Part shown: one piece after another, positions 1 to 48,076 of the stretch
Layout: every line of letters starts with the position of its first letter
Position numbering within the stretch: the stretch's first letter is position 1
Virus record (IMG/VR): IMGVR_UViG_3300026138_000005
Span: 1 to 48,076 of that record
Reading direction: 5' to 3' (one strand)
Source of the DNA: a virus
Taxonomy: Duplodnaviria > Caudoviricetes
DNA: 48,076 nucleotides
Made by a program: the position numbers and the translations under genes
The notes under the pieces: generated by a model
What the model was told of the DNA's origin: nothing
The model's database searches: none
The model's input: only the letters and a program-made list of their open reading frames with translations

Positions 1-1
1 T

Positions 2-1354
2 AATTACGAGCCTAATGCAATAAATGACAAGGTCGTTTTTTATGAAACATTAATTACTAACCTTTTAATTCATGGCAATGGCTTTGCAATTATTGAAAGG
101 GATAGAAATACTTATAATGTTGATTCCTTAAGGTTGCTGCATCCTGATATCGTTACGGTTAAGGTTTTAAAAAATGGCAACATCCGTTATGAAATAAATC
201 AGCTTGGAGGTACAAAGAAATTTTATAGACCTGATGAAATAATCCATTTACAAGGTTCGACTACTAATGGGTTTTTAGGCTTTAGTACTATTGATTTAAA
301 TAGGTCTATTTTTGAATTGGCTTTGCATACCATTAATTTTGGAAAGGCGTATTATCAAAATGGTGGTTTTTTAAGTGGTGTAATTATGCACCCATCTAGC
401 TTGTCTGATTCAGCACATAAAAGGTTAAAAAATAGCCTTAGTCGTTATTCGGGTAGTGGCAAAGCTGGTAAGCAGTTAATCTTGGATGAAGGTATGAGTT
501 ATGAAACTTTGACCATTAGTCCAGCACAGGCGGGATTTGTTGAAGTTAATAATTATTTGATCGGTGAATTTAGCCGTATTTTTGGAGTTCCTCCATTCCT
601 ATTGCAAGACTTATCAAAGTCCACGATGCAAAATGTTGAGAGTTTAAACCTTGCATTCGTTAAGCATACTGTCATAGAACATTTAAACAAGCTAGAAAGT
701 GAGTTTAGTAGGAAGCTGCTAACTGAAGCCGACAAAATGGCTGGTTATTGTATTAAGCTAAATTTAGACGATTTATTAAAAGCTGATAGCAAAACAAGAG
801 GCGAATATTTAAGAAACTTATTTAATATTGGAGCGGTAAATATTGATGAAATCAGAATGATGGAAGGGCTTGTTCCACTTAATACAGATGGAAGTAAAAA
901 GCACTTCGTTCAAGTCAATATGGGTAATATTGAGGATGATTATTTAGGGCAGAAAAACTCTAATGAAGAAAGAAATTTACAATCAAAAAAGGGATGCGAT
1001 TGTTTGGGTTATGTTGATGACTCTGATTATTATGATGTACCACAAGAACGAAATGCTAAAACTTACAATGATTACCCTGAGTCAGTTGTTAATAATGCTA
1101 AAAGAGGTATAAAATTAAATGAGGAGGTTAACAACAAATGTGCTACTCAAGTAGGAAAAATAAGGGCTAGGCAATTAGCAAACAAAGAGCCTTTGAGTAT
1201 GGATACAATAAAAAGAATGTATTCTTATTTAAGTAGGGCTGAAGAATATTATAACCCAAGCGATACGAAAGCTTGTGGAACGATCTCGTATTTACTATGG
1301 GGCGGTAAATCTGCAAAAACTTGGGCAGCATCAAAAATAAAAGATAATGAATAA
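2..1354 (+). CDS. HK97-family phage portal protein (5'-truncated) with extra C-terminal domain
   Basis: Frame of ORF 134..1354 is open back to base 2 (NYEPNAINDKVVFYETLITNLLIHGNGFAIIERD). HK97 portal motifs: EIIHL, NGFLGFS, YYQNGGFLSGVI, GKQLILDEGMSY, SRIFGVPPFLL, NIDEIRMMEGL. Confidence 0.95.
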   Translation, partial: NYEPNAINDKVVFYETLITNLLIHGNGFAIIERDRNTYNVDSLRLLHPDIVTVKVLKNGNIRYEINQLGGTKKFYRPDEIIHLQGSTTNGFLGFSTIDLNRSIFELALHTINFGKAYYQNGGFLSGVIMHPSSLSDSAHKRLKNSLSRYSGSGKAGKQLILDEGMSYETLTISPAQAGFVEVNNYLIGEFSRIFGVPPFLLQDLSKSTMQNVESLNLAFVKHTVIEHLNKLESEFSRKLLTEADKMAGYCIKLNLDDLLKADSKTRGEYLRNLFNIGAVNIDEIRMMEGLVPLNTDGSKKHFVQVNMGNIEDDYLGQKNSNEERNLQSKKGCDCLGYVDDSDYYDVPQERNAKTYNDYPESVVNNAKRGIKLNEEVNNKCATQVGKIRARQLANKEPLSMDTIKRMYSYLSRAEEYYNPSDTKACGTISYLLWGGKSAKTWAASKIKDNE

Positions 1355-1931
1355 TAAACAATTTTTTCCAAGCGTAGAACTTAGAGCATATATGTCTGAA
1401 GATGAAGACAAAATGCTTTTAGAAGGATATGCAATAGTTTTCAATAGTGAATCAAGGGATTTAGGCGGTTTTACTGAAGTAGTTAAAGAAAACGCTTTAG
1501 ACAACGCATTAAATAGAAATAGTGATGTATTGGCTTTGTATGGTCATGACTATGCTAATGTATTAGGCAGACAATCGGCTGGTACTTTAAAACTTGACAA
1601 AGACGAAAAAGGTATTAAGTTTATGCTTGATTTACCTAATACGCAACTAGGTCGAGATGTTTATACACTTGTTGAACGGGGCGATCTTAGGGGCAATTCT
1701 TTTGGTTTTACTGTCGAAAAGGATTCCTGGGATAAAGTAGGTGACAAGGTAATACGGACTATTGAGCAAGTTAAGGACTTGTTTGAGATTAGTATTGTAA
1801 GCCTACCCGCTTATGAAGCTACGGAATTAGTTAAAAGAAGTTATGAGGATTTTACTACTGAGCCAGAGGTTGAAGAACCTTGTGAAAAAGAGGCTTTAGT
1901 ATATCCTCAATCTATTTTGAAACATCTTTAA
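1347..1931 (+). CDS. HK97-family prohead maturation protease
   Basis: LEGYAIVFNSESRDLGGFTE, ALYGHD..VLGR, GNSFGF, LFEISIVSLPAYEAT; lies between portal and capsid. Confidence 0.95.
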   Translation: MNNKQFFPSVELRAYMSEDEDKMLLEGYAIVFNSESRDLGGFTEVVKENALDNALNRNSDVLALYGHDYANVLGRQSAGTLKLDKDEKGIKFMLDLPNTQLGRDVYTLVERGDLRGNSFGFTVEKDSWDKVGDKVIRTIEQVKDLFEISIVSLPAYEATELVKRSYEDFTTEPEVEEPCEKEALVYPQSILKHL

Positions 1932-1954
1932 TATTAAAGTAAATATTTTTTTTT

Positions 1955-3115
1955 ATGAAACTTAAAAACTTGAAAGAGCAAGAAGCAGCAATCAAAGCTG
2001 AACTTACTGCTTTGTCTAACATTGAGGATCGTGCTTTGAATGCTGAGGAAGCTGCAAAGTCACAGGAATTAATCGCAGAGTTGAACAATGTAGCACAGTC
2101 TATTGAAGTTCAAGAAAGAATTGCAAACTTCACTGAGGAAGTTGCAGATGTTGAAATTACTCCAGCTATTGAGGTAAACCAAATGGAAGCATTTGAAGCA
2201 TACCTTAGAAATGGTAATAAAGGACTAAACGCTGAAACTCGTGCAAACCTTGTATCTGCTTCAGATGCTAATGGTGGCTACATTGTTCCAGATGAATTCC
2301 GTCAAGAACTATATGAAGCATTAAAGTACTACTCAAATGTAATTGATGTAGCTACTTTGGTTTCTACTTCTCATGGTAGAAATATTGATATGCCAACAGT
2401 TGACGAAACTGCGGTTCTTGCTGGTTGGGGTACTGAATCAGCTTTGGTTTCTGCTACTGACATGACATTTGGTTCTGTACAAGTAGGGGCTAATATGCTT
2501 AGAACTATGGTTCTACTATCTATTGAGTTAATCCAAGATAATGATGTGAACTTGACTGGGCAGATTGCTCGTTTGTTTGCTGATCGTTTTGGTCGTGCTT
2601 TAGAAGAAGCATTCACAAATGGTAACGGAACATCACCTAACCCAACAGGATTCATGAACGGAATCACTACGGGTGTTACTGCGGCTTCTGCTACTGCTTT
2701 CACTCGTGAAGAACTAGTAGGGCTTATCCACTCAGTAGATAAAGCATACAGAGCTAATCCATCTTTCCGTATTGTTATGAATGATGCTACATTGGCAGAA
2801 GTTCGTAAACTTGCATTTGGAACTGGCGATGATCGTCCACTATATCAAGAGGGTAATGCAACAACTGGAGAACCTACAAGAATTGAAGGTGTGCCAGTAA
2901 TGATCAACAACGCTATGCCTGATATTGCAACAGGTACTAAGCCGATTGCGGTTGCTGATTTCTCTAAGTTTATCATCCGTCAGGCTGGTTCTTACAACTT
3001 CCGTAGATTAGATGAGCGTTATGCTGATAATTTACAAGTTGCTTTCTTAGGATATGCAAGATTTGATTCTAAAGTTATTGATGCGGCTGCTTTCCGTTGT
3101 TTAACGATGGCTTAA
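1955..3115 (+). CDS. HK97-fold major capsid protein with N-terminal coiled-coil delta domain
   Basis: Coiled-coil N-terminus, AFEAYLR, GGYIVP, SIELIQD, FTNGNGT..PTG, IEGVPV, ADFSKFII, FLGYARFD. Confidence 0.96.
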   Translation: MKLKNLKEQEAAIKAELTALSNIEDRALNAEEAAKSQELIAELNNVAQSIEVQERIANFTEEVADVEITPAIEVNQMEAFEAYLRNGNKGLNAETRANLVSASDANGGYIVPDEFRQELYEALKYYSNVIDVATLVSTSHGRNIDMPTVDETAVLAGWGTESALVSATDMTFGSVQVGANMLRTMVLLSIELIQDNDVNLTGQIARLFADRFGRALEEAFTNGNGTSPNPTGFMNGITTGVTAASATAFTREELVGLIHSVDKAYRANPSFRIVMNDATLAEVRKLAFGTGDDRPLYQEGNATTGEPTRIEGVPVMINNAMPDIATGTKPIAVADFSKFIIRQAGSYNFRRLDERYADNLQVAFLGYARFDSKVIDAAAFRCLTMA

Positions 3116-3150
3116 TTAATAGCATAGTTTTTAATATAAATTAGAGGGGG

Positions 3151-3183
3151 GGGTTGCTGCTGCGATAGTGGCAGCCCTTTTTT
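3151..3183 (+). terminator. Rho-independent terminator after major capsid gene
   Basis: GGGTTGCTGCT-gcgat-AGTGGCAGCCC 11-bp stem (with G-U pairs) followed by TTTTTT. Confidence 0.8.
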
Positions 3184-3198
3184 AAAACCATTATAAAG

Positions 3199-3456
3199 AT
3201 GCAAATTAAACTTTTAAAAACTTTGATTGGTCAATTTGGCGGTAATATTGGCGATGTTATTGATGTGCCTATATATGTAGCAAACAGATATGTAGAAGTT
3301 GGCTATGCCGAAAGATATAAGCCTTGTAATTGTGACGATTGCAAAGATGGTGAAGATTGCCCAGAAGAACAAAAAATTGAGGTTGCAACAGTTGAACCAA
3401 TTATTGAAACTGCTGAAGTTAAACCAAAGCGTAGAAAAAGAACTACAAAAAAATAA
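3199..3456 (+). CDS. small hypothetical protein downstream of capsid
   Basis: 85-aa ORF with GDVIDV...A.RYVEVGYAE motif typical of this gene position, CNCDDC..C cluster and basic tail. Confidence 0.7.
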   Translation: MQIKLLKTLIGQFGGNIGDVIDVPIYVANRYVEVGYAERYKPCNCDDCKDGEDCPEEQKIEVATVEPIIETAEVKPKRRKRTTKK

Positions 3457-3459
3457 GAT

Positions 3460-3978
3460 ATGTTACGCAAATTAAGTTCTAAAGATTTAACCAGTTTGGA
3501 TGTCGTTAAGGATCACCTAAAGGTAGATTATACTGAGGAGGATTCTTTGATAAATGGCTACATTGAAACTGCCCATAATTTTGTTGAGGATTACACCAAT
3601 ATAGCTATTGGAGTTCAAAACTTTGAGGAGCATTTAACTGCTGATATTACTGAGGAATATGTGTTTTTAAGTATGAACCCATTGGTAAGTATTACTAGCG
3701 TTGTTGCTATTGATGAAGTTGACGGAACTGAAGAAGATGTAACTGCGGATATTATAAATATTACCAATGCATTAGGTACAAGGTTAAAAACCGATAAAAA
3801 GAAGTCTTACAAGGTTACTTATAGTGCTGGGGTTGCATTGGCGGACATACCTAAACAGATGCATCAAGCTATTCTTTTAAGTGTGAGTGATATGTTTGAA
3901 AATAGGGTGGAAAAGGTTAAACAAAAAAGAACAAGCGTAGAATATTTATTAAACCAAGTAAGCATTAAAAGAATATGA
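3460..3978 (+). CDS. head-tail connector (HK97 gp6 / SPP1 gp15-like)
   Basis: SLDVVKDHLKVDYTEEDSLINGYIETA..FVEDYT, VTYSAG, IPKQMHQAILLSVSDMFENR. Confidence 0.9.
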   Translation: MLRKLSSKDLTSLDVVKDHLKVDYTEEDSLINGYIETAHNFVEDYTNIAIGVQNFEEHLTADITEEYVFLSMNPLVSITSVVAIDEVDGTEEDVTADIINITNALGTRLKTDKKKSYKVTYSAGVALADIPKQMHQAILLSVSDMFENRVEKVKQKRTSVEYLLNQVSIKRI

Positions 3979-4322
3979 TTGGCAAGTTAGATAGTCGTAT
4001 TGAATTTTTGCAAAAAAGCATAGTGAGAGATGCTATTGGGGGGGAAACTGTAACTTATGTTACTTTAAAATCTACTTGGGCGTATGTTATTAAACCAACA
4101 GGCGAAGATAAAAATAAGGAGTTGAGCGGGAGGCAAGTCCCTGTAAATGAATTAGATTTTGTTATTAGGTATTTTATTGGTTTGACTGAAGATATGATCA
4201 TAAAGTATAATGGGGTTTTAGGTGAGAGGTTTTACAAGATAGTAAGCATAAATGAGGAGTTTGAAGAAAGAAGAAATGGGTATATAAGGATAACTGGACA
4301 AAAATTTGACTTAGAGAAATAA
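3975..4322 (+). CDS. head closure / head-tail adaptor (SPP1 gp16 / HK97 gp7-like)
   Basis: IGKLDSRIEF...RDAIGGE...WAYV...FVIRY...DMII.Y...YKIVSI; follows the gp6-like gene with ATGA overlap. Confidence 0.88.
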   Translation: MIGKLDSRIEFLQKSIVRDAIGGETVTYVTLKSTWAYVIKPTGEDKNKELSGRQVPVNELDFVIRYFIGLTEDMIIKYNGVLGERFYKIVSINEEFEERRNGYIRITGQKFDLEK

Positions 4323-4332
4323 AAAATAGAAT

Positions 4333-7300
4333 ATGGGTATATTTAGCGGTGGTTCTTTTCCTACATCTGGGGGAACTGTTATAATAACACAAGATGGATA
4401 TCAAACGCTTAATTTAACTGGAAATATTCTCACCATAAGTGGAAGCAATAGTTCCGTTGACCTTAGTAGTTATTTAGATGATACAAATACCACTAACACA
4501 TCTTTGACATTAAATGCTTCTAATGTATTAACCTTGACGGATTCAGACAGTGGGACTGTCACTGTTGATTTAACATCATTGGTGACTGCTGCTGGTGGTA
4601 CAGCAGAATCAACACATATACCAGTTAAAAATACATCAGGTGCTACAATAACAAAAGGAACTCCTGTTTATATTACTGGCAATGTTGGTTCAAGTAATAG
4701 GCTACAGATTGCCCCTGCTGATGCTTCTGATCCTGCAAAAATGCCTGCTATTGGATTGCTAGAAACAGACTTGATAAACAATGCTGAAGGCTATGTGGTT
4801 CAAGGTGGGTATCTTACAAATATCACAACCGATATAATAGATGGCACATCAACATCATCTAATGATACAGTTTATGTAAAAGTTGGTGGAGGTATTACAA
4901 TGACCAAACCAACAGGATCAACAAATTATATTCAGAATATAGCAAAGGTTGCAAGGGTAGGTTCGGGCAGTAGTGGTTCATTGATTGTTTCATCAATATT
5001 AAGGACAAATGATATACCTAACTTAGCTGATGGTCAAGTATGGGTGGGATCAACAACATACCCAGTAAGCACAGATTTTAATTTGCAAGAGGTTACTGAT
5101 GGGGGGAATACGACTACTAATGATATAACAATTGGTGGAGGTGGTACAACTGCAACAGATGCAGTATTAATATTAGATGGTGGAAATGCTAGTGGAGGAG
5201 AAGCTTATATATCATTACAAAGAAATAGCGTAGGAGGTTTTCTATTAAACCATAGTGATAGTAGCATACAAGTAAGAGGAACTACCGACTTGCCGATGTA
5301 TTTTTACACTAATAATTCAATAAAACAAACTATTTTATCCAATGGCAATATTGGCATCGGGACTACGAGTCCGAGTGAGAAACTTGAAGTTGCTGGAAAT
5401 ATTCTTCTTACTACTAACACAGGTGCATCAAGAACGCTATATACAGGTGGGGATACAAATTTACATATACAAACAAACACAGGGGATGTAAAGATTTTAT
5501 CTTCAAATGGTGGTAATAATCTTATGACTTTGTTAAATGGTGGCAACATAGGCATAAACGAATCTTCTCCCGATGCGAAACTTCACATAGTTGGTTCAGG
5601 TAATACTTCGGGAACTACTGCTTTGTTGGTTGAGAATAGTCTAAGCTCAGACTTGGTTAAGGTTTTGGATAACGGCAATGTTTCAATAGGTGGACAAACT
5701 GCAACTCAAAAACTAAACTTATCAGGAAATTTTTTAATAGGTAATAATAACGAAATAAGATGGAAGGATAGTGGAGGCACTGAAAGAACTGCAATAGAGT
5801 TAGATAGTTCTAATGATTTCAATTTAGGTACTTCGGCAAGTGGTGCATTGAGGTTTATAGGTGGTGGAAGTTATACAGAAAGGATGCGAGTACACACCAA
5901 TGGCAACATAGGCATAGGCACTACGAGTCCGAGTAGGTTACTTGATGTAAATGGAATACAGGGTTGGTCATTAAGTGACAATGAAGTAGCTTATTTAAAT
6001 CCTACCGCAACTGGAACAGATTTTGCACTTAAAAATGCAGCTGGAACTAATGTAATAAGATTTGATGGCAGACCTAATAACAATTCTTGGATTAATAACG
6101 GAGGTTCATTTGGTATTGGAACTTCGAGTCCGAGTGCGTTTTTAGAAATAGCTAACCCAACTTATTCAAATGCAACAGTATTGTTAGGTAGGCAATCAGG
6201 TTATCCAACAATTCAAGGTAATGGAACATCAGGTGGTCAATGGTTAATGTTAGATAGTAACGGAGGATATTTAGCATTGAATAACCACGTAACGGATAAT
6301 GTTATACTTGCTTGGGGAGGAGGAGATGTAGCAGTAGGTACTGGTAGTCCTCTTGCTAGATTTCACGTTAAAGGTTCAGGCAATACATCGGCTACTACTG
6401 CATTATTAGTAGAAAATAGCAGTGGAACGGATACTTTTAAAGTATTAAATGATGGTCAAGCACAATTAGGTAGCTATGGTAGTGGTACATTTACAGGTAC
6501 AGTTTCTAAAATATTAGCAGTAGAAAGTGGTGGTAATATCATAGAAACTACTTTAAGTGATTTGAGTGGTGTAGACGGATCAGGTACTGCCAACTATTTG
6601 CCTAAATGGTCTGACTCAGACACACTAACAGATAGTTTAGCTTATGATGATGGAGGTGGTCAGTTTGTATTTGAAGGAAGCTTTTTTACTGGTCAAAGTG
6701 TAGCAACAGATTCCACAAATAAATCTATAAGGCTTGCCACTAAGCACTATACAAATGCTGAAGAACCTTTTGTAGGTTTATTGGCTACAAGTACAAGTAC
6801 TGCAAATATAGTTGAAATTGGTGGTGGTACTACATTGGGCAATGCTGCGACCACAGTTTCTTTTAGAACAGCATCAAACAATACAACTGTCACTGGTACA
6901 GAGAGAATGCGTATCACTTCCACAGGAGCGGTTGGCATTGGGACTTCGAGTCCAAGTTATAAGTTTACTGCTTATGGTAGTTCTTCTAATAGCGAAATAG
7001 TTGCTTCTTTTGGTAGTGCAAATAATCAAAATGATTATACCGCTATTGGTTTAAGTGGGTTTATTGCAAGTAATGGAGCAACAAAAGCAGGTTTAGCTTT
7101 AGAAAGAACAGCTACTTATGGAACTGGAAAACTCCACTTCTTAAATAATAGTACTTTAGATAACTCAGATATGACTTTGAGTGATTCTAAAATGGTTATC
7201 TTAGGTGGTGGCAACGTAGGAATTGGAACTTCGAGTCCGAGTGCTAAGCTTCACATCCAAAACGCAGCAGCATCTAATTATGCACTAAGATTTAATTATG

Positions 7301-8232
7301 CTGACACTACTGATGGTGGCGGTTTTTATGAGTCTACTTCAAGTGGATTAAGTTTATTTTTAAAAGATGACACAGGCACAACTAAAACAGTAATTGCTCC
7401 CGATGGAGATTCTTATTTTAATGGAGGTAATGTGGGCATTGGGACGTCGAGTCCAGCTGAGAAGCTTGATGTAAATGGTAATATTAAATTAGGGGCACAA
7501 ATTAACGCCAGTGTTGATGCTGCTTATTTAATTGGCAAATCACATACTGCAACAGGATATAATGACCCATTAATAGCGTTAATGTCCTCAACTGCGGCTG
7601 CAAATTCTTTAACAATAGGAGGCGGTTCTTCAGTTTACAATACTGCAACAAGTATAAGTTTTAATACTTCTGCTAATACTAATACACCTACGGGAACAGC
7701 AGCTATGTTTATTAATAGTAGTCAAAACGTGGGAATAGGGACTACGACTCCGAGTGCTAAGACTCACATAGTTGGAGCCGGTAACACTACATCTACTACG
7801 GCTTTACTAGTAGAAAGTAATAATGGAACAGACAGGTTAAGGGTTACCGATGGATCTGAGGTTTTTGTGAACGCTTCTACTTTGCATTATGGAGCGGACG
7901 TGGCATCCACTACGCTAGGGTACAAAGAGTTTCTTACTGATGTTGATTATGGCACTCTAAACACAGGAGCTATTTCTGTTTACACAAGTGAATCTACTAG
8001 AGACACAATAATGTGTGATTATAAAATATATGATGGTACTAATATTCGAGTAGGTACTGTTACCGCTACAACCGATGGAACTAGTGTAGACTATACAGAC
8101 ATAAGGAAAGCGGAAGTTGGAGATACTTCTGATATGTATTTTTACGCTCAGTTGTCTGGAAGTAATTTGCAGTTAATATTCTATAGAGGATCAGCAGGTT
8201 ATGATGCTAAATATATAATTAAAAACTTTTAA
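4333..8232 (+). CDS. long modular fibre/spike protein 1
   Basis: 1299 aa, G/S/T/N-rich, about 9 GN[IV]GIGT[TS]SP repeats; N-terminal VKNTSGATITKGTPVYI...MPAIGL block. Confidence 0.85.
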   Translation: MGIFSGGSFPTSGGTVIITQDGYQTLNLTGNILTISGSNSSVDLSSYLDDTNTTNTSLTLNASNVLTLTDSDSGTVTVDLTSLVTAAGGTAESTHIPVKNTSGATITKGTPVYITGNVGSSNRLQIAPADASDPAKMPAIGLLETDLINNAEGYVVQGGYLTNITTDIIDGTSTSSNDTVYVKVGGGITMTKPTGSTNYIQNIAKVARVGSGSSGSLIVSSILRTNDIPNLADGQVWVGSTTYPVSTDFNLQEVTDGGNTTTNDITIGGGGTTATDAVLILDGGNASGGEAYISLQRNSVGGFLLNHSDSSIQVRGTTDLPMYFYTNNSIKQTILSNGNIGIGTTSPSEKLEVAGNILLTTNTGASRTLYTGGDTNLHIQTNTGDVKILSSNGGNNLMTLLNGGNIGINESSPDAKLHIVGSGNTSGTTALLVENSLSSDLVKVLDNGNVSIGGQTATQKLNLSGNFLIGNNNEIRWKDSGGTERTAIELDSSNDFNLGTSASGALRFIGGGSYTERMRVHTNGNIGIGTTSPSRLLDVNGIQGWSLSDNEVAYLNPTATGTDFALKNAAGTNVIRFDGRPNNNSWINNGGSFGIGTSSPSAFLEIANPTYSNATVLLGRQSGYPTIQGNGTSGGQWLMLDSNGGYLALNNHVTDNVILAWGGGDVAVGTGSPLARFHVKGSGNTSATTALLVENSSGTDTFKVLNDGQAQLGSYGSGTFTGTVSKILAVESGGNIIETTLSDLSGVDGSGTANYLPKWSDSDTLTDSLAYDDGGGQFVFEGSFFTGQSVATDSTNKSIRLATKHYTNAEEPFVGLLATSTSTANIVEIGGGTTLGNAATTVSFRTASNNTTVTGTERMRITSTGAVGIGTSSPSYKFTAYGSSSNSEIVASFGSANNQNDYTAIGLSGFIASNGATKAGLALERTATYGTGKLHFLNNSTLDNSDMTLSDSKMVILGGGNVGIGTSSPSAKLHIQNAAASNYALRFNYADTTDGGGFYESTSSGLSLFLKDDTGTTKTVIAPDGDSYFNGGNVGIGTSSPAEKLDVNGNIKLGAQINASVDAAYLIGKSHTATGYNDPLIALMSSTAAANSLTIGGGSSVYNTATSISFNTSANTNTPTGTAAMFINSSQNVGIGTTTPSAKTHIVGAGNTTSTTALLVESNNGTDRLRVTDGSEVFVNASTLHYGADVASTTLGYKEFLTDVDYGTLNTGAISVYTSESTRDTIMCDYKIYDGTNIRVGTVTATTDGTSVDYTDIRKAEVGDTSDMYFYAQLSGSNLQLIFYRGSAGYDAKYIIKNF

Positions 8233-9118
8233 TAAATGGCAAATAAGGCATTAAACATAAAGGATAGGTTAGCGGTTAGAGGTGCTATTGTTGAACCAAG
8301 CTCAATGATAGGAGGTAATTATTTATTCTCCTTGCAGCCACATATTGAAGGAGGTGATTTAGACGGTGCTTTAAATTTAACATCTGGAGCTAGGGGTAGC
8401 TACACTATTGAAACAATAGATGATCCAGATGCTCCTTATGGTAAAGTTGTTAAATTCCCTACAGGTCAACAAAGTTTTGTTGCAGCTTACGATATTGATA
8501 TTCCAGTAGACGCTGGAGATAGAGTTTATATAGAAGCTACTTATATGATCCCTGCAACAGACACAGGGACACAAAGTAATTTTTATTTAGGTGTTAACGG
8601 ATTGGACAAAGATAAGAAACTGATAAATTCTAACTTTGGTCTAATAACATATCCTGTTAGTAACATAACATTAACAGCAGATGGTAATTGGTATACTGTA
8701 GGTGGTTACGCTACAATTCCTTCTTCTCACACTCCTTATAATGGCTCTGATGGTGGAGCTGTTAGGTATATTAAAAATTATGTTCTTGTAAATTATGGAG
8801 CAGGAGATAGAGAAGTTTACCTTTCTAATGTTGTAGTCCGTAAAGTAGAGGCTTTTAAGGATAATGCAGATATTTATTTTAGAGGAAACGTGGGCATTAG
8901 CACTTCGAGTCCTGCTTCTAAATTAGATATTAACATAGCACTTGCATCAAGTGATGGTATTACTATTGATACTAATGATGAAGTTTACAGTATTTGGTCA
9001 AATTCTAATTTAGGGGGGTTAGCTATTAATGCTAATACTGTGGGAAATGCCACAAGATACGATTTATTTATAAAACACTCTAATGGCAATATAGGTATAG
9101 GCACGTCGAGTCCGAGTG
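5362..9118 (+). repeat. dispersed in-frame direct repeat, core CGAGTCCGAGTG (9 copies)
   Basis: Cores start at 5366, 5924, 6125, 6947, 7232, 7448, 7745, 8906, 9107. The copies at 5366, 6125, 7232 and 9107 are exact 12/12; the others have 1-4 mismatches. Confidence 0.9.
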
Positions 9119-10983
9119 CGCCTTTGGAAATAGCAAATCCATCCGCAGAAGTGGATGCAATTATTGTCGGTAGAAACTCAGGTAACGCTTCTATTAGCGG
9201 AGGAACAGGAGATGGAGCTTACTTGATCTTAGATAGTAGTGGTCAATACTTATCTTTAAACCATTATATATCTGATGATATTATTATAGGTAATGGCGGT
9301 GGAGATGTGGGTATTGGGACGACTTTGCCTCAATCTCGGTTGCATATATATACAGGAAACGGAGGGACATACATTCCAAATACTAACCACGATGATTTAA
9401 CTATTGAAGGCAGTACAAATATAGGTTTGCAATTATTTAGCCCTGCTAATACTTATCAATACATTGCTTTTGGAGATCCAAGTGCAGTAAATGCAGGGTA
9501 CATTAGATATTATCACGGTAATAATGAAATGGTTTTTAGGACTAATGGTGGCGATAGAGTCACTGTTAATTCTACTGGAGACGTAAGATTGCATTCTTAT
9601 GGTAGTGGTTCTAATACAGGTACAGCAGCCTACACACTGGCAGTGGATGCAAGCGGTAATATCATAGAAACATCAGGAGGAGGTAGCACACCAACGCTTC
9701 AAGAAGTTACCACAGCAGGAAACACTACCACAGATGATGTAGGTATTCAGGTGTCCAATCCTGTTTCTGCTTTACACATAGGCGATGGAAATAATACAAT
9801 ATCATCTGCATTATATTCAACTGACATAGTTAATGTTTCTGCACAGAATACAGCACCCGGTGTTAACATCATTTCAGCAGGTACATCTTCATTTAACAGA
9901 GGTGTATTTAAAGCTACAAGAGCAAAAGGAAGTCTTGCTTCTCCAAGTGCTCCTACAAGTGGAGACTATGTATTTAGTTTGTTAGGAGCAGCATATGATG
10001 GAACTTCTGCTTCACCTGCAACAGCAGGTGTAGAAATGCTTATTGATGGTGCTGTTTCACCAACTGCTGTGCCACAAAGAATAGAGCTCCAAACAGGTAC
10101 AGGAATAAGTAGGTCTACAAGAATGACCATCAAATCTGATGGAGATATTGGAGTTAATACTACAAATCCCCTAGCCAAACTTCATTTAGTTGGTGCAGAT
10201 ACATCAGTAAACACTGATGCACTTTTTGTTGAAAATAGTAGTGGCAATGATTTATTTAAAATTACTAACAGTGGTAATTTCTATATGAGTAGTGCTTCAA
10301 GATTTGCTTCCATTGTAATTAATAATGTAGATACAGTAGGTACAGGTAATTATAGTACAATAGTAGGCTACCAAGCAGGTGATGGTACAAATACGAATGG
10401 TCTTTATATGACTGCAATAGGAGCAAGAGCAGCACAACTTACAAATGGTGGTACATTCTCTGTAGCAGTAGGTATGAACTCAGCTAGAAATGCAGGGTCA
10501 TTGAGTAATGCTGTAGTTGTTGGTATGAATGCAGTAAATAATTCAGGTGGTTTTAGTAATTCAGTAGCTGTTGGTCGTTCAGCAGCAGAGCAATCAAATT
10601 TAACTACTTCTACTATTGTAGGTTATTATGCAGGTAGAGCAATGGGTGCAACTCAAAGGTCTAATAATGTATATATAGGCTACAATGTTGCTAGTTCATC
10701 TAATAATCAAAGTGGGAATACTTTTATAGGTTCTAATATTCAATCAAGTAGTACAGAAGCATTAAATGATACAATCATCATTGGTTCAAGTAGTCAGGAA
10801 AGACTAAGAGTAAGTGCTGATGGAGATGTTACTTGGACAGGTGGAAACTATATGAAGATTCAAACAGGAACGACAGCATCAAGACCTTCGTCTCCTGTAG
10901 CGGGAATGATTAGATTTAACACAACAACAGGAAAATATGAAGGATATGTAAATTCAATAACAGGTTGGGTTGACTTTCATTAA
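8236..10983 (+). CDS. long modular fibre/spike protein 2
   Basis: 915 aa; N-terminal beta-rich carbohydrate-binding-like block, GIGTSSP repeats, [AI][IV]GxxA repeats near the C-terminus, terminal GTTASRPSSPVAGMIRFNTTTGKYEGY. Confidence 0.85.
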   Translation: MANKALNIKDRLAVRGAIVEPSSMIGGNYLFSLQPHIEGGDLDGALNLTSGARGSYTIETIDDPDAPYGKVVKFPTGQQSFVAAYDIDIPVDAGDRVYIEATYMIPATDTGTQSNFYLGVNGLDKDKKLINSNFGLITYPVSNITLTADGNWYTVGGYATIPSSHTPYNGSDGGAVRYIKNYVLVNYGAGDREVYLSNVVVRKVEAFKDNADIYFRGNVGISTSSPASKLDINIALASSDGITIDTNDEVYSIWSNSNLGGLAINANTVGNATRYDLFIKHSNGNIGIGTSSPSAPLEIANPSAEVDAIIVGRNSGNASISGGTGDGAYLILDSSGQYLSLNHYISDDIIIGNGGGDVGIGTTLPQSRLHIYTGNGGTYIPNTNHDDLTIEGSTNIGLQLFSPANTYQYIAFGDPSAVNAGYIRYYHGNNEMVFRTNGGDRVTVNSTGDVRLHSYGSGSNTGTAAYTLAVDASGNIIETSGGGSTPTLQEVTTAGNTTTDDVGIQVSNPVSALHIGDGNNTISSALYSTDIVNVSAQNTAPGVNIISAGTSSFNRGVFKATRAKGSLASPSAPTSGDYVFSLLGAAYDGTSASPATAGVEMLIDGAVSPTAVPQRIELQTGTGISRSTRMTIKSDGDIGVNTTNPLAKLHLVGADTSVNTDALFVENSSGNDLFKITNSGNFYMSSASRFASIVINNVDTVGTGNYSTIVGYQAGDGTNTNGLYMTAIGARAAQLTNGGTFSVAVGMNSARNAGSLSNAVVVGMNAVNNSGGFSNSVAVGRSAAEQSNLTTSTIVGYYAGRAMGATQRSNNVYIGYNVASSSNNQSGNTFIGSNIQSSSTEALNDTIIIGSSSQERLRVSADGDVTWTGGNYMKIQTGTTASRPSSPVAGMIRFNTTTGKYEGYVNSITGWVDFH

Positions 10984-11009
10984 TTAAATAATTAAAACTT
11001 TTTTAAAAA

Positions 11010-11336
11010 ATGGCATTAGAATATTCAAAAGACCTTTATGGTAAAACATTTGCAAATGCATATGTAAGAATTTCACAGATTAGAACTAGGCAAGATGTTC
11101 TACAAACTGAAGTGGGATCAGAAGAAAATATCGAACAAGTTACAGAAAAAATTATTACAGGAGAATGTATTATTCAGGTATTCCCTGATCAGGCAACTAG
11201 AGACGCAGGTGGGGAAACTATGAAAATTGACAGGCTAGAAATTACCTTTGATAAAACATCAACAGATAATTTTTACGCTCAAGCGTATTCTCACTTGAAA
11301 ACATTAGACGAGTGGTCTGGAGCTACTGATGTGTAA
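11010..11336 (+). CDS. fibre-associated small protein (possible assembly chaperone)
   Basis: MAL...NAYVRI...NFYAQAYSHLKTLDEWSGATDV pattern, commonly seen right after fibre genes. Confidence 0.65.
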   Translation: MALEYSKDLYGKTFANAYVRISQIRTRQDVLQTEVGSEENIEQVTEKIITGECIIQVFPDQATRDAGGETMKIDRLEITFDKTSTDNFYAQAYSHLKTLDEWSGATDV

Positions 11337-11374
11337 TTAAAACAATATCTTACATTTAAGTCGCACCTAAATGA

Positions 11375-11821
11375 ATGAGGCTCAAAATATTAATACTACT
11401 TATACTTTGTGGTTATTTAGATTGCTATAGCCAATTTTGTGGCAGCGATAGGACTCTTATTATACCTTACGGTATTCGTAGTGTACATATTTATAGTGAC
11501 ACCACAAAGGTTTGTATTAATAAATATGGCAAGTATTTGCACATTGATAGAGGTTACGATTTGTCTGTTTATAAATTCCATACAACACGATGGATTAAAC
11601 ACAGATATAAGAATAAAAGATATCCTAATTCTGTTAATTATTTTGTCTCTGATAAACATTTATACATAGAATATTGGATAGTTAACAACAATAGGAATGT
11701 ATTGGTTTACATAGAAAAATACAATTTAATTAATTATGCCAACAAAAAAGAAAACAACAACAAGACGCAAAGCTACAACAAAAAGGAAGCCTGCTGCAAA
11801 GCGTGCAACGTCCAAACCTAG
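11375..11821 (+). CDS. hypothetical protein with putative signal peptide
   Basis: MRLKILILLILCGYLDCYS|Q; fills the intergenic gap but overlaps the next gene by 86 nt, so the 3' end is uncertain. Confidence 0.45.
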   Translation: MRLKILILLILCGYLDCYSQFCGSDRTLIIPYGIRSVHIYSDTTKVCINKYGKYLHIDRGYDLSVYKFHTTRWIKHRYKNKRYPNSVNYFVSDKHLYIEYWIVNNNRNVLVYIEKYNLINYANKKENNNKTQSYNKKEACCKACNVQT

Positions 11822-12110
11822 ATCCAAAACAGCTAGGGCTAAAAAGTCTATGAAGTGCGGAGAGGTAAGGAAGAGTACAAGAGCAGGAAAGAAAGTAATG
11901 AAGAAAGTCTGTAAAGGAGGTAAATCCAAAATGGTTCACGCTGGTGATTCCTCTATGAGGCATAACTACTCAGATAAGGCTAGGAAAAACTTCAAAGCCA
12001 GACACAAGTGTTCAACTGCAAAAGCAGGAACTGCTAGGCATTTGGCTTGCAACACACTATGGAAAAAAGGAGGATCTAAAAAAACAACAGGTAAAGGTAA
12101 ACGCAAGTAA
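11736..12110 (+). CDS. small basic protein with conserved HAGD...ARKNFKARHKC...ARHLAC..LW domain
   Basis: K/R-rich 124-aa ORF; the motif resembles an uncharacterised domain widespread in aquatic viruses. Confidence 0.8.
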   Translation: MPTKKKTTTRRKATTKRKPAAKRATSKPRSKTARAKKSMKCGEVRKSTRAGKKVMKKVCKGGKSKMVHAGDSSMRHNYSDKARKNFKARHKCSTAKAGTARHLACNTLWKKGGSKKTTGKGKRK

Positions 12111-12112
12111 TT

Positions 12113-12325
12113 ATGCCACAAAAGAAAAAATCAAACAGCAAGAAAAAAAGTACTGTAAATGCATCAGGTAATTACACTAAGCCTACAATGCGTAAGAGGC
12201 TTTTTGAAAAAATTAAAGCAGGTAGCAAAGGCGGTAGATCCGGTCAGTGGTCAGCACGTAAAGCACAGATGTTAGCAAAGCAGTACAAAGCTGCTGGCGG
12301 TGGTTATAAAAGTAAAAAGAAATAA
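12113..12325 (+). CDS. small basic protein (DUF5872-like N-terminal half)
   Basis: NYTKPTMRKRLFEKIKAGSKGGRSGQWSARKAQMLAKQYKAAGGGY; family name recalled, not searched. Confidence 0.8.
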   Translation: MPQKKKSNSKKKSTVNASGNYTKPTMRKRLFEKIKAGSKGGRSGQWSARKAQMLAKQYKAAGGGYKSKKK

Positions 12326-12328
12326 GTA

Positions 12329-12619
12329 ATGGCAAAAACCAAAAGACAAAAAAGTTTAGATAGGTGGACTAAACAGAAGTGGAGAACTGCTTCAGGTAAA
12401 AAGTCTAGTGAGACCGGTGAGGTATATGCACCTGCTAAAACTATTTCTAAACTTAAAAGCACAAAAGCAGGCAGAAAAAAGTTAGCAGCAGCTAATAGAA
12501 AAAAAAGAGCTGCTACTAAAGCTGGTAAGCAACACGCTAGTCACGGTATACATAAAGGTAAAAACCGTACAGGCGTTAAAAAGAAAACTACTAAAAAGAG
12601 AACTTCTAAAAAGAAATAA
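12329..12619 (+). CDS. small basic protein (DUF5872-like C-terminal half)
   Basis: QKSLDRWTKQKWRTASGKKSSETGEVYAP...KKRAATKAGKQ. Confidence 0.8.
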   Translation: MAKTKRQKSLDRWTKQKWRTASGKKSSETGEVYAPAKTISKLKSTKAGRKKLAAANRKKRAATKAGKQHASHGIHKGKNRTGVKKKTTKKRTSKKK

Positions 12620-12621
12620 TT

Positions 12622-12771
12622 ATGACTTGCAAAAAATGTAAAGGTAAAAGAAAGTGTAACTGTAAAAAATATAGAAACACAGGTAGAAAGACTATGGCTA
12701 CCAAGCGTCGTAAGTCAGTAGGAAAAAAAGCTGCTAAAACAGCTAATTCAAAAATCACTAAAAAAAGATAA
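12622..12771 (+). CDS. 49-aa Lys/Cys-rich micro-protein (not in ORF track)
   Basis: Manual translation MTCKKCKGKRKCNCKKYRNTGRKTMATKRRKSVGKKAAKTANSKITKKR*; 2-nt gaps to both neighbours. Confidence 0.7.
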   Translation: MTCKKCKGKRKCNCKKYRNTGRKTMATKRRKSVGKKAAKTANSKITKKR

Positions 12772-12892
12772 CTATGCCAAAAGTAGGAGGTAAAAAATTC
12801 CCTTACACTAAGAAGGGTAAAGCAGCAGCTAAAAAAGCTAAATCAGGTAGCAAAAAGTTTAAAAACACAGGTCGTAAGACTATGGCTACCAA
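12675..12892 (+). repeat. 30-bp direct repeat (12675-12704, 12863-12892) encoding NTGRKTMATK
   Basis: aaacacaggtagaaagactatggctaccaa vs aaacacaggtcgtaagactatggctaccaa, 28/30 identical, both differences in one synonymous Arg codon. Confidence 0.9.
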
Positions 12893-12944
12893 AAAAGGTA
12901 AAGCAGCAGGCAAGAGAACTGCAATGAGATCTAAAAAGTATTAA
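12774..12944 (+). CDS. 56-aa Lys-rich micro-protein (not in ORF track)
   Basis: Manual translation MPKVGGKKFPYTKKGKAAAKKAKSGSKKFKNTGRKTMATKKGKAAGKRTAMRSKKY*; ends 1 nt before the holin ATG. Confidence 0.75.
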   Translation: MPKVGGKKFPYTKKGKAAAKKAKSGSKKFKNTGRKTMATKKGKAAGKRTAMRSKKY

Positions 12945-12945
12945 T

Positions 12946-13356
12946 ATGCCAAACACTAAATTAGGAGCTATACTGTCAAATATATTTGGGGGTGCAGATA
13001 CAATAGCAGCACTGGGTGATGCCGTAGATAAAGTAACTACGACAAAAGAAGAAAAGGAGAAGCTAAAGAATGAACTCCAAAAAATATTAAATGACACACA
13101 GATGAAAGCTACGGATGCTATAACAGAGCGATGGGTAGCTGATAGTAAATCTGAGTCTTGGCTGACTCGATCTATAAGACCATTGTTTCTAATTTGGGTG
13201 ATTGTTAATTTCACATTCATTGTTTACGCAGATAGTATGAGTATACTTAATTTTGATGTTGATGATACATATGTTACAGTTTTTGGCAATCTTTTAATGA
13301 CGGTGGTGTTAGCGTACTTCGGTTCGAGAGGTGCAGAAAAAATTATGAAAAAGTAA
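12946..13356 (+). CDS. putative holin (GTA-type 3TM holin-like)
   Basis: VDKVTTTKEEK, RWVADSKSESWLTRSIRPL, two hydrophobic helices, AYFGSRGAEK. Confidence 0.8.
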   Translation: MPNTKLGAILSNIFGGADTIAALGDAVDKVTTTKEEKEKLKNELQKILNDTQMKATDAITERWVADSKSESWLTRSIRPLFLIWVIVNFTFIVYADSMSILNFDVDDTYVTVFGNLLMTVVLAYFGSRGAEKIMKK

Positions 13357-13443
13357 TTACTACCTATAATTACAAAAATGAAGCTATAAAACGTTATACT
13401 TGTACTTTATGTTCATACTATTTGTTAAATAAAAATTTTTGAA

Positions 13444-13656
13444 ATGAACGAATCAACAAAATCATTAATTAGACACATCCTAACTGCTTTAGGTGTATTA
13501 CTTGCAGCATTAGGTTTAGCAGATGCATCTGAATTGGTTAACGGAACGTTGGCTCAATTAGATTCTATTTGGGATGCAGCCTTAGTATTGGTGGGATTTG
13601 GAACATCAGTTGCTGCTTTTCTTTCAGGTAAAGAAAGATTCGAAGAAAGATCTTAA
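13444..13656 (+). CDS. small two-TM membrane protein (possible holin/antiholin)
   Basis: SLIRHILTALGVLLAALG and second hydrophobic segment AALVLVGFGTSVAAFL. Confidence 0.6.
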   Translation: MNESTKSLIRHILTALGVLLAALGLADASELVNGTLAQLDSIWDAALVLVGFGTSVAAFLSGKERFEERS

Positions 13657-13690
13657 TTACATAAGGGTACTTATAGATACCCACCTGTAA

Positions 13691-13722
13691 TTATGTAGAT
13701 AAAGAGGGTTTGTTGTATATTA
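13691..13722 (+). promoter_or_regulatory. putative late promoter copy 1 (TTATGTAGAT-N15-TATATTA)
   Basis: Same two boxes and spacing as at 19765 and 34221; 19 nt upstream of the ring gene ATG. Confidence 0.65.
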
Positions 13723-13741
13723 CAGCAAATCCTTTTTTATT

Positions 13742-14488
13742 ATGACGATCAAAGAAACACACGACTTAATCTTGTTTGAGTTAAATAAGAGCGAGTACGG
13801 ATATATTTCACACTCTGAAATTGATGATGTTCTAGACAGGGCGCAAATGGAAGAGTTTAAGTTTTTACTAGGGGATGAACGTGAATTCAGTGCAGGAAAC
13901 GCAATAGGGCGCACATCATTTGGAATTTCGCAATCCTTAAATAATGCGCTGAATCCGTTCATTTCTGTAGTTGAATACACTAATACAGAATACGATGGGT
14001 CTAACAATGGCACAGCATTGGCTTCTGCAAACCAAAACGACCCTGCTTACTTGGTACTCCCATCTGATTGGGTTTATACTTTAGAGTGGGTCAAGTCAGA
14101 TGGAGCTAGGTTTGAGGTGATACCTCAGGGCAAGATTAGCAGCAGAGTTAGGTCTAATATAAATACAGGGGAGTTCATTACTTACGCCGGAGAAGGTGGT
14201 ACATTCAATGGGTTTAGTTTTTCTACACCTTCTTATCGCAGATATAATAGAGCTTCAGGTACTGGAGGCATAACAGTAACTTTGCATTATCTAAAAAGAC
14301 CTGCTAAGCCAAACTTTTCTTACACTCAGTCAGGACGTGTAATCACACATAACGCTGGGACAAGTACAGATCTTGAATGGGACGATCTTCACGTGAATAA
14401 GATTATAGTAAGGGCATTGATATTGTTAGGAATTAACGTGGAGAATCAAAGCGTAATCGCATTAAATAATCAAAAGAATAAAGACTAA
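13742..14488 (+). CDS. crAss-like tail ring/adaptor protein (P22 gp4-like tail tubular)
   Basis: LNKSEYGYISHSEID..L.RAQME.F N-terminus and LHYLKRPAKPNFSY...STDLEW....NKIIVRALILLGIN C-terminus, resembling ring proteins of crAss-like/Flavobacteria podoviruses. Confidence 0.72.
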   Translation: MTIKETHDLILFELNKSEYGYISHSEIDDVLDRAQMEEFKFLLGDEREFSAGNAIGRTSFGISQSLNNALNPFISVVEYTNTEYDGSNNGTALASANQNDPAYLVLPSDWVYTLEWVKSDGARFEVIPQGKISSRVRSNINTGEFITYAGEGGTFNGFSFSTPSYRRYNRASGTGGITVTLHYLKRPAKPNFSYTQSGRVITHNAGTSTDLEWDDLHVNKIIVRALILLGINVENQSVIALNNQKNKD

Positions 14489-15168
14489 TGACTAAAGGTG
14501 CTATTGTAGAATTAGTTCTAAGAAGACTAGAGGGAGGCGATTATGCTGACTCTCAATTCACTGAAGCTGAAGTAGCATTTTATGTTGAAACAGCTTTTAA
14601 TAAATTATATAAAGTAGCTGCCAATGACTTTTTGGCTCAAGGTTTATCTATACCAGATTCAACAATGTTGGCTAAGTTTGAAGTCACAGGAACGAAGAAT
14701 CAGGATGGAGCTCCTGATGCTGAGAGTTACGAAGTAAACTATTATGAAATAGAGTTACCTGTATCTCCGGTAAGTTTGCCTAATGGATTAGGTTTGTTCA
14801 AGCTATATCCTAAGGGAAGGTCTACAGGTGGAGCTAGAAGAGAGTTTGTGCCTGTACCTAATGGGCAGCAATTTCTTATGCAAAGCTCAATAATATCTAC
14901 AAACTTCTTAGAGAACTTAGATCACTACGAATGGGAAGGAGGCAGAACTGTTTTTGCTAAATTCAGTAATGCTAATGCTGTTACGGATACTACTAAAACT
15001 TTTATAGTTTTTATGGTAGTTAATAACTTTAAATCTTTGTCAGACTCTGTAGAGATAAACTTTCCTCAAGAGATGGTAAACGATATAGTTACATTAACTG
15101 TGCAGCTTTTGTCTGGAGTACAGGAGGATGACTCGTCTACTAACTTTAATAATAAACCTGCTAGATAA
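14488..15168 (+). CDS. putative tail ring protein 2
   Basis: TAATG-coupled; YYEIELPVSPVSLPNGLG, FPQEMVNDIV; ring-protein size and position. Confidence 0.6.
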   Translation: MTKGAIVELVLRRLEGGDYADSQFTEAEVAFYVETAFNKLYKVAANDFLAQGLSIPDSTMLAKFEVTGTKNQDGAPDAESYEVNYYEIELPVSPVSLPNGLGLFKLYPKGRSTGGARREFVPVPNGQQFLMQSSIISTNFLENLDHYEWEGGRTVFAKFSNANAVTDTTKTFIVFMVVNNFKSLSDSVEINFPQEMVNDIVTLTVQLLSGVQEDDSSTNFNNKPAR

Positions 15169-15941
15169 TGAATAACGGAGTAGCAACAACAACAATGGAC
15201 TCTATAGTAAGAACAGTATTGGTTGAGATGAATCTTCCAATACATTCCTATTTTAGGGCAGCAAGTATAGGCATACGCACTATGAGGGATTTGAATCTAG
15301 GTACGTTACCATATGTGAAAACAGTGAGACTTACTGTTGATGAATTTAGAGAATGCGACATACCTTCGGATTTAGTGGATTGGATTAAGGTCGGCGTTGA
15401 AAAAGGTAAAGAGATCGTACCTATGGGTGAGAATAAATCTTACAACAGATTACCTAACTTAGACGATGCAGATGCTCAGATATCTTACGATGAACCTAGT
15501 GGTCACACGATATCTATAAACTCAAGCTTTAACAACTACACGTTTGGTAGGTCTGTAAACGATTACGGTGAGATAAATGGAAAGATGTTTGGTCTTGGCA
15601 ACGCTCATCGTGCTGATGAATTTAAGTTTATACCTGAGCGATCTAAGATTTTAGTGGGTGGTAATAGGTCTGAAAACGATATCCTGTATCTTGAATATGT
15701 AGCTTACGATAAAAGCCAGTTCTATACAGGTATTCCTGTTGTGGCTACACCTTACATTGAGCAGAGCATTAGATTTAATTTTGCTCGATACGACAGAACA
15801 GGTAGGCTAGGAGACACCAATAGAGAGCAGCAGATTCTTTCTAACGAAAAAAGAAAACTAAGAGCAGCATTGACTAAGATAGATACAGACAGTATGTTGA
15901 GGTTGTTCAGATCGAATTATAAACAATCAATCAAAGCGTAA
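15168..15941 (+). CDS. putative tail ring protein 3
   Basis: TAATG-coupled; KTVRLTV...IPSDLVDWIKVG...ILYLEYV...IPVVATPYIEQSI pattern of the ring protein that precedes the muzzle gene. Confidence 0.65.
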   Translation: MNNGVATTTMDSIVRTVLVEMNLPIHSYFRAASIGIRTMRDLNLGTLPYVKTVRLTVDEFRECDIPSDLVDWIKVGVEKGKEIVPMGENKSYNRLPNLDDADAQISYDEPSGHTISINSSFNNYTFGRSVNDYGEINGKMFGLGNAHRADEFKFIPERSKILVGGNRSENDILYLEYVAYDKSQFYTGIPVVATPYIEQSIRFNFARYDRTGRLGDTNREQQILSNEKRKLRAALTKIDTDSMLRLFRSNYKQSIKA

Positions 15942-18900
15942 TGAATCAGAAGTTTTTACCTTTGGGTGGTGTTAATCTTAGTACTTCACTAGGATTGATT
16001 CCTCCTACAGATTATACGGCATCGTTCAACTGCCACATATCGAATGACTCTGAAGGTAAAGCAGGAGCCATTACGAATATTATGGGTAACGTTCCAACGT
16101 CCATACCGTACTTAGAGACAGAGGCGCAAAACCCATACTACGATTACTATAAGCAGCCAGATATAATAAACGGTGGATACCACACACCTAGTGTTACTGA
16201 ATACAATGGGACTTCTATTGCATCTAAAGGATGGGATAAGTTCTTTTTTGAAACACACAAAGGTCGTGTGTTGGGTGTGTATGAAGAACCTGAGAGAAGA
16301 AGATTGTATTATTACATAGGATGGGATGGCTTTACTTTCAAGAATACAGTAGACGGATTAGAAGGTTCTTTACGCAAGAATAGTGGTATCTTAGCTTTAG
16401 TTTGCTTTGAACAATATGAAACAATAGATGACTACTACATCCTACAGCAGAACGGATCTATTATAATTACCGATGATGGTGACTTCTTAGTGAACGAAGA
16501 GGCTGAGGATGGTGATTTATTAGGGCAAACATATATGGTTGGATTGTGGGGATTTGGTGATGAGACATATACTTGGGGCGATACATTCAATCTTACTGGT
16601 ATTGGTAAGATAGGTAACGAAATGTATTGGGCAATGGGTGACAAGTTCGACCCAATGACAATAGATGCAGAGAGAGGAATATTGACTTATCAAAGCTCAT
16701 ATGTTTCTGAATATAATTCAAACAACACAGCTTACGATTTAGTGAGCAGGTCTACATTTGATGACACTTATTATATTGACTCGGTAGACACTAACTGTGA
16801 TCAAGATAGGTACGATGCGTACTTTAATCCTAATGAATTTACATTCATAAGAAGAGGTGGGATTAGACCACCTTCAGTTGTCCCAAGCTATGACAGCTCT
16901 AAGCCTAGAATAATAGGTGGTAATGTTCTTCAGTTTGCTTACAGGTATGTATATAAAAATGGGTACAGGTCTGTATTATCTCCATTCAGTAGCAAGACAA
17001 AATCTACGAACATAGACGAGTCTGATTACTACAATGTTGTAACTATATACTTCCCTAATAATGAAGAGATACCTAAAGACGTTGACCGAGTAGAGCTTTG
17101 TGTAAGGAGAGGTACTTTTGATAGTACAGATTCTAACTGGTCTGTTATAGAAATAATTAGCAGGTCTGATATGGTTGAAAGTGCATCAGGAAACTTTTCT
17201 GAGTTTACAACTGATTATACAGGAGAAAGGGTAGGAGAAATAATAGATGCAGGGTCAGCTTCGTTATTGTTTGACGCTGTGCCATATAGAGCAGAAGCAT
17301 TAGAGACGGCTAAGAACAGAGCATTTATGGGTAACGTTATTCCGGCAGGTAGCTTTGATGTTGCTGCTGATGATTTTACGTTGCAGTTTTCTTTGAATGA
17401 TGTTATAAACGCAACCATCAGAGGATCTTACGTGTACTACAATACATTGATTGTTGGCGCAGCCGTTGGAGGAGCAGGCTCATATAATGTACAGAATTTT
17501 TATGCCGTTGTAAATGACAATGGTAATCCAGCTAATAATGGATTATACCCAGTTCCTTCGGGATTTACCGCAGCTGATTTCAACGCAAAAACACTACCTG
17601 ACACTTTGTTTGTTCACCCATCCGAAGCTTTAATATCTTGGTCAGGATCTACTAAGACCGATCCTCAGATAAGGGCATTGGTTGAGGATTACTATCAAGA
17701 CATAGAGACAAATCAAATAAATGCTACTACTACTGTCATATCCACTCAAACATCTCCTCAGCAAACACCAACTATGGTGAATTTAGGTAGTACGTCTAGT
17801 GGGGTTCAGTATAAGGGTGGCGGATCTTATCAATTAGGTATAATACCTTTTGATAGCAAAGGAAGAACCTGCGGGGTTATTACAGATCCTGAATGGATTG
17901 TCGATGTTCCTGAAAGAACTTATAGTGATGCAAGAACAAAAACTAGTGTGAAAGCTACGTTTGTGAACGCTCCTGATTGGGTTTCTCATTTTGCTTTTGC
18001 CAGAACAAAATGTTTAAACATATCTTCATTCTTGCAATACAAAGGGTCTACAACTACTTCTGTTAAATACGCAAGAACAAAACGAATTGACGACGTCACT
18101 TCTTATGAGCTTATAAATACAGGTGCGTTATCTACAGTGCCTACTGCCGAATTTATAGCAGTAAGCTTGAAGGGTATTATAGAAGAGGGCGGTGGTTTTG
18201 AGATAAATCAAGAAAGTACATATAGGGTATTGGTGAAAGACGCTACAAATGAAATTGAAGTTTCTCCAATAGCTATGCACGTAGAAGGTGCCGGTGAGCT
18301 TTGGTTAATATGTACTTTGGCAGACTACGATTGCCCTAGTATACTAGCTGATCAACCTATAATAGAAATCAGAGAGCTAGTACCTTTGCTTGAAAAACCT
18401 TTGTTCTACGAAACAAAAGCTTTCGGAAAGACTGGCAACTCTGGACAAATATTTAACTTGTTGGGTGATGTTACATTGCTGTCAGATCAAAGCGGTAATA
18501 TAAACGAGTATCAAAACCCTAATCGTGAAAGGAAAAACTTTTTAGATTTAAGCGTAGGTAGGACTTACATTGCTGCTCCTGATCAAAAGCAGAAACGTAT
18601 AGGTGACAGGGTGTATTACTCTGGGATATCTACACCAGATTCTGAGCGTACATTTATAAATAATGTAAGTGCATTAGACTACAAAGAAACATCTGACAAC
18701 GGTGGCGAGATAAAGAAATTAGTTATGTCCTCGACTACAGATGTTTATGGTCAGGTGATGTTAGCTATAGCAGAGACCAACACTACTTCTATATATCTAG
18801 GCGAAACATTGATTAGAGACAAAGAGGGAGAAATGTTGACGACTGGATCTCCTGATGTTATTGGTGGTATGTCTGAAGTTAGAGGTATGTTTGGTACATC

Positions 18901-19744
18901 GCACCCTATGTCAGTGGCAGCTTATCAGGGTACTGTTTGTTGGTACGACGTAAACAAAGGAGCAGTTGTGCAGTATGGATCAAATGGTATTAGAGTCATA
19001 TCTGATTTAGGTATGTCTAATTACTTCCGTACTATGGCGGACTTTGTTAGACCACTTAATCTTGCAGCGTCCATCAATAAACGTTACAACCAATACTATA
19101 TAACAATAGGAGCGGATAGTGACAGACCGGTAAGAGATCTTGCAGGATACGCTACAGCGGAAGGGACGGTAGACAACCCATTTGAATATGCAGATGGATT
19201 TGTTCTTGTGTTCGATATGGATACAGATAGATGGATGACAGCATTGACAATGGATCCGGAGGCGTTATCAGGGATAGGTGTTCTTCCTGCTCAGTTTAAT
19301 GAAGGTAGGCTGTGGCTACAAAAGTCAGCTTCTAGGAATAAGTTCTTTGGTAGCAACTACCCTAGTAAGATTGCTGTAGTATTGAACGCACCACCAGAGG
19401 CAGTAAAGGTTCCGGAAGCTATATCTGTAGAGTCGGATGAAGTTCCTACTCACGTATACATACAGAACCTGAGACCTTATCAGCAGCAGACAGACATAGA
19501 CTCTACTGAGTTTGTAGAGAAAGAAGGTATCTATTACGCACCAATACTAAGAGACAGGCTTACAGGTAACCCTACGGAAGATGAGGATTACTTTAACAAT
19601 CTTATCTTTGGGGACAGGATAAGGGGTCAGTTTGTTCAGGTGGCTTTGATTATGGATTACCCTGATGATGACTTTGAGGTGAACGCAATCAATGTTAAGT
19701 ACGCTATATCTTCTGGTCACACAGTAGGTAAGTCGCAAGCTTAA
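15941..19744 (+). CDS. tail stabilisation/muzzle protein (crAss-like, P22 gp10-like)
   Basis: 1267 aa; DYTASFN..I....GAITNIMGN, LQFAYRYVYKNGYRSVLSPFS, FDAVPYRAEALE..NRAFMGN, YQLGII.FD..GR, FGTSHPMS, WYDVNKGAV, F.EKEG.YY, IRGQF. Confidence 0.82.
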   Translation: MNQKFLPLGGVNLSTSLGLIPPTDYTASFNCHISNDSEGKAGAITNIMGNVPTSIPYLETEAQNPYYDYYKQPDIINGGYHTPSVTEYNGTSIASKGWDKFFFETHKGRVLGVYEEPERRRLYYYIGWDGFTFKNTVDGLEGSLRKNSGILALVCFEQYETIDDYYILQQNGSIIITDDGDFLVNEEAEDGDLLGQTYMVGLWGFGDETYTWGDTFNLTGIGKIGNEMYWAMGDKFDPMTIDAERGILTYQSSYVSEYNSNNTAYDLVSRSTFDDTYYIDSVDTNCDQDRYDAYFNPNEFTFIRRGGIRPPSVVPSYDSSKPRIIGGNVLQFAYRYVYKNGYRSVLSPFSSKTKSTNIDESDYYNVVTIYFPNNEEIPKDVDRVELCVRRGTFDSTDSNWSVIEIISRSDMVESASGNFSEFTTDYTGERVGEIIDAGSASLLFDAVPYRAEALETAKNRAFMGNVIPAGSFDVAADDFTLQFSLNDVINATIRGSYVYYNTLIVGAAVGGAGSYNVQNFYAVVNDNGNPANNGLYPVPSGFTAADFNAKTLPDTLFVHPSEALISWSGSTKTDPQIRALVEDYYQDIETNQINATTTVISTQTSPQQTPTMVNLGSTSSGVQYKGGGSYQLGIIPFDSKGRTCGVITDPEWIVDVPERTYSDARTKTSVKATFVNAPDWVSHFAFARTKCLNISSFLQYKGSTTTSVKYARTKRIDDVTSYELINTGALSTVPTAEFIAVSLKGIIEEGGGFEINQESTYRVLVKDATNEIEVSPIAMHVEGAGELWLICTLADYDCPSILADQPIIEIRELVPLLEKPLFYETKAFGKTGNSGQIFNLLGDVTLLSDQSGNINEYQNPNRERKNFLDLSVGRTYIAAPDQKQKRIGDRVYYSGISTPDSERTFINNVSALDYKETSDNGGEIKKLVMSSTTDVYGQVMLAIAETNTTSIYLGETLIRDKEGEMLTTGSPDVIGGMSEVRGMFGTSHPMSVAAYQGTVCWYDVNKGAVVQYGSNGIRVISDLGMSNYFRTMADFVRPLNLAASINKRYNQYYITIGADSDRPVRDLAGYATAEGTVDNPFEYADGFVLVFDMDTDRWMTALTMDPEALSGIGVLPAQFNEGRLWLQKSASRNKFFGSNYPSKIAVVLNAPPEAVKVPEAISVESDEVPTHVYIQNLRPYQQQTDIDSTEFVEKEGIYYAPILRDRLTGNPTEDEDYFNNLIFGDRIRGQFVQVALIMDYPDDDFEVNAINVKYAISSGHTVGKSQA

Positions 19745-19748
19745 TTAT

Positions 19749-19796
19749 AAGTTCCCCCTTATATTTATGTATATTATTGCGTAAAGTATTATATTA
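19749..19796 (+). promoter_or_regulatory. putative late promoter copy 2
   Basis: AAGTTCCCCCTTATATTTATGTATAT-tattgcg-TAAA-gta-TTATATTA; the first 26 nt are 24/26 identical to 34205-34230. Confidence 0.7.
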
Positions 19797-19826
19797 CACT
19801 ATTATTCGAATAAAACTTTTCTATAT

Positions 19827-20507
19827 ATGTCATTATTAGCAGCAAGTGCTATCATTGGTGGAGCAGCCCAATTAGGACAAACGATCTACGGTATGGTTCA
19901 GGGCTCAAAGATGATGCGTGAAGCACAACAAGTACAGAAACCTGAGTTTCAGGTTCAACAAGAATTTGAGCAGAATAGAGCTATGTCATTAAATCGTTAT
20001 TATGCAGCCAATCCTTTTATGGCTCAAGCGTCTGCTAACCTTAACAGGCAAACAGCGTCTGCTACTATAGCAGCACAGCAAACAGCAGCCGATTCAGCAG
20101 CAGCGTTACAAGCTTTGTCAGGCGTAACTTCAGGCGCACAGAACCAACAGGCTAACCTTATGGCTCAAGCAACTCAAATGCAAGACACTCGTTTTGGAGA
20201 TGTCATTGCAGCTAATCAAGCATTGGCAGCTGATAAGAACAGAGTTGTTCAGCAGAAACAACAAGATTATATGTTGGCACAGCAACAACGTATGGTTGGG
20301 CAGCAAAACATTATGAATGCTATTGGTGGTATGGGAGCTATGGCTGGGGACATATTCTCTATGGCAGCTCAGTACCCAGATTCATTTAAAGGTTTTGGAG
20401 GTCAAAATGTAAGTAACAATGACGGTGGCTTTGTTCCTCACACAACAAAAACCAAATCTGCTGGTATGGGGTACAATGTATTTAATCAAATGCCTATTAA
20501 GAGATAA
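19827..20507 (+). CDS. putative ejected/internal virion protein 1
   Basis: A/Q/G-rich helical protein with hydrophobic Gly/Ala N-terminus, directly after the muzzle gene as for podoviral pilot proteins. Confidence 0.65.
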   Translation: MSLLAASAIIGGAAQLGQTIYGMVQGSKMMREAQQVQKPEFQVQQEFEQNRAMSLNRYYAANPFMAQASANLNRQTASATIAAQQTAADSAAALQALSGVTSGAQNQQANLMAQATQMQDTRFGDVIAANQALAADKNRVVQQKQQDYMLAQQQRMVGQQNIMNAIGGMGAMAGDIFSMAAQYPDSFKGFGGQNVSNNDGGFVPHTTKTKSAGMGYNVFNQMPIKR

Positions 20508-20512
20508 GACTA

Positions 20513-22003
20513 ATGAATATTTATAATCCTTTACAATATACCGGAAAAAGCTTTACCTCTAGTGTTAAGGAAACATTCCAACAACAAGAGGCTAAAAAGC
20601 AAGCATCTATAGAGAGGATGAACGAAACCCTGAGAACACAAGCTGCTCAGGGTCGTTTGGGTTCATTGGCAAATAGCATTCTCAACGATGCACTTACGCA
20701 AGCAAGCGAGCAGGGACTCATTGGTGTAAACCAATACGAGATTATGAATCAGGCTATGCCTAAGTTCTATGCTGCTAAGTCCGCTGTGACTGATCTAAAT
20801 AATTCCTACAATGCAGAATTAAAGGCTGCTCAAGCTGACGATTCAATTAATGTGGACGCAAACTTCTTAGCGTACCTTAATGAAAAGTACTATTCTGATG
20901 ATGTAACTCTAGAGAACATTGATGCTCACGCTGCCAACGTAGTAAATAAAGGATTTAACATTGCAGAGCATACCGAGTTCCTTAATGAAGAGTATATACT
21001 TGATAAGGTTATCCCAACAATGGTTACTCAGTTTTCTGAATCTGAGTACGGAGTTGTAGGGCAGGAAGAAGGTATGGATGTTTTTGGAACTACCACTACC
21101 ACAGGTGTTGTTAGAGCAAATGTAGACAACATAGCCAATTTTACAGCCAACCCACAAGTTGAAGCATTTCTAATCAAGAAGGCTAGAGAGGCTAACCCAA
21201 ATGTGGACATCACTAACTTAAACTTGCAAGTGCCTAAGGCAGAGCAGGTTAGAATTATGAACGAAGTTCTTGATGCTAAATTCCCTACGAGTACAAGTAT
21301 TGCTGGTGCAGGTGTTAGTAGGAAGCAAATAATAGAGATGGGGGCTAGGGCAGAAAGGGCTAATATTAAATACCGGAACCTACTAGAGCAGGAGGAATTG
21401 AACGAACTAAGTAAAGCAAAGGCGTTAATTAAAAGAAAGCGGGAATTGAATCCAGATTTAAGTGTCTCTGCTGCTACTGAAGCATTGAAAGCAGAAAAAA
21501 TAGGTGATAAGCCTAGATACAATGCTAATTACTTAAATCGGGCATTCGCAGAACTGACTGGTGGCAAACCTTTCGCAGATCAATTATTAGAGCAACAAAA
21601 TAAACAAAATGCTTCTTTAATATACGATCAGACTCCTATGGAGACAGTTGATGATTTGAAAAAATTAATGATTCGTGACTTTGGAGATGTCGATATATTA
21701 GATGTTAAAGAAATTGAAACTGAGATAAATGAAAAACCTGTAAAACAAGTTTTAGTAGAAATAAGGATATCAAAGGATGAACCTAAAGAAGTTGCTATTA
21801 CTCTTGATGAGAAGGGGAAACCTACTCCTGAATCCATAAGGACATTTAAAGATGTTTTAGTTAGTCAGGCATATGGCGATAGAGCAGTAAGAAGATCTGG
21901 TGGGGCTAATGTTTCTAAGGATAAATCTACAAATCCATTTTTTCTTAAAGACTTGGTAACAGGAAAATTACCTAACAACTATGTCGAGAAAACCCAGCAA
22001 TAA
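20513..22003 (+). CDS. putative ejected/internal virion protein 2
   Basis: 496-aa helical protein between the pilot-like and giant genes; function inferred from position only. Confidence 0.55.
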   Translation: MNIYNPLQYTGKSFTSSVKETFQQQEAKKQASIERMNETLRTQAAQGRLGSLANSILNDALTQASEQGLIGVNQYEIMNQAMPKFYAAKSAVTDLNNSYNAELKAAQADDSINVDANFLAYLNEKYYSDDVTLENIDAHAANVVNKGFNIAEHTEFLNEEYILDKVIPTMVTQFSESEYGVVGQEEGMDVFGTTTTTGVVRANVDNIANFTANPQVEAFLIKKAREANPNVDITNLNLQVPKAEQVRIMNEVLDAKFPTSTSIAGAGVSRKQIIEMGARAERANIKYRNLLEQEELNELSKAKALIKRKRELNPDLSVSAATEALKAEKIGDKPRYNANYLNRAFAELTGGKPFADQLLEQQNKQNASLIYDQTPMETVDDLKKLMIRDFGDVDILDVKEIETEINEKPVKQVLVEIRISKDEPKEVAITLDEKGKPTPESIRTFKDVLVSQAYGDRAVRRSGGANVSKDKSTNPFFLKDLVTGKLPNNYVEKTQQ

Positions 22004-22023
22004 ATATTTAAACCATATACATA

Positions 22024-25000
22024 ATGAATCCAAAATTAAAAGAATTAGTCAGTAGACTTAATGCTGCACAAGCGTTTGGGGATACAGAGCTAACTGAAGA
22101 GCAATTCCTTAATATATTTTCTGACGAAGTCAAAAAAGAGGAATTACTAAAAAGACTGAACACGGCGAAAGCATTTGGCTCGGAGGACTTAGGTATAAAA
22201 GAATTTAACTCTACCTTTTTTTCGTCCCCAAGTCCGGAGTTCGTGGCTCCAAAGGCTGAAGCAGAACTTGAAGTTTCAGATAGAGAGACTAGAGGCTACT
22301 CTACAGACCTTCCGGACGTACAAACGGAATCAACCGTACCAGAACTAGACCCTTCCTTATTGACAGGAACCACAGACGCAACAGCAGACGTGGATCTTTC
22401 TGAGATTCAAGGTGGCACAAATATAGATAGGTTTATTCTAGATAATAAGGATGAGCTATTCAGGAATGTATCCGAGTATGAAGGCACAGAAAAGTATGAA
22501 GTAGATAGAGGTAGCGATGCGTACCAAGCTTTATACAAGCAGGTAAAGGATTACGTACAGAAGAAGCCGGTATCTGCTAGAGATACAGGTGTAATATTTG
22601 ACCCTATAGAATTCCGAAACGATCCTAATAGGTATCAAGAGAATCAAATACAGGCAGAGATGGCTAGATTCTTAGAGGCTAACGCACCTGAGGATATAGG
22701 CTTACGAGACTTGCAAGAACAAAAGTTTCAGGAAACATCAGAGGTTGTTGGACTAGAGCTTGACGTAACTAGAAAAAGATTGAACGAGCTAATCAACGAG
22801 TTCGAGAACACGCCAATGACTAATGCTGAGGCTGACTTAAAGCTTCAGGAAATAAGAGCGTTAGAGGATGATTTAAAAGAAGCTGGCAAGGAATACCTAG
22901 AAACAACCGGAATAGGTGAAACTATGGAGGCGTTTGCTACGGTAGAGCCAGAAGAAATGGAGTCTGCTTCTAAATATTTGAGAGGACACCAACTAGCCGG
23001 TGGAGCAGCTATCAGTAAGGTGTTAATAGATGCATTCGTAAAAAACCAGCCAAAAGAACCAGCGATAGCTGAGCTTAGTGCTAACTTTGCAGCCAATGCA
23101 GAAAACGTAATCAATGGAGACGAAGCACAGTCTAAAGAAGCTATAGATAATATCGTAGCTCAGTTCAAAGCTAACCCATATGTACGAGAAGACGAAACTT
23201 ACGTTGATCGTTTATCATCTGTAGTAGCTGAAATGAAGCTAGGTAGGTATGCTAAAACAGAGGCAGGGAATGTGTTGGCTGATATGTACGTAGACGCATT
23301 TAGAAAGAACGTAGAGCCTAAGACTAAGGCAGCTAAGATTGGATATGGTATAACTACTATACCTTACTCTATTATAGATGATGTGGTAGAGATAGCTCCT
23401 GAGCTACTTACAGTAGCAGGTACTGTTATGACTCAAGATGATAACCGTATACAAGATGCTAAGCAAGCGGTAGCAGATGCGTATGAGTCTGACAATCCAA
23501 CCGATATAGCAAATGCTATGCAGAACTTCTACGACGTAGAATCTAATGTAGCTAATGAGTTCCTTAAAACTTCAGGATACCTCTTTGATATTGATGCAGC
23601 CAAAGGAGGTGTAGGTGATATTACTAAGTACAAGTTAGACAGATCTACAGCTGCAAAGATTAAAGCACAGAACAGGTCATTAACAGATAACACGTGGAAG
23701 GGCATAGGCGATGCTTATGATGCAGGCGAGATTTCTAAAACAGAAATGATAGTAGGTAAAGCAGGAGTAGCTATATCCAACGCTTTCCAATCTTCGCCTT
23801 CTATGGTTCAAGCAATGATACCTTATGTAGGTATTGCCTCTATGGCTACAAGTGCAGGTGCTGATAAGTACTTCGAGGGTTTAGGTAATCTAGATGCAGA
23901 CTATAAGAACTTATTAGTAGGTTCAGCCGCAGTGGCAGTAGCAGAAGGATTTTCTGGGCACATCGAAAGATACATTGGAGGTAAGGCGTGGAGAACAATG
24001 ACTACGGCTGCTAAGAAAAAAACTGTTTCTGAGTTAATTAAAAATTCAAAAGACTTCTTCGAGCTGTCAAACTCAGCATACAGAAAAGCAGTTCTAAAAG
24101 AAACAGGTAAGGATTTAGGAGAGCTTCTATTTGATTCATCTGCTGAAGGCTTCAGTGAGATGCTTGTTACGTTAACTAGCAATGTAGTAGATAGAGACGT
24201 GCTAGGGATGGACAAAGACTTGTTCGCTGATATGGGTGAAACATTTGCTACAGGATTTGCAATGGGTGCTGGCGCAGGTTCTATTACTGCTTACGGTAAT
24301 ATAAAAGAGTCTATCAAGAATCCTTATGAGATGTCTGCTGAGTTTAGAGAAGTATACAACGCTGCTCGTGTAGTACAGCAGAGAGCTAAGTCTAGTCCTA
24401 TAATTAATAAGATTAGAGGTAGAGATACTAAGGAAACTAGCTTAGGCAATGACGTACAGGGATTGCAGGGTAAGATCGAAGCTATAGTTTTGATGACCGG
24501 CGCTAGTGTATCTCAGGCTACAGATGCTTTGAGAGCTACTATGCCTAACGTGAAGACTGATACTCAGTTAGAGACAGACCTTAGTAAAGCAGCGGAAGAT
24601 ACTAAGCAGAGTATTTCTGAGAGATTACAAGAGGCTGATGCTAGAACTAGAATGTCTTTTGCTTTTAACGAAATGAGAGATGGTAATGTACACGAGGCTA
24701 TAGAGGTGTTAGCAGCTGAAGAAGTTGCGCAGGAGGGTAGAGCTGACGAAACTATGGAGGCTCCAAAGGTTATGGAGCGTAGAGCAGAGACTGCCGATAC
24801 TGCTGCAATGTCCAGTATTACCGGAGACAGTAATCAAACAGGCACTGTAACAACTACGTTGCAGTCAGTAAGTATAAATGGTAAAGAAGAAGATGATGTA
24901 ACTACTATTAGCACTGACGCAAAAGAGGAGACTTCTGATATTCAATTTAGAGATGGAGAAAAGCAGATGTCAGTTTCAGCGGTATCTTCTGAAATTGTTA

Positions 25001-28000
25001 ACTTAGAAGTTACACGAAAAGAAGACGGCACTTACACTATGGTGGCTGACGACGAGCTTAACGTGAACGCTAAACCTTTTGTGTACGTAGCACTTTCTAA
25101 GATAGCTGAGAATATGAATAAGAATGGCGTTACTGATACAGGTAGCGTCAAGGTAGTTATAGAGGGAGTAGACCAAGCAACAATTGACAACGAACTTAAT
25201 AATATTAGCGATGCACTTTCTGAAGTATTTGGAGAAGGTGGATTTACTATAAGCAATGTAAAAGAAAACTCAACCACACGAGAGACGCAAGGTGGACAAG
25301 AGTTTACGATATCTATTGATGGTGGCTTTAATGCTCAAAACGTGCAGGATAAATTATCTACTGTAATAGAATTTAAAGAACAGTTTAAAGAAGAAACAGG
25401 ACAGGATAATATTCAAGAAGGAGAAACCTTAGAAGAGTACGGTAAAAGACGAACGAAGGAAGCAGAGATGCAGTACTTAACAGAGGAAGAAGCAGAGGAA
25501 AAGGCTTGGGGATTTTGGATGCTTGAAGGAGCAGACCGATGGATGTCTAATATGAATCCAGATGATGCATTAGATCAATGGCGGAATAGAGTGGCTGCTA
25601 AAGATGGTATTATAGACGAAACGATGTCTGATGAGCAGATACTAGATTCGCTAGAAACACTATTTAATAATCTATTAGATGCATATACTAAAAAAGAGAA
25701 TCTATCTAGAGCAATGGGGAAGGGTGTTTTTGCTGAGTTAGTTGCAATAGACAGAAAAAAGTTAGAAGATAATAAAGAGACACTCAAAGAAAGATACTTA
25801 AAAACAATAAAAGCAGCTGTTGAGACTCAAAGGGAGTCTGGCGGTAAGTTTGTTTTCTTGTTAACAAAAGAAGCTCAGGATGACTATGTTAACTTTTGGT
25901 TTGGAGGAGATCCAAGTGGACATAATTCTTATGGGCACTTTGCACCGCAAAGGAATGCTATAGTTATTTATGGGGATAAGTTACTAGAGCAAATTCAAAA
26001 TGCAACAGAGGCTTACGAATTAAGTCCTTTAGAGTTCCCTATTAAGCTCAAAGAAGTTTTAGCTCACGAGCTATTCCACTCAATGCTAGATAAAGCTTAT
26101 AAGGCTATTATGGCAAAGACTGGGATGGATAAGATAAAGATAAGGTCTGAGCTTGTTACTCAGATTGTAGAGATGTTTGATAAGGGTAAGCTTAAATTTA
26201 GAAGCGAGATTGACCAAATTAGATTTGCGAAATTTATAAGTGCATATAGAGAAGAGGGGGCGAATGTTATGTACGAAGAGATACTCGTAGAGATTGTTCC
26301 TCAAATTATGCAGGGTAAGATATTTTTTGACCCAACGGTAGAGTACGGAGGATTAAAGAAGCTTTTGCAGACTATATTAGATGTAGTTAATGACTTGTTC
26401 AATACAGACTTTAATATAAAAGATTTAGGTATCGATGAGCTTGATCAAAGGACTGTAGAGGCAGAGGCTTTCTTAACTATTCTTTCAAGTGTGTACACTC
26501 CAGATGAAAAAGGTCTTAGCGCCACAGCTTTAAATGGGGCACTAGTTAGATTATTGACTAATGTTGAGGCTGTAGCAATGGCTAAGATGGAGAAGAAAGG
26601 ATTTACGAGCGAGGCTGATTATCAAAATATGATTGCTCGTTCTGTGTTATCAGAGGATAGCCCATTACTCAGCTCAGGTATTATAGATAGAGACCCTGCA
26701 TCTAGAGGGACTATTGTTGATCCATTAGGTCAAGTGTTACTTCGTATTGATGACAACGAAACATCTAATGCAGTATCGCCTTTAGATTTTAATGAACCTA
26801 GTAGCGTTAATCAGCATTTATCTAACCATATTATGGATGCATTGCGTACAGGTGCTATTAAATTTAAGAACAAGAATGTAGCTGAGAGTTTTACTAGATG
26901 GATGGGAGCTTATCCTGTTTTGAGTAGGTCGGAAGAGATGGTTACTGAGGTGTACTCTATGATACAGTCAGGTGATTTATCAATAGACACGTACAGAATG
27001 ACAAGTCCTCTAAAGAATATGCTGAAGGGATTTGTTCGTTTTGCTTCTGATATATCTGGCACTCCAATTAAATTAGACTTTAATAATCCAGCAGCCGTAG
27101 CTGAGGCTTTTGCTGCTTTGACAGAGATGGGGGTTACTGGGTCTCCGTCAGGATTGCTTGCAGATAGATTGTCTTCGGCTAAGATAGAGGGCAGTCCTAT
27201 TGATGGAGTATTATTCCAAAAGCAAGTTAAGAAGACTGGATTTGTAGCTGCTGAAGGAGCAGAGGGTGCAGCACTTAGAAAGTATGCGCTAATTAAAGGT
27301 CTACCTACCTACGAAGGCAAGAGGCACATTGCAGTAGAGATGACTCAAGAGCAAGCGATGACAGCTATGGCTGACTTAGGTATCGCAGGTATACACACAG
27401 ACAAAGGTATTCTTACATTAGATGGCAAGATATATCCTAAAGGTAAGGGAGGTGATATTATTTCTATTAACTTTGGTAAGAACACAGTTAGACTAGAGTA
27501 TTCTAAGGATCCTGTGAAGTCTGGAGTTAAGGTGGACGCTAAGCCTTATAGTCCTCGTATTGCTAGAGAGGCTGTTCAAGCTATTCCGGAATTGAAGAGC
27601 GATACAGAGAAGAAGCGTCTTAACAAGATTGCTGCTAAGCTTATGTCACTAGGGTACGTAGATGCTGCAAAGTCCATACTAGTAGTAGCTGAAGCAACAA
27701 GACATTTAAAGAGGAATAACATACAAACAAGAATAGTATTTGACAAAGCAAGAAAGCTAAGAAAAGATCTTGCAGGCACTACGTTAGATATAAACCTTAA
27801 AGAAGGGAACCCTGTTAAGGTAGCCACTGATATGGCTTCTTTAATATTTAGTAACAAAACCCAAAAGTTTAAGGATGAAGTATACGGAGCAATTAAACTT
27901 GCTATTACTGGCGATAAGGATGGCAACGCAATTAAAGTATTAATAGACATACTATCTGGTACAACTGAACTTACAGACAAACAACAACAACAATTAGCAA

Positions 28001-31000
28001 AAAAGATCATTAGTACCAAGAATAGATTGCTTAAATCTTTAGACGTTCCGTTACAGATTGATGAGTCTGCTGTTATAATAAACTCTATTAGAGAGGATAT
28101 ATTTAGAGAGGCAGCTTTAGAGCTTATGTCTTATGGGAACCAAGAGTTCGATGATATGGTTGAACTGGGTTTACCTGTCGGTATGCTTAATACAGATAAG
28201 TATACTAAGGTTAGAGACTTAGACTATAACAAACCTAGAACAATCAACCCTAATATGTTAGCTCAGCGTGCAGAGCAAATGGAAATGTCTTACGGTTTAC
28301 CTAAGGGTAGTATACAGATTCCTATGTTCGATCACACTACGCTTGATGACGATACCCCAATGCTTACAGTTCCTCACGACAGGCAGTTTACTGGTAAAGT
28401 GACTACGCCAATTGGCGACTTTGACTTCTCTGGCGGTGGATTAGGTATGTTTCACCCAGACAGGGTAAAGGCAGGAGTGGTATATATGTCAGAAAATAGT
28501 AAGGTGCAGGGTATGGTAGCTCAGGCTATACGGCTAGCTAAGTTCATACAAGAGAGAGATGGGTTGCCGGAACCGCCTAATAATGTGGTCGTTGCAGCTG
28601 TTATGGGTAAAGATAACTGGCAGTCAAACAGAGACACAGCAGGCTTCGTTACTTCAATGGCAGAGCAGCAGTTCGGCAGCACTATGGATTCGCCTATACC
28701 TCAGGCATTTAAGGACGCTATACTTAATCCTGAATTAATTAAGTACACAAAAGATGGTGTTACTAAATTATCTAAAGCCGGTAGGTTAATCACGGAGATA
28801 ATGGCAGAGTCTAAGACAATGAGAGACTTCTTTACTAAGGTAGAGCAACGATCTTTTAATGACAGGAAAGACATAGCCAGTAGATACTTCTTGCAGAAAA
28901 ACTTAGACAATGAATTTGCTACAGGTAAAGGATCTAAATACAAAAGGTTCTTAGCTAAAGTAGGTAGTGCATTAATGGGTCTTAGTGTTGAGCCTGCTTG
29001 GAACATTGTTCCAGACAAGCACATCTTTATGATGTTCGAAATGGATATTGCGAAGACAGCTAAAATGATAGAGCAGGAATCGGCTATGAATCACAGGTCT
29101 TATAGCACCGACGTTTATGGAAAGCAGTTGGGTATTCTAAGTCAAACTGTATTTTATCCTCAGGCTGTATCATTCCCTTCAGATTTATTGGAAGCTACTA
29201 AGCCTAAGGAAGACTCAGATATGACTAAGATTATTGAGGCTTATTCAGAGTCCGTAGCAAAAGTAGAGGCTGGGGAAGCTACTGCAAAAGACTACGAGAA
29301 TATTACTCGTATGGGTCGTGAAGGAGGTCAGTCAGCATTCTTTACTGCCGGCAAAGAAATACCAGCGCCTGCTGATAGTGAGTCAGCTGAAAGGACTATC
29401 GCTACAAACGTAGAGGCAGATCCTACAGCAGGTGTTAGGTTTATGAAGGAAGAGGATAAAGAAGCTGAACCAACGGTTGAGGGTGTATCTCCTGAGACCA
29501 CTCCTGTTAGGGCAACTCCTAAAGAAGGAGCTAAGGCAGCAGGTGACAGGCTTGCACGAGATGCTAAAAGGAAGAGAAAGGTTAAGAAGCTACAGGAGTT
29601 AGTTGCGAGTGCAAAGGAACAAGCAATTGCTGACTTATCTACTAAAAGCAGAGAAATAGCTGTAACATTAACTAATGAAGAAATAGATGCTCTTGTAAGT
29701 ATATTAGAAGGAGATGATGGGTACGCTATTACAGCGTTCATTATTACAAGTGACAGGCAAGCAAGAGACCAACAGGGTATGATGTTCAAGGCGGATACTA
29801 TTATAGCTGAAACTCTTGCACAGAAATTAGACATATCTATTAACAGCGCTAAGGCGCTAGTAGAAGCTGTTACCGGAAGGCAGTTTGTATCTCCGGAATC
29901 TTCTACAGAAGCTAGAAGAAGAGAAGATTACACTCAAGTAGTTGTAAACTCTATAAAATTCTATATGGCTACAAATAAACTAGGGGTTGGCTTTATTAAT
30001 TCAGCACTTAGAGCGTTAGGATATAATACAGGCATAGAGGGTATAGACACTATGGTTGGTGACTCTGGTGCTTTGATGCACAGGCAAATAAAGAACTTTG
30101 CAGCTGCAAAAAGACAGAGCTTACAAACCAGAATAAAGGAGTTAGAAAGAAGGATGGCTATCTTAGAAAGAGAAGGAGGCACAGACTTGGCAGCTATGGA
30201 AAGCTTAGGTAGCAGGATATCCACAGCACAGGTGCAGCTTGAAAACTTACAGCAAATCATTGATGACGTTGATGGATACCACGCACTAGATAAAGCTAAA
30301 TCTGTTGCTGCTTATACTAGGTCTCAAATGAGGCAGTGGTTGTACGAAGGCGGTAAGAAGTCATTCTTAGCTAGAGTTAACCAACACTTCACGTATGACG
30401 AGTTCAATGAGATTTTGTTGGCTATGCACACAAAAGAAAGGACTGTAAGAAACGAGCAGATACTTAGAGAATCTATTGGTTTAGCACAAATAGAAAGACT
30501 TGAACTTACAAACGAGAAAGAAAACATAGAAGCAAATATTAGTAAAGCAGAAGAAGCAGGCGTAGATACTGTTGCCTTAAACAAGACTCTTGTAACTACA
30601 GAGCGCCAGCTAAAAGAAAACGAAGAAAAGTTAAAAGAACTTAAGAAAAAGCTGAACGAGAATATAGTGCACGCTGAAGATGTACTGATCCCTCAGTCGG
30701 AAGCTATCTTAAAAAAGTTTGAAGCTAAAAGCGACGAAGCTAAGACAGCGTTTAGAGAGCTTGCAGCAGAGATGAAAGAGAACCTTATCACTAAGCGTAT
30801 AGAAATGCTTTACGATAATGGTATGATTACATCTGAGCAGAAAGAAGCTTTAATGAATGGGTCTCGTAAGAGTATAGACCAAATCAACAGAGAGGGTAAA
30901 GACAGAGAACTTAGAGAGCAGCTTGACAGGGGTAATATTACCTACGATGAGTACTTAGAAAAGCAAAGTAAGCTAGACGAATCTTCTATTGAGTTCGAAG

Positions 31001-34000
31001 CTCAAAGAGAATTAACACAAAAGATTGATGAACTAGAGCAAAGATACAGACAAGACGAGGTAACTAGAAGAGAACTGGATAGAGCATTAGCCAACGGAAC
31101 TATAGATGCTGCTACTCACGAAAGACAGACAGCTTCTTTACTTACCAAACAGCAGTACGAGACTCAGTTAGAATTCTTTTTAGATGCTAAGGAGAATACT
31201 GTATTTAAGTACGATTCTTTTGAGAACTATGTTCCTATGCAGATAGATGAAGATGCATATGTAAACAATGTATTAGAAGAAGCTTATAATAAATATCTAA
31301 AAGAAAAAGGTATTAACGGTAAGTCTTACAAAGAAGTTAACGCTACTATAGGCTCTATGTTTGACACGTTTACTAACGAGCTTACTCAGGGCGATGATAG
31401 TAGTGCAGCCTTTGAACACCTTAGTGATGTTGTATCTAAGAGTCTTGAGCTTAGCAAAACGGAAGAGGGTTACAGAGCAAGACAGAAAAGAATAGGAGAT
31501 GTTAGGAGACAGATAATGGGGGCGATGAAAAGGGAAAAGAGAAAGTCTACTAAGACTGGAACCGGAACTACAATCAATGCAATCAGGGGTAACGCTAGGT
31601 TTGGTCTTTATGAGATGGTGAATCCATTAGAAGTACTGGGAGCCCAGTTTGATTTAGCAGCAAAGATCGCTGCTAGAAACGAGGCTAAGCAGAAACTTGT
31701 GAATCTAATAGAAGAAACCAATGCTATGCTAATGGAGGAAGCTATGGTTGCACACAACAATGGCGTAGTTAAGATTGGTAAAATTGTACCTACGTGGAGA
31801 CTAAGACAGGCTACCGCTAAAAATATGGTAGAGGCAGCTATCGAAGACAAACAACTACCAAAAGACGTTGCAACGTCCGAACAATTCACAATGAATGTAT
31901 ATCTAGACGGACAGTTGCATACTATAGTATTTGAACAATCAGAAGCTGGAGACCAGACTGGAGTAAGAGCAATGGCTAGAGCTATGTTACAGGATGAGGC
32001 TAGTGACTTCCAATCTCTTAATGGCGGAATGCTGCACAGGTTATACAGAAGCGTAATGAACTACTTGAGGGCTGCAATTACTACAGCTAACATATTCTTT
32101 AATGCGAGTAACTTAATGAGGGATACAACGGAATCTCTAATGAATATCTCGTACATCTACGATACATACCAAGAGTCAGGTAAATCTAAGGGTGCTATTG
32201 CAAAAGAGGTGGCTGCTGATATGGCTGAGATGATGAAGCTTCAAACACTTATGTTTGCTTCATATGTTAAGATAAATAAATTTGGCTTAAACGCAGCGGA
32301 AGCAGTCAATATTACTATACCTAATCCAAATGGTGGGACTATGGAAGTGTCGCTGCACGAGTTGATTGATATGGCTAAGAATGCTGGAGCACAAATGAGT
32401 TGGTCTTTAGTTAACACAGACTTATTAGGTGATGGAGTTCAAGCTATACAAGAGGCTATCCGAGAAGAGGTTAGCCGACAGAAGGAAGCTTCTACATTTA
32501 GTGGACGTATGTTGCAGCGTGCTAAACTTATTGGTGGGTTACCGATAGACTTGATCAAACTTAACAATCCTAGAAAATACTCTGTGCCTTATTATCTTTC
32601 TCAAATGGCTGATGCACTAGAGAATCACAATAGGATGGCTGCATTTATGTTAGCGCTAAAGCGTGGTTTAACAGTAGACCAAGCAGCAGCAGCAGCAAGA
32701 AACGTTACTGTAAACTTTGAAAAGACAGGTACGTTACTCAAGAGTGCTAAACTTCCAAACCAATCAGGTGTTGAAACTACTGCTAAGGCAACTCTTCAGT
32801 TAGTACAGGGGGCTTACTTATTTATTCGCCCTGCCGTACAGGGTGGACGTAAGTTTATACAGAGATGGAATACGGAAAAGGGAAGAACAAGCTTAGCGTT
32901 TAGCGGACTATTAAGTGTAATGTCCAATGTATTTACTGTCTTTATGAATTACGATGAGGATGAGACAGAGTTGAAAAACATTTATAGGAATAAGTGGGCA
33001 GTAGAAAATTACTTCTACGTTCCTTTGACTAAAGGTGCAGGGCTTCAGATACCTAAACCATACTCTCCGGATAAGGTGTTGTCTACTATGATAACAAGAT
33101 CTTTTGGAGCCAAATACACAGGTCACTCAATGGGTGACATCCTTTGGGATGGAGTTAGTCAAAGTGCTACGTTACTACTTCCTTTAGATGTAACAAGAGC
33201 AGGGGAAGGTATGTTTGACCCTACTATTTTACAGCCATTTATGGAGTTATCTAGGAATAGAACTTACACCGGAAGAAGACCGCTGAGAGATCCAGAGGAT
33301 GGAATAAATTCTGTTAGCAATGAAATGTATCTTAAGACAAAGTTCTTAGGTATGGAGTTCGACAAGAACATATGGAGAGAACTTGCTAGACTTTCTCGTA
33401 AGGTGTACACTCCAGAGACAGCATCATTTGGAGATAAGCTATTATCACCACAGGGTATACAGCACGTGATGGGTGAATACTTCTTTAATAAAGGTGTGCT
33501 TAAGCCAGTAGAGCAAGTTAGGAAATCTTTCAGTGAAGTAGAAGCCGAAAAGTTTAGACAAGATAATGAACTTACAGAGGGTCAGATTCGGCTGATACAG
33601 ATCGGTAACGCTCTTAAGTACATAAAGTTCGATGACGGCAAAGTAGGTATGGCTAAAAACTTCTTTAACGCTACCAAGCATCCAGTAAAGAAAGGAAACT
33701 TTGAATCTAAGGTTGCTGCGTTGCAGAGTATTGAAGATTCTTTTTTAGCTGCAAAAGAGATTGGTAAAATAGATAACAAAACAGCAGAAAGGATATACAA
33801 GCAAAGACTTACTTCTTGGTATATAGAGAACAGCGGTCTGGAAGGGATCACGGAGGGATTATTTAAAGAGGTTGCACCTAAGGCGTACAGGTTTATGAGT
33901 AAAGACTTAACAGAAAAACAAGTACAAAGAATTTTAGACGAAGATTTCTTTAGAAGTGGTAAGGCTATTGAAAAATTAATAGCTAGTGGATTGTTTGATA

Positions 34001-34167
34001 AACTTGATAGAGAGACGCAAAGGGAAATGATAAGAGAAGCTAAGAGAAAGGAGAAAGAACTAACTAGAATGGTTAAAGATTTAGAGAGATCTGATGAATT
34101 AAGATACAGAGAAATGGAAAACATAGGCAACAATGCTTGGTGGGAATCCTTCTTTGGGAAAGATTAG
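22024..34167 (+). CDS. giant (4047 aa) polyvalent internal virion protein with zincin HExxH motif and LPD38-like C-terminal region
   Basis: VLAHELFH (HELFH at 26065-26079) with downstream EE; coiled coils; FFNASNLMRD...ENHNRMAAF...ARNVTVNFEKTG...YLFIRPAVQG...IPKPY...QPFMELSRNRTYTGR. Confidence 0.8.
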   Translation: MNPKLKELVSRLNAAQAFGDTELTEEQFLNIFSDEVKKEELLKRLNTAKAFGSEDLGIKEFNSTFFSSPSPEFVAPKAEAELEVSDRETRGYSTDLPDVQTESTVPELDPSLLTGTTDATADVDLSEIQGGTNIDRFILDNKDELFRNVSEYEGTEKYEVDRGSDAYQALYKQVKDYVQKKPVSARDTGVIFDPIEFRNDPNRYQENQIQAEMARFLEANAPEDIGLRDLQEQKFQETSEVVGLELDVTRKRLNELINEFENTPMTNAEADLKLQEIRALEDDLKEAGKEYLETTGIGETMEAFATVEPEEMESASKYLRGHQLAGGAAISKVLIDAFVKNQPKEPAIAELSANFAANAENVINGDEAQSKEAIDNIVAQFKANPYVREDETYVDRLSSVVAEMKLGRYAKTEAGNVLADMYVDAFRKNVEPKTKAAKIGYGITTIPYSIIDDVVEIAPELLTVAGTVMTQDDNRIQDAKQAVADAYESDNPTDIANAMQNFYDVESNVANEFLKTSGYLFDIDAAKGGVGDITKYKLDRSTAAKIKAQNRSLTDNTWKGIGDAYDAGEISKTEMIVGKAGVAISNAFQSSPSMVQAMIPYVGIASMATSAGADKYFEGLGNLDADYKNLLVGSAAVAVAEGFSGHIERYIGGKAWRTMTTAAKKKTVSELIKNSKDFFELSNSAYRKAVLKETGKDLGELLFDSSAEGFSEMLVTLTSNVVDRDVLGMDKDLFADMGETFATGFAMGAGAGSITAYGNIKESIKNPYEMSAEFREVYNAARVVQQRAKSSPIINKIRGRDTKETSLGNDVQGLQGKIEAIVLMTGASVSQATDALRATMPNVKTDTQLETDLSKAAEDTKQSISERLQEADARTRMSFAFNEMRDGNVHEAIEVLAAEEVAQEGRADETMEAPKVMERRAETADTAAMSSITGDSNQTGTVTTTLQSVSINGKEEDDVTTISTDAKEETSDIQFRDGEKQMSVSAVSSEIVNLEVTRKEDGTYTMVADDELNVNAKPFVYVALSKIAENMNKNGVTDTGSVKVVIEGVDQATIDNELNNISDALSEVFGEGGFTISNVKENSTTRETQGGQEFTISIDGGFNAQNVQDKLSTVIEFKEQFKEETGQDNIQEGETLEEYGKRRTKEAEMQYLTEEEAEEKAWGFWMLEGADRWMSNMNPDDALDQWRNRVAAKDGIIDETMSDEQILDSLETLFNNLLDAYTKKENLSRAMGKGVFAELVAIDRKKLEDNKETLKERYLKTIKAAVETQRESGGKFVFLLTKEAQDDYVNFWFGGDPSGHNSYGHFAPQRNAIVIYGDKLLEQIQNATEAYELSPLEFPIKLKEVLAHELFHSMLDKAYKAIMAKTGMDKIKIRSELVTQIVEMFDKGKLKFRSEIDQIRFAKFISAYREEGANVMYEEILVEIVPQIMQGKIFFDPTVEYGGLKKLLQTILDVVNDLFNTDFNIKDLGIDELDQRTVEAEAFLTILSSVYTPDEKGLSATALNGALVRLLTNVEAVAMAKMEKKGFTSEADYQNMIARSVLSEDSPLLSSGIIDRDPASRGTIVDPLGQVLLRIDDNETSNAVSPLDFNEPSSVNQHLSNHIMDALRTGAIKFKNKNVAESFTRWMGAYPVLSRSEEMVTEVYSMIQSGDLSIDTYRMTSPLKNMLKGFVRFASDISGTPIKLDFNNPAAVAEAFAALTEMGVTGSPSGLLADRLSSAKIEGSPIDGVLFQKQVKKTGFVAAEGAEGAALRKYALIKGLPTYEGKRHIAVEMTQEQAMTAMADLGIAGIHTDKGILTLDGKIYPKGKGGDIISINFGKNTVRLEYSKDPVKSGVKVDAKPYSPRIAREAVQAIPELKSDTEKKRLNKIAAKLMSLGYVDAAKSILVVAEATRHLKRNNIQTRIVFDKARKLRKDLAGTTLDINLKEGNPVKVATDMASLIFSNKTQKFKDEVYGAIKLAITGDKDGNAIKVLIDILSGTTELTDKQQQQLAKKIISTKNRLLKSLDVPLQIDESAVIINSIREDIFREAALELMSYGNQEFDDMVELGLPVGMLNTDKYTKVRDLDYNKPRTINPNMLAQRAEQMEMSYGLPKGSIQIPMFDHTTLDDDTPMLTVPHDRQFTGKVTTPIGDFDFSGGGLGMFHPDRVKAGVVYMSENSKVQGMVAQAIRLAKFIQERDGLPEPPNNVVVAAVMGKDNWQSNRDTAGFVTSMAEQQFGSTMDSPIPQAFKDAILNPELIKYTKDGVTKLSKAGRLITEIMAESKTMRDFFTKVEQRSFNDRKDIASRYFLQKNLDNEFATGKGSKYKRFLAKVGSALMGLSVEPAWNIVPDKHIFMMFEMDIAKTAKMIEQESAMNHRSYSTDVYGKQLGILSQTVFYPQAVSFPSDLLEATKPKEDSDMTKIIEAYSESVAKVEAGEATAKDYENITRMGREGGQSAFFTAGKEIPAPADSESAERTIATNVEADPTAGVRFMKEEDKEAEPTVEGVSPETTPVRATPKEGAKAAGDRLARDAKRKRKVKKLQELVASAKEQAIADLSTKSREIAVTLTNEEIDALVSILEGDDGYAITAFIITSDRQARDQQGMMFKADTIIAETLAQKLDISINSAKALVEAVTGRQFVSPESSTEARRREDYTQVVVNSIKFYMATNKLGVGFINSALRALGYNTGIEGIDTMVGDSGALMHRQIKNFAAAKRQSLQTRIKELERRMAILEREGGTDLAAMESLGSRISTAQVQLENLQQIIDDVDGYHALDKAKSVAAYTRSQMRQWLYEGGKKSFLARVNQHFTYDEFNEILLAMHTKERTVRNEQILRESIGLAQIERLELTNEKENIEANISKAEEAGVDTVALNKTLVTTERQLKENEEKLKELKKKLNENIVHAEDVLIPQSEAILKKFEAKSDEAKTAFRELAAEMKENLITKRIEMLYDNGMITSEQKEALMNGSRKSIDQINREGKDRELREQLDRGNITYDEYLEKQSKLDESSIEFEAQRELTQKIDELEQRYRQDEVTRRELDRALANGTIDAATHERQTASLLTKQQYETQLEFFLDAKENTVFKYDSFENYVPMQIDEDAYVNNVLEEAYNKYLKEKGINGKSYKEVNATIGSMFDTFTNELTQGDDSSAAFEHLSDVVSKSLELSKTEEGYRARQKRIGDVRRQIMGAMKREKRKSTKTGTGTTINAIRGNARFGLYEMVNPLEVLGAQFDLAAKIAARNEAKQKLVNLIEETNAMLMEEAMVAHNNGVVKIGKIVPTWRLRQATAKNMVEAAIEDKQLPKDVATSEQFTMNVYLDGQLHTIVFEQSEAGDQTGVRAMARAMLQDEASDFQSLNGGMLHRLYRSVMNYLRAAITTANIFFNASNLMRDTTESLMNISYIYDTYQESGKSKGAIAKEVAADMAEMMKLQTLMFASYVKINKFGLNAAEAVNITIPNPNGGTMEVSLHELIDMAKNAGAQMSWSLVNTDLLGDGVQAIQEAIREEVSRQKEASTFSGRMLQRAKLIGGLPIDLIKLNNPRKYSVPYYLSQMADALENHNRMAAFMLALKRGLTVDQAAAAARNVTVNFEKTGTLLKSAKLPNQSGVETTAKATLQLVQGAYLFIRPAVQGGRKFIQRWNTEKGRTSLAFSGLLSVMSNVFTVFMNYDEDETELKNIYRNKWAVENYFYVPLTKGAGLQIPKPYSPDKVLSTMITRSFGAKYTGHSMGDILWDGVSQSATLLLPLDVTRAGEGMFDPTILQPFMELSRNRTYTGRRPLRDPEDGINSVSNEMYLKTKFLGMEFDKNIWRELARLSRKVYTPETASFGDKLLSPQGIQHVMGEYFFNKGVLKPVEQVRKSFSEVEAEKFRQDNELTEGQIRLIQIGNALKYIKFDDGKVGMAKNFFNATKHPVKKGNFESKVAALQSIEDSFLAAKEIGKIDNKTAERIYKQRLTSWYIENSGLEGITEGLFKEVAPKAYRFMSKDLTEKQVQRILDEDFFRSGKAIEKLIASGLFDKLDRETQREMIREAKRKEKELTRMVKDLERSDELRYREMENIGNNAWWESFFGKD

Positions 34168-34193
34168 ATTATCTCGGTATATGGTTTAGGTTT

Positions 34194-34218
34194 GGGGAGC
34201 TGAAAAGTTCCCCTTTCT
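34194..34218 (+). terminator. possible terminator after giant gene
   Basis: GGGGAGC-tgaaaa-GTTCCCC hairpin followed by TTTCT. Confidence 0.6.
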
Positions 34219-34252
34219 ATTTATGTATATGTTATAATAAACACTTATATTA
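34205..34252 (+). promoter_or_regulatory. putative late promoter copy 3
   Basis: AAGTTCCCCTTTCTATTTATGTATAT-gttataa-TAAA-cac-TTATATTA, 19 nt upstream of ATG 34272. Confidence 0.7.
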
Positions 34253-34271
34253 AAGGATAAAATTTTATAAG

Positions 34272-34808
34272 ATGAACTATTCAGGAGATCCTACACTGCC
34301 AACCAAAGGCAAAAGAAGTAAATTATACGATGACACATCAGCTAGGTCTGGTGATTATATTGGCGATACACTATCACGTGATTTCAGTAGAAAGCCAATC
34401 GACGTAGCAGCTTATAAGTTCGACACTCAGTTAGTGGACGAAGGTGAAAAGGTGATGCTACTTGGCGACCCTAAAGCTGGTAGAGGTACTATCGTAGTTG
34501 ACAGAGCCAACTTCCAATCTTTCAGCCCAGAGCTACCGACTAGACTTCGCAAGCAGTTGTTTGAAGGAACAGGAGAAGATCGTGCAGCAGCTATTACTTT
34601 TATGAAAGAACGTGGCTTAATAAAAGGTGACGTATCTAAAATGACTAGACAAAACTTCGAGGACGTGTTAGTTAGATTTGAAGACAGCCTACCTGAGCTC
34701 AATGACCTGAATATGTACGACCAAATGAGTAAGTCATACGCAGGTAAGAAAGGAGCGCTTAGAGCCGGAGGAATGGCATCTGGAGCCTTAGACAAGATGG
34801 AAGACTAA
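34272..34808 (+). CDS. hypothetical protein
   Basis: 178-aa ORF behind promoter copy 3; no recognisable motif. Confidence 0.7.
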   Translation: MNYSGDPTLPTKGKRSKLYDDTSARSGDYIGDTLSRDFSRKPIDVAAYKFDTQLVDEGEKVMLLGDPKAGRGTIVVDRANFQSFSPELPTRLRKQLFEGTGEDRAAAITFMKERGLIKGDVSKMTRQNFEDVLVRFEDSLPELNDLNMYDQMSKSYAGKKGALRAGGMASGALDKMED

Positions 34809-34848
34809 TATTTTTTTTCTTAACAGCCAAGCCTAAACAATTTACAAA

Positions 34849-35121
34849 ATGAATGAAATAATAATAGGTTCGGCAGCAGCCATAATTGGTGCTATAAGTG
34901 GGTTTTTTATCAATCTAAAAAGAACTAACAGTGACGTACAGAGTAATCTACAAGAAGGTTACGCCACTGCACTAGAACAATTAAGTGAGATGACTCTAAA
35001 ATGGCAGATCGCAGAAAGCGAGATAGCCGAAATGAGAGAAGAAGTAGCAAAACTAAAAGAAGCAATTATATCGTTAACATCCGTATTAACCAAATATAAG
35101 GATAACTATGGAGATATATAG
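34849..35121 (+). CDS. membrane-anchored coiled-coil protein (possible lysis accessory)
   Basis: N-terminal TM IIIGSAAAIIGAISGFFI followed by heptad coiled coil. Confidence 0.6.
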   Translation: MNEIIIGSAAAIIGAISGFFINLKRTNSDVQSNLQEGYATALEQLSEMTLKWQIAESEIAEMREEVAKLKEAIISLTSVLTKYKDNYGDI

Positions 35122-35128
35122 CTAGGCT

Positions 35129-35326
35129 ATGATTAAATATATGAGAAAGCAACTAAGAAGGCTGGAACAAAAAAGAAAGCGTGCGATCAATAAAAACCCT
35201 GAGTTTGATACGAACACGCTTTCTAGAGAGATAAAGCAACTACGATGTGACATTGCAGAAGCTAAGGAATGTCTAAAGAGATATCAATCTACTGTCCCAA
35301 GTTTAGTAAAAAGTAAGAATAACTAA
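35129..35326 (+). CDS. hypothetical protein
   Basis: 65-aa basic helical ORF; overlaps the convergent gene by 38 nt. Confidence 0.5.
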   Translation: MIKYMRKQLRRLEQKRKRAINKNPEFDTNTLSREIKQLRCDIAEAKECLKRYQSTVPSLVKSKNN

Positions 35327-35951
35327 GGTAACCAGTTTTTTCTTCACATTTTTTTAGTTGATTAAGCAGCTTATTAAAGACTGCTTGTGGTACATTAGTA
35401 ACTTGGCAGCCTGCTGACCATCCTCCAACTATCGTTGATGTGCCAGCTACGTTTGCCGTATGTAGATTTATTCCGAAGTAACCTGTGTGTTCTTCGCCAT
35501 CAAAGTTGTGCTCAAGATCTCCGTTATTGTCTCTTAATACAGTTACTTCATTCCCTATTTGTATTAATGCATTCTTGCCTTTATGCTTGCCTCTCTTCCA
35601 TAGAGAAGGATGAAAGCCACATTTTAATTGTGCCGTACCTTTAGAATTTATAGGATTGTTATGCATACGCCTACCAGCTAAAGTTGTTGCCGGTAATTCA
35701 TACCATAACCTAGCTTCGCCCTCGCCTGTATCTTCAGTCCAAGTAAAGTATATAATGTCTTGGAATTTATCTGACACTTTGTTGTTTGATCTAGGAGTTC
35801 TTATACCAACTATAGATACATTAAAGTCTCCTTTCCAAAGACTCTTGCCTGTCTGGTGGTAAAGCTCTTCCTCTACTACACACAAATCACAGGCGGAAGC
35901 ATTAGCTTCCACCCATTTGTCTTCATCTGTTTTAAATATTATTGTCTTCAT
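35289..35951 (-). CDS. putative peptidoglycan-active enzyme (L,D-transpeptidase-like His/Cys motif), candidate endolysin
   Basis: IVGIR...F.D...ATT..G...GTAQL..G...GKHKG..AL.Q...V.RD...GINLH...WSAGCQV; H-x14-S-x-G-C resembles the YkuD catalytic motif. Confidence 0.55.
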   Translation of the reverse strand: MKTIIFKTDEDKWVEANASACDLCVVEEELYHQTGKSLWKGDFNVSIVGIRTPRSNNKVSDKFQDIIYFTWTEDTGEGEARLWYELPATTLAGRRMHNNPINSKGTAQLKCGFHPSLWKRGKHKGKNALIQIGNEVTVLRDNNGDLEHNFDGEEHTGYFGINLHTANVAGTSTIVGGWSAGCQVTNVPQAVFNKLLNQLKKCEEKTGYLSYSYFLLNLGQ

Positions 35952-36469
35952 ATCTTGGTGCTACTACAGGATGGCTCTGGTACATTGCAAGCAGGACATA
36001 CGGCGTTGACTATCATTTGAAGGCACAGGGATATATTCTGCAAGTCAAGATCGACAGGGTCTTTGCCGTTAGGTTTTGCTATAGATAGCATACTTATGTT
36101 GCCTTCTATAACCTCTAAGGTTGCTTCAATACCTGTAGTCATACGAATAAATAGCACGCCTAGTTCGTGGTCATACGTTGCGTAGTTTTCCGTTAACATA
36201 AAAGTTTTCTCGCCGGTGCAATTATTTAACCAAACAGCGTGACCTTTTATGTACTCTTCAGACACACCTTTAAATGCTATGTAACTACTTCCGTCTTTCT
36301 CAAAAGCTAAAGTAAAATCAGCATTAGCCGATGTAGTTGCGTAATGGTTGCCGTCTTTAGGCAAAAGGTAAAAGAATGGTTTGTCTTGACAATTAGCAGC
36401 AAAACTAAATGCTATAGTCAAAATCATTGTCAGCATAAATGCTACGAAAATTTCTGTTATCTTCTTCAT
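35948..36469 (-). CDS. hypothetical exported protein
   Basis: MKKITEIFVAFMLTMILTIAFSFAANC|Q signal peptide; Cys-rich C-terminus. Confidence 0.65.
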   Translation of the reverse strand: MKKITEIFVAFMLTMILTIAFSFAANCQDKPFFYLLPKDGNHYATTSANADFTLAFEKDGSSYIAFKGVSEEYIKGHAVWLNNCTGEKTFMLTENYATYDHELGVLFIRMTTGIEATLEVIEGNISMLSIAKPNGKDPVDLDLQNISLCLQMIVNAVCPACNVPEPSCSSTKI

Positions 36470-37626
36470 TATTCTATGTGTTTTGATAAATTAGTTTCTT
36501 TAAAATTGTCTATGCAAAATTGTACGAAATCATCTGCGGAAAACCAAGCAGGGTTTCTTTTTTCTGCATAATCTTGCAAGTCTTTAGCTACTATTACTCC
36601 GCTATAATGAGTGTGTATGTCAGCTATAGTCTCCACTAATCCAGTTTCCTGCACCCATACCATAAATCTATCTCGGTTTTGTATTCCGGAATCGTCTAAC
36701 ACTATCTTAATGCCTGTGCTTAAGCTCTGTACTTTTTCAATATCATCTAGCATTTCATCGACAGCAGCTACATCTTCCTCAGTCCAGTTTCTAGCTTTGT
36801 ATCCTGCCATACTCTCCATTAAAACTTGTATAGTTTGACAGATACTTACTTCTCCGGTAACACCTTTAAGGACATCTTCGCTTATCCTGTGTATTTTGTG
36901 TATTACTTCTACAACAGGAGTTGGGTTTGCTTTGGTTCCCTTTATGCTATCGTATTTAAAACACAGGCTAACAAATGCTAAGTAATTCATTTGCCTTATC
37001 TCTTTTGCCGAAGCATATTTTAGTATGCAAAGATAATCAACAGTTTGTACTAACCTGAAAAAATGGTCTTTGTCTTTATGACAGAAGTCAAAGAAATCAG
37101 CGGTAAACCTTGCGTCATCATCGTATTCTTCTTTCTCTTCTGGCTTTTCAATGTCATCTTTCTCGCCATCGGTAACGACAAAAACATCTTCTTGAGTTTG
37201 GCTTGATATCCAAGATAAGAAATTTTCTAATTCTTTTTGCGATAATTCTTCTATATCTTTTAAGTCCTTATCTTTTGGCGCATCTAAAACAGGTTTGTTG
37301 TCATTATGAAGGTCAAGTAATTCATCAAAGAAATTAAAGACATCATCCTGAAGATTTTTGTTGCTCAAAAAATCATTCAACAAATTCTGTATCATATTAA
37401 ACAAAGTAAAAACTTCGTTTGGGTCTAGATGCTCGAACCTTAAGCAGTACAATTTTTTATTACCAGAATTTACTTCGACTAAAATAGAAGGGACATCTTG
37501 CTTTTTCTTGTACGTCAACACAGATATACCTCTACTTAATGAACCTACCGATCTAATTACTTTGGCTTTTCTTCGATCGACTTTATCTATAACGTTTAAA
37601 TTAAAACCATTATTTAGATTTAGCAT
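36469..37626 (-). CDS. hypothetical protein
   Basis: 385-aa acidic ORF coupled to its neighbours. Confidence 0.75.
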   Translation of the reverse strand: MLNLNNGFNLNVIDKVDRRKAKVIRSVGSLSRGISVLTYKKKQDVPSILVEVNSGNKKLYCLRFEHLDPNEVFTLFNMIQNLLNDFLSNKNLQDDVFNFFDELLDLHNDNKPVLDAPKDKDLKDIEELSQKELENFLSWISSQTQEDVFVVTDGEKDDIEKPEEKEEYDDDARFTADFFDFCHKDKDHFFRLVQTVDYLCILKYASAKEIRQMNYLAFVSLCFKYDSIKGTKANPTPVVEVIHKIHRISEDVLKGVTGEVSICQTIQVLMESMAGYKARNWTEEDVAAVDEMLDDIEKVQSLSTGIKIVLDDSGIQNRDRFMVWVQETGLVETIADIHTHYSGVIVAKDLQDYAEKRNPAWFSADDFVQFCIDNFKETNLSKHIE

Positions 37627-38029
37627 TCGTGTTTTTTTGTGCGTTAGCTATAAGTTGAGCAGCTTTTAGTTTTAAGCCAACCACCTCTATACTTTGTAGG
37701 AACCAGTACCCTGCAATGTCCAATATAGAATCTTCTATAGCAGCAGAGTTCAACTGCAACTCTTCTTCGCTCATATTGCTTTCATCTAATAAAGCTAGAG
37801 AATGTAGTCTATTTAATTTTTCATTAAGGCGAGACCTTATGATCCCATATGACTGCGGATTTATATTTAAAAAATCAATAGGCTCAAGAGCAGCGTTACC
37901 ATACTGCTTATTCTTTTCAACCAAAACAGGTTTGAAGTAATTAATATATATCGTATCCAACTTAGTTTCAAAGCTTGCTACATCCCACTCTACAGAATTG
38001 ACTTCTTGTTTTTGTTTTTTCTTAGGCAT
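37610..38029 (-). CDS. DUF1599-like nucleotide-modification-associated protein
   Basis: L.EKN..YGNA...IRSRLNEKLNRL...EDSILDIAGY..L signature. Confidence 0.7.
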   Translation of the reverse strand: MPKKKQKQEVNSVEWDVASFETKLDTIYINYFKPVLVEKNKQYGNAALEPIDFLNINPQSYGIIRSRLNEKLNRLHSLALLDESNMSEEELQLNSAAIEDSILDIAGYWFLQSIEVVGLKLKAAQLIANAQKNTNAKSK

Positions 38030-38041
38030 TTAAGAGATTTT

Positions 38042-38070
38042 AAAAAGGCTCTCGTTGATTCAAGAGCCTT
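38042..38070 (-). terminator. Rho-independent terminator after SSB gene
   Basis: Minus strand AAGGCTCT-tgaatcaacg-AGAGCCTT-TTT. Confidence 0.75.
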
Positions 38071-38088
38071 AAGTTTACCATAATATAA

Positions 38089-38766
38089 TTAGAACGGCAG
38101 GTCATCACCTTCAGCTTCCTCTTCTATTGCAGGAACAGGAATACTGGCTGCAATAGGATTCACGCCAAACGGATCCGATGCGTTGAACGTAGCTTCCTGT
38201 AAAGGAATGATTGCTGACTCAGCAAACTTCATAAGACTCTCTGCGTCTTTCCCATACTGGTCATAGAAATCTCTGAAGGTCATTGACATTTCAGCACGCT
38301 TAAGGTCTCCTACGTGAACACCTTCTTCGTAATGCTTGATAGAAATGTTAGCGTAACCTTCATCAGAAGTCCACAAGAATAAACGAACAGGCTTACCAAT
38401 GAGACCACCGGCAATAGCGTTCATCAATGCATTAAGCATACCAGACTTACCAAAGTCTAGGCGAGCATATGTATTCACACCGAAGTCCATATACACACGC
38501 ATTTCAAATCCAGTACGTGTTTTACCTTTACGAGTGTACTCATAAGTACGAGGCTCAACACCCATAATAATTCCTACCATTTCCTCAGCTGCTTCAGTCC
38601 AGTCTTCTCTGTACTTTCCGTTTTCTTCTTTGATAACAGGTACAAATGAAGGCATAGTCTCTTCAGTTGATGGATTCTCTGTACGAACTTTATAGTAAGT
38701 ACATTCGTAAGAATTTGTTGAATTGTCATTTGAAGGTGACTTCCTTTTCTTAGCTCCAAAAGCCAT
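38089..38766 (-). CDS. putative single-stranded DNA-binding protein
   Basis: Beta-rich core, acidic C-terminus EEEAEGDDLPF, replication context. Confidence 0.7.
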   Translation of the reverse strand: MAFGAKKRKSPSNDNSTNSYECTYYKVRTENPSTEETMPSFVPVIKEENGKYREDWTEAAEEMVGIIMGVEPRTYEYTRKGKTRTGFEMRVYMDFGVNTYARLDFGKSGMLNALMNAIAGGLIGKPVRLFLWTSDEGYANISIKHYEEGVHVGDLKRAEMSMTFRDFYDQYGKDAESLMKFAESAIIPLQEATFNASDPFGVNPIAASIPVPAIEEEAEGDDLPF

Positions 38767-38828
38767 AATAATTAGTTTATGCGTTAAAAAATTAGTAATT
38801 GACTATAATTAGTCTTGTATAATATAGA

Positions 38829-38859
38829 CAATATAATGCCTGTATTTTAAATTTGCAAA
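38829..38859 (-). promoter_or_regulatory. Bacteroidota-like promoter upstream of SSB gene
   Basis: Minus strand TTTG-N20-TATATTG; GACTA-taat-TAGTC palindrome at 38801-38814 just downstream. Confidence 0.5.
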
Positions 38860-38861
38860 GT

Positions 38862-39272
38862 TTAATACCACTCTGGAGGAATTCTTCTTTCACACCATTT
38901 AATTTTATTCCTGTCACACCACTCGCCATAAGTCATCTTACCTCCCTTTCTAAGTTTAGTGTTGGCACGTTGGAAACACATACGAATATCAAGATCTGGG
39001 TTTTGGTCTATCACCAACAACATTTTCTTTCGCTCTGCAAGATCCCACCTTCCTTTTACTTCCACAATAATTCCAGATGGAAGAATAATATCTGGTGTAT
39101 ATGTGTGATGAGTCTCCGGTTTAATGTAACTCAGCTTGATAGTCTCGTACTCAAAGCTTACTCCATCACGTTGCAGCGCTTTCACTACGTCGTGTTCTAA
39201 TCCGGAGCGGAAGCCAGCCTTCTCAGCCAACTTCCTCTTTCTCGTTCTTGAATTTTTCTTTCTACTCATCAA
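38862..39272 (-). CDS. T7 endonuclease I-like Holliday junction resolvase
   Basis: FRSGLE, YE..KLSY, YTPDIIL.SGIIVEVKG, RKKMLLV..QNPDLDIR..FQ, KL.KGGK.TYGEWC. Confidence 0.9.
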   Translation of the reverse strand: MMSRKKNSRTRKRKLAEKAGFRSGLEHDVVKALQRDGVSFEYETIKLSYIKPETHHTYTPDIILPSGIIVEVKGRWDLAERKKMLLVIDQNPDLDIRMCFQRANTKLRKGGKMTYGEWCDRNKIKWCERRIPPEWY

Positions 39273-41101
39273 TCAAATCCTAATGTGTCTAGTAAATCTG
39301 GCTGAATCTCAGCCCTCTTAATTGTAGTATCATCTACAGGAGCAGGTGCAAATGGATGAGCTACCGGCTCTTCGTATATGCCACGCTCCAAATATACTCC
39401 ACCATCTTTCATCGAGTAATCTAAAACCCAATCACGTGTATTACCTACAAACTCTTGTTGTCTAATCTTCCACGTGCGCAAGTCAACATACTCTTCCATT
39501 TCAGACCGCACCCTACGGAGAGATATCCCATTGTCCACTAAGTTAAAAAAGTGAGACGATCCAGATACATCATATCCGTTGACTAGCTTATGGTTTTCTC
39601 CAACCATATCAACTTTTTTAGGGTGTGCAACTATAAATATGTGGCAGTGATTTTTCTTTGACCACGCTTGGCATTTGTTCAGTAGTTGCCCAACTAGCTC
39701 GTGACTATTGGAGCCTGCTTTTGGCGAGTCCTCCAATACAGACCAATTATCGATTACAAATCCAGAGATTCCATATCGCTTAACCATTGACGATGCAACA
39801 CTTAGGATGTCATCAACTTTATTCACCTGCCCTGTGTAATACAGGAAGTGTTGGTTCAAAAATTCTAGAGACTTTGTAGCAGTTGCAACGTCCATCTTAT
39901 CCCTTACATCATAGCGAGAGTACTTATGTGCCATACCCTTTATATGCATAGGTACTGGTTTCTCTCCAGATAAGAACCCAAAGCGGAACCCAAAGTTCTT
40001 AGCTAACTCCATACAGATAGCCTCCACTAAAGCAGACTTACCGGATGAAGGAGGGGCAGTAACAAGTGTAACCTCTGGCTGATAGAACGACCACGCATCA
40101 TCGAAGTCCTGTGAAATACCTGTCTTGTAAGTAGTAGGGTATCCGTTAACTAAGTACTCCAACGCTTCGTCTGAATGGTCATTGACTGTAGTCAATCCCT
40201 CTACAGGTGGGTGCTCCGCAGCTGCGTATATGTAGCGCAAGCTTTCCCAGCCCTGCTCCATAAGCATTTGGTTTGCATCCTGTCCTTCTGGATATTTAAC
40301 TACCTTTACTTTGTCAGCTCCTAATCGACCGGTCAAAACTTTAACAGCTTCACGTCCTGCTTTGTCGTTGTCATATGCGATGTAGATTTCCGGAATGTCA
40401 TCAAACAATTCCATATACTTATCCATCCAATGCATATTCTTAGTACCATTGGGACAGCTGATAGTGTTCTCCACTCGTGCTGACATCCAAGACAGGGCAT
40501 CAATTTCTCCCTCAGTGATAAGCAGGTAGCTCTTTTCCTCTGCTGCTGTACGTATAGCATCAGCATTGTAAGGTATAAGCTCTGCTCCGGCAGTAAATGC
40601 CCACATCTTTTCTGCTAATCTTCTACCCTTTCGATTCTTAAGTAGACCGCCCTCATTGTAGTTGAAGATAACACAAAGATCCTCACGCTCTATATCACGA
40701 AGATACATATTGCCTGCTCCGACAAGACCCTTTGGCAAATCCTTAGCATTTATTCCTCTGCTAAGCAGCCACTCATTCACCTTTACCTTATCAGTCTTAA
40801 CAACTTCCTTTAGTTGCTTAGGCTTCTTGTAGGTCTTAGGCTTTGATTGGGGTACTACGATATTTAAATCTTTGTTTACAATCATACCTTTGATTCCGCA
40901 ATCTGGATTGTGACAGAAATACTCTGTTGTGTTGTGATTAATACTCAGACATTTCTGAGTTCTTTTCTTACGATAGGCACTGCACTTAGGACAGGTGCTT
41001 CGGCTCTGACCATCCCCATTGGGAGTAGTCATCTGAGTGTAGCTGCTAAGTGTCCCATACTTTTTTGCAATCGCCTCATCTACTTGATTGTTACTTACCA
41101 T
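39269..41101 (-). CDS. T7 gp4/Twinkle-like primase-helicase
   Basis: Zn finger CPKC...CHNPDC, TOPRIM ITEGEIDALS and DNDKAG, KYPEGQDAN, Walker A TAPPSSGKS, VIDNW, VAHPKK, YDVSGSSHF. Confidence 0.92.
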   Translation of the reverse strand: MVSNNQVDEAIAKKYGTLSSYTQMTTPNGDGQSRSTCPKCSAYRKKRTQKCLSINHNTTEYFCHNPDCGIKGMIVNKDLNIVVPQSKPKTYKKPKQLKEVVKTDKVKVNEWLLSRGINAKDLPKGLVGAGNMYLRDIEREDLCVIFNYNEGGLLKNRKGRRLAEKMWAFTAGAELIPYNADAIRTAAEEKSYLLITEGEIDALSWMSARVENTISCPNGTKNMHWMDKYMELFDDIPEIYIAYDNDKAGREAVKVLTGRLGADKVKVVKYPEGQDANQMLMEQGWESLRYIYAAAEHPPVEGLTTVNDHSDEALEYLVNGYPTTYKTGISQDFDDAWSFYQPEVTLVTAPPSSGKSALVEAICMELAKNFGFRFGFLSGEKPVPMHIKGMAHKYSRYDVRDKMDVATATKSLEFLNQHFLYYTGQVNKVDDILSVASSMVKRYGISGFVIDNWSVLEDSPKAGSNSHELVGQLLNKCQAWSKKNHCHIFIVAHPKKVDMVGENHKLVNGYDVSGSSHFFNLVDNGISLRRVRSEMEEYVDLRTWKIRQQEFVGNTRDWVLDYSMKDGGVYLERGIYEEPVAHPFAPAPVDDTTIKRAEIQPDLLDTLGFD

Positions 41102-41705
41102 TCAGATAGTCTTTAGCTTTCAATACTCGCTCTCTCCATTTGGATTCGTTGAGCATTGAGTTTAAGTTAACGTATGGTCTCCACTCAGCACTCGAACCCC
41201 ACACATCGCTCATCCACGTTGCAACCTCTTTTGCCTGCTGCGCCGTAGCTTTGTGTTTCATAATAATCTTAGCAGCCTTTATGAGTTGTAACTCATTCAT
41301 CGTAGCGATTCCGAATGCTGATTTTGTTGCTCCTACAAATGCTCTGATGTCAGCTCCTGTAGGTATGTCAAGTAAATCATCATCATTAAAGCGCTCTTGA
41401 TTAAGGTACGTGCTAGGATGTAGGTAGTCGGTGCCATACATATCGGCTAGGATCTTATACTTCTGTATCATCGATACTGCTTTATCCTGCTTAGTTAATG
41501 ACAGCCTAAAGAATGCTTTCTCTGCTGCTTTCTTTCCTACCTTTCTAGGGTAAGCTTCCCAGAATACACTCCAAAGACTAATGCTATTGCTACTAACATT
41601 TTGTTTCTTGGTTAAGTAATATTCTGCAAATTCCTCAATAGTGCCTTCGTAAGATTCCCAGTTGTTTACGATTTCTTTAATCGTATTTAAACATACTTTC
41701 GGCAT
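41091..41705 (-). CDS. phage replication initiator/replisome organiser-like protein
   Basis: FWEAYPRKVGKKAAEKAF...YLHPSTYLNQERFND motif; adjacent to the helicase. Confidence 0.72.
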   Translation of the reverse strand: MPKVCLNTIKEIVNNWESYEGTIEEFAEYYLTKKQNVSSNSISLWSVFWEAYPRKVGKKAAEKAFFRLSLTKQDKAVSMIQKYKILADMYGTDYLHPSTYLNQERFNDDDLLDIPTGADIRAFVGATKSAFGIATMNELQLIKAAKIIMKHKATAQQAKEVATWMSDVWGSSAEWRPYVNLNSMLNESKWRERVLKAKDYLNGK

Positions 41706-42129
41706 CTTTAATATTTTTTATCTTGTTTCTCACAATTTTAATCTTCCTAATAAAAGCTCTTTCGCCCTCACTTAAATCAAATTCTGGCTTAAGTGTTATG
41801 TAATCAACTAATATGTTATAATGATTCACATACCTAGCATACTCAGCGTGTCCTTCGTGTTTTGTCACGCCCATACCTAAGAAGTCTAAGCACTTATCTT
41901 TGTGACCAAATATATCAGACAAAGCACACAGAAACATTGCAGGTATCGTTGTCCAATACACATATTTTGTCACACCATTGCCATCAATTATATTTACCTC
42001 CACCTTATCAGACAAGTCTTTGTATTGGCGGAATGGCTTGACGTAATTGATATTTGTTTTCGGGATTATTGGGAAGCAGCTCCATATAGATGAAGCTAAC
42101 TTCTCAAATGATACTTGCTTTGTTCTCAT
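41677..42129 (-). CDS. hypothetical protein
   Basis: 150-aa ORF, operon-coupled. Confidence 0.65.
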   Translation of the reverse strand: MRTKQVSFEKLASSIWSCFPIIPKTNINYVKPFRQYKDLSDKVEVNIIDGNGVTKYVYWTTIPAMFLCALSDIFGHKDKCLDFLGMGVTKHEGHAEYARYVNHYNILVDYITLKPEFDLSEGERAFIRKIKIVRNKIKNIKDAESMFKYD

Positions 42130-43232
42130 AATGCACCAAAATTTTTATCTGTTTTAGTAATCATAAAACGTTTTTTGTAGTTGACGTTGTACCCATCAAC
42201 AGGTATCTTGGTGTAATTGTTCAAAGTCATATAGCCTTTAATGGCTTTGTCTATAGATAGCTTTTCCGATTGAGCTTCTTTGGCTTTATGCTCTGCATCC
42301 ATACGCTTTTGTACGAGATCGTTAATCATTACGTGGCTATCACCATATGGTATGAACTCATTACGTATGTGCTCTCCTGCTATACCCCTCATATCCCTCT
42401 CCTGCTTGTGTAACTCAGAATAAAATTGCTGAAGCTCGTCGTCTGCTATCACGTCTAGTATATGAGAATACTCCTGCTGTATGCTGTATATGTTGTCGTA
42501 CTTATCATTCAGTGACAAATCTGAATCAACAATCTCCTTCCCTTTAATCATTGCTTCGTGAAACTGAAAGCAGGTGTTGTGTATACGACTTTGGTACTCT
42601 GGGTCTTCCATAATCTCACGTTGGATTACGTGTCTTCCGTCCCTAACCAATGTAAGTATAGCATACTTTGTACCGGTCATCATCATATATGCTTGAACTT
42701 GGCAATTGTATTTCTCTGGATACCCACACTCAAATTTGTCACAATAGTACCCACCAATTGTCTTACATTCCCATACCCCTCTGCCAAACATAGGAGATAA
42801 TTTATCATCGTGTACTACTCTCCCATCTAAATTCAATCCGAAGTACGGAAAGTCTTTATGGAACAGCGTGTAAGGAACCACTCTAATCTTCCTAAATGTT
42901 TTACCACTATAGAAGTTAGCTGCCCACTCCCCTGTAGGATCGTAGTACTCTGCCTGTCTCATAATGATATCTTCATAAAGGTGACCGGTAGCAGTAAATA
43001 TGTTTCCGGCAAAGTGTTTTTGCTTAAGACCTATCTTCTCAAACCAAAGAGTCATTGGGTCGGTGTATGAGTTAAGACCCATAACCGTACCTACATCTGA
43101 GCCTCCAATTTTAAAAGAAGCTGTACGAAAAGCAACCCACTCTGCCATCGACATCTTAGTTACGTTTACACCACGAAGACCTTTCTTTGGGAATAAACTT
43201 ACTCTTGATGTTTTATGACCGGCTACTACCAT
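42126..43232 (-). CDS. YqaJ/lambda-exonuclease family recombination nuclease
   Basis: EW..FR...IGGSDVGTVMGLNSY...LW.EK.G, G..YE, NLDG, WECKT, P..Y.CQVQ.YM..TG. Confidence 0.9.
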   Translation of the reverse strand: MVVAGHKTSRVSLFPKKGLRGVNVTKMSMAEWVAFRTASFKIGGSDVGTVMGLNSYTDPMTLWFEKIGLKQKHFAGNIFTATGHLYEDIIMRQAEYYDPTGEWAANFYSGKTFRKIRVVPYTLFHKDFPYFGLNLDGRVVHDDKLSPMFGRGVWECKTIGGYYCDKFECGYPEKYNCQVQAYMMMTGTKYAILTLVRDGRHVIQREIMEDPEYQSRIHNTCFQFHEAMIKGKEIVDSDLSLNDKYDNIYSIQQEYSHILDVIADDELQQFYSELHKQERDMRGIAGEHIRNEFIPYGDSHVMINDLVQKRMDAEHKAKEAQSEKLSIDKAIKGYMTLNNYTKIPVDGYNVNYKKRFMITKTDKNFGAL

Positions 43233-43768
43233 CCGTATTGTTTTTTGATTCTATCTTTACTTGGCTGCGCAGACGGATTTTTCATTAATTCAATCTGAGC
43301 CTTACAGAATTTAATGTACTTAGGGTCTTGCTGCTTGTTTGCTATGTTCTCCATAGCTGCCTTTATACCCTCGTTCCTGTTCTCTGCATTGTTAAAGTGG
43401 TTCCATAATTTATGGAGCAACTTTTGTTGGTAAGCCAATGCCTCTTCAAGTGTGTGTATTGTTTTACCGGTCTTCCTGTCATCCTTCAAAGCAAAAGCTA
43501 TGGCACGACCCACTGCAATTGTTTCTGCCCAACCCACAAAGTCTTGGTCAAGATCCGAGTCAGCTATTTGGAACTTAGAACCAGAGCCAATAATTTGGTT
43601 GCCATTAATAATCTTAGCCGTTGCCGTTACAGCCATACGACCTGTAGGATGATTTATTACACTTACATTAGTGTCGATACCTGCGTTAGGATATTCTTTG
43701 CGCAGCTCTTCCATACGCTCACTAATCTGTTTGTAATCACTAGACATTTCAGATGCTTGCTTTTGCAT
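43226..43768 (-). CDS. putative single-strand annealing protein (Rad52-superfamily-like)
   Basis: Y..I.ER..E....YP...I.T...A.A.I....GSG...AETIAVGRAIA; immediately upstream of the exonuclease. Confidence 0.5.
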   Translation of the reverse strand: MQKQASEMSSDYKQISERMEELRKEYPNAGIDTNVSVINHPTGRMAVTATAKIINGNQIIGSGSKFQIADSDLDQDFVGWAETIAVGRAIAFALKDDRKTGKTIHTLEEALAYQQKLLHKLWNHFNNAENRNEGIKAAMENIANKQQDPKYIKFCKAQIELMKNPSAQPSKDRIKKQYGW

Positions 43769-43770
43769 AA

Positions 43771-43977
43771 TTATATGTATAAGAAAATTAATAATCTTTG
43801 GAAACGAGCAGAGTAGAATACAGACCTCCAGTCTATGATAGTTTTTAACCCATCAGATTTTACTCTGTGGGATTGAACAAAGTCTTCGAGGTAGAGAATA
43901 GCTACTGACCTAGCGGTCTCAAAGCTAATCACTTTATCGAAGACTTTTATTGTTCTATTTTCCCAATCAATTCGCAT
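43771..43977 (-). CDS. hypothetical protein
   Basis: 68-aa ORF filling the operon. Confidence 0.55.
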   Translation of the reverse strand: MRIDWENRTIKVFDKVISFETARSVAILYLEDFVQSHRVKSDGLKTIIDWRSVFYSARFQRLLIFLYI

Positions 43978-43990
43978 ACGTAAATTTACG

Positions 43991-44428
43991 TTATTCTGTA
44001 ACCAATTGCAAAGGCAATTGAGGATCGATAGAAAGATAAAGGTCTTCTGAAAGAAATTCTTCTACTTTAGAAGCTCTGAAAACTTTATTCTTTTGCCACC
44101 CCACACTCTCTGCGTACTCTAAAGCTTCGTACCTGTATCTGAAATACTTAGCCTCAGTATAATCGTCGTTTGCGGAAACCCATCGCCTGTCATATTCCCT
44201 GCAAGTTCTTAGTAGGTCACGCATACTCAAAGATTTAACTTCTTCTTTTTTGAGTATTACAATTCCATCCACAGCGTAACCATTATACACTGCACTACAT
44301 AAGGACTTACCTTTCTCTGGACATCCTAAAAATTTAGCCACTTCTGTTATTGACCTTTTCTCTGTTATGAAAGAAGCGGATGCCGTAAATACTACATATC
44401 CGTTCCCCTTTTGACCTCTTCTTGCCAT
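43991..44428 (-). CDS. hypothetical protein, possible NUMOD1-like DNA-binding helix
   Basis: RSITEVAKFLG and FRYRYEALEY segments. Confidence 0.55.
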   Translation of the reverse strand: MARRGQKGNGYVVFTASASFITEKRSITEVAKFLGCPEKGKSLCSAVYNGYAVDGIVILKKEEVKSLSMRDLLRTCREYDRRWVSANDDYTEAKYFRYRYEALEYAESVGWQKNKVFRASKVEEFLSEDLYLSIDPQLPLQLVTE

Positions 44429-45525
44429 TACGCTAATTTTGATAATTTACTAATTAATATTTCGTCTGTTGTTTGCAAGTAATGTTTCTCAAAAACTTGC
44501 GAGGATTTGTGGTAACTTAGTCTATTGCGGATCGTTGCATCGTCAAGACCTCTGGAGCGCCAAAGGTTGATGCCTGTCTTACGGAGTACGTGGGAGGATA
44601 CCACTTTGTTTAGTGGCTCCTTCCTATGCACGTACCTACCATACCCAATCTCAATTTTCACATTAATCTTTTCGGTTCCTACGAACTTTTTTATTTCTGA
44701 ACAATACCTGTCGTAGTTTTTATTCGGCAGATTGTTAGAGTCAAACAGATTTTTTACCTGCACCCAAAGGTCTTCTCTAATCATTCTCCTGCAAAGCTGT
44801 GAGTTCTTACCTATGGTAACGATATATTTTTTATCACCTGATTCCTCAAAGCTATCTTTGTTTATTTTGTACAGGTCATCCCATCGCATACATCCCTCTA
44901 TCTGCAAAGCCATAAGCACAGGGTAAGCTGCTCCAAACTTTGCAGCATTTAGGATGTTTTCAATCTGCGAATACGGAAGAACTATAGGTTCTAAGTCTGC
45001 CGACTTGCTCTTACAGGCTGACATTGGCATCCTGCATCCGTATGTTTCTTCTACAACCTTAAGCACACGCTTAAGAGAGTTTAAATAAGCAGAGACAGAC
45101 GAGGTTTTATAGTCCTCAATAAGGCATTCTTTATAGAATGTAATCCTTTGTCTTACTTGAGTGTTAAATTCAGCTGACGTTCCGGATTTCAAAACGCTCA
45201 AGTCAACAGCTTCTCCCCCAAGAGTGTTGACCCATATCTGTCTTGCTTGAAAATCAACTGATGACGTTGCAACCTCACCCCAGAGATCCGATAAATACGC
45301 AGCGCCTCCGCCACGTATAACATCTTTGACCTCATTAATGGTTACGCAGTCAATCAGTTTTTTTATTAGTGAATTAGCTTCGTGTACGGAGTAGTCACTC
45401 CCTATTACTTTGTTCCTTTTTACAGAGGCATCCCCTATTTTCACACCTGTCGAAAGAGTTTTGATAGGGGCAGTAGTTCTTAAATAAAGCGTCCCTTTCC
45501 TGTTGAAGAATTTTAATTTCATCAT
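44428..45525 (-). CDS. tyrosine recombinase (phage integrase family)
   Basis: Catalytic residues in order: GCMR(WDDL), K(NS), HVLR(KT), LSYH...HY; N-terminal LYLR...LSTGVKI arm-binding-like region. Confidence 0.82.
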   Translation of the reverse strand: MMKLKFFNRKGTLYLRTTAPIKTLSTGVKIGDASVKRNKVIGSDYSVHEANSLIKKLIDCVTINEVKDVIRGGGAAYLSDLWGEVATSSVDFQARQIWVNTLGGEAVDLSVLKSGTSAEFNTQVRQRITFYKECLIEDYKTSSVSAYLNSLKRVLKVVEETYGCRMPMSACKSKSADLEPIVLPYSQIENILNAAKFGAAYPVLMALQIEGCMRWDDLYKINKDSFEESGDKKYIVTIGKNSQLCRRMIREDLWVQVKNLFDSNNLPNKNYDRYCSEIKKFVGTEKINVKIEIGYGRYVHRKEPLNKVVSSHVLRKTGINLWRSRGLDDATIRNRLSYHKSSQVFEKHYLQTTDEILISKLSKLA

Positions 45526-45624
45526 CTGCGAGTTGGTTAAGATTATGCCATTCGTTTTCTAAAGACTGGGCATTGCCAGAGAGCGACATAAACTCTCTGA
45601 CAAATCCCATATTATCCTGCTCCA

Positions 45625-46320
45625 TTAGTGGTGTGATGTTGATACGGAATCAAAAGCAAAGACATCGCCAATGGATGTAAATAAGGCACGCTCTATATTT
45701 ATTACACGTCTACCTTCATATAGTCCATCGGTTATCTCTACGCCTCCCTCTGTAGAATCTTCTACGTCTGGTGACGTTGCAATATTTGCGTGCCAGTAAA
45801 CTTCTTTTGACTTACCTTTTATCTTAGTCACATCCAGAGCTTTTATGTGAGTTAACTCTGCAACCAAAGACGTGCTGTCATCCTCTTCATACCCATAAAA
45901 GTCCCACTTTTGGTTTTCTTTATTCCACGAAATCAGATAACCCTTTGACGGAATAAAAGTTTCTGAGTATTGTTTTTCTGAATCTGTGGTTGCACCTACT
46001 TCAATGTCAGCGTAGATGATGTCAAAGTCTTCTGTAGGTGACAATAGCCAGTAAGTTACTTCAGTAGATTGAATCCGAATACCGGTTTCGGAACGACGTG
46101 CATCTTGGTACACGTGGATTGCAACCGTAGGTTTTATGCCATCGATAGTGGCTTTCTTGTATAGCTCTACGTAATGCTTTTTTAATCCTGCGCCATTGAA
46201 TCTACCTAACGAATACTTCTTGCCCTCTACAATTGGAGTGCTTTCAAGGTCTGTAGCTTGCGTAACTACGTAGTAGTCATCAAGTCCTAATTGCTTTATT
46301 TTATCAGATATCTTAGCCAT
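45625..46320 (-). CDS. hypothetical protein
   Basis: 231-aa ORF, operon-coupled. Confidence 0.75.
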   Translation of the reverse strand: MAKISDKIKQLGLDDYYVVTQATDLESTPIVEGKKYSLGRFNGAGLKKHYVELYKKATIDGIKPTVAIHVYQDARRSETGIRIQSTEVTYWLLSPTEDFDIIYADIEVGATTDSEKQYSETFIPSKGYLISWNKENQKWDFYGYEEDDSTSLVAELTHIKALDVTKIKGKSKEVYWHANIATSPDVEDSTEGGVEITDGLYEGRRVINIERALFTSIGDVFAFDSVSTSHH

Positions 46321-46516
46321 TTATAATATGATTTAAAAATTTGTAATAAAGTTTATAAACAATAATTTGCAGTATTATAGATCCGAAATACCAAAGTGCA
46401 TCTTCAACACGAGACCCTCCGTATCTTACAAGAACAGGCTCAAAGAATATAATTACATACGGAGGTATGCCTATACCTATCAGCGCTGTTCTTATCAATA
46501 TATCTTTGCCTGTCAT
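46313..46516 (-). CDS. small two-TM membrane protein
   Basis: Two hydrophobic segments; overlaps both neighbours in coupled fashion. Confidence 0.55.
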   Translation of the reverse strand: MTGKDILIRTALIGIGIPPYVIIFFEPVLVRYGGSRVEDALWYFGSIILQIIVYKLYYKFLNHIING

Positions 46517-47088
46517 ATTGATAATCCTTTTGAAGATGGGTCAAGAGAACGTAGCCAGTATTTCTGCCAACAAAAATAGCCATACGCTATCCAGATTGTT
46601 GTCTGTTTTGGGCTCATACTTAAGTGATAGTCATCGTGATTCACATACTTAGATGCTATAACTTTAAGAGTCCCACATTTAGCACGCAGGATACCCTCTT
46701 CAAAGTTAGATATTATAGCTTGCTGTAATACCTCTGGGACATAACCATCTTCATCAATAAATCCAGATACAATACCCTTCTTTCCCTCCCAATAATCATA
46801 GAATACATCTATGTCTGCCTTGAGTAATTTATGCCTGTACTCCTTATCCTCTGCCCAGTTGTTTAAGAATTCATCACCGGTAGGTAAGCAGCCATAGAAC
46901 CTTTTGTCCACATAAATTGGGTCTTTATCTATAGCCTCATTAAAGTACATTGCAACCCTTTCAAGCTGAACGTTACGCTCTGAATCGTATTTAACTTTTG
47001 TTTTCATTTTCTTTGCAAGTGATTTATGCATACGCTTATTATTTATAATGTAAAACGAAATTGAATTGAATTTGTTTTGGCACAACAT
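46513..47088 (-). CDS. hypothetical protein (start may be further downstream)
   Basis: 191-aa ORF; internal Met at MHKSLAKK avoids the upstream overlap. Confidence 0.65.
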   Translation of the reverse strand: MLCQNKFNSISFYIINNKRMHKSLAKKMKTKVKYDSERNVQLERVAMYFNEAIDKDPIYVDKRFYGCLPTGDEFLNNWAEDKEYRHKLLKADIDVFYDYWEGKKGIVSGFIDEDGYVPEVLQQAIISNFEEGILRAKCGTLKVIASKYVNHDDYHLSMSPKQTTIWIAYGYFCWQKYWLRSLDPSSKGLSI

Positions 47089-47321
47089 AACTCGTGCACC
47101 ATTCGAGTACTATTTAAATCCGGTTGTACGCTTACATACATTTGCTCACTTGTAAGACGGCTGTGTTTAGTTAGATACCAATCGATACGAGTGAGTGCCT
47201 GCCTCTCCAATAATTTAGAGCACAGGTCTGTACGCATCTTTGTGTATGGCATCTGTAGAGCCACAGGTAGCGAGATATATTCATCGCCACCTATGGTCAT
47301 ATTTATTGTGTCAAGCAACAT
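47043..47321 (-). CDS. hypothetical protein
   Basis: 92-aa ORF starting 1 nt after the upstream stop. Confidence 0.55.
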   Translation of the reverse strand: MLLDTINMTIGGDEYISLPVALQMPYTKMRTDLCSKLLERQALTRIDWYLTKHSRLTSEQMYVSVQPDLNSTRMVHELCCAKTNSIQFRFTL

Positions 47322-47322
47322 A

Positions 47323-47985
47323 CTAAGTACTAATTCTTGAGAACTTTTGGTTGATACCAGATAGTTCTTGTTTAGTGTGTGATGTAATCATCCTACGGAA
47401 GTCGCAGTAATTTTGATGTGCTTGCTTGATTCTAGATTGAGCATAGTCCTGTGCATCACCAATCAATAGGCAGACAGCCTCGTCCATATACCCCTGCAAA
47501 AGCTCCATATCGCTTAAATCATTAAACACATACTTACTTTGGAAATTATGTCCGTTAATCAACTGATTGTATGCCGGATTTCTAAAGACAAATGTCTGAC
47601 CAATCTTAGCTCTCATATCCCAAAAGCTAACGCACAGGTAGATTACAGAAGAACTATCATACCTGTCCATCCGGAAACTAATTACAGAATGCACAACACA
47701 TCGCACATCCCTGCCATCTTCATTATAGGTGTATTGGAACATTGAGGCACGACCGATTGGTGTGTCTAATATTTCTACATCTCTCTTTTCGTGAACGCTT
47801 GGGTACTTAAGATGACTAAAGCTTGGTGATGATGGTCTTGGCACATCGTTAATATTAGGGTGCGAGTGAAGGCACACATCCTGTAGGTACTTGTACACAG
47901 GATCGAACCTACTTATGTTTCTAAATTCCTCTCTAAGGTCTTTGCCGAAATCTGGGCAATTAATTAAATCTACTTTCTTTGACAT
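47323..47985 (-). CDS. hypothetical protein, first gene of putative early operon
   Basis: 220-aa ORF 40 nt downstream of a consensus promoter. Confidence 0.75.
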   Translation of the reverse strand: MSKKVDLINCPDFGKDLREEFRNISRFDPVYKYLQDVCLHSHPNINDVPRPSSPSFSHLKYPSVHEKRDVEILDTPIGRASMFQYTYNEDGRDVRCVVHSVISFRMDRYDSSSVIYLCVSFWDMRAKIGQTFVFRNPAYNQLINGHNFQSKYVFNDLSDMELLQGYMDEAVCLLIGDAQDYAQSRIKQAHQNYCDFRRMITSHTKQELSGINQKFSRIST

Positions 47986-48025
47986 ATGCGAATTAGTTTT
48001 GATTGTGAAAATTGATTGATAAATA

Positions 48026-48057
48026 CAAAGGTATGCCGGATAACTCGTAATGTCAAA
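48026..48057 (-). promoter_or_regulatory. Bacteroidota housekeeping-sigma promoter (-33/-7)
   Basis: Minus strand TTTG-acattacgagttatccggca(20)-TACCTTTG, an exact match to the TTTG / TAnnTTTG consensus. Confidence 0.8.
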
Positions 48058-48076
48058 TTTTCCGACACATATTTTT

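Follow-up and report, generated by a model that had tools for sequence, protein, structure and literature searches.

A virus record that joins an HK97-type head to a crAss-like ring and muzzle tail most likely arose by chimeric assembly from two co-occurring phages

Introduction

The closest described counterparts of the tail considered here are found in the Cellulophaga phages phi38:1 and Calle (Callevirus, Pervagoviridae) and, among the Crassvirales, in crAss001. Portal, chaperonin cpn10 and structural proteins are listed as core proteins of the Pervagoviridae in Table 2 of PMC8776804, and PMC10172136 describes a crAss001 virion in which the portal clip touches the ring barrel directly and cargo protein C1 binds the portal wing. 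The head considered here resembles that of the HK97-like siphovirus module, which is defined by the families PF04860, PF04586, PF05065, PF05135, PF05521, PF04883, PF11367 and PF06199 and a tape measure. Two other precedents bear on a contig that contains both. Regions conserved across species, together with repeats, cause fragmentation and misassembly (PMC6350398), and the finding that a podovirus depolymerase is 42% identical to a siphovirus one has been treated as a sign of transfer across morphotypes (PMC8262889).

Here, we analyze a window of 48,076 nucleotides, the whole of IMG/VR record IMGVR_UViG_3300026138_000005, to which all coordinates below refer. Pfam and PHROG searches bear out the gene order given in the initial annotation: portal, protease, capsid, gp6 and gp7, then fibres, then rings, muzzle and cargo-like genes. 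That annotation put forward an undescribed hybrid virion or a recent head-module replacement and, as a third reading, a chimeric assembly joined at the repetitive fibre genes. It is the third that we find supported, and with high confidence: the record appears to combine an HK97-type siphovirus on the left with a ring/muzzle podovirus, phi38:1-like and about 69 kb in size, in the remainder, likely joined in a near-identical fibre segment. The apparent long-tail/short-tail hybrid is most likely an assembly artefact.

The Siphovirus Half and its Conventional Partners

Five genes are assigned to the siphovirus part:
2..1354, + strand, HK97-type portal, open at the 5′ end (PF04860, E 2.8e-70)
1347..1931, + strand, prohead protease (PF04586, E 1.1e-50)
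1955..3115, + strand, HK97-family major capsid protein, 386 aa (PF05065, E 2e-60)
3460..3978, + strand, gp6-like head-tail adaptor (PF05135; phrog_40, Ad1)
3975..4322, + strand, gp7-like head closure protein (PF05521; phrog_25, Hc1)

The complete portal, 541 aa in an ORF of contig L004, carries an extra C-terminal domain of about 100 aa (phrog_2859, E 7.5e-9). The nearest isolate capsids are only 35% identical to the capsid of the window, for whose exact sequence the largest contig listed is 48,076 bp, and the gp6-like protein is 100% identical in L002, L003 and L004.

As the initial annotation noted, no gp10, terminator, tube or tape-measure family was matched in the window when its 44 ORFs were scanned with Pfam and PHROG. 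The gp10, tail-completion, tube and tape-measure genes that are missing there are found in two other contigs. L002, a single contig 96.8% identical to window positions 1-5127, runs on into its own fibre, after which it encodes HK97-gp10 (PF04883), tail completion protein gp17 (PF11367) and tail tube (PF06199), all above the Pfam cut-off. L007, with a tail of the same type (95% nucleotide identity), also has chaperone-like genes and a tape measure (PF20155); where it overlaps the end of head contig L003, the two are identical over 72 bases. Window positions 2-4322 and the tails of L002 and L007 thus contain all families of the HK97-like module, from which this siphovirus differs in the portal extension and in having a fibre gene and a 107-aa gene between gp7 and gp10. 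It is because these two genes precede gp10 that a join near gp7 looks like a neck attached to a foreign tail.

The head had been judged more AT-rich by eye, and measurement agrees: GC is 35.4% in the head genes versus 39.4% in the ring and cargo-like genes, and GC3 is 0.259 versus 0.326. The GC3 of the head is close to that of the L007 siphovirus tail (0.264). Codon usage still differs between head and L007 tail (chi2 70.7, df 40), less than between the head and four similar-sized segments of the ring and cargo-like genes (chi2 98-125). The reported lack of a late-promoter motif before the head says little, as the sole repeated upstream motif found (two copies, 19749-19796 and 34205-34252) is also missing before the rings and fibres.

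The Podovirus Half

The following are assigned to the podovirus part:
8236..10983, + strand, fibre 2, 915 aa (phrog_9942)
11010..11336, + strand, 108-aa fibre-adjacent gene (a 69,258-bp contig is listed for the identical sequence)
13742..15941, + strand, three ring-like tail-barrel genes of 248, 226 and 257 aa (PHROG, position)
15941..19744, + strand, muzzle-like protein, 1267 aa (PF25729, E 4e-9, above the cut-off; phrog_14478, E 3e-31)
19827..34167, + strand, three cargo-like genes of 226, 496 and 4047 aa (position after the muzzle, size)

The three ring-like genes, muzzle and three cargo-like genes described earlier at 13742-34167 are confirmed, the middle ring by position and similarity and the cargo-like genes by position and size. 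The first ring gene (13742-14488; phrog_14543, E 1.5e-4) and the third (15168-15941; phrog_13977, E 4e-8) match the families of phi38:1 gp95 and gp96, with 26% identity to gp95. The middle gene (14488-15168) matches no family and is considered ring-like from its position and its 24-27% identity to the counterpart in L005 and L006; PHROG thus matches two of the three ring proteins of the window and Pfam none. In a Foldseek search with a model of ring 3, itself of low confidence (pLDDT 59.6), the two best matches were crAss001 chains (E 2e-4 and 6e-4), with a TM of only 0.24-0.25. The best isolate matches of the muzzle are Cellulophaga phages phi38:1, phi40:1 and Calle and the Flavobacterium elemo phages, at 23-25% identity; its profile matched no PDB chain. 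An ejection role is predicted for the cargo-like genes from their place after the muzzle; their order is the same in phi38:1 gp99-101 and in L005, where the first two are also similar in size. The 4047-aa protein contains LPD38 at residues 3657-3820. It has no PDB match, no match to the crAss RNA-polymerase family and no DxDxD motif, although a divergent enzyme could escape such searches.

This half shares with phi38:1 and Calle the order of rings, muzzle and three large genes, the PHROG families of two rings, the muzzle and the probable native capsid, and a similar genome size (72.5 kb versus about 69 kb for the podovirus of the window). It differs in that protein identity is only 23-26%, in that the largest cargo-like protein has 4047 aa versus about 1690 aa, and in that the window has no tRNAs and does have an integrase-like gene. 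As for the Pervagoviridae core, it is structural families that are shared at this level of identity; the portal of the podovirus and any cpn10 would lie outside the window. With crAss001 it has in common ring-like genes, a C-terminal domain of the muzzle and cargo-like genes after the muzzle, whereas the 4047-aa protein lacks the polymerase signatures and the probable native capsid belongs to SU10/phi38:1 families (PF17236, phrog_13704). The tail is crAss-like in its working, which does not in itself establish membership of the crassviruses.

The Likely Capsid of the Podovirus

Profile searches found neither a crAss-type portal and capsid nor a phi38:1-type portal and capsid in the record, as the initial annotation had said of a second portal or capsid; such empty answers are weak alone. 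The phi38:1-type portal profile (phrog_6547) did match in 18 of 28 other muzzle-bearing viral records, including all six that are at least 90% complete. No HK97 capsid (PF05065) or HK97-type portal (PF04860) occurs in any of the 28, so that none of them links such a capsid to a muzzle.

The capsid that belongs with the ring module is likely a 442-aa SU10/phi38:1-type protein, whose cluster (PF17236, phrog_13704) is the family of phi38:1 gp93. The exact fibre 2 sequence occurs on six contigs and the exact 4047-aa protein on five, the largest in both cases being 69,258 bp. The same size is listed for the exact ring, muzzle and cargo-like proteins and for the 442-aa capsid. Eight of 15 listed members of the capsid cluster lie on contigs sized like ring/muzzle contigs, 69,258 bp among them (15 of 30 members were compared, by the largest contig per sequence, and 10 of 150 capsid representatives). 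As controls, nine other capsid clusters gave no match among 24 sizes, and the clusters of the HK97 capsid, gp6 and gp7 gave none among 15; 69,258 bp is listed for none of all 21 members of the latter. The link between capsid and rings is a matter of equal-sized contigs, not one read from DNA. A HMMER search with cluster comparison recovered the 442-aa capsid, which had been missed by a word-index search with the G001 capsid (31 matches, none on a ring/muzzle-sized contig). Ring 3 alone found no match among viral contigs, a set that may leave out near-identical records, and neither a ring alignment nor the muzzle found any among genome contigs.

Each half thus has conventional partners, the left in L002 and L007 and the right in P0139, P0391 and the muzzle-bearing records, the capsid being linked through equal-sized contigs.

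The Probable Junction Within Fibre 1

Three features are found around the junction:
4333..8232, + strand, fibre 1, 1299 aa (phrog_9942), likely chimeric, with a siphovirus-type N-terminus and a podovirus-type remainder
4597..4824, + strand, beginning of the fibre domain for which the two phages have homologues; the window has the siphovirus path
4825..5345, + strand, node shared between the two genomes, with two entering paths and roughly summed depth

The exact fibre 1 sequence is on one contig only. Its N-terminal 88 aa are common to P0024, P0026, P0027 and P0028, and P0024 is identical up to residue 345. Residues 263-1299 are 99.5% identical to P0139, whose 251-aa N-terminus differs. Among nine fibres with the P0139 N-terminus, seven end in the C-terminal type of the window and the other two look truncated; none of the four other fibres with the N-terminus of the window does so. 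The right half was also assembled independently as L010 (50,540 bp), which begins exactly at position 4825; over 19,661 bases compared it has three mismatches to the window (5106, 5109 and 5115), at which the window has the letters of L002. From these data the crossover would lie at about 5116-5367, its right-hand limit falling at about 5346-5368, which places the junction inside fibre 1. The shared fibre block includes 281 bases merged into one node in run X3, and L019, from a third phage, has six mismatches to the window over 5076-5600. Two exact DNA patterns around the junction found no match in viral contigs, a set that may leave out near-identical records. The reading frame is open across the junction, as would be expected of a real recombinant too.

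A junction at the 108-aa gene (11005-11336), a homologue of which follows the siphovirus fibre, was considered and rejected. In X3 the copy of the window is continuous with fibre 2 and the rings (contigs 9909-11050 and 11021-20000+ overlap, with 0 differences to the window), and a further ground is that its nucleotide identity to the siphovirus copy is only about 80%.

Assembly Graph and Depth Across Runs

The 21 runs listed are represented by Logan contigs rather than raw reads; X1 and X2 may be the record's own sample and are not counted as independent. That no contig spans the junction was rejected as evidence, since Logan contigs are cut wherever the graph branches and leave out rare variants. 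In all three runs of the likely source type (X1, X2 and X3), a node of roughly summed depth begins at 4825, and two contigs that lead into it end at 4854: entering depths of 9.5 and 10.3 precede a node of 17.1 in X1, 21.1 and 16 precede 33.4 in X2, and 10.1 and 9.3 precede 20.8 in X3. The two entering paths have 32 differences over 4597-4854. The second entering contig (5,126, 17,828 and 5,595 bases in X1, X2 and X3, respectively) is unlike the window before 4597, and the loose end of this path in X1, X3 and X5 encodes the last residues of the N-terminal part of P0139. Branch points of the graph lie at 4825 and at 5105-5345, with roughly twofold depth from one to the other; in X5 there are too many strains for a single node to be seen.

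Pairing by exit depth is less uniform. X5 favours two phages, and X1 and X3 favour neither pairing clearly, the exits listed for X3 (8.9 and 4.3) falling short of 20.8 in sum. X2 counts against two phages, pairing in the way of the window, with 21.1 (HK97) and 16 entering and 21.7 (window path) and 16.1 leaving; this pairing does not reach the rings, because the exit piece has 285 bases and its stretch is also present in siphovirus-type P0024 and in L019.

In per-contig depth, the head and the ring module are about equal in X3 (7-10 versus 9.5) and in X4. Their depths are 76 versus 198 in X5 (ratio about 0.4) and 47-54 versus 13-15 in X7 (about 3.6), a swing of about nine-fold. The two halves hence change in depth independently between runs, as far as assembled contigs show, which bears on the comparison of coverage that had been suggested as a check.

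Proposed Course of Events and Alternatives

In a sample with both phages at similar depth, the assembler would have come into the shared fibre stretch along the siphovirus path and gone on along that of the podovirus at about 5116-5367, so that the contig lacks the terminase, portal, capsid and fibre N-terminus native to the podovirus and has those of the siphovirus path in their place. Both virions would be built ordinarily, one with portal, gp6, gp7, terminator, tube and tape measure, the other with a large portal, rings, muzzle and cargo. The case resembles interspecies chimeric contigs in its join within a conserved, host-interaction region of two co-occurring genomes, with graph branches at both ends, summed depth and similar abundance. 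It differs in that the shared segment is a recently exchanged fibre cassette, not an IS element or rRNA, and in that the frame stays open, which gives the product the look of a single coherent genome.

A recombinant that is real, yet rare or a dead end, is improbable, though a little less so than a viable one. It would have formed on co-infection by homologous recombination in the shared fibre segment, with a siphovirus left arm and a podovirus right arm, have been assembled in this one sample and make no working hybrid virion. The two phages do have several hundred near-identical bases in common, are found together in the same runs and evidently swap fibre blocks, the frame is intact, and X2 pairs HK97 with the exit of the window. 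Nevertheless, the combination is on one contig only, both parental entering paths have similar depth in X1-X3, a condition favouring crossover by the assembler, and the separate assembly L010 breaks at 4825. Assemblers seldom choose a rare molecule over two abundant ones.

The chimeric assembly is still more strongly preferred to a viable lineage in which, after head-module replacement, a ring/muzzle tail is attached through the gp6/gp7 neck to an HK97 head, from which the giant cargo is ejected: the contig is continuous, without frame break or duplicated module, X2 depths pair suitably and the modeled ring 3 resembles adaptor-type folds, which would make docking conceivable, but this reading is already largely refuted by the nine-fold swing in depth, the absence of HK97 capsid or portal from the 28 muzzle records and the 69,258-bp contig size, shared with the 442-aa SU10-type capsid and not with HK97 clusters. 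Contacts like those in crAss001, where the portal clip meets the ring barrel directly, would moreover leave gp6 and gp7 no place in a ring/muzzle virion, and an HK97 portal would presumably not supply them. We accordingly hold it very unlikely that a real recombinant phage, formed via the shared fibre cassette, combines this head and neck with the crAss-like tail and its 4047-aa ejection protein; were it real, a long-tail neck and a crAss-type ejection tail would be mechanically compatible.

Implications

The fibre cassette is near-identical in the siphovirus, the ring/muzzle podovirus and a third phage, which suggests a very recent exchange across tail types and that the three probably have a common host. 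As in the depolymerase case of PMC8262889, a tail-fibre module would have moved across morphotypes, with the difference that the block here is near-identical in DNA. This exchange is the modest by-product of the analysis. The hybrid virion does not stand, and the main value of the case is as a warning: a catalogued record rated 80% complete by CheckV likely couples the wrong head with a tail, and would mislead marker-based taxonomy and surveys of module swapping.

Gene content of the window

At 48,076 bases, the window covers an entire linear virus record, whose completeness is rated at 80%. The gene order described in the initial annotation is borne out by domain and family matches: the first six of 44 scanned ORFs include HK97-type portal, protease, capsid, gp6 and gp7 genes. 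Behind these lie two fibre genes and a set of small basic proteins, then two holin-like and three ring-like genes, and after those a muzzle (PF25729) with three cargo-like genes behind it. As also claimed, the gp10, terminator, tube and tape-measure families are unmatched among these 44 ORFs, a phi38:1-type portal or capsid is found nowhere in the record, and the head has the higher AT content (GC3 0.259, against 0.326). The remark that the head lacks a late-promoter motif is a weak point, because the sole repeated motif has just two copies. Ring identity is moderately supported by family matches and modelling: two of the three ring-like genes match PHROG families to which phi38:1 gp95 and gp96 belong, and crAss001 chains rank first in structure comparison with a low-confidence predicted model of ring 3. 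The cargo label is putative, by position after the muzzle.

Features of the window
1049–1354: additional C-terminal domain of the portal
3975–4322: gp7
4333–8232: fibre 1
4603–5640: fibre cassette
8236–10983: fibre 2
11010–11336: 108-aa gene after the fibres
11736–12934: small, very basic proteins
12946–13656: two holin-like genes
13742–15941: three ring-like genes
15941–19744: muzzle
19827–34167: cargo-like genes, including the 4047-aa protein (22024–34167)
35289–35951 (-): 220-aa endolysin-like gene
44428–45525 (-): integrase-like gene

The siphovirus that probably owns the head

A search with gp6 retrieved three viral contigs, L002, L003 and L004. With 0 mismatches over 5,736 bases, L002 and L004 represent a single strain, to which window 1–5127 is 96.8% identical. 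An HK97-like terminase lies upstream of the head genes in L004, and the single contig L002 runs on from the head into a 1202-aa fibre of its own, followed by a 107-aa gene, gp10, a tail completion protein and the tail tube. L003 (98.9% identical) ends at window 5122 and overlaps by 72 identical bases with L007. On L007 are a tube and chaperone-like genes as well as a tape measure of 872 aa, and its tail agrees in GC3 (0.264) with the window head. The window head is part of an ordinary siphovirus. Because gp7 and gp10 flank the fibre gene of this siphovirus, a cross-over inside the fibre would hide the entire long tail.

The additional domain of the HK97-type portal (~100 aa; phrog_2859, E 7.5e-9) is also present in the 541-aa portal of L004. 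The large siphovirus fibre (L002 4751–8359; L007 3–3356; P0024, P0026, P0027 and P0028) is encoded within the neck block and is possibly a fibre of the collar or head; its first ~262 residues are nearly constant, and the middle and C-terminus vary among strains.

The podovirus that probably owns the rings, muzzle and putative cargo

A search with ring 1 found three metagenome contigs, the window's own record among them. L010, an independent 50,540-bp assembly of the right half, begins at window 4825 and differs over the 19,661 bases compared only at 5106, 5109 and 5115, where the window carries the letters of siphovirus L002. The exact sequence of fibre 1 occurs in one contig. Its single cluster partner, P0139, agrees with it at 99.5% over residues 263–1299 but begins with a different N-terminus of 251 aa. 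Among the fibres retrieved (best 120 of 219 matches plus cluster members), the window-type C-terminus is found in seven of nine with the P0139 N-terminus, the remaining two looking truncated, and in none of the four others with the window's N-terminus. For fibre 2, ring 1, ring 3, the muzzle and the 108-aa and 4047-aa proteins, each as an exact sequence, the longest contig listed is 69,258 bases; for the exact capsid, gp6 and gp7 it is 48,076 bases, and none of the capsid, gp6 and gp7 cluster members (21/21 read) is listed on a contig of 69,258 bases. Among 28 muzzle-bearing viral records, which are distant relatives (21–30%), an HK97 capsid or portal occurs in none and a phi38:1-type portal in 18; all six muzzle-bearing records at least 90% complete have the latter. 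The window tail is part of an ordinary ring/muzzle podovirus, and its best isolate matches suggest a Bacteroidota host. One part would function in the manner of an HK97-type siphovirus, the other in that of a phi38:1-like podovirus with a crAss-like tail. Two membership tests went against Crassvirales for the podovirus part, and Pervagoviridae is a candidate family for it.

What, then, is the podovirus's own capsid? G001, a complete but distant relative (73,882 bp), combines the ring module with a terminase, portal and capsid that are all of phi38:1 type, and lacks PF05065. A HMMER search with this capsid gave 334 matches, 10 of the best 150 being looked up. One matching cluster (442 aa long and 43% identical, with PF17236 and phrog_13704) has members listed on contigs of 69,258, 34,080, 32,662, 37,318, 56,017, 35,509, 75,689 and 29,482 bases. 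Eight of the 15 sizes listed for it (30 members) recur among the 44 sizes of ring and muzzle relatives, against 0/24 for the other nine capsid clusters and 0/15 for HK97 clusters as controls. Fibres with the P0139 N-terminus share five of eight contig sizes with the ring set and none with the HK97 set. From this linkage via equal-sized contigs we infer that the 442-aa capsid is native to the podovirus. By arithmetic, the 17,828-base contig entering the junction in sequencing run X2 and L010 make about 68.3 kb, near 69,258.

Near the C-terminus of the 4047-aa protein lies LPD38, and a single HExxH motif occurs at residue 1348; an RNA-polymerase motif and a PDB match were both looked for in this protein and not found. 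The small basic proteins (three ORFs with 31–36% K+R and some shorter ones) are likely DNA-binding core proteins; an 83-nt repeat lies among the short ORFs, at 12664 and 12852, and similar genes stand upstream of the fibres of L019, a third phage. A 48-nt AT-rich repeat, its copies 77% alike, directly follows the muzzle gene (19749–19796) and the giant gene (34205–34252), and is possibly a promoter or terminator-promoter unit. At the end of the leftward-reading arm, well away from the holin-like genes, stands the endolysin-like gene (phrog_33083, E 3e-16). The integrase-like gene (phrog_1, E 4e-5) lies in the podovirus replication arm and has a counterpart-sized ORF in G001; since two of the 28 muzzle-bearing records are also classed as proviruses, some of the group may be temperate.

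The probable junction in fibre 1

In each of runs X1, X2 and X3, two assembled contigs stop at 4854. One is the HK97 path, with a depth of 9.5, 21.1 and 10.1, respectively, and the other a second path (10.3, 16 and 9.3). A node beginning at 4825 has depths of 17.1, 33.4 and 20.8, contig depths being a coarse measure; X1 and X2 are possibly the source sample of the window. The second path is homologous to the window from 4597, with 32 differences, and unlike it before; its loose end in X1, X3 and X5 matches the end of P0139's N-terminal part. X5 gives depths of 83 for the window alleles at 4779–5037 and 76 for the head, against 232 for the other alleles there, 200 at 5116–5363 and 198 for the rings. 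X7 is reversed (head 47–54, ring module 13–15). A single genome does not account for this roughly nine-fold swing.

Up to residue 345 the window's fibre 1 is matched exactly by P0024, a fibre of siphovirus type, and almost exactly as far as 436; a parent that could have carried the head path to about 5345–5367 therefore exists. In the window the letters are those of the siphovirus through 5115 and the residues those of the podovirus from 346, so the probable cross-over falls at about 5116–5367; here, within fibre 1, the siphovirus path would run into the podovirus path. Interspecies common regions are a described cause of misassembly (PMC6350398). Of the readings initially offered, the chimeric assembly is by far the most likely and agrees with the branching at the junction and with the conventional partners of each half; the hybrid virion is in all likelihood an artefact.

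Two readings in which the join is real keep a small probability because, among other points, the reading frame stays open across it and, in X2, the depths at 5345 link entries to exits as the window joins them (21.1 to 21.7, 16 to 16.1). The X2 exit piece is only 285 bases, in the cassette also carried by P0024 and L019, and therefore falls short of the rings; the depths of the exits listed in X3 do not add up to that of the node. A rare recombinant molecule, with a siphovirus head side and a podovirus side, is on this evidence very improbable. Slightly less probable still is a viable hybrid phage. In crAss001, rings dock on the clip of the portal and cargo is bound to its wing (PMC10172136); an HK97 portal with gp6/gp7 would likely lack these contacts.

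Probable fibre exchange between tail types

The 107–108-aa gene (phrog_18037) follows the fibre cluster in both phages (L002 8396–8719; L007 3393–3716; about 80% nt) and is possibly a fibre chaperone or cap travelling with fibres.

The fibre cassette is common to P0024, several podovirus strains (P0232 and P0021 among the fibres named) and L019, and its location within the fibre protein differs among podovirus strains. L019, one contig with its own phi38:1-type terminase and portal, matches window 4603–5640 at 92% (L019 10055–11092), with 6 mismatches over 5076–5600. Such similarity suggests a very recent block exchange of the cassette across tail types. Exchange of fibres or RBPs across morphotypes is described (PMC8262889), and fibre exchange of this kind is what remains real once the hybrid reading falls.

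What the first reader, a model, noticed from the sequence alone, without database searches (positions are those of the whole stretch)
5362..9118. DNA-level conserved CGAGTCCGAGTG core at fibre module boundaries: candidate receptor-binding module shuffling system
Seen: nine GIG/ST[T/S][S/T]P repeats across both fibre genes (cores at 5366, 5924, 6125, 6947, 7232, 7448, 7745, 8906, 9107) share AC[TG]-[AT]CG-A[GC]T-CC. Six of them continue CCG-AGT. They keep CG-ending codons (ACG/TCG, CCG) that look rare elsewhere in these AT-rich genes, and consecutive serines are encoded TCG then AGT. Protein-level selection alone would not fix these synonymous sites, and the sequences between cores are divergent. 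Inference: the cores are in-frame, direct-orientation crossover sites allowing deletion, duplication or exchange of fibre modules. Either the phage exonuclease/annealase pair (short homology) or the tyrosine recombinase could act on them.
Basis: partly seen in the sequence, partly recalled or inferred. Interest (0 to 1): 0.8.

Follow-up and report, generated by a model that had tools for sequence, protein, structure and literature searches.

The report
Codon-locked swap seams in phage fibres
Two tail-fibre genes of an uncultured aquatic phage are chains of unrelated modules joined by a short motif repeatedly written in the same rare codons, and close relatives carry replaced, lost or reordered modules that mostly begin and end at this motif, likely through short-homology recombination rather than a dedicated site-specific switch.

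Summary
Observation confirmed: nine in-frame, same-strand copies of AC[TG]-[AT]CG-A[GC]T-CC, none elsewhere in the window. The rare codons are far above context-matched background. Corrections: the titled 12-mer is exact in only 4 copies, and 5 more protein motifs lack the core. Relatives 97-99% identical in head genes carry different module strings. 13 of 20 independent sharp homology breaks fall at a motif (6.4 expected), and public contigs show modules replaced seam to seam. The seams are therefore real exchange points. A fixed-site recombinase is disfavoured: breaks spread over about 36 nt and fit no single cut position. A different phage type with the same spelling and swapped arrays has an exonuclease and Sak pair and no detected tyrosine recombinase. 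Other phages spell the motif differently. No rearranged form was seen within the source population (contigs only). Best reading: short-homology recombination that homogenises the seam, as known for T-even fibre motifs. Unexplained: only the 3' 15 nt are locked here. The scan noted such seams before in other genomes.

The parts
4333..8232 (+). Fibre gene 1, 1299 aa: N-terminal region shared with relatives up to about 5121, then 9 motif copies separating modules of about 66-200 aa
   Evidence: PHROG tail fibre, E 8.5e-20; Bd2133, PDB 8OND, E 1.5e-6
8236..10983 (+). Fibre gene 2, 915 aa, 5 motif copies; absent from L063 and L010, present with a replaced first module in L065
5121..5127 (+). Commonest break point with relatives. 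L144, L206, L065 and L012 carry a motif copy here; the window carries a degenerate stretch
5362..5376 (+). Core 1, ACT ACG AGT CCG AGT
5920..5934 (+). Core 2; start of the module shared with L010 (5909-6104)
6121..6135 (+). Core 3; end of the L010-shared module and start of the L065-shared block (6133)
6943..6957 (+). Core 4 (CCA instead of CCG)
7228..7242 (+). Core 5; left edge of the 489-nt block replaced by 210 nt in run X16
7444..7458 (+). Core 6 (CCA GCT)
7741..7755 (+). Core 7 (ACT at the Ser position); start of the block shared with L065, L068 and X16 (7732)
8902..8916 (+). Core 8; left edge of the single module replaced in L065, X8 and X16
9103..9117 (+). Core 9; right edge of that replacement (identity resumes at 9111)
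5542..5574 (+). Protein motif copy without the DNA core (GNIGINESSP); four more start at 6322, 9301, 9733 and 10141
11010..11336 (+). Small gene on the right flank of the variable region, about 80% identical in L063, L010 and L212
42126..43232 (-). YqaJ/RecE-like exonuclease; inferred part of the exchange machinery
   Evidence: E 2e-38; PF09588, E 8e-16
43226..43768 (-). 180-aa neighbour of the exonuclease, slr1353-like family; candidate annealase, not confirmed
44428..45525 (-). Divergent tyrosine recombinase with conserved candidate catalytic residues (R214, K240, H312, R315, H339, Y349); no link to the seams shown

Best explanation
The two fibre genes are strings of unrelated modules joined by a roughly 36-nt motif-coding seam at which related phages differ by whole modules, and the exchange is likely done by short-homology recombination (probably the phage exonuclease with a candidate annealase), which would also keep copying one spelling of the seam through the gene pool. 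Steps: (1) Shown: the motif recurs at module junctions; it resembles the capping-loop motif of beta-helical fibres such as Bd2133. (2) Shown: homology between relatives starts and stops at seams more often than chance, with replacement, loss and reordering of modules. (3) Shown: breaks are spread over the seam, not at one bond. (4) Inferred: the seam is the only shared DNA between unrelated modules, and a crossover there keeps both frame and fold. Seams that match the common spelling recombine more often, so the spelling reinforces itself within a lineage. (5) Inferred: exchange happens between co-infecting phages or resident copies over population time, not as a programmed switch. (6) Untested: which enzyme acts, and whether host range changes.
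For: L063 and L010 are 98.8% and 96.8% identical to the window over 1-5127 but carry different module strings. 13 of 20 independent sharp breaks among 9 sequences lie within -36..+15 of a motif Pro, expected 6.4, p 0.0015. Modules I-J-K in L063 appear as K-x-I-J in L212 at 92-99% DNA identity. Contigs of two studies replace 8902-9111 by 301 nt (X8, X16), and X16 replaces 7242-7732 by 210 nt. In 12 junctions examined base by base, shared upstream modules lose identity as early as -30, -28 and -25, while shared downstream modules become continuous only from -27, -20, -1, +3 or +9; no single cut position satisfies both. Spelling is array-specific: third-position identity is 0.47-0.74 within arrays vs 0.30-0.42 between GC3-matched arrays, and other arrays lock the 5' half or use other codons. 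G001 (95% complete, different portal and capsid) has a Sak-like annealase and exonuclease VIII and no integrase match among 49 ORFs; its 97%-identical variant L144 carries three core-spelled seams and a different array. Precedent: T-even adhesin exchanges occur within or near conserved motifs (PMC3157838, passages); Rad52-like recombinases act on short, diverged homology (PMC3945230, passages).
Against: Only the 3' 15 nt are locked in this lineage (0.69 vs 0.28). The two freest core positions are non-synonymous (W at -6, N at -2), which plain homogenisation does not predict. Exact identity between window cores is short: median 11 nt, maximum 23, below the 23-27 nt minimal pairing segment quoted for Red-beta (PMC3945230). 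7 of 20 breaks are not at seams. Selection for folded, in-frame products could concentrate surviving breaks at motifs whatever the mechanism. The putative annealase was not confirmed. The break test used 9 hand-picked sequences and my own thresholds; a first, cruder run gave 25 of 75 ends vs 10.3 expected. All relatives are metagenomic assemblies, where chimeras at repeats cannot be fully excluded.
Confidence: 0.62

Rival explanations
1. The 15-nt element ACT-W-CG-A-N-T-CCG-AGT is a sequence-specific hotspot (binding, nicking or Chi-like site) that starts exchange. Branch migration or repair then spreads the crossover over the seam.
For: Synonymous positions are locked (-7 T 71%, -4 G 73%, -1 T 93%, +2 G 65%, +5 T 80% of 55 lineage rows) while non-synonymous -6 and -2 vary. 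29 of 37 independent downstream module classes have a core. The adjacent 5' half is free. The T before the Pro codon is enriched across phages (134 T: 22 C vs 246: 131 background).
Against: The spelling is not universal: in an unbiased viral sample of 190 seams, ACG is 35 (22 expected) and CCG 19 (25 expected). Exchanged seams in L065 lack the core. GANTC is not depleted in the genome (139 vs 145). There is no covariation for the GGAC/GTCC inverted repeat (p 0.65), and predicted DNA hairpins are weak and inconsistent.
Confidence: 0.17
2. The phage's divergent tyrosine recombinase excises and reinserts modules at the direct-repeat cores, like an integron or shufflon.
For: Tyrosine recombinase fold (lambda Int, XerA, XerH) with invariant candidate catalytic residues. 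The family is small (8 proteins), like the lineage-restricted spelling. The anatomy of a conserved arm beside a free arm recalls shufflon sites (recalled, not tested).
Against: No single crossover position fits. There is no core near the recombinase gene or anywhere outside the fibres. G001 has no homologue and no integrase family match, yet its variant shows the same spelling and swaps. No core-to-core deletion was seen in contigs of the source-like runs.
Confidence: 0.07
3. The shared spelling is only descent from recent module duplication. Breaks collect at motifs because only those junctions give folded fibres, and the DNA spelling plays no role.
For: AGY and TCN serines do not interconvert by one silent change, so AGT can persist by descent (established knowledge). 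Five window motifs lack the core, and some swaps involve core-less seams. 7 of 20 breaks lie elsewhere.
Against: Modules beside the cores are unrelated (0.33-0.34 identity) and the neighbouring G-N-V-G-I-G codons are at background identity (0.28), yet rare CG-ending codons persist in the core (0.69). Local codon-pair bias and restriction-site avoidance do not explain it.
Confidence: 0.14

Closest known systems
Recombinational shuffling at conserved motifs in T-even distal fibre and adhesin genes (gp37, gp38 glycine-rich motifs; Tetart et al. 1996, 1998 as cited in PMC3157838)
   Same: Conserved short motifs separate hypervariable segments, and exchanges occur within or near the motifs.
   Different: Here whole 60-200 aa modules change in number and order across two genes. 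The motif is a G-N-V-G-I-G-T-x-x-P loop, and its DNA is spelled in lineage-specific rare codons. The passages I read report no such codon lock.
Relaxed homologous recombination by phage Rad52-like recombinases (De Paepe et al. 2014, PMC3945230)
   Same: Short, diverged homology drives mosaicism, and an exonuclease with a possible annealase is encoded.
   Different: Those assays used homology of hundreds of bases. The seams here offer about 33 nt at about 73% identity, and the annealase is unconfirmed.
Bdellovibrio MAT fibres, e.g. Bd2133, PDB 8OND (Caulton et al. 2024, PMC10769870)
   Same: Same repeated motif (Bd2133 has GNLGLGTAAP, GLVGINTAAP, GNVGIGATAP), described as a capping loop of beta-helical trimeric fibres with exchanged tips.
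   Different: Those are cellular, signal-peptide surface proteins. In the passages read, the paper does not treat the DNA of the motif or exchange at it.
Site-specific fibre switches (Mu Gin, P1 Cin; R64 shufflon Rci; tyrosine-recombinase shufflons of Bifidobacterium prophages, PMC6109161, seen as listing only)
   Same: Repeated short DNA elements in a receptor-binding gene, and a tyrosine recombinase in the genome.
   Different: Sites here are all direct. Every module lies in an open frame, there are no silent cassettes, the recombinase is not adjacent, and crossovers are not fixed.

Membership tests
Conserved-motif tail-fibre mosaicism (T-even type) | Conserved motifs flank unrelated variable segments in a fibre gene | tested here: met
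   14 motif copies, flank identity 0.33-0.34; fibre match
Conserved-motif tail-fibre mosaicism (T-even type) | Exchange points between relatives fall in or near the motifs | tested here: met
   13 of 20 vs 6.4 expected; seam-to-seam replacements
Conserved-motif tail-fibre mosaicism (T-even type) | Exchange changes receptor or host range | not testable with these tools
   uncultured phage; host only inferred
Conserved-motif tail-fibre mosaicism (T-even type) | Dependence on homologous recombination functions | not testable with these tools
   exonuclease present; annealase unconfirmed
Invertible or shufflon fibre switch (Gin, Cin, Rci; features recalled) | Recombination sites in inverted orientation | tested here: not met
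   9 forward, 0 reverse
Invertible or shufflon fibre switch (Gin, Cin, Rci; features recalled) | Silent alternative cassettes outside the expressed frame | tested here: not met
   all cores lie inside two uninterrupted ORFs
Invertible or shufflon fibre switch (Gin, Cin, Rci; features recalled) | Recombinase gene beside the sites | tested here: not met
   recombinase at 44428-45525, about 35 kb from the last core in this linear, 80%-complete record
Tyrosine-recombinase site-specific system (features recalled) | One fixed 6-8 nt crossover overlap | tested here: not met
   breaks from -30 to +9 in 12 junctions; later conversion could blur this
Tyrosine-recombinase site-specific system (features recalled) | Recombinase with catalytic R-K-H-R-H/W-Y set | tested here: met
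   residues assigned by alignment and recalled motif; target unknown
Tyrosine-recombinase site-specific system (features recalled) | Mixed isoforms or excised circles within one population | tested here: inconclusive
   none in contigs of X1 or X3 or in L078; contigs drop rare variants
Integron-like cassette array (features recalled) | Long imperfect hairpin sites and an attI site beside the integrase | tested here: not met
   36-nt folds of -1.2 to -5.8 kcal/mol with differing structures; no core near the recombinase
MAT-like beta-helical fibre | Repeated capping-loop motif and similarity to Bd2133 | tested here: met
   PMC10769870 passages
MAT-like beta-helical fibre | Trimeric fibre structure | not tested

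The most novel reading that the evidence does not exclude
ACT-W-CG-A-N-T-CCG-AGT is a protein-recognised recombination hotspot hidden in the synonymous positions of a fibre motif. It lets several unrelated Bacteroidota-type phages draw fibre modules from one shared cassette pool: a coding-embedded, direct-repeat shuffling system without silent cassettes.
Probability: 0.17. Interest if true: 0.85.

Novelty: new variant of a known kind. Interest (0 to 1): 0.5.

Why it matters
The G-N-V-G-I-G-T-x-x-P fibre family is very common: about 13,000 stored viral stretches are estimated to hold one such motif, and it also occurs in CPR, DPANN and Bdellovibrionota genomes. This locus gives base-level evidence that the motif is where modules are exchanged and that exchange is frequent: flanks 97-100% identical, seams already mosaic. 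It also shows that two different phage types share a seam spelling and modules. That offers a sequence-level account of the hypervariable fibre islands seen in metagenomes, and a direct test of whether silent codons are selected for recombination compatibility. If a protein reads the core, it would be a new class of diversification system.

Tried and rejected
Restriction or methylation trigger at GANTC: not depleted (139 vs 145). Codon choice forced by restriction-site avoidance: context-matched background is still 0-8% G. Palindrome or hairpin: no covariation and weak folds. Universal spelling: searches suggested it (xCG 70 of 111 neighbouring seams), but that sample was seeded on the core; the unbiased sample shows only mild enrichment. 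PF00589 search of 27 records gave 0, including the window's own genome, so it is insensitive and carries no weight; 2 requested loci were not held. The phrog_1 search of 5 records did not include the own genome as a positive control. No other viral or cellular locus of the recombinase family was found, so its co-occurrence with the spelling could not be tested. Annealase identity: Foldseek, VIA-align (best Z 4.2), HHalign to a Sak and a PDB profile search were all inconclusive on a pLDDT-59 model. Loose ends and short-sided joints cluster near motifs but may be motif-only matches from other phages; they were not counted. No reverse transcriptase among the 39 ORFs scanned, so no diversity-generating retroelement. 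Left out of the break test: L064 and L078 (the window's own sequence); L066, L145, L211, L022, L023, L039, L040 (duplicates); L009, L011, L143, L012 (end at or just inside the array). Literature: searches for GIGTTSP, GNVGIG, VGIGT plus tail fib and a six-term search returned 0 papers. The listings did not suggest this system; those papers were not opened. Subscription papers are not covered, and Tetart 1996/1998 were seen only as citations. No supplements were read; Supplementary Fig. 18 of PMC10769870 may bear on the motif.
Full report
Setting. The window is a linear virus record, estimated 80% complete, 38% GC. It holds HK97-type portal, protease, capsid and head-tail genes (134-4322), two fibre genes (4333-8232, 8236-10983) and crAss-like tail genes. 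On the opposite strand lies a replication block with a primase-helicase, a YqaJ exonuclease, a 180-aa neighbour and a divergent integrase-like gene. A Bacteroidota host is inferred from the crAss-like muzzle domain and from a 54-nt, 85% match to Flavobacterium phages. Runs holding the fibre DNA are mostly estuarine, marine and freshwater, plus three labelled soil.

The observation. The nine cores are present as described, all on the + strand and at the same codon position. The rare codons hold up in matched context: NCG before A.T 9 of 10 vs 12 of 204, and CCG before AG 6 of 7 vs 0 of 25. The copies are not independent. Three corrections: the titled 12-mer is exact in 4 of 9; five further protein motifs lack the core (14 copies in all); and the lock covers only the 3' 15 nt (third-position identity 0.69 vs 0.28 in the G-N-V-G-I-G codons). 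The protein motif also occurs in Bdellovibrio Bd2133 (PDB 8OND, E 1.5e-6). Caulton et al. describe a similar motif as a capping loop of beta-helical fibres (PMC10769870; passages and section 12 read).

Are the seams exchange points? Yes. L063 and L010 are 98.8% and 96.8% identical to window 1-5127, then carry other module strings in a single fibre gene, and rejoin at the gene at 11010. L065 shares window blocks 4588-5121, 6130-6653, 7713-8901 and 9111-10808. I compared nine sequences (window, L063, L010, L065, L067, L144, L068, L206, L212), hand-picked from the loci then fetched as those with high-identity fibre blocks or several cores. Among them, 13 of 20 independent sharp breaks lie at a motif in at least one partner, against 6.4 expected (p 0.0015); seven do not. 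A cruder first run gave 25 of 75 vs 10.3. Modules I-J-K of L063 occur as K-x-I-J in L212. Contigs of other sequencing runs repeat the pattern: 8902-9111 is replaced by 301 nt in X8 and X16 (two studies), 7242-7732 by 210 nt in X16, and the 5121-6133 join appears in X5. The window's own array looks stable: L078 is 99.96% identical over 8288 nt, and X1 and X3 show no core-to-core joint. These are contigs, which drop rare variants.

Where is the crossover? I examined twelve junctions base by base, with the first base of the Pro codon as 0. Shared upstream modules lose identity at -30, -28 and -25 in several cases and near -12 to -10 in others. Shared downstream modules become continuous from -27, -20, -1, +3 or +9. 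A fixed site x would need every upstream end at or beyond x and every downstream start at or before x; no x fits, unless later conversion blurred the seams. In L063 vs L212 the module bodies are nearly identical next to seams that differ at 5-13 positions. This is what repeated exchange spread over about 36 nt would leave (inference). Three exchanged seams in L065 lack the core spelling.

Is the spelling universal? No. A sample seeded on the core suggested it. An unbiased sample of 190 seams from 131 of 142 loci shows ACG 35 (22 expected), AGT 84 (36 expected) and CCG 19 (25 expected); within-array identity exceeds between-array identity. Arrays have their own spellings, some locking the 5' half. 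Of 119 viral loci with the 15-mer, 15 are in the motif frame, and 3 have three or more core seams, all relatives of this phage (about a third of those loci are only 615 nt). In cellular genomes, 84 loci match a 21-nt version, mostly CPR and DPANN, and 102 of 268 neighbouring seams are core-like (seeded sample).

Which enzyme? The integrase-like protein has a tyrosine recombinase fold and invariant candidate catalytic residues in 8 sequences. Nothing ties it to the seams, and there is no core outside the fibre genes. G001, a 95%-complete phage with a different portal and capsid, has no homologue and no integrase match among 49 ORFs of 90 aa or more. It has one weak excisionase-family hit on a regulator-like protein, and it encodes a Sak-like annealase and exonuclease VIII. 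Its variant L144 is 97-98% identical on both sides of a different array with three core-spelled seams. L144 is a fragment, and a recombinase could come in trans. The window's exonuclease is confirmed. Its neighbour belongs to an slr1353-like family. Its helix, three strands, helix layout and E-T-x-A-x-G-R-A motif recall Rad52-like annealases from memory only; fold and profile tests were inconclusive.

What stays unexplained. Among 55 lineage rows (one a spurious opposite-strand match), synonymous positions of the core are locked while the non-synonymous W (-6) and N (-2) vary (54 rows). Exact identity between window cores is short (median 11 nt) against a quoted 23-27 nt for Red-beta (PMC3945230, passages). 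This keeps a sequence-specific hotspot alive at about 0.17. GANTC depletion, palindrome covariation and hairpins gave it no support.

Comparison with known systems. It works like motif-mediated shuffling of T-even fibre and adhesin genes (PMC3157838, passages; Tetart 1996/1998 seen only as citations) and fits flexible fibre islands in metagenomes (PMC7468147, passages). It fails the tested features of invertible switches, shufflons and integrons. Four searches returned no paper on this motif; subscription papers and supplements were not seen. Earlier notes of this scan describe similar codon-locked seams in other genomes. They are unchecked AI notes; they pointed me to the T-even and MAT comparisons and are not evidence.

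Verdict. A real feature and real module exchange at the seams. Mechanism most likely short-homology recombination with self-reinforcing spelling (0.62). A new variant of a known kind; interest 0.5.

Noticed in passing
window, whole: Near-total avoidance of restriction-like sites: GGNCC 0 vs 56 expected, CCNGG 2 vs 56, CATG 10 vs 303 (both strands), GGCC 0, CGCG 0, CTGCAG 0, GGTACC 0; GCNGC over-represented 154 vs 91. This suggests a host with several restriction systems.
   Followed up: partly
window 134-4322 and 13742-34167: HK97-type portal, protease, capsid and head-tail connectors are combined with crAss-like short-tail genes (muzzle domain PF25729) and a 4047-aa LPD38 protein; no tail tube or tape measure match was seen. 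An unusual hybrid virion plan.
   Followed up: no
window 11736-12934: A cluster of very Lys/Arg-rich small ORFs with an 83-nt duplicated start region (12664-12746 and 12852-12934); possible DNA-condensing proteins. One has a similar stretch in G001.
   Followed up: no
window 44428-45525: A small, divergent tyrosine recombinase family (8 proteins, 44% identity and above) missed by Pfam. It sits in the replication block, and no prophage relative was found in GTDB genomes. Target unknown.
   Followed up: partly
window 43226-43768: An slr1353-like (PF27148) protein directly beside a YqaJ exonuclease; may be an unannotated single-strand annealing family.
   Followed up: partly
L067/L145 (G001) vs window 4603-5640: A different phage type (GroEL/GroES-encoding, other portal) shares 1038 nt of the fibre gene at 92%, across one core and up to 71 nt past the next motif: recent fibre exchange between phage types.
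   Followed up: yes
window 5569, 6349, 7750, 10168 (Pro codons): A K-x-H-I-V-G-x-G-N-T-S-x-T-T-A-L-L-V-E module start recurs four times in the window (D4) and in most relatives, often just before the terminal domain.
   Followed up: partly
L503-L586: The same seam spelling occurs in fibre-like genes of CPR bacteria, DPANN archaea, Bdellovibrionota and Bacteroidota genomes, mostly as single exact copies.
   Followed up: partly
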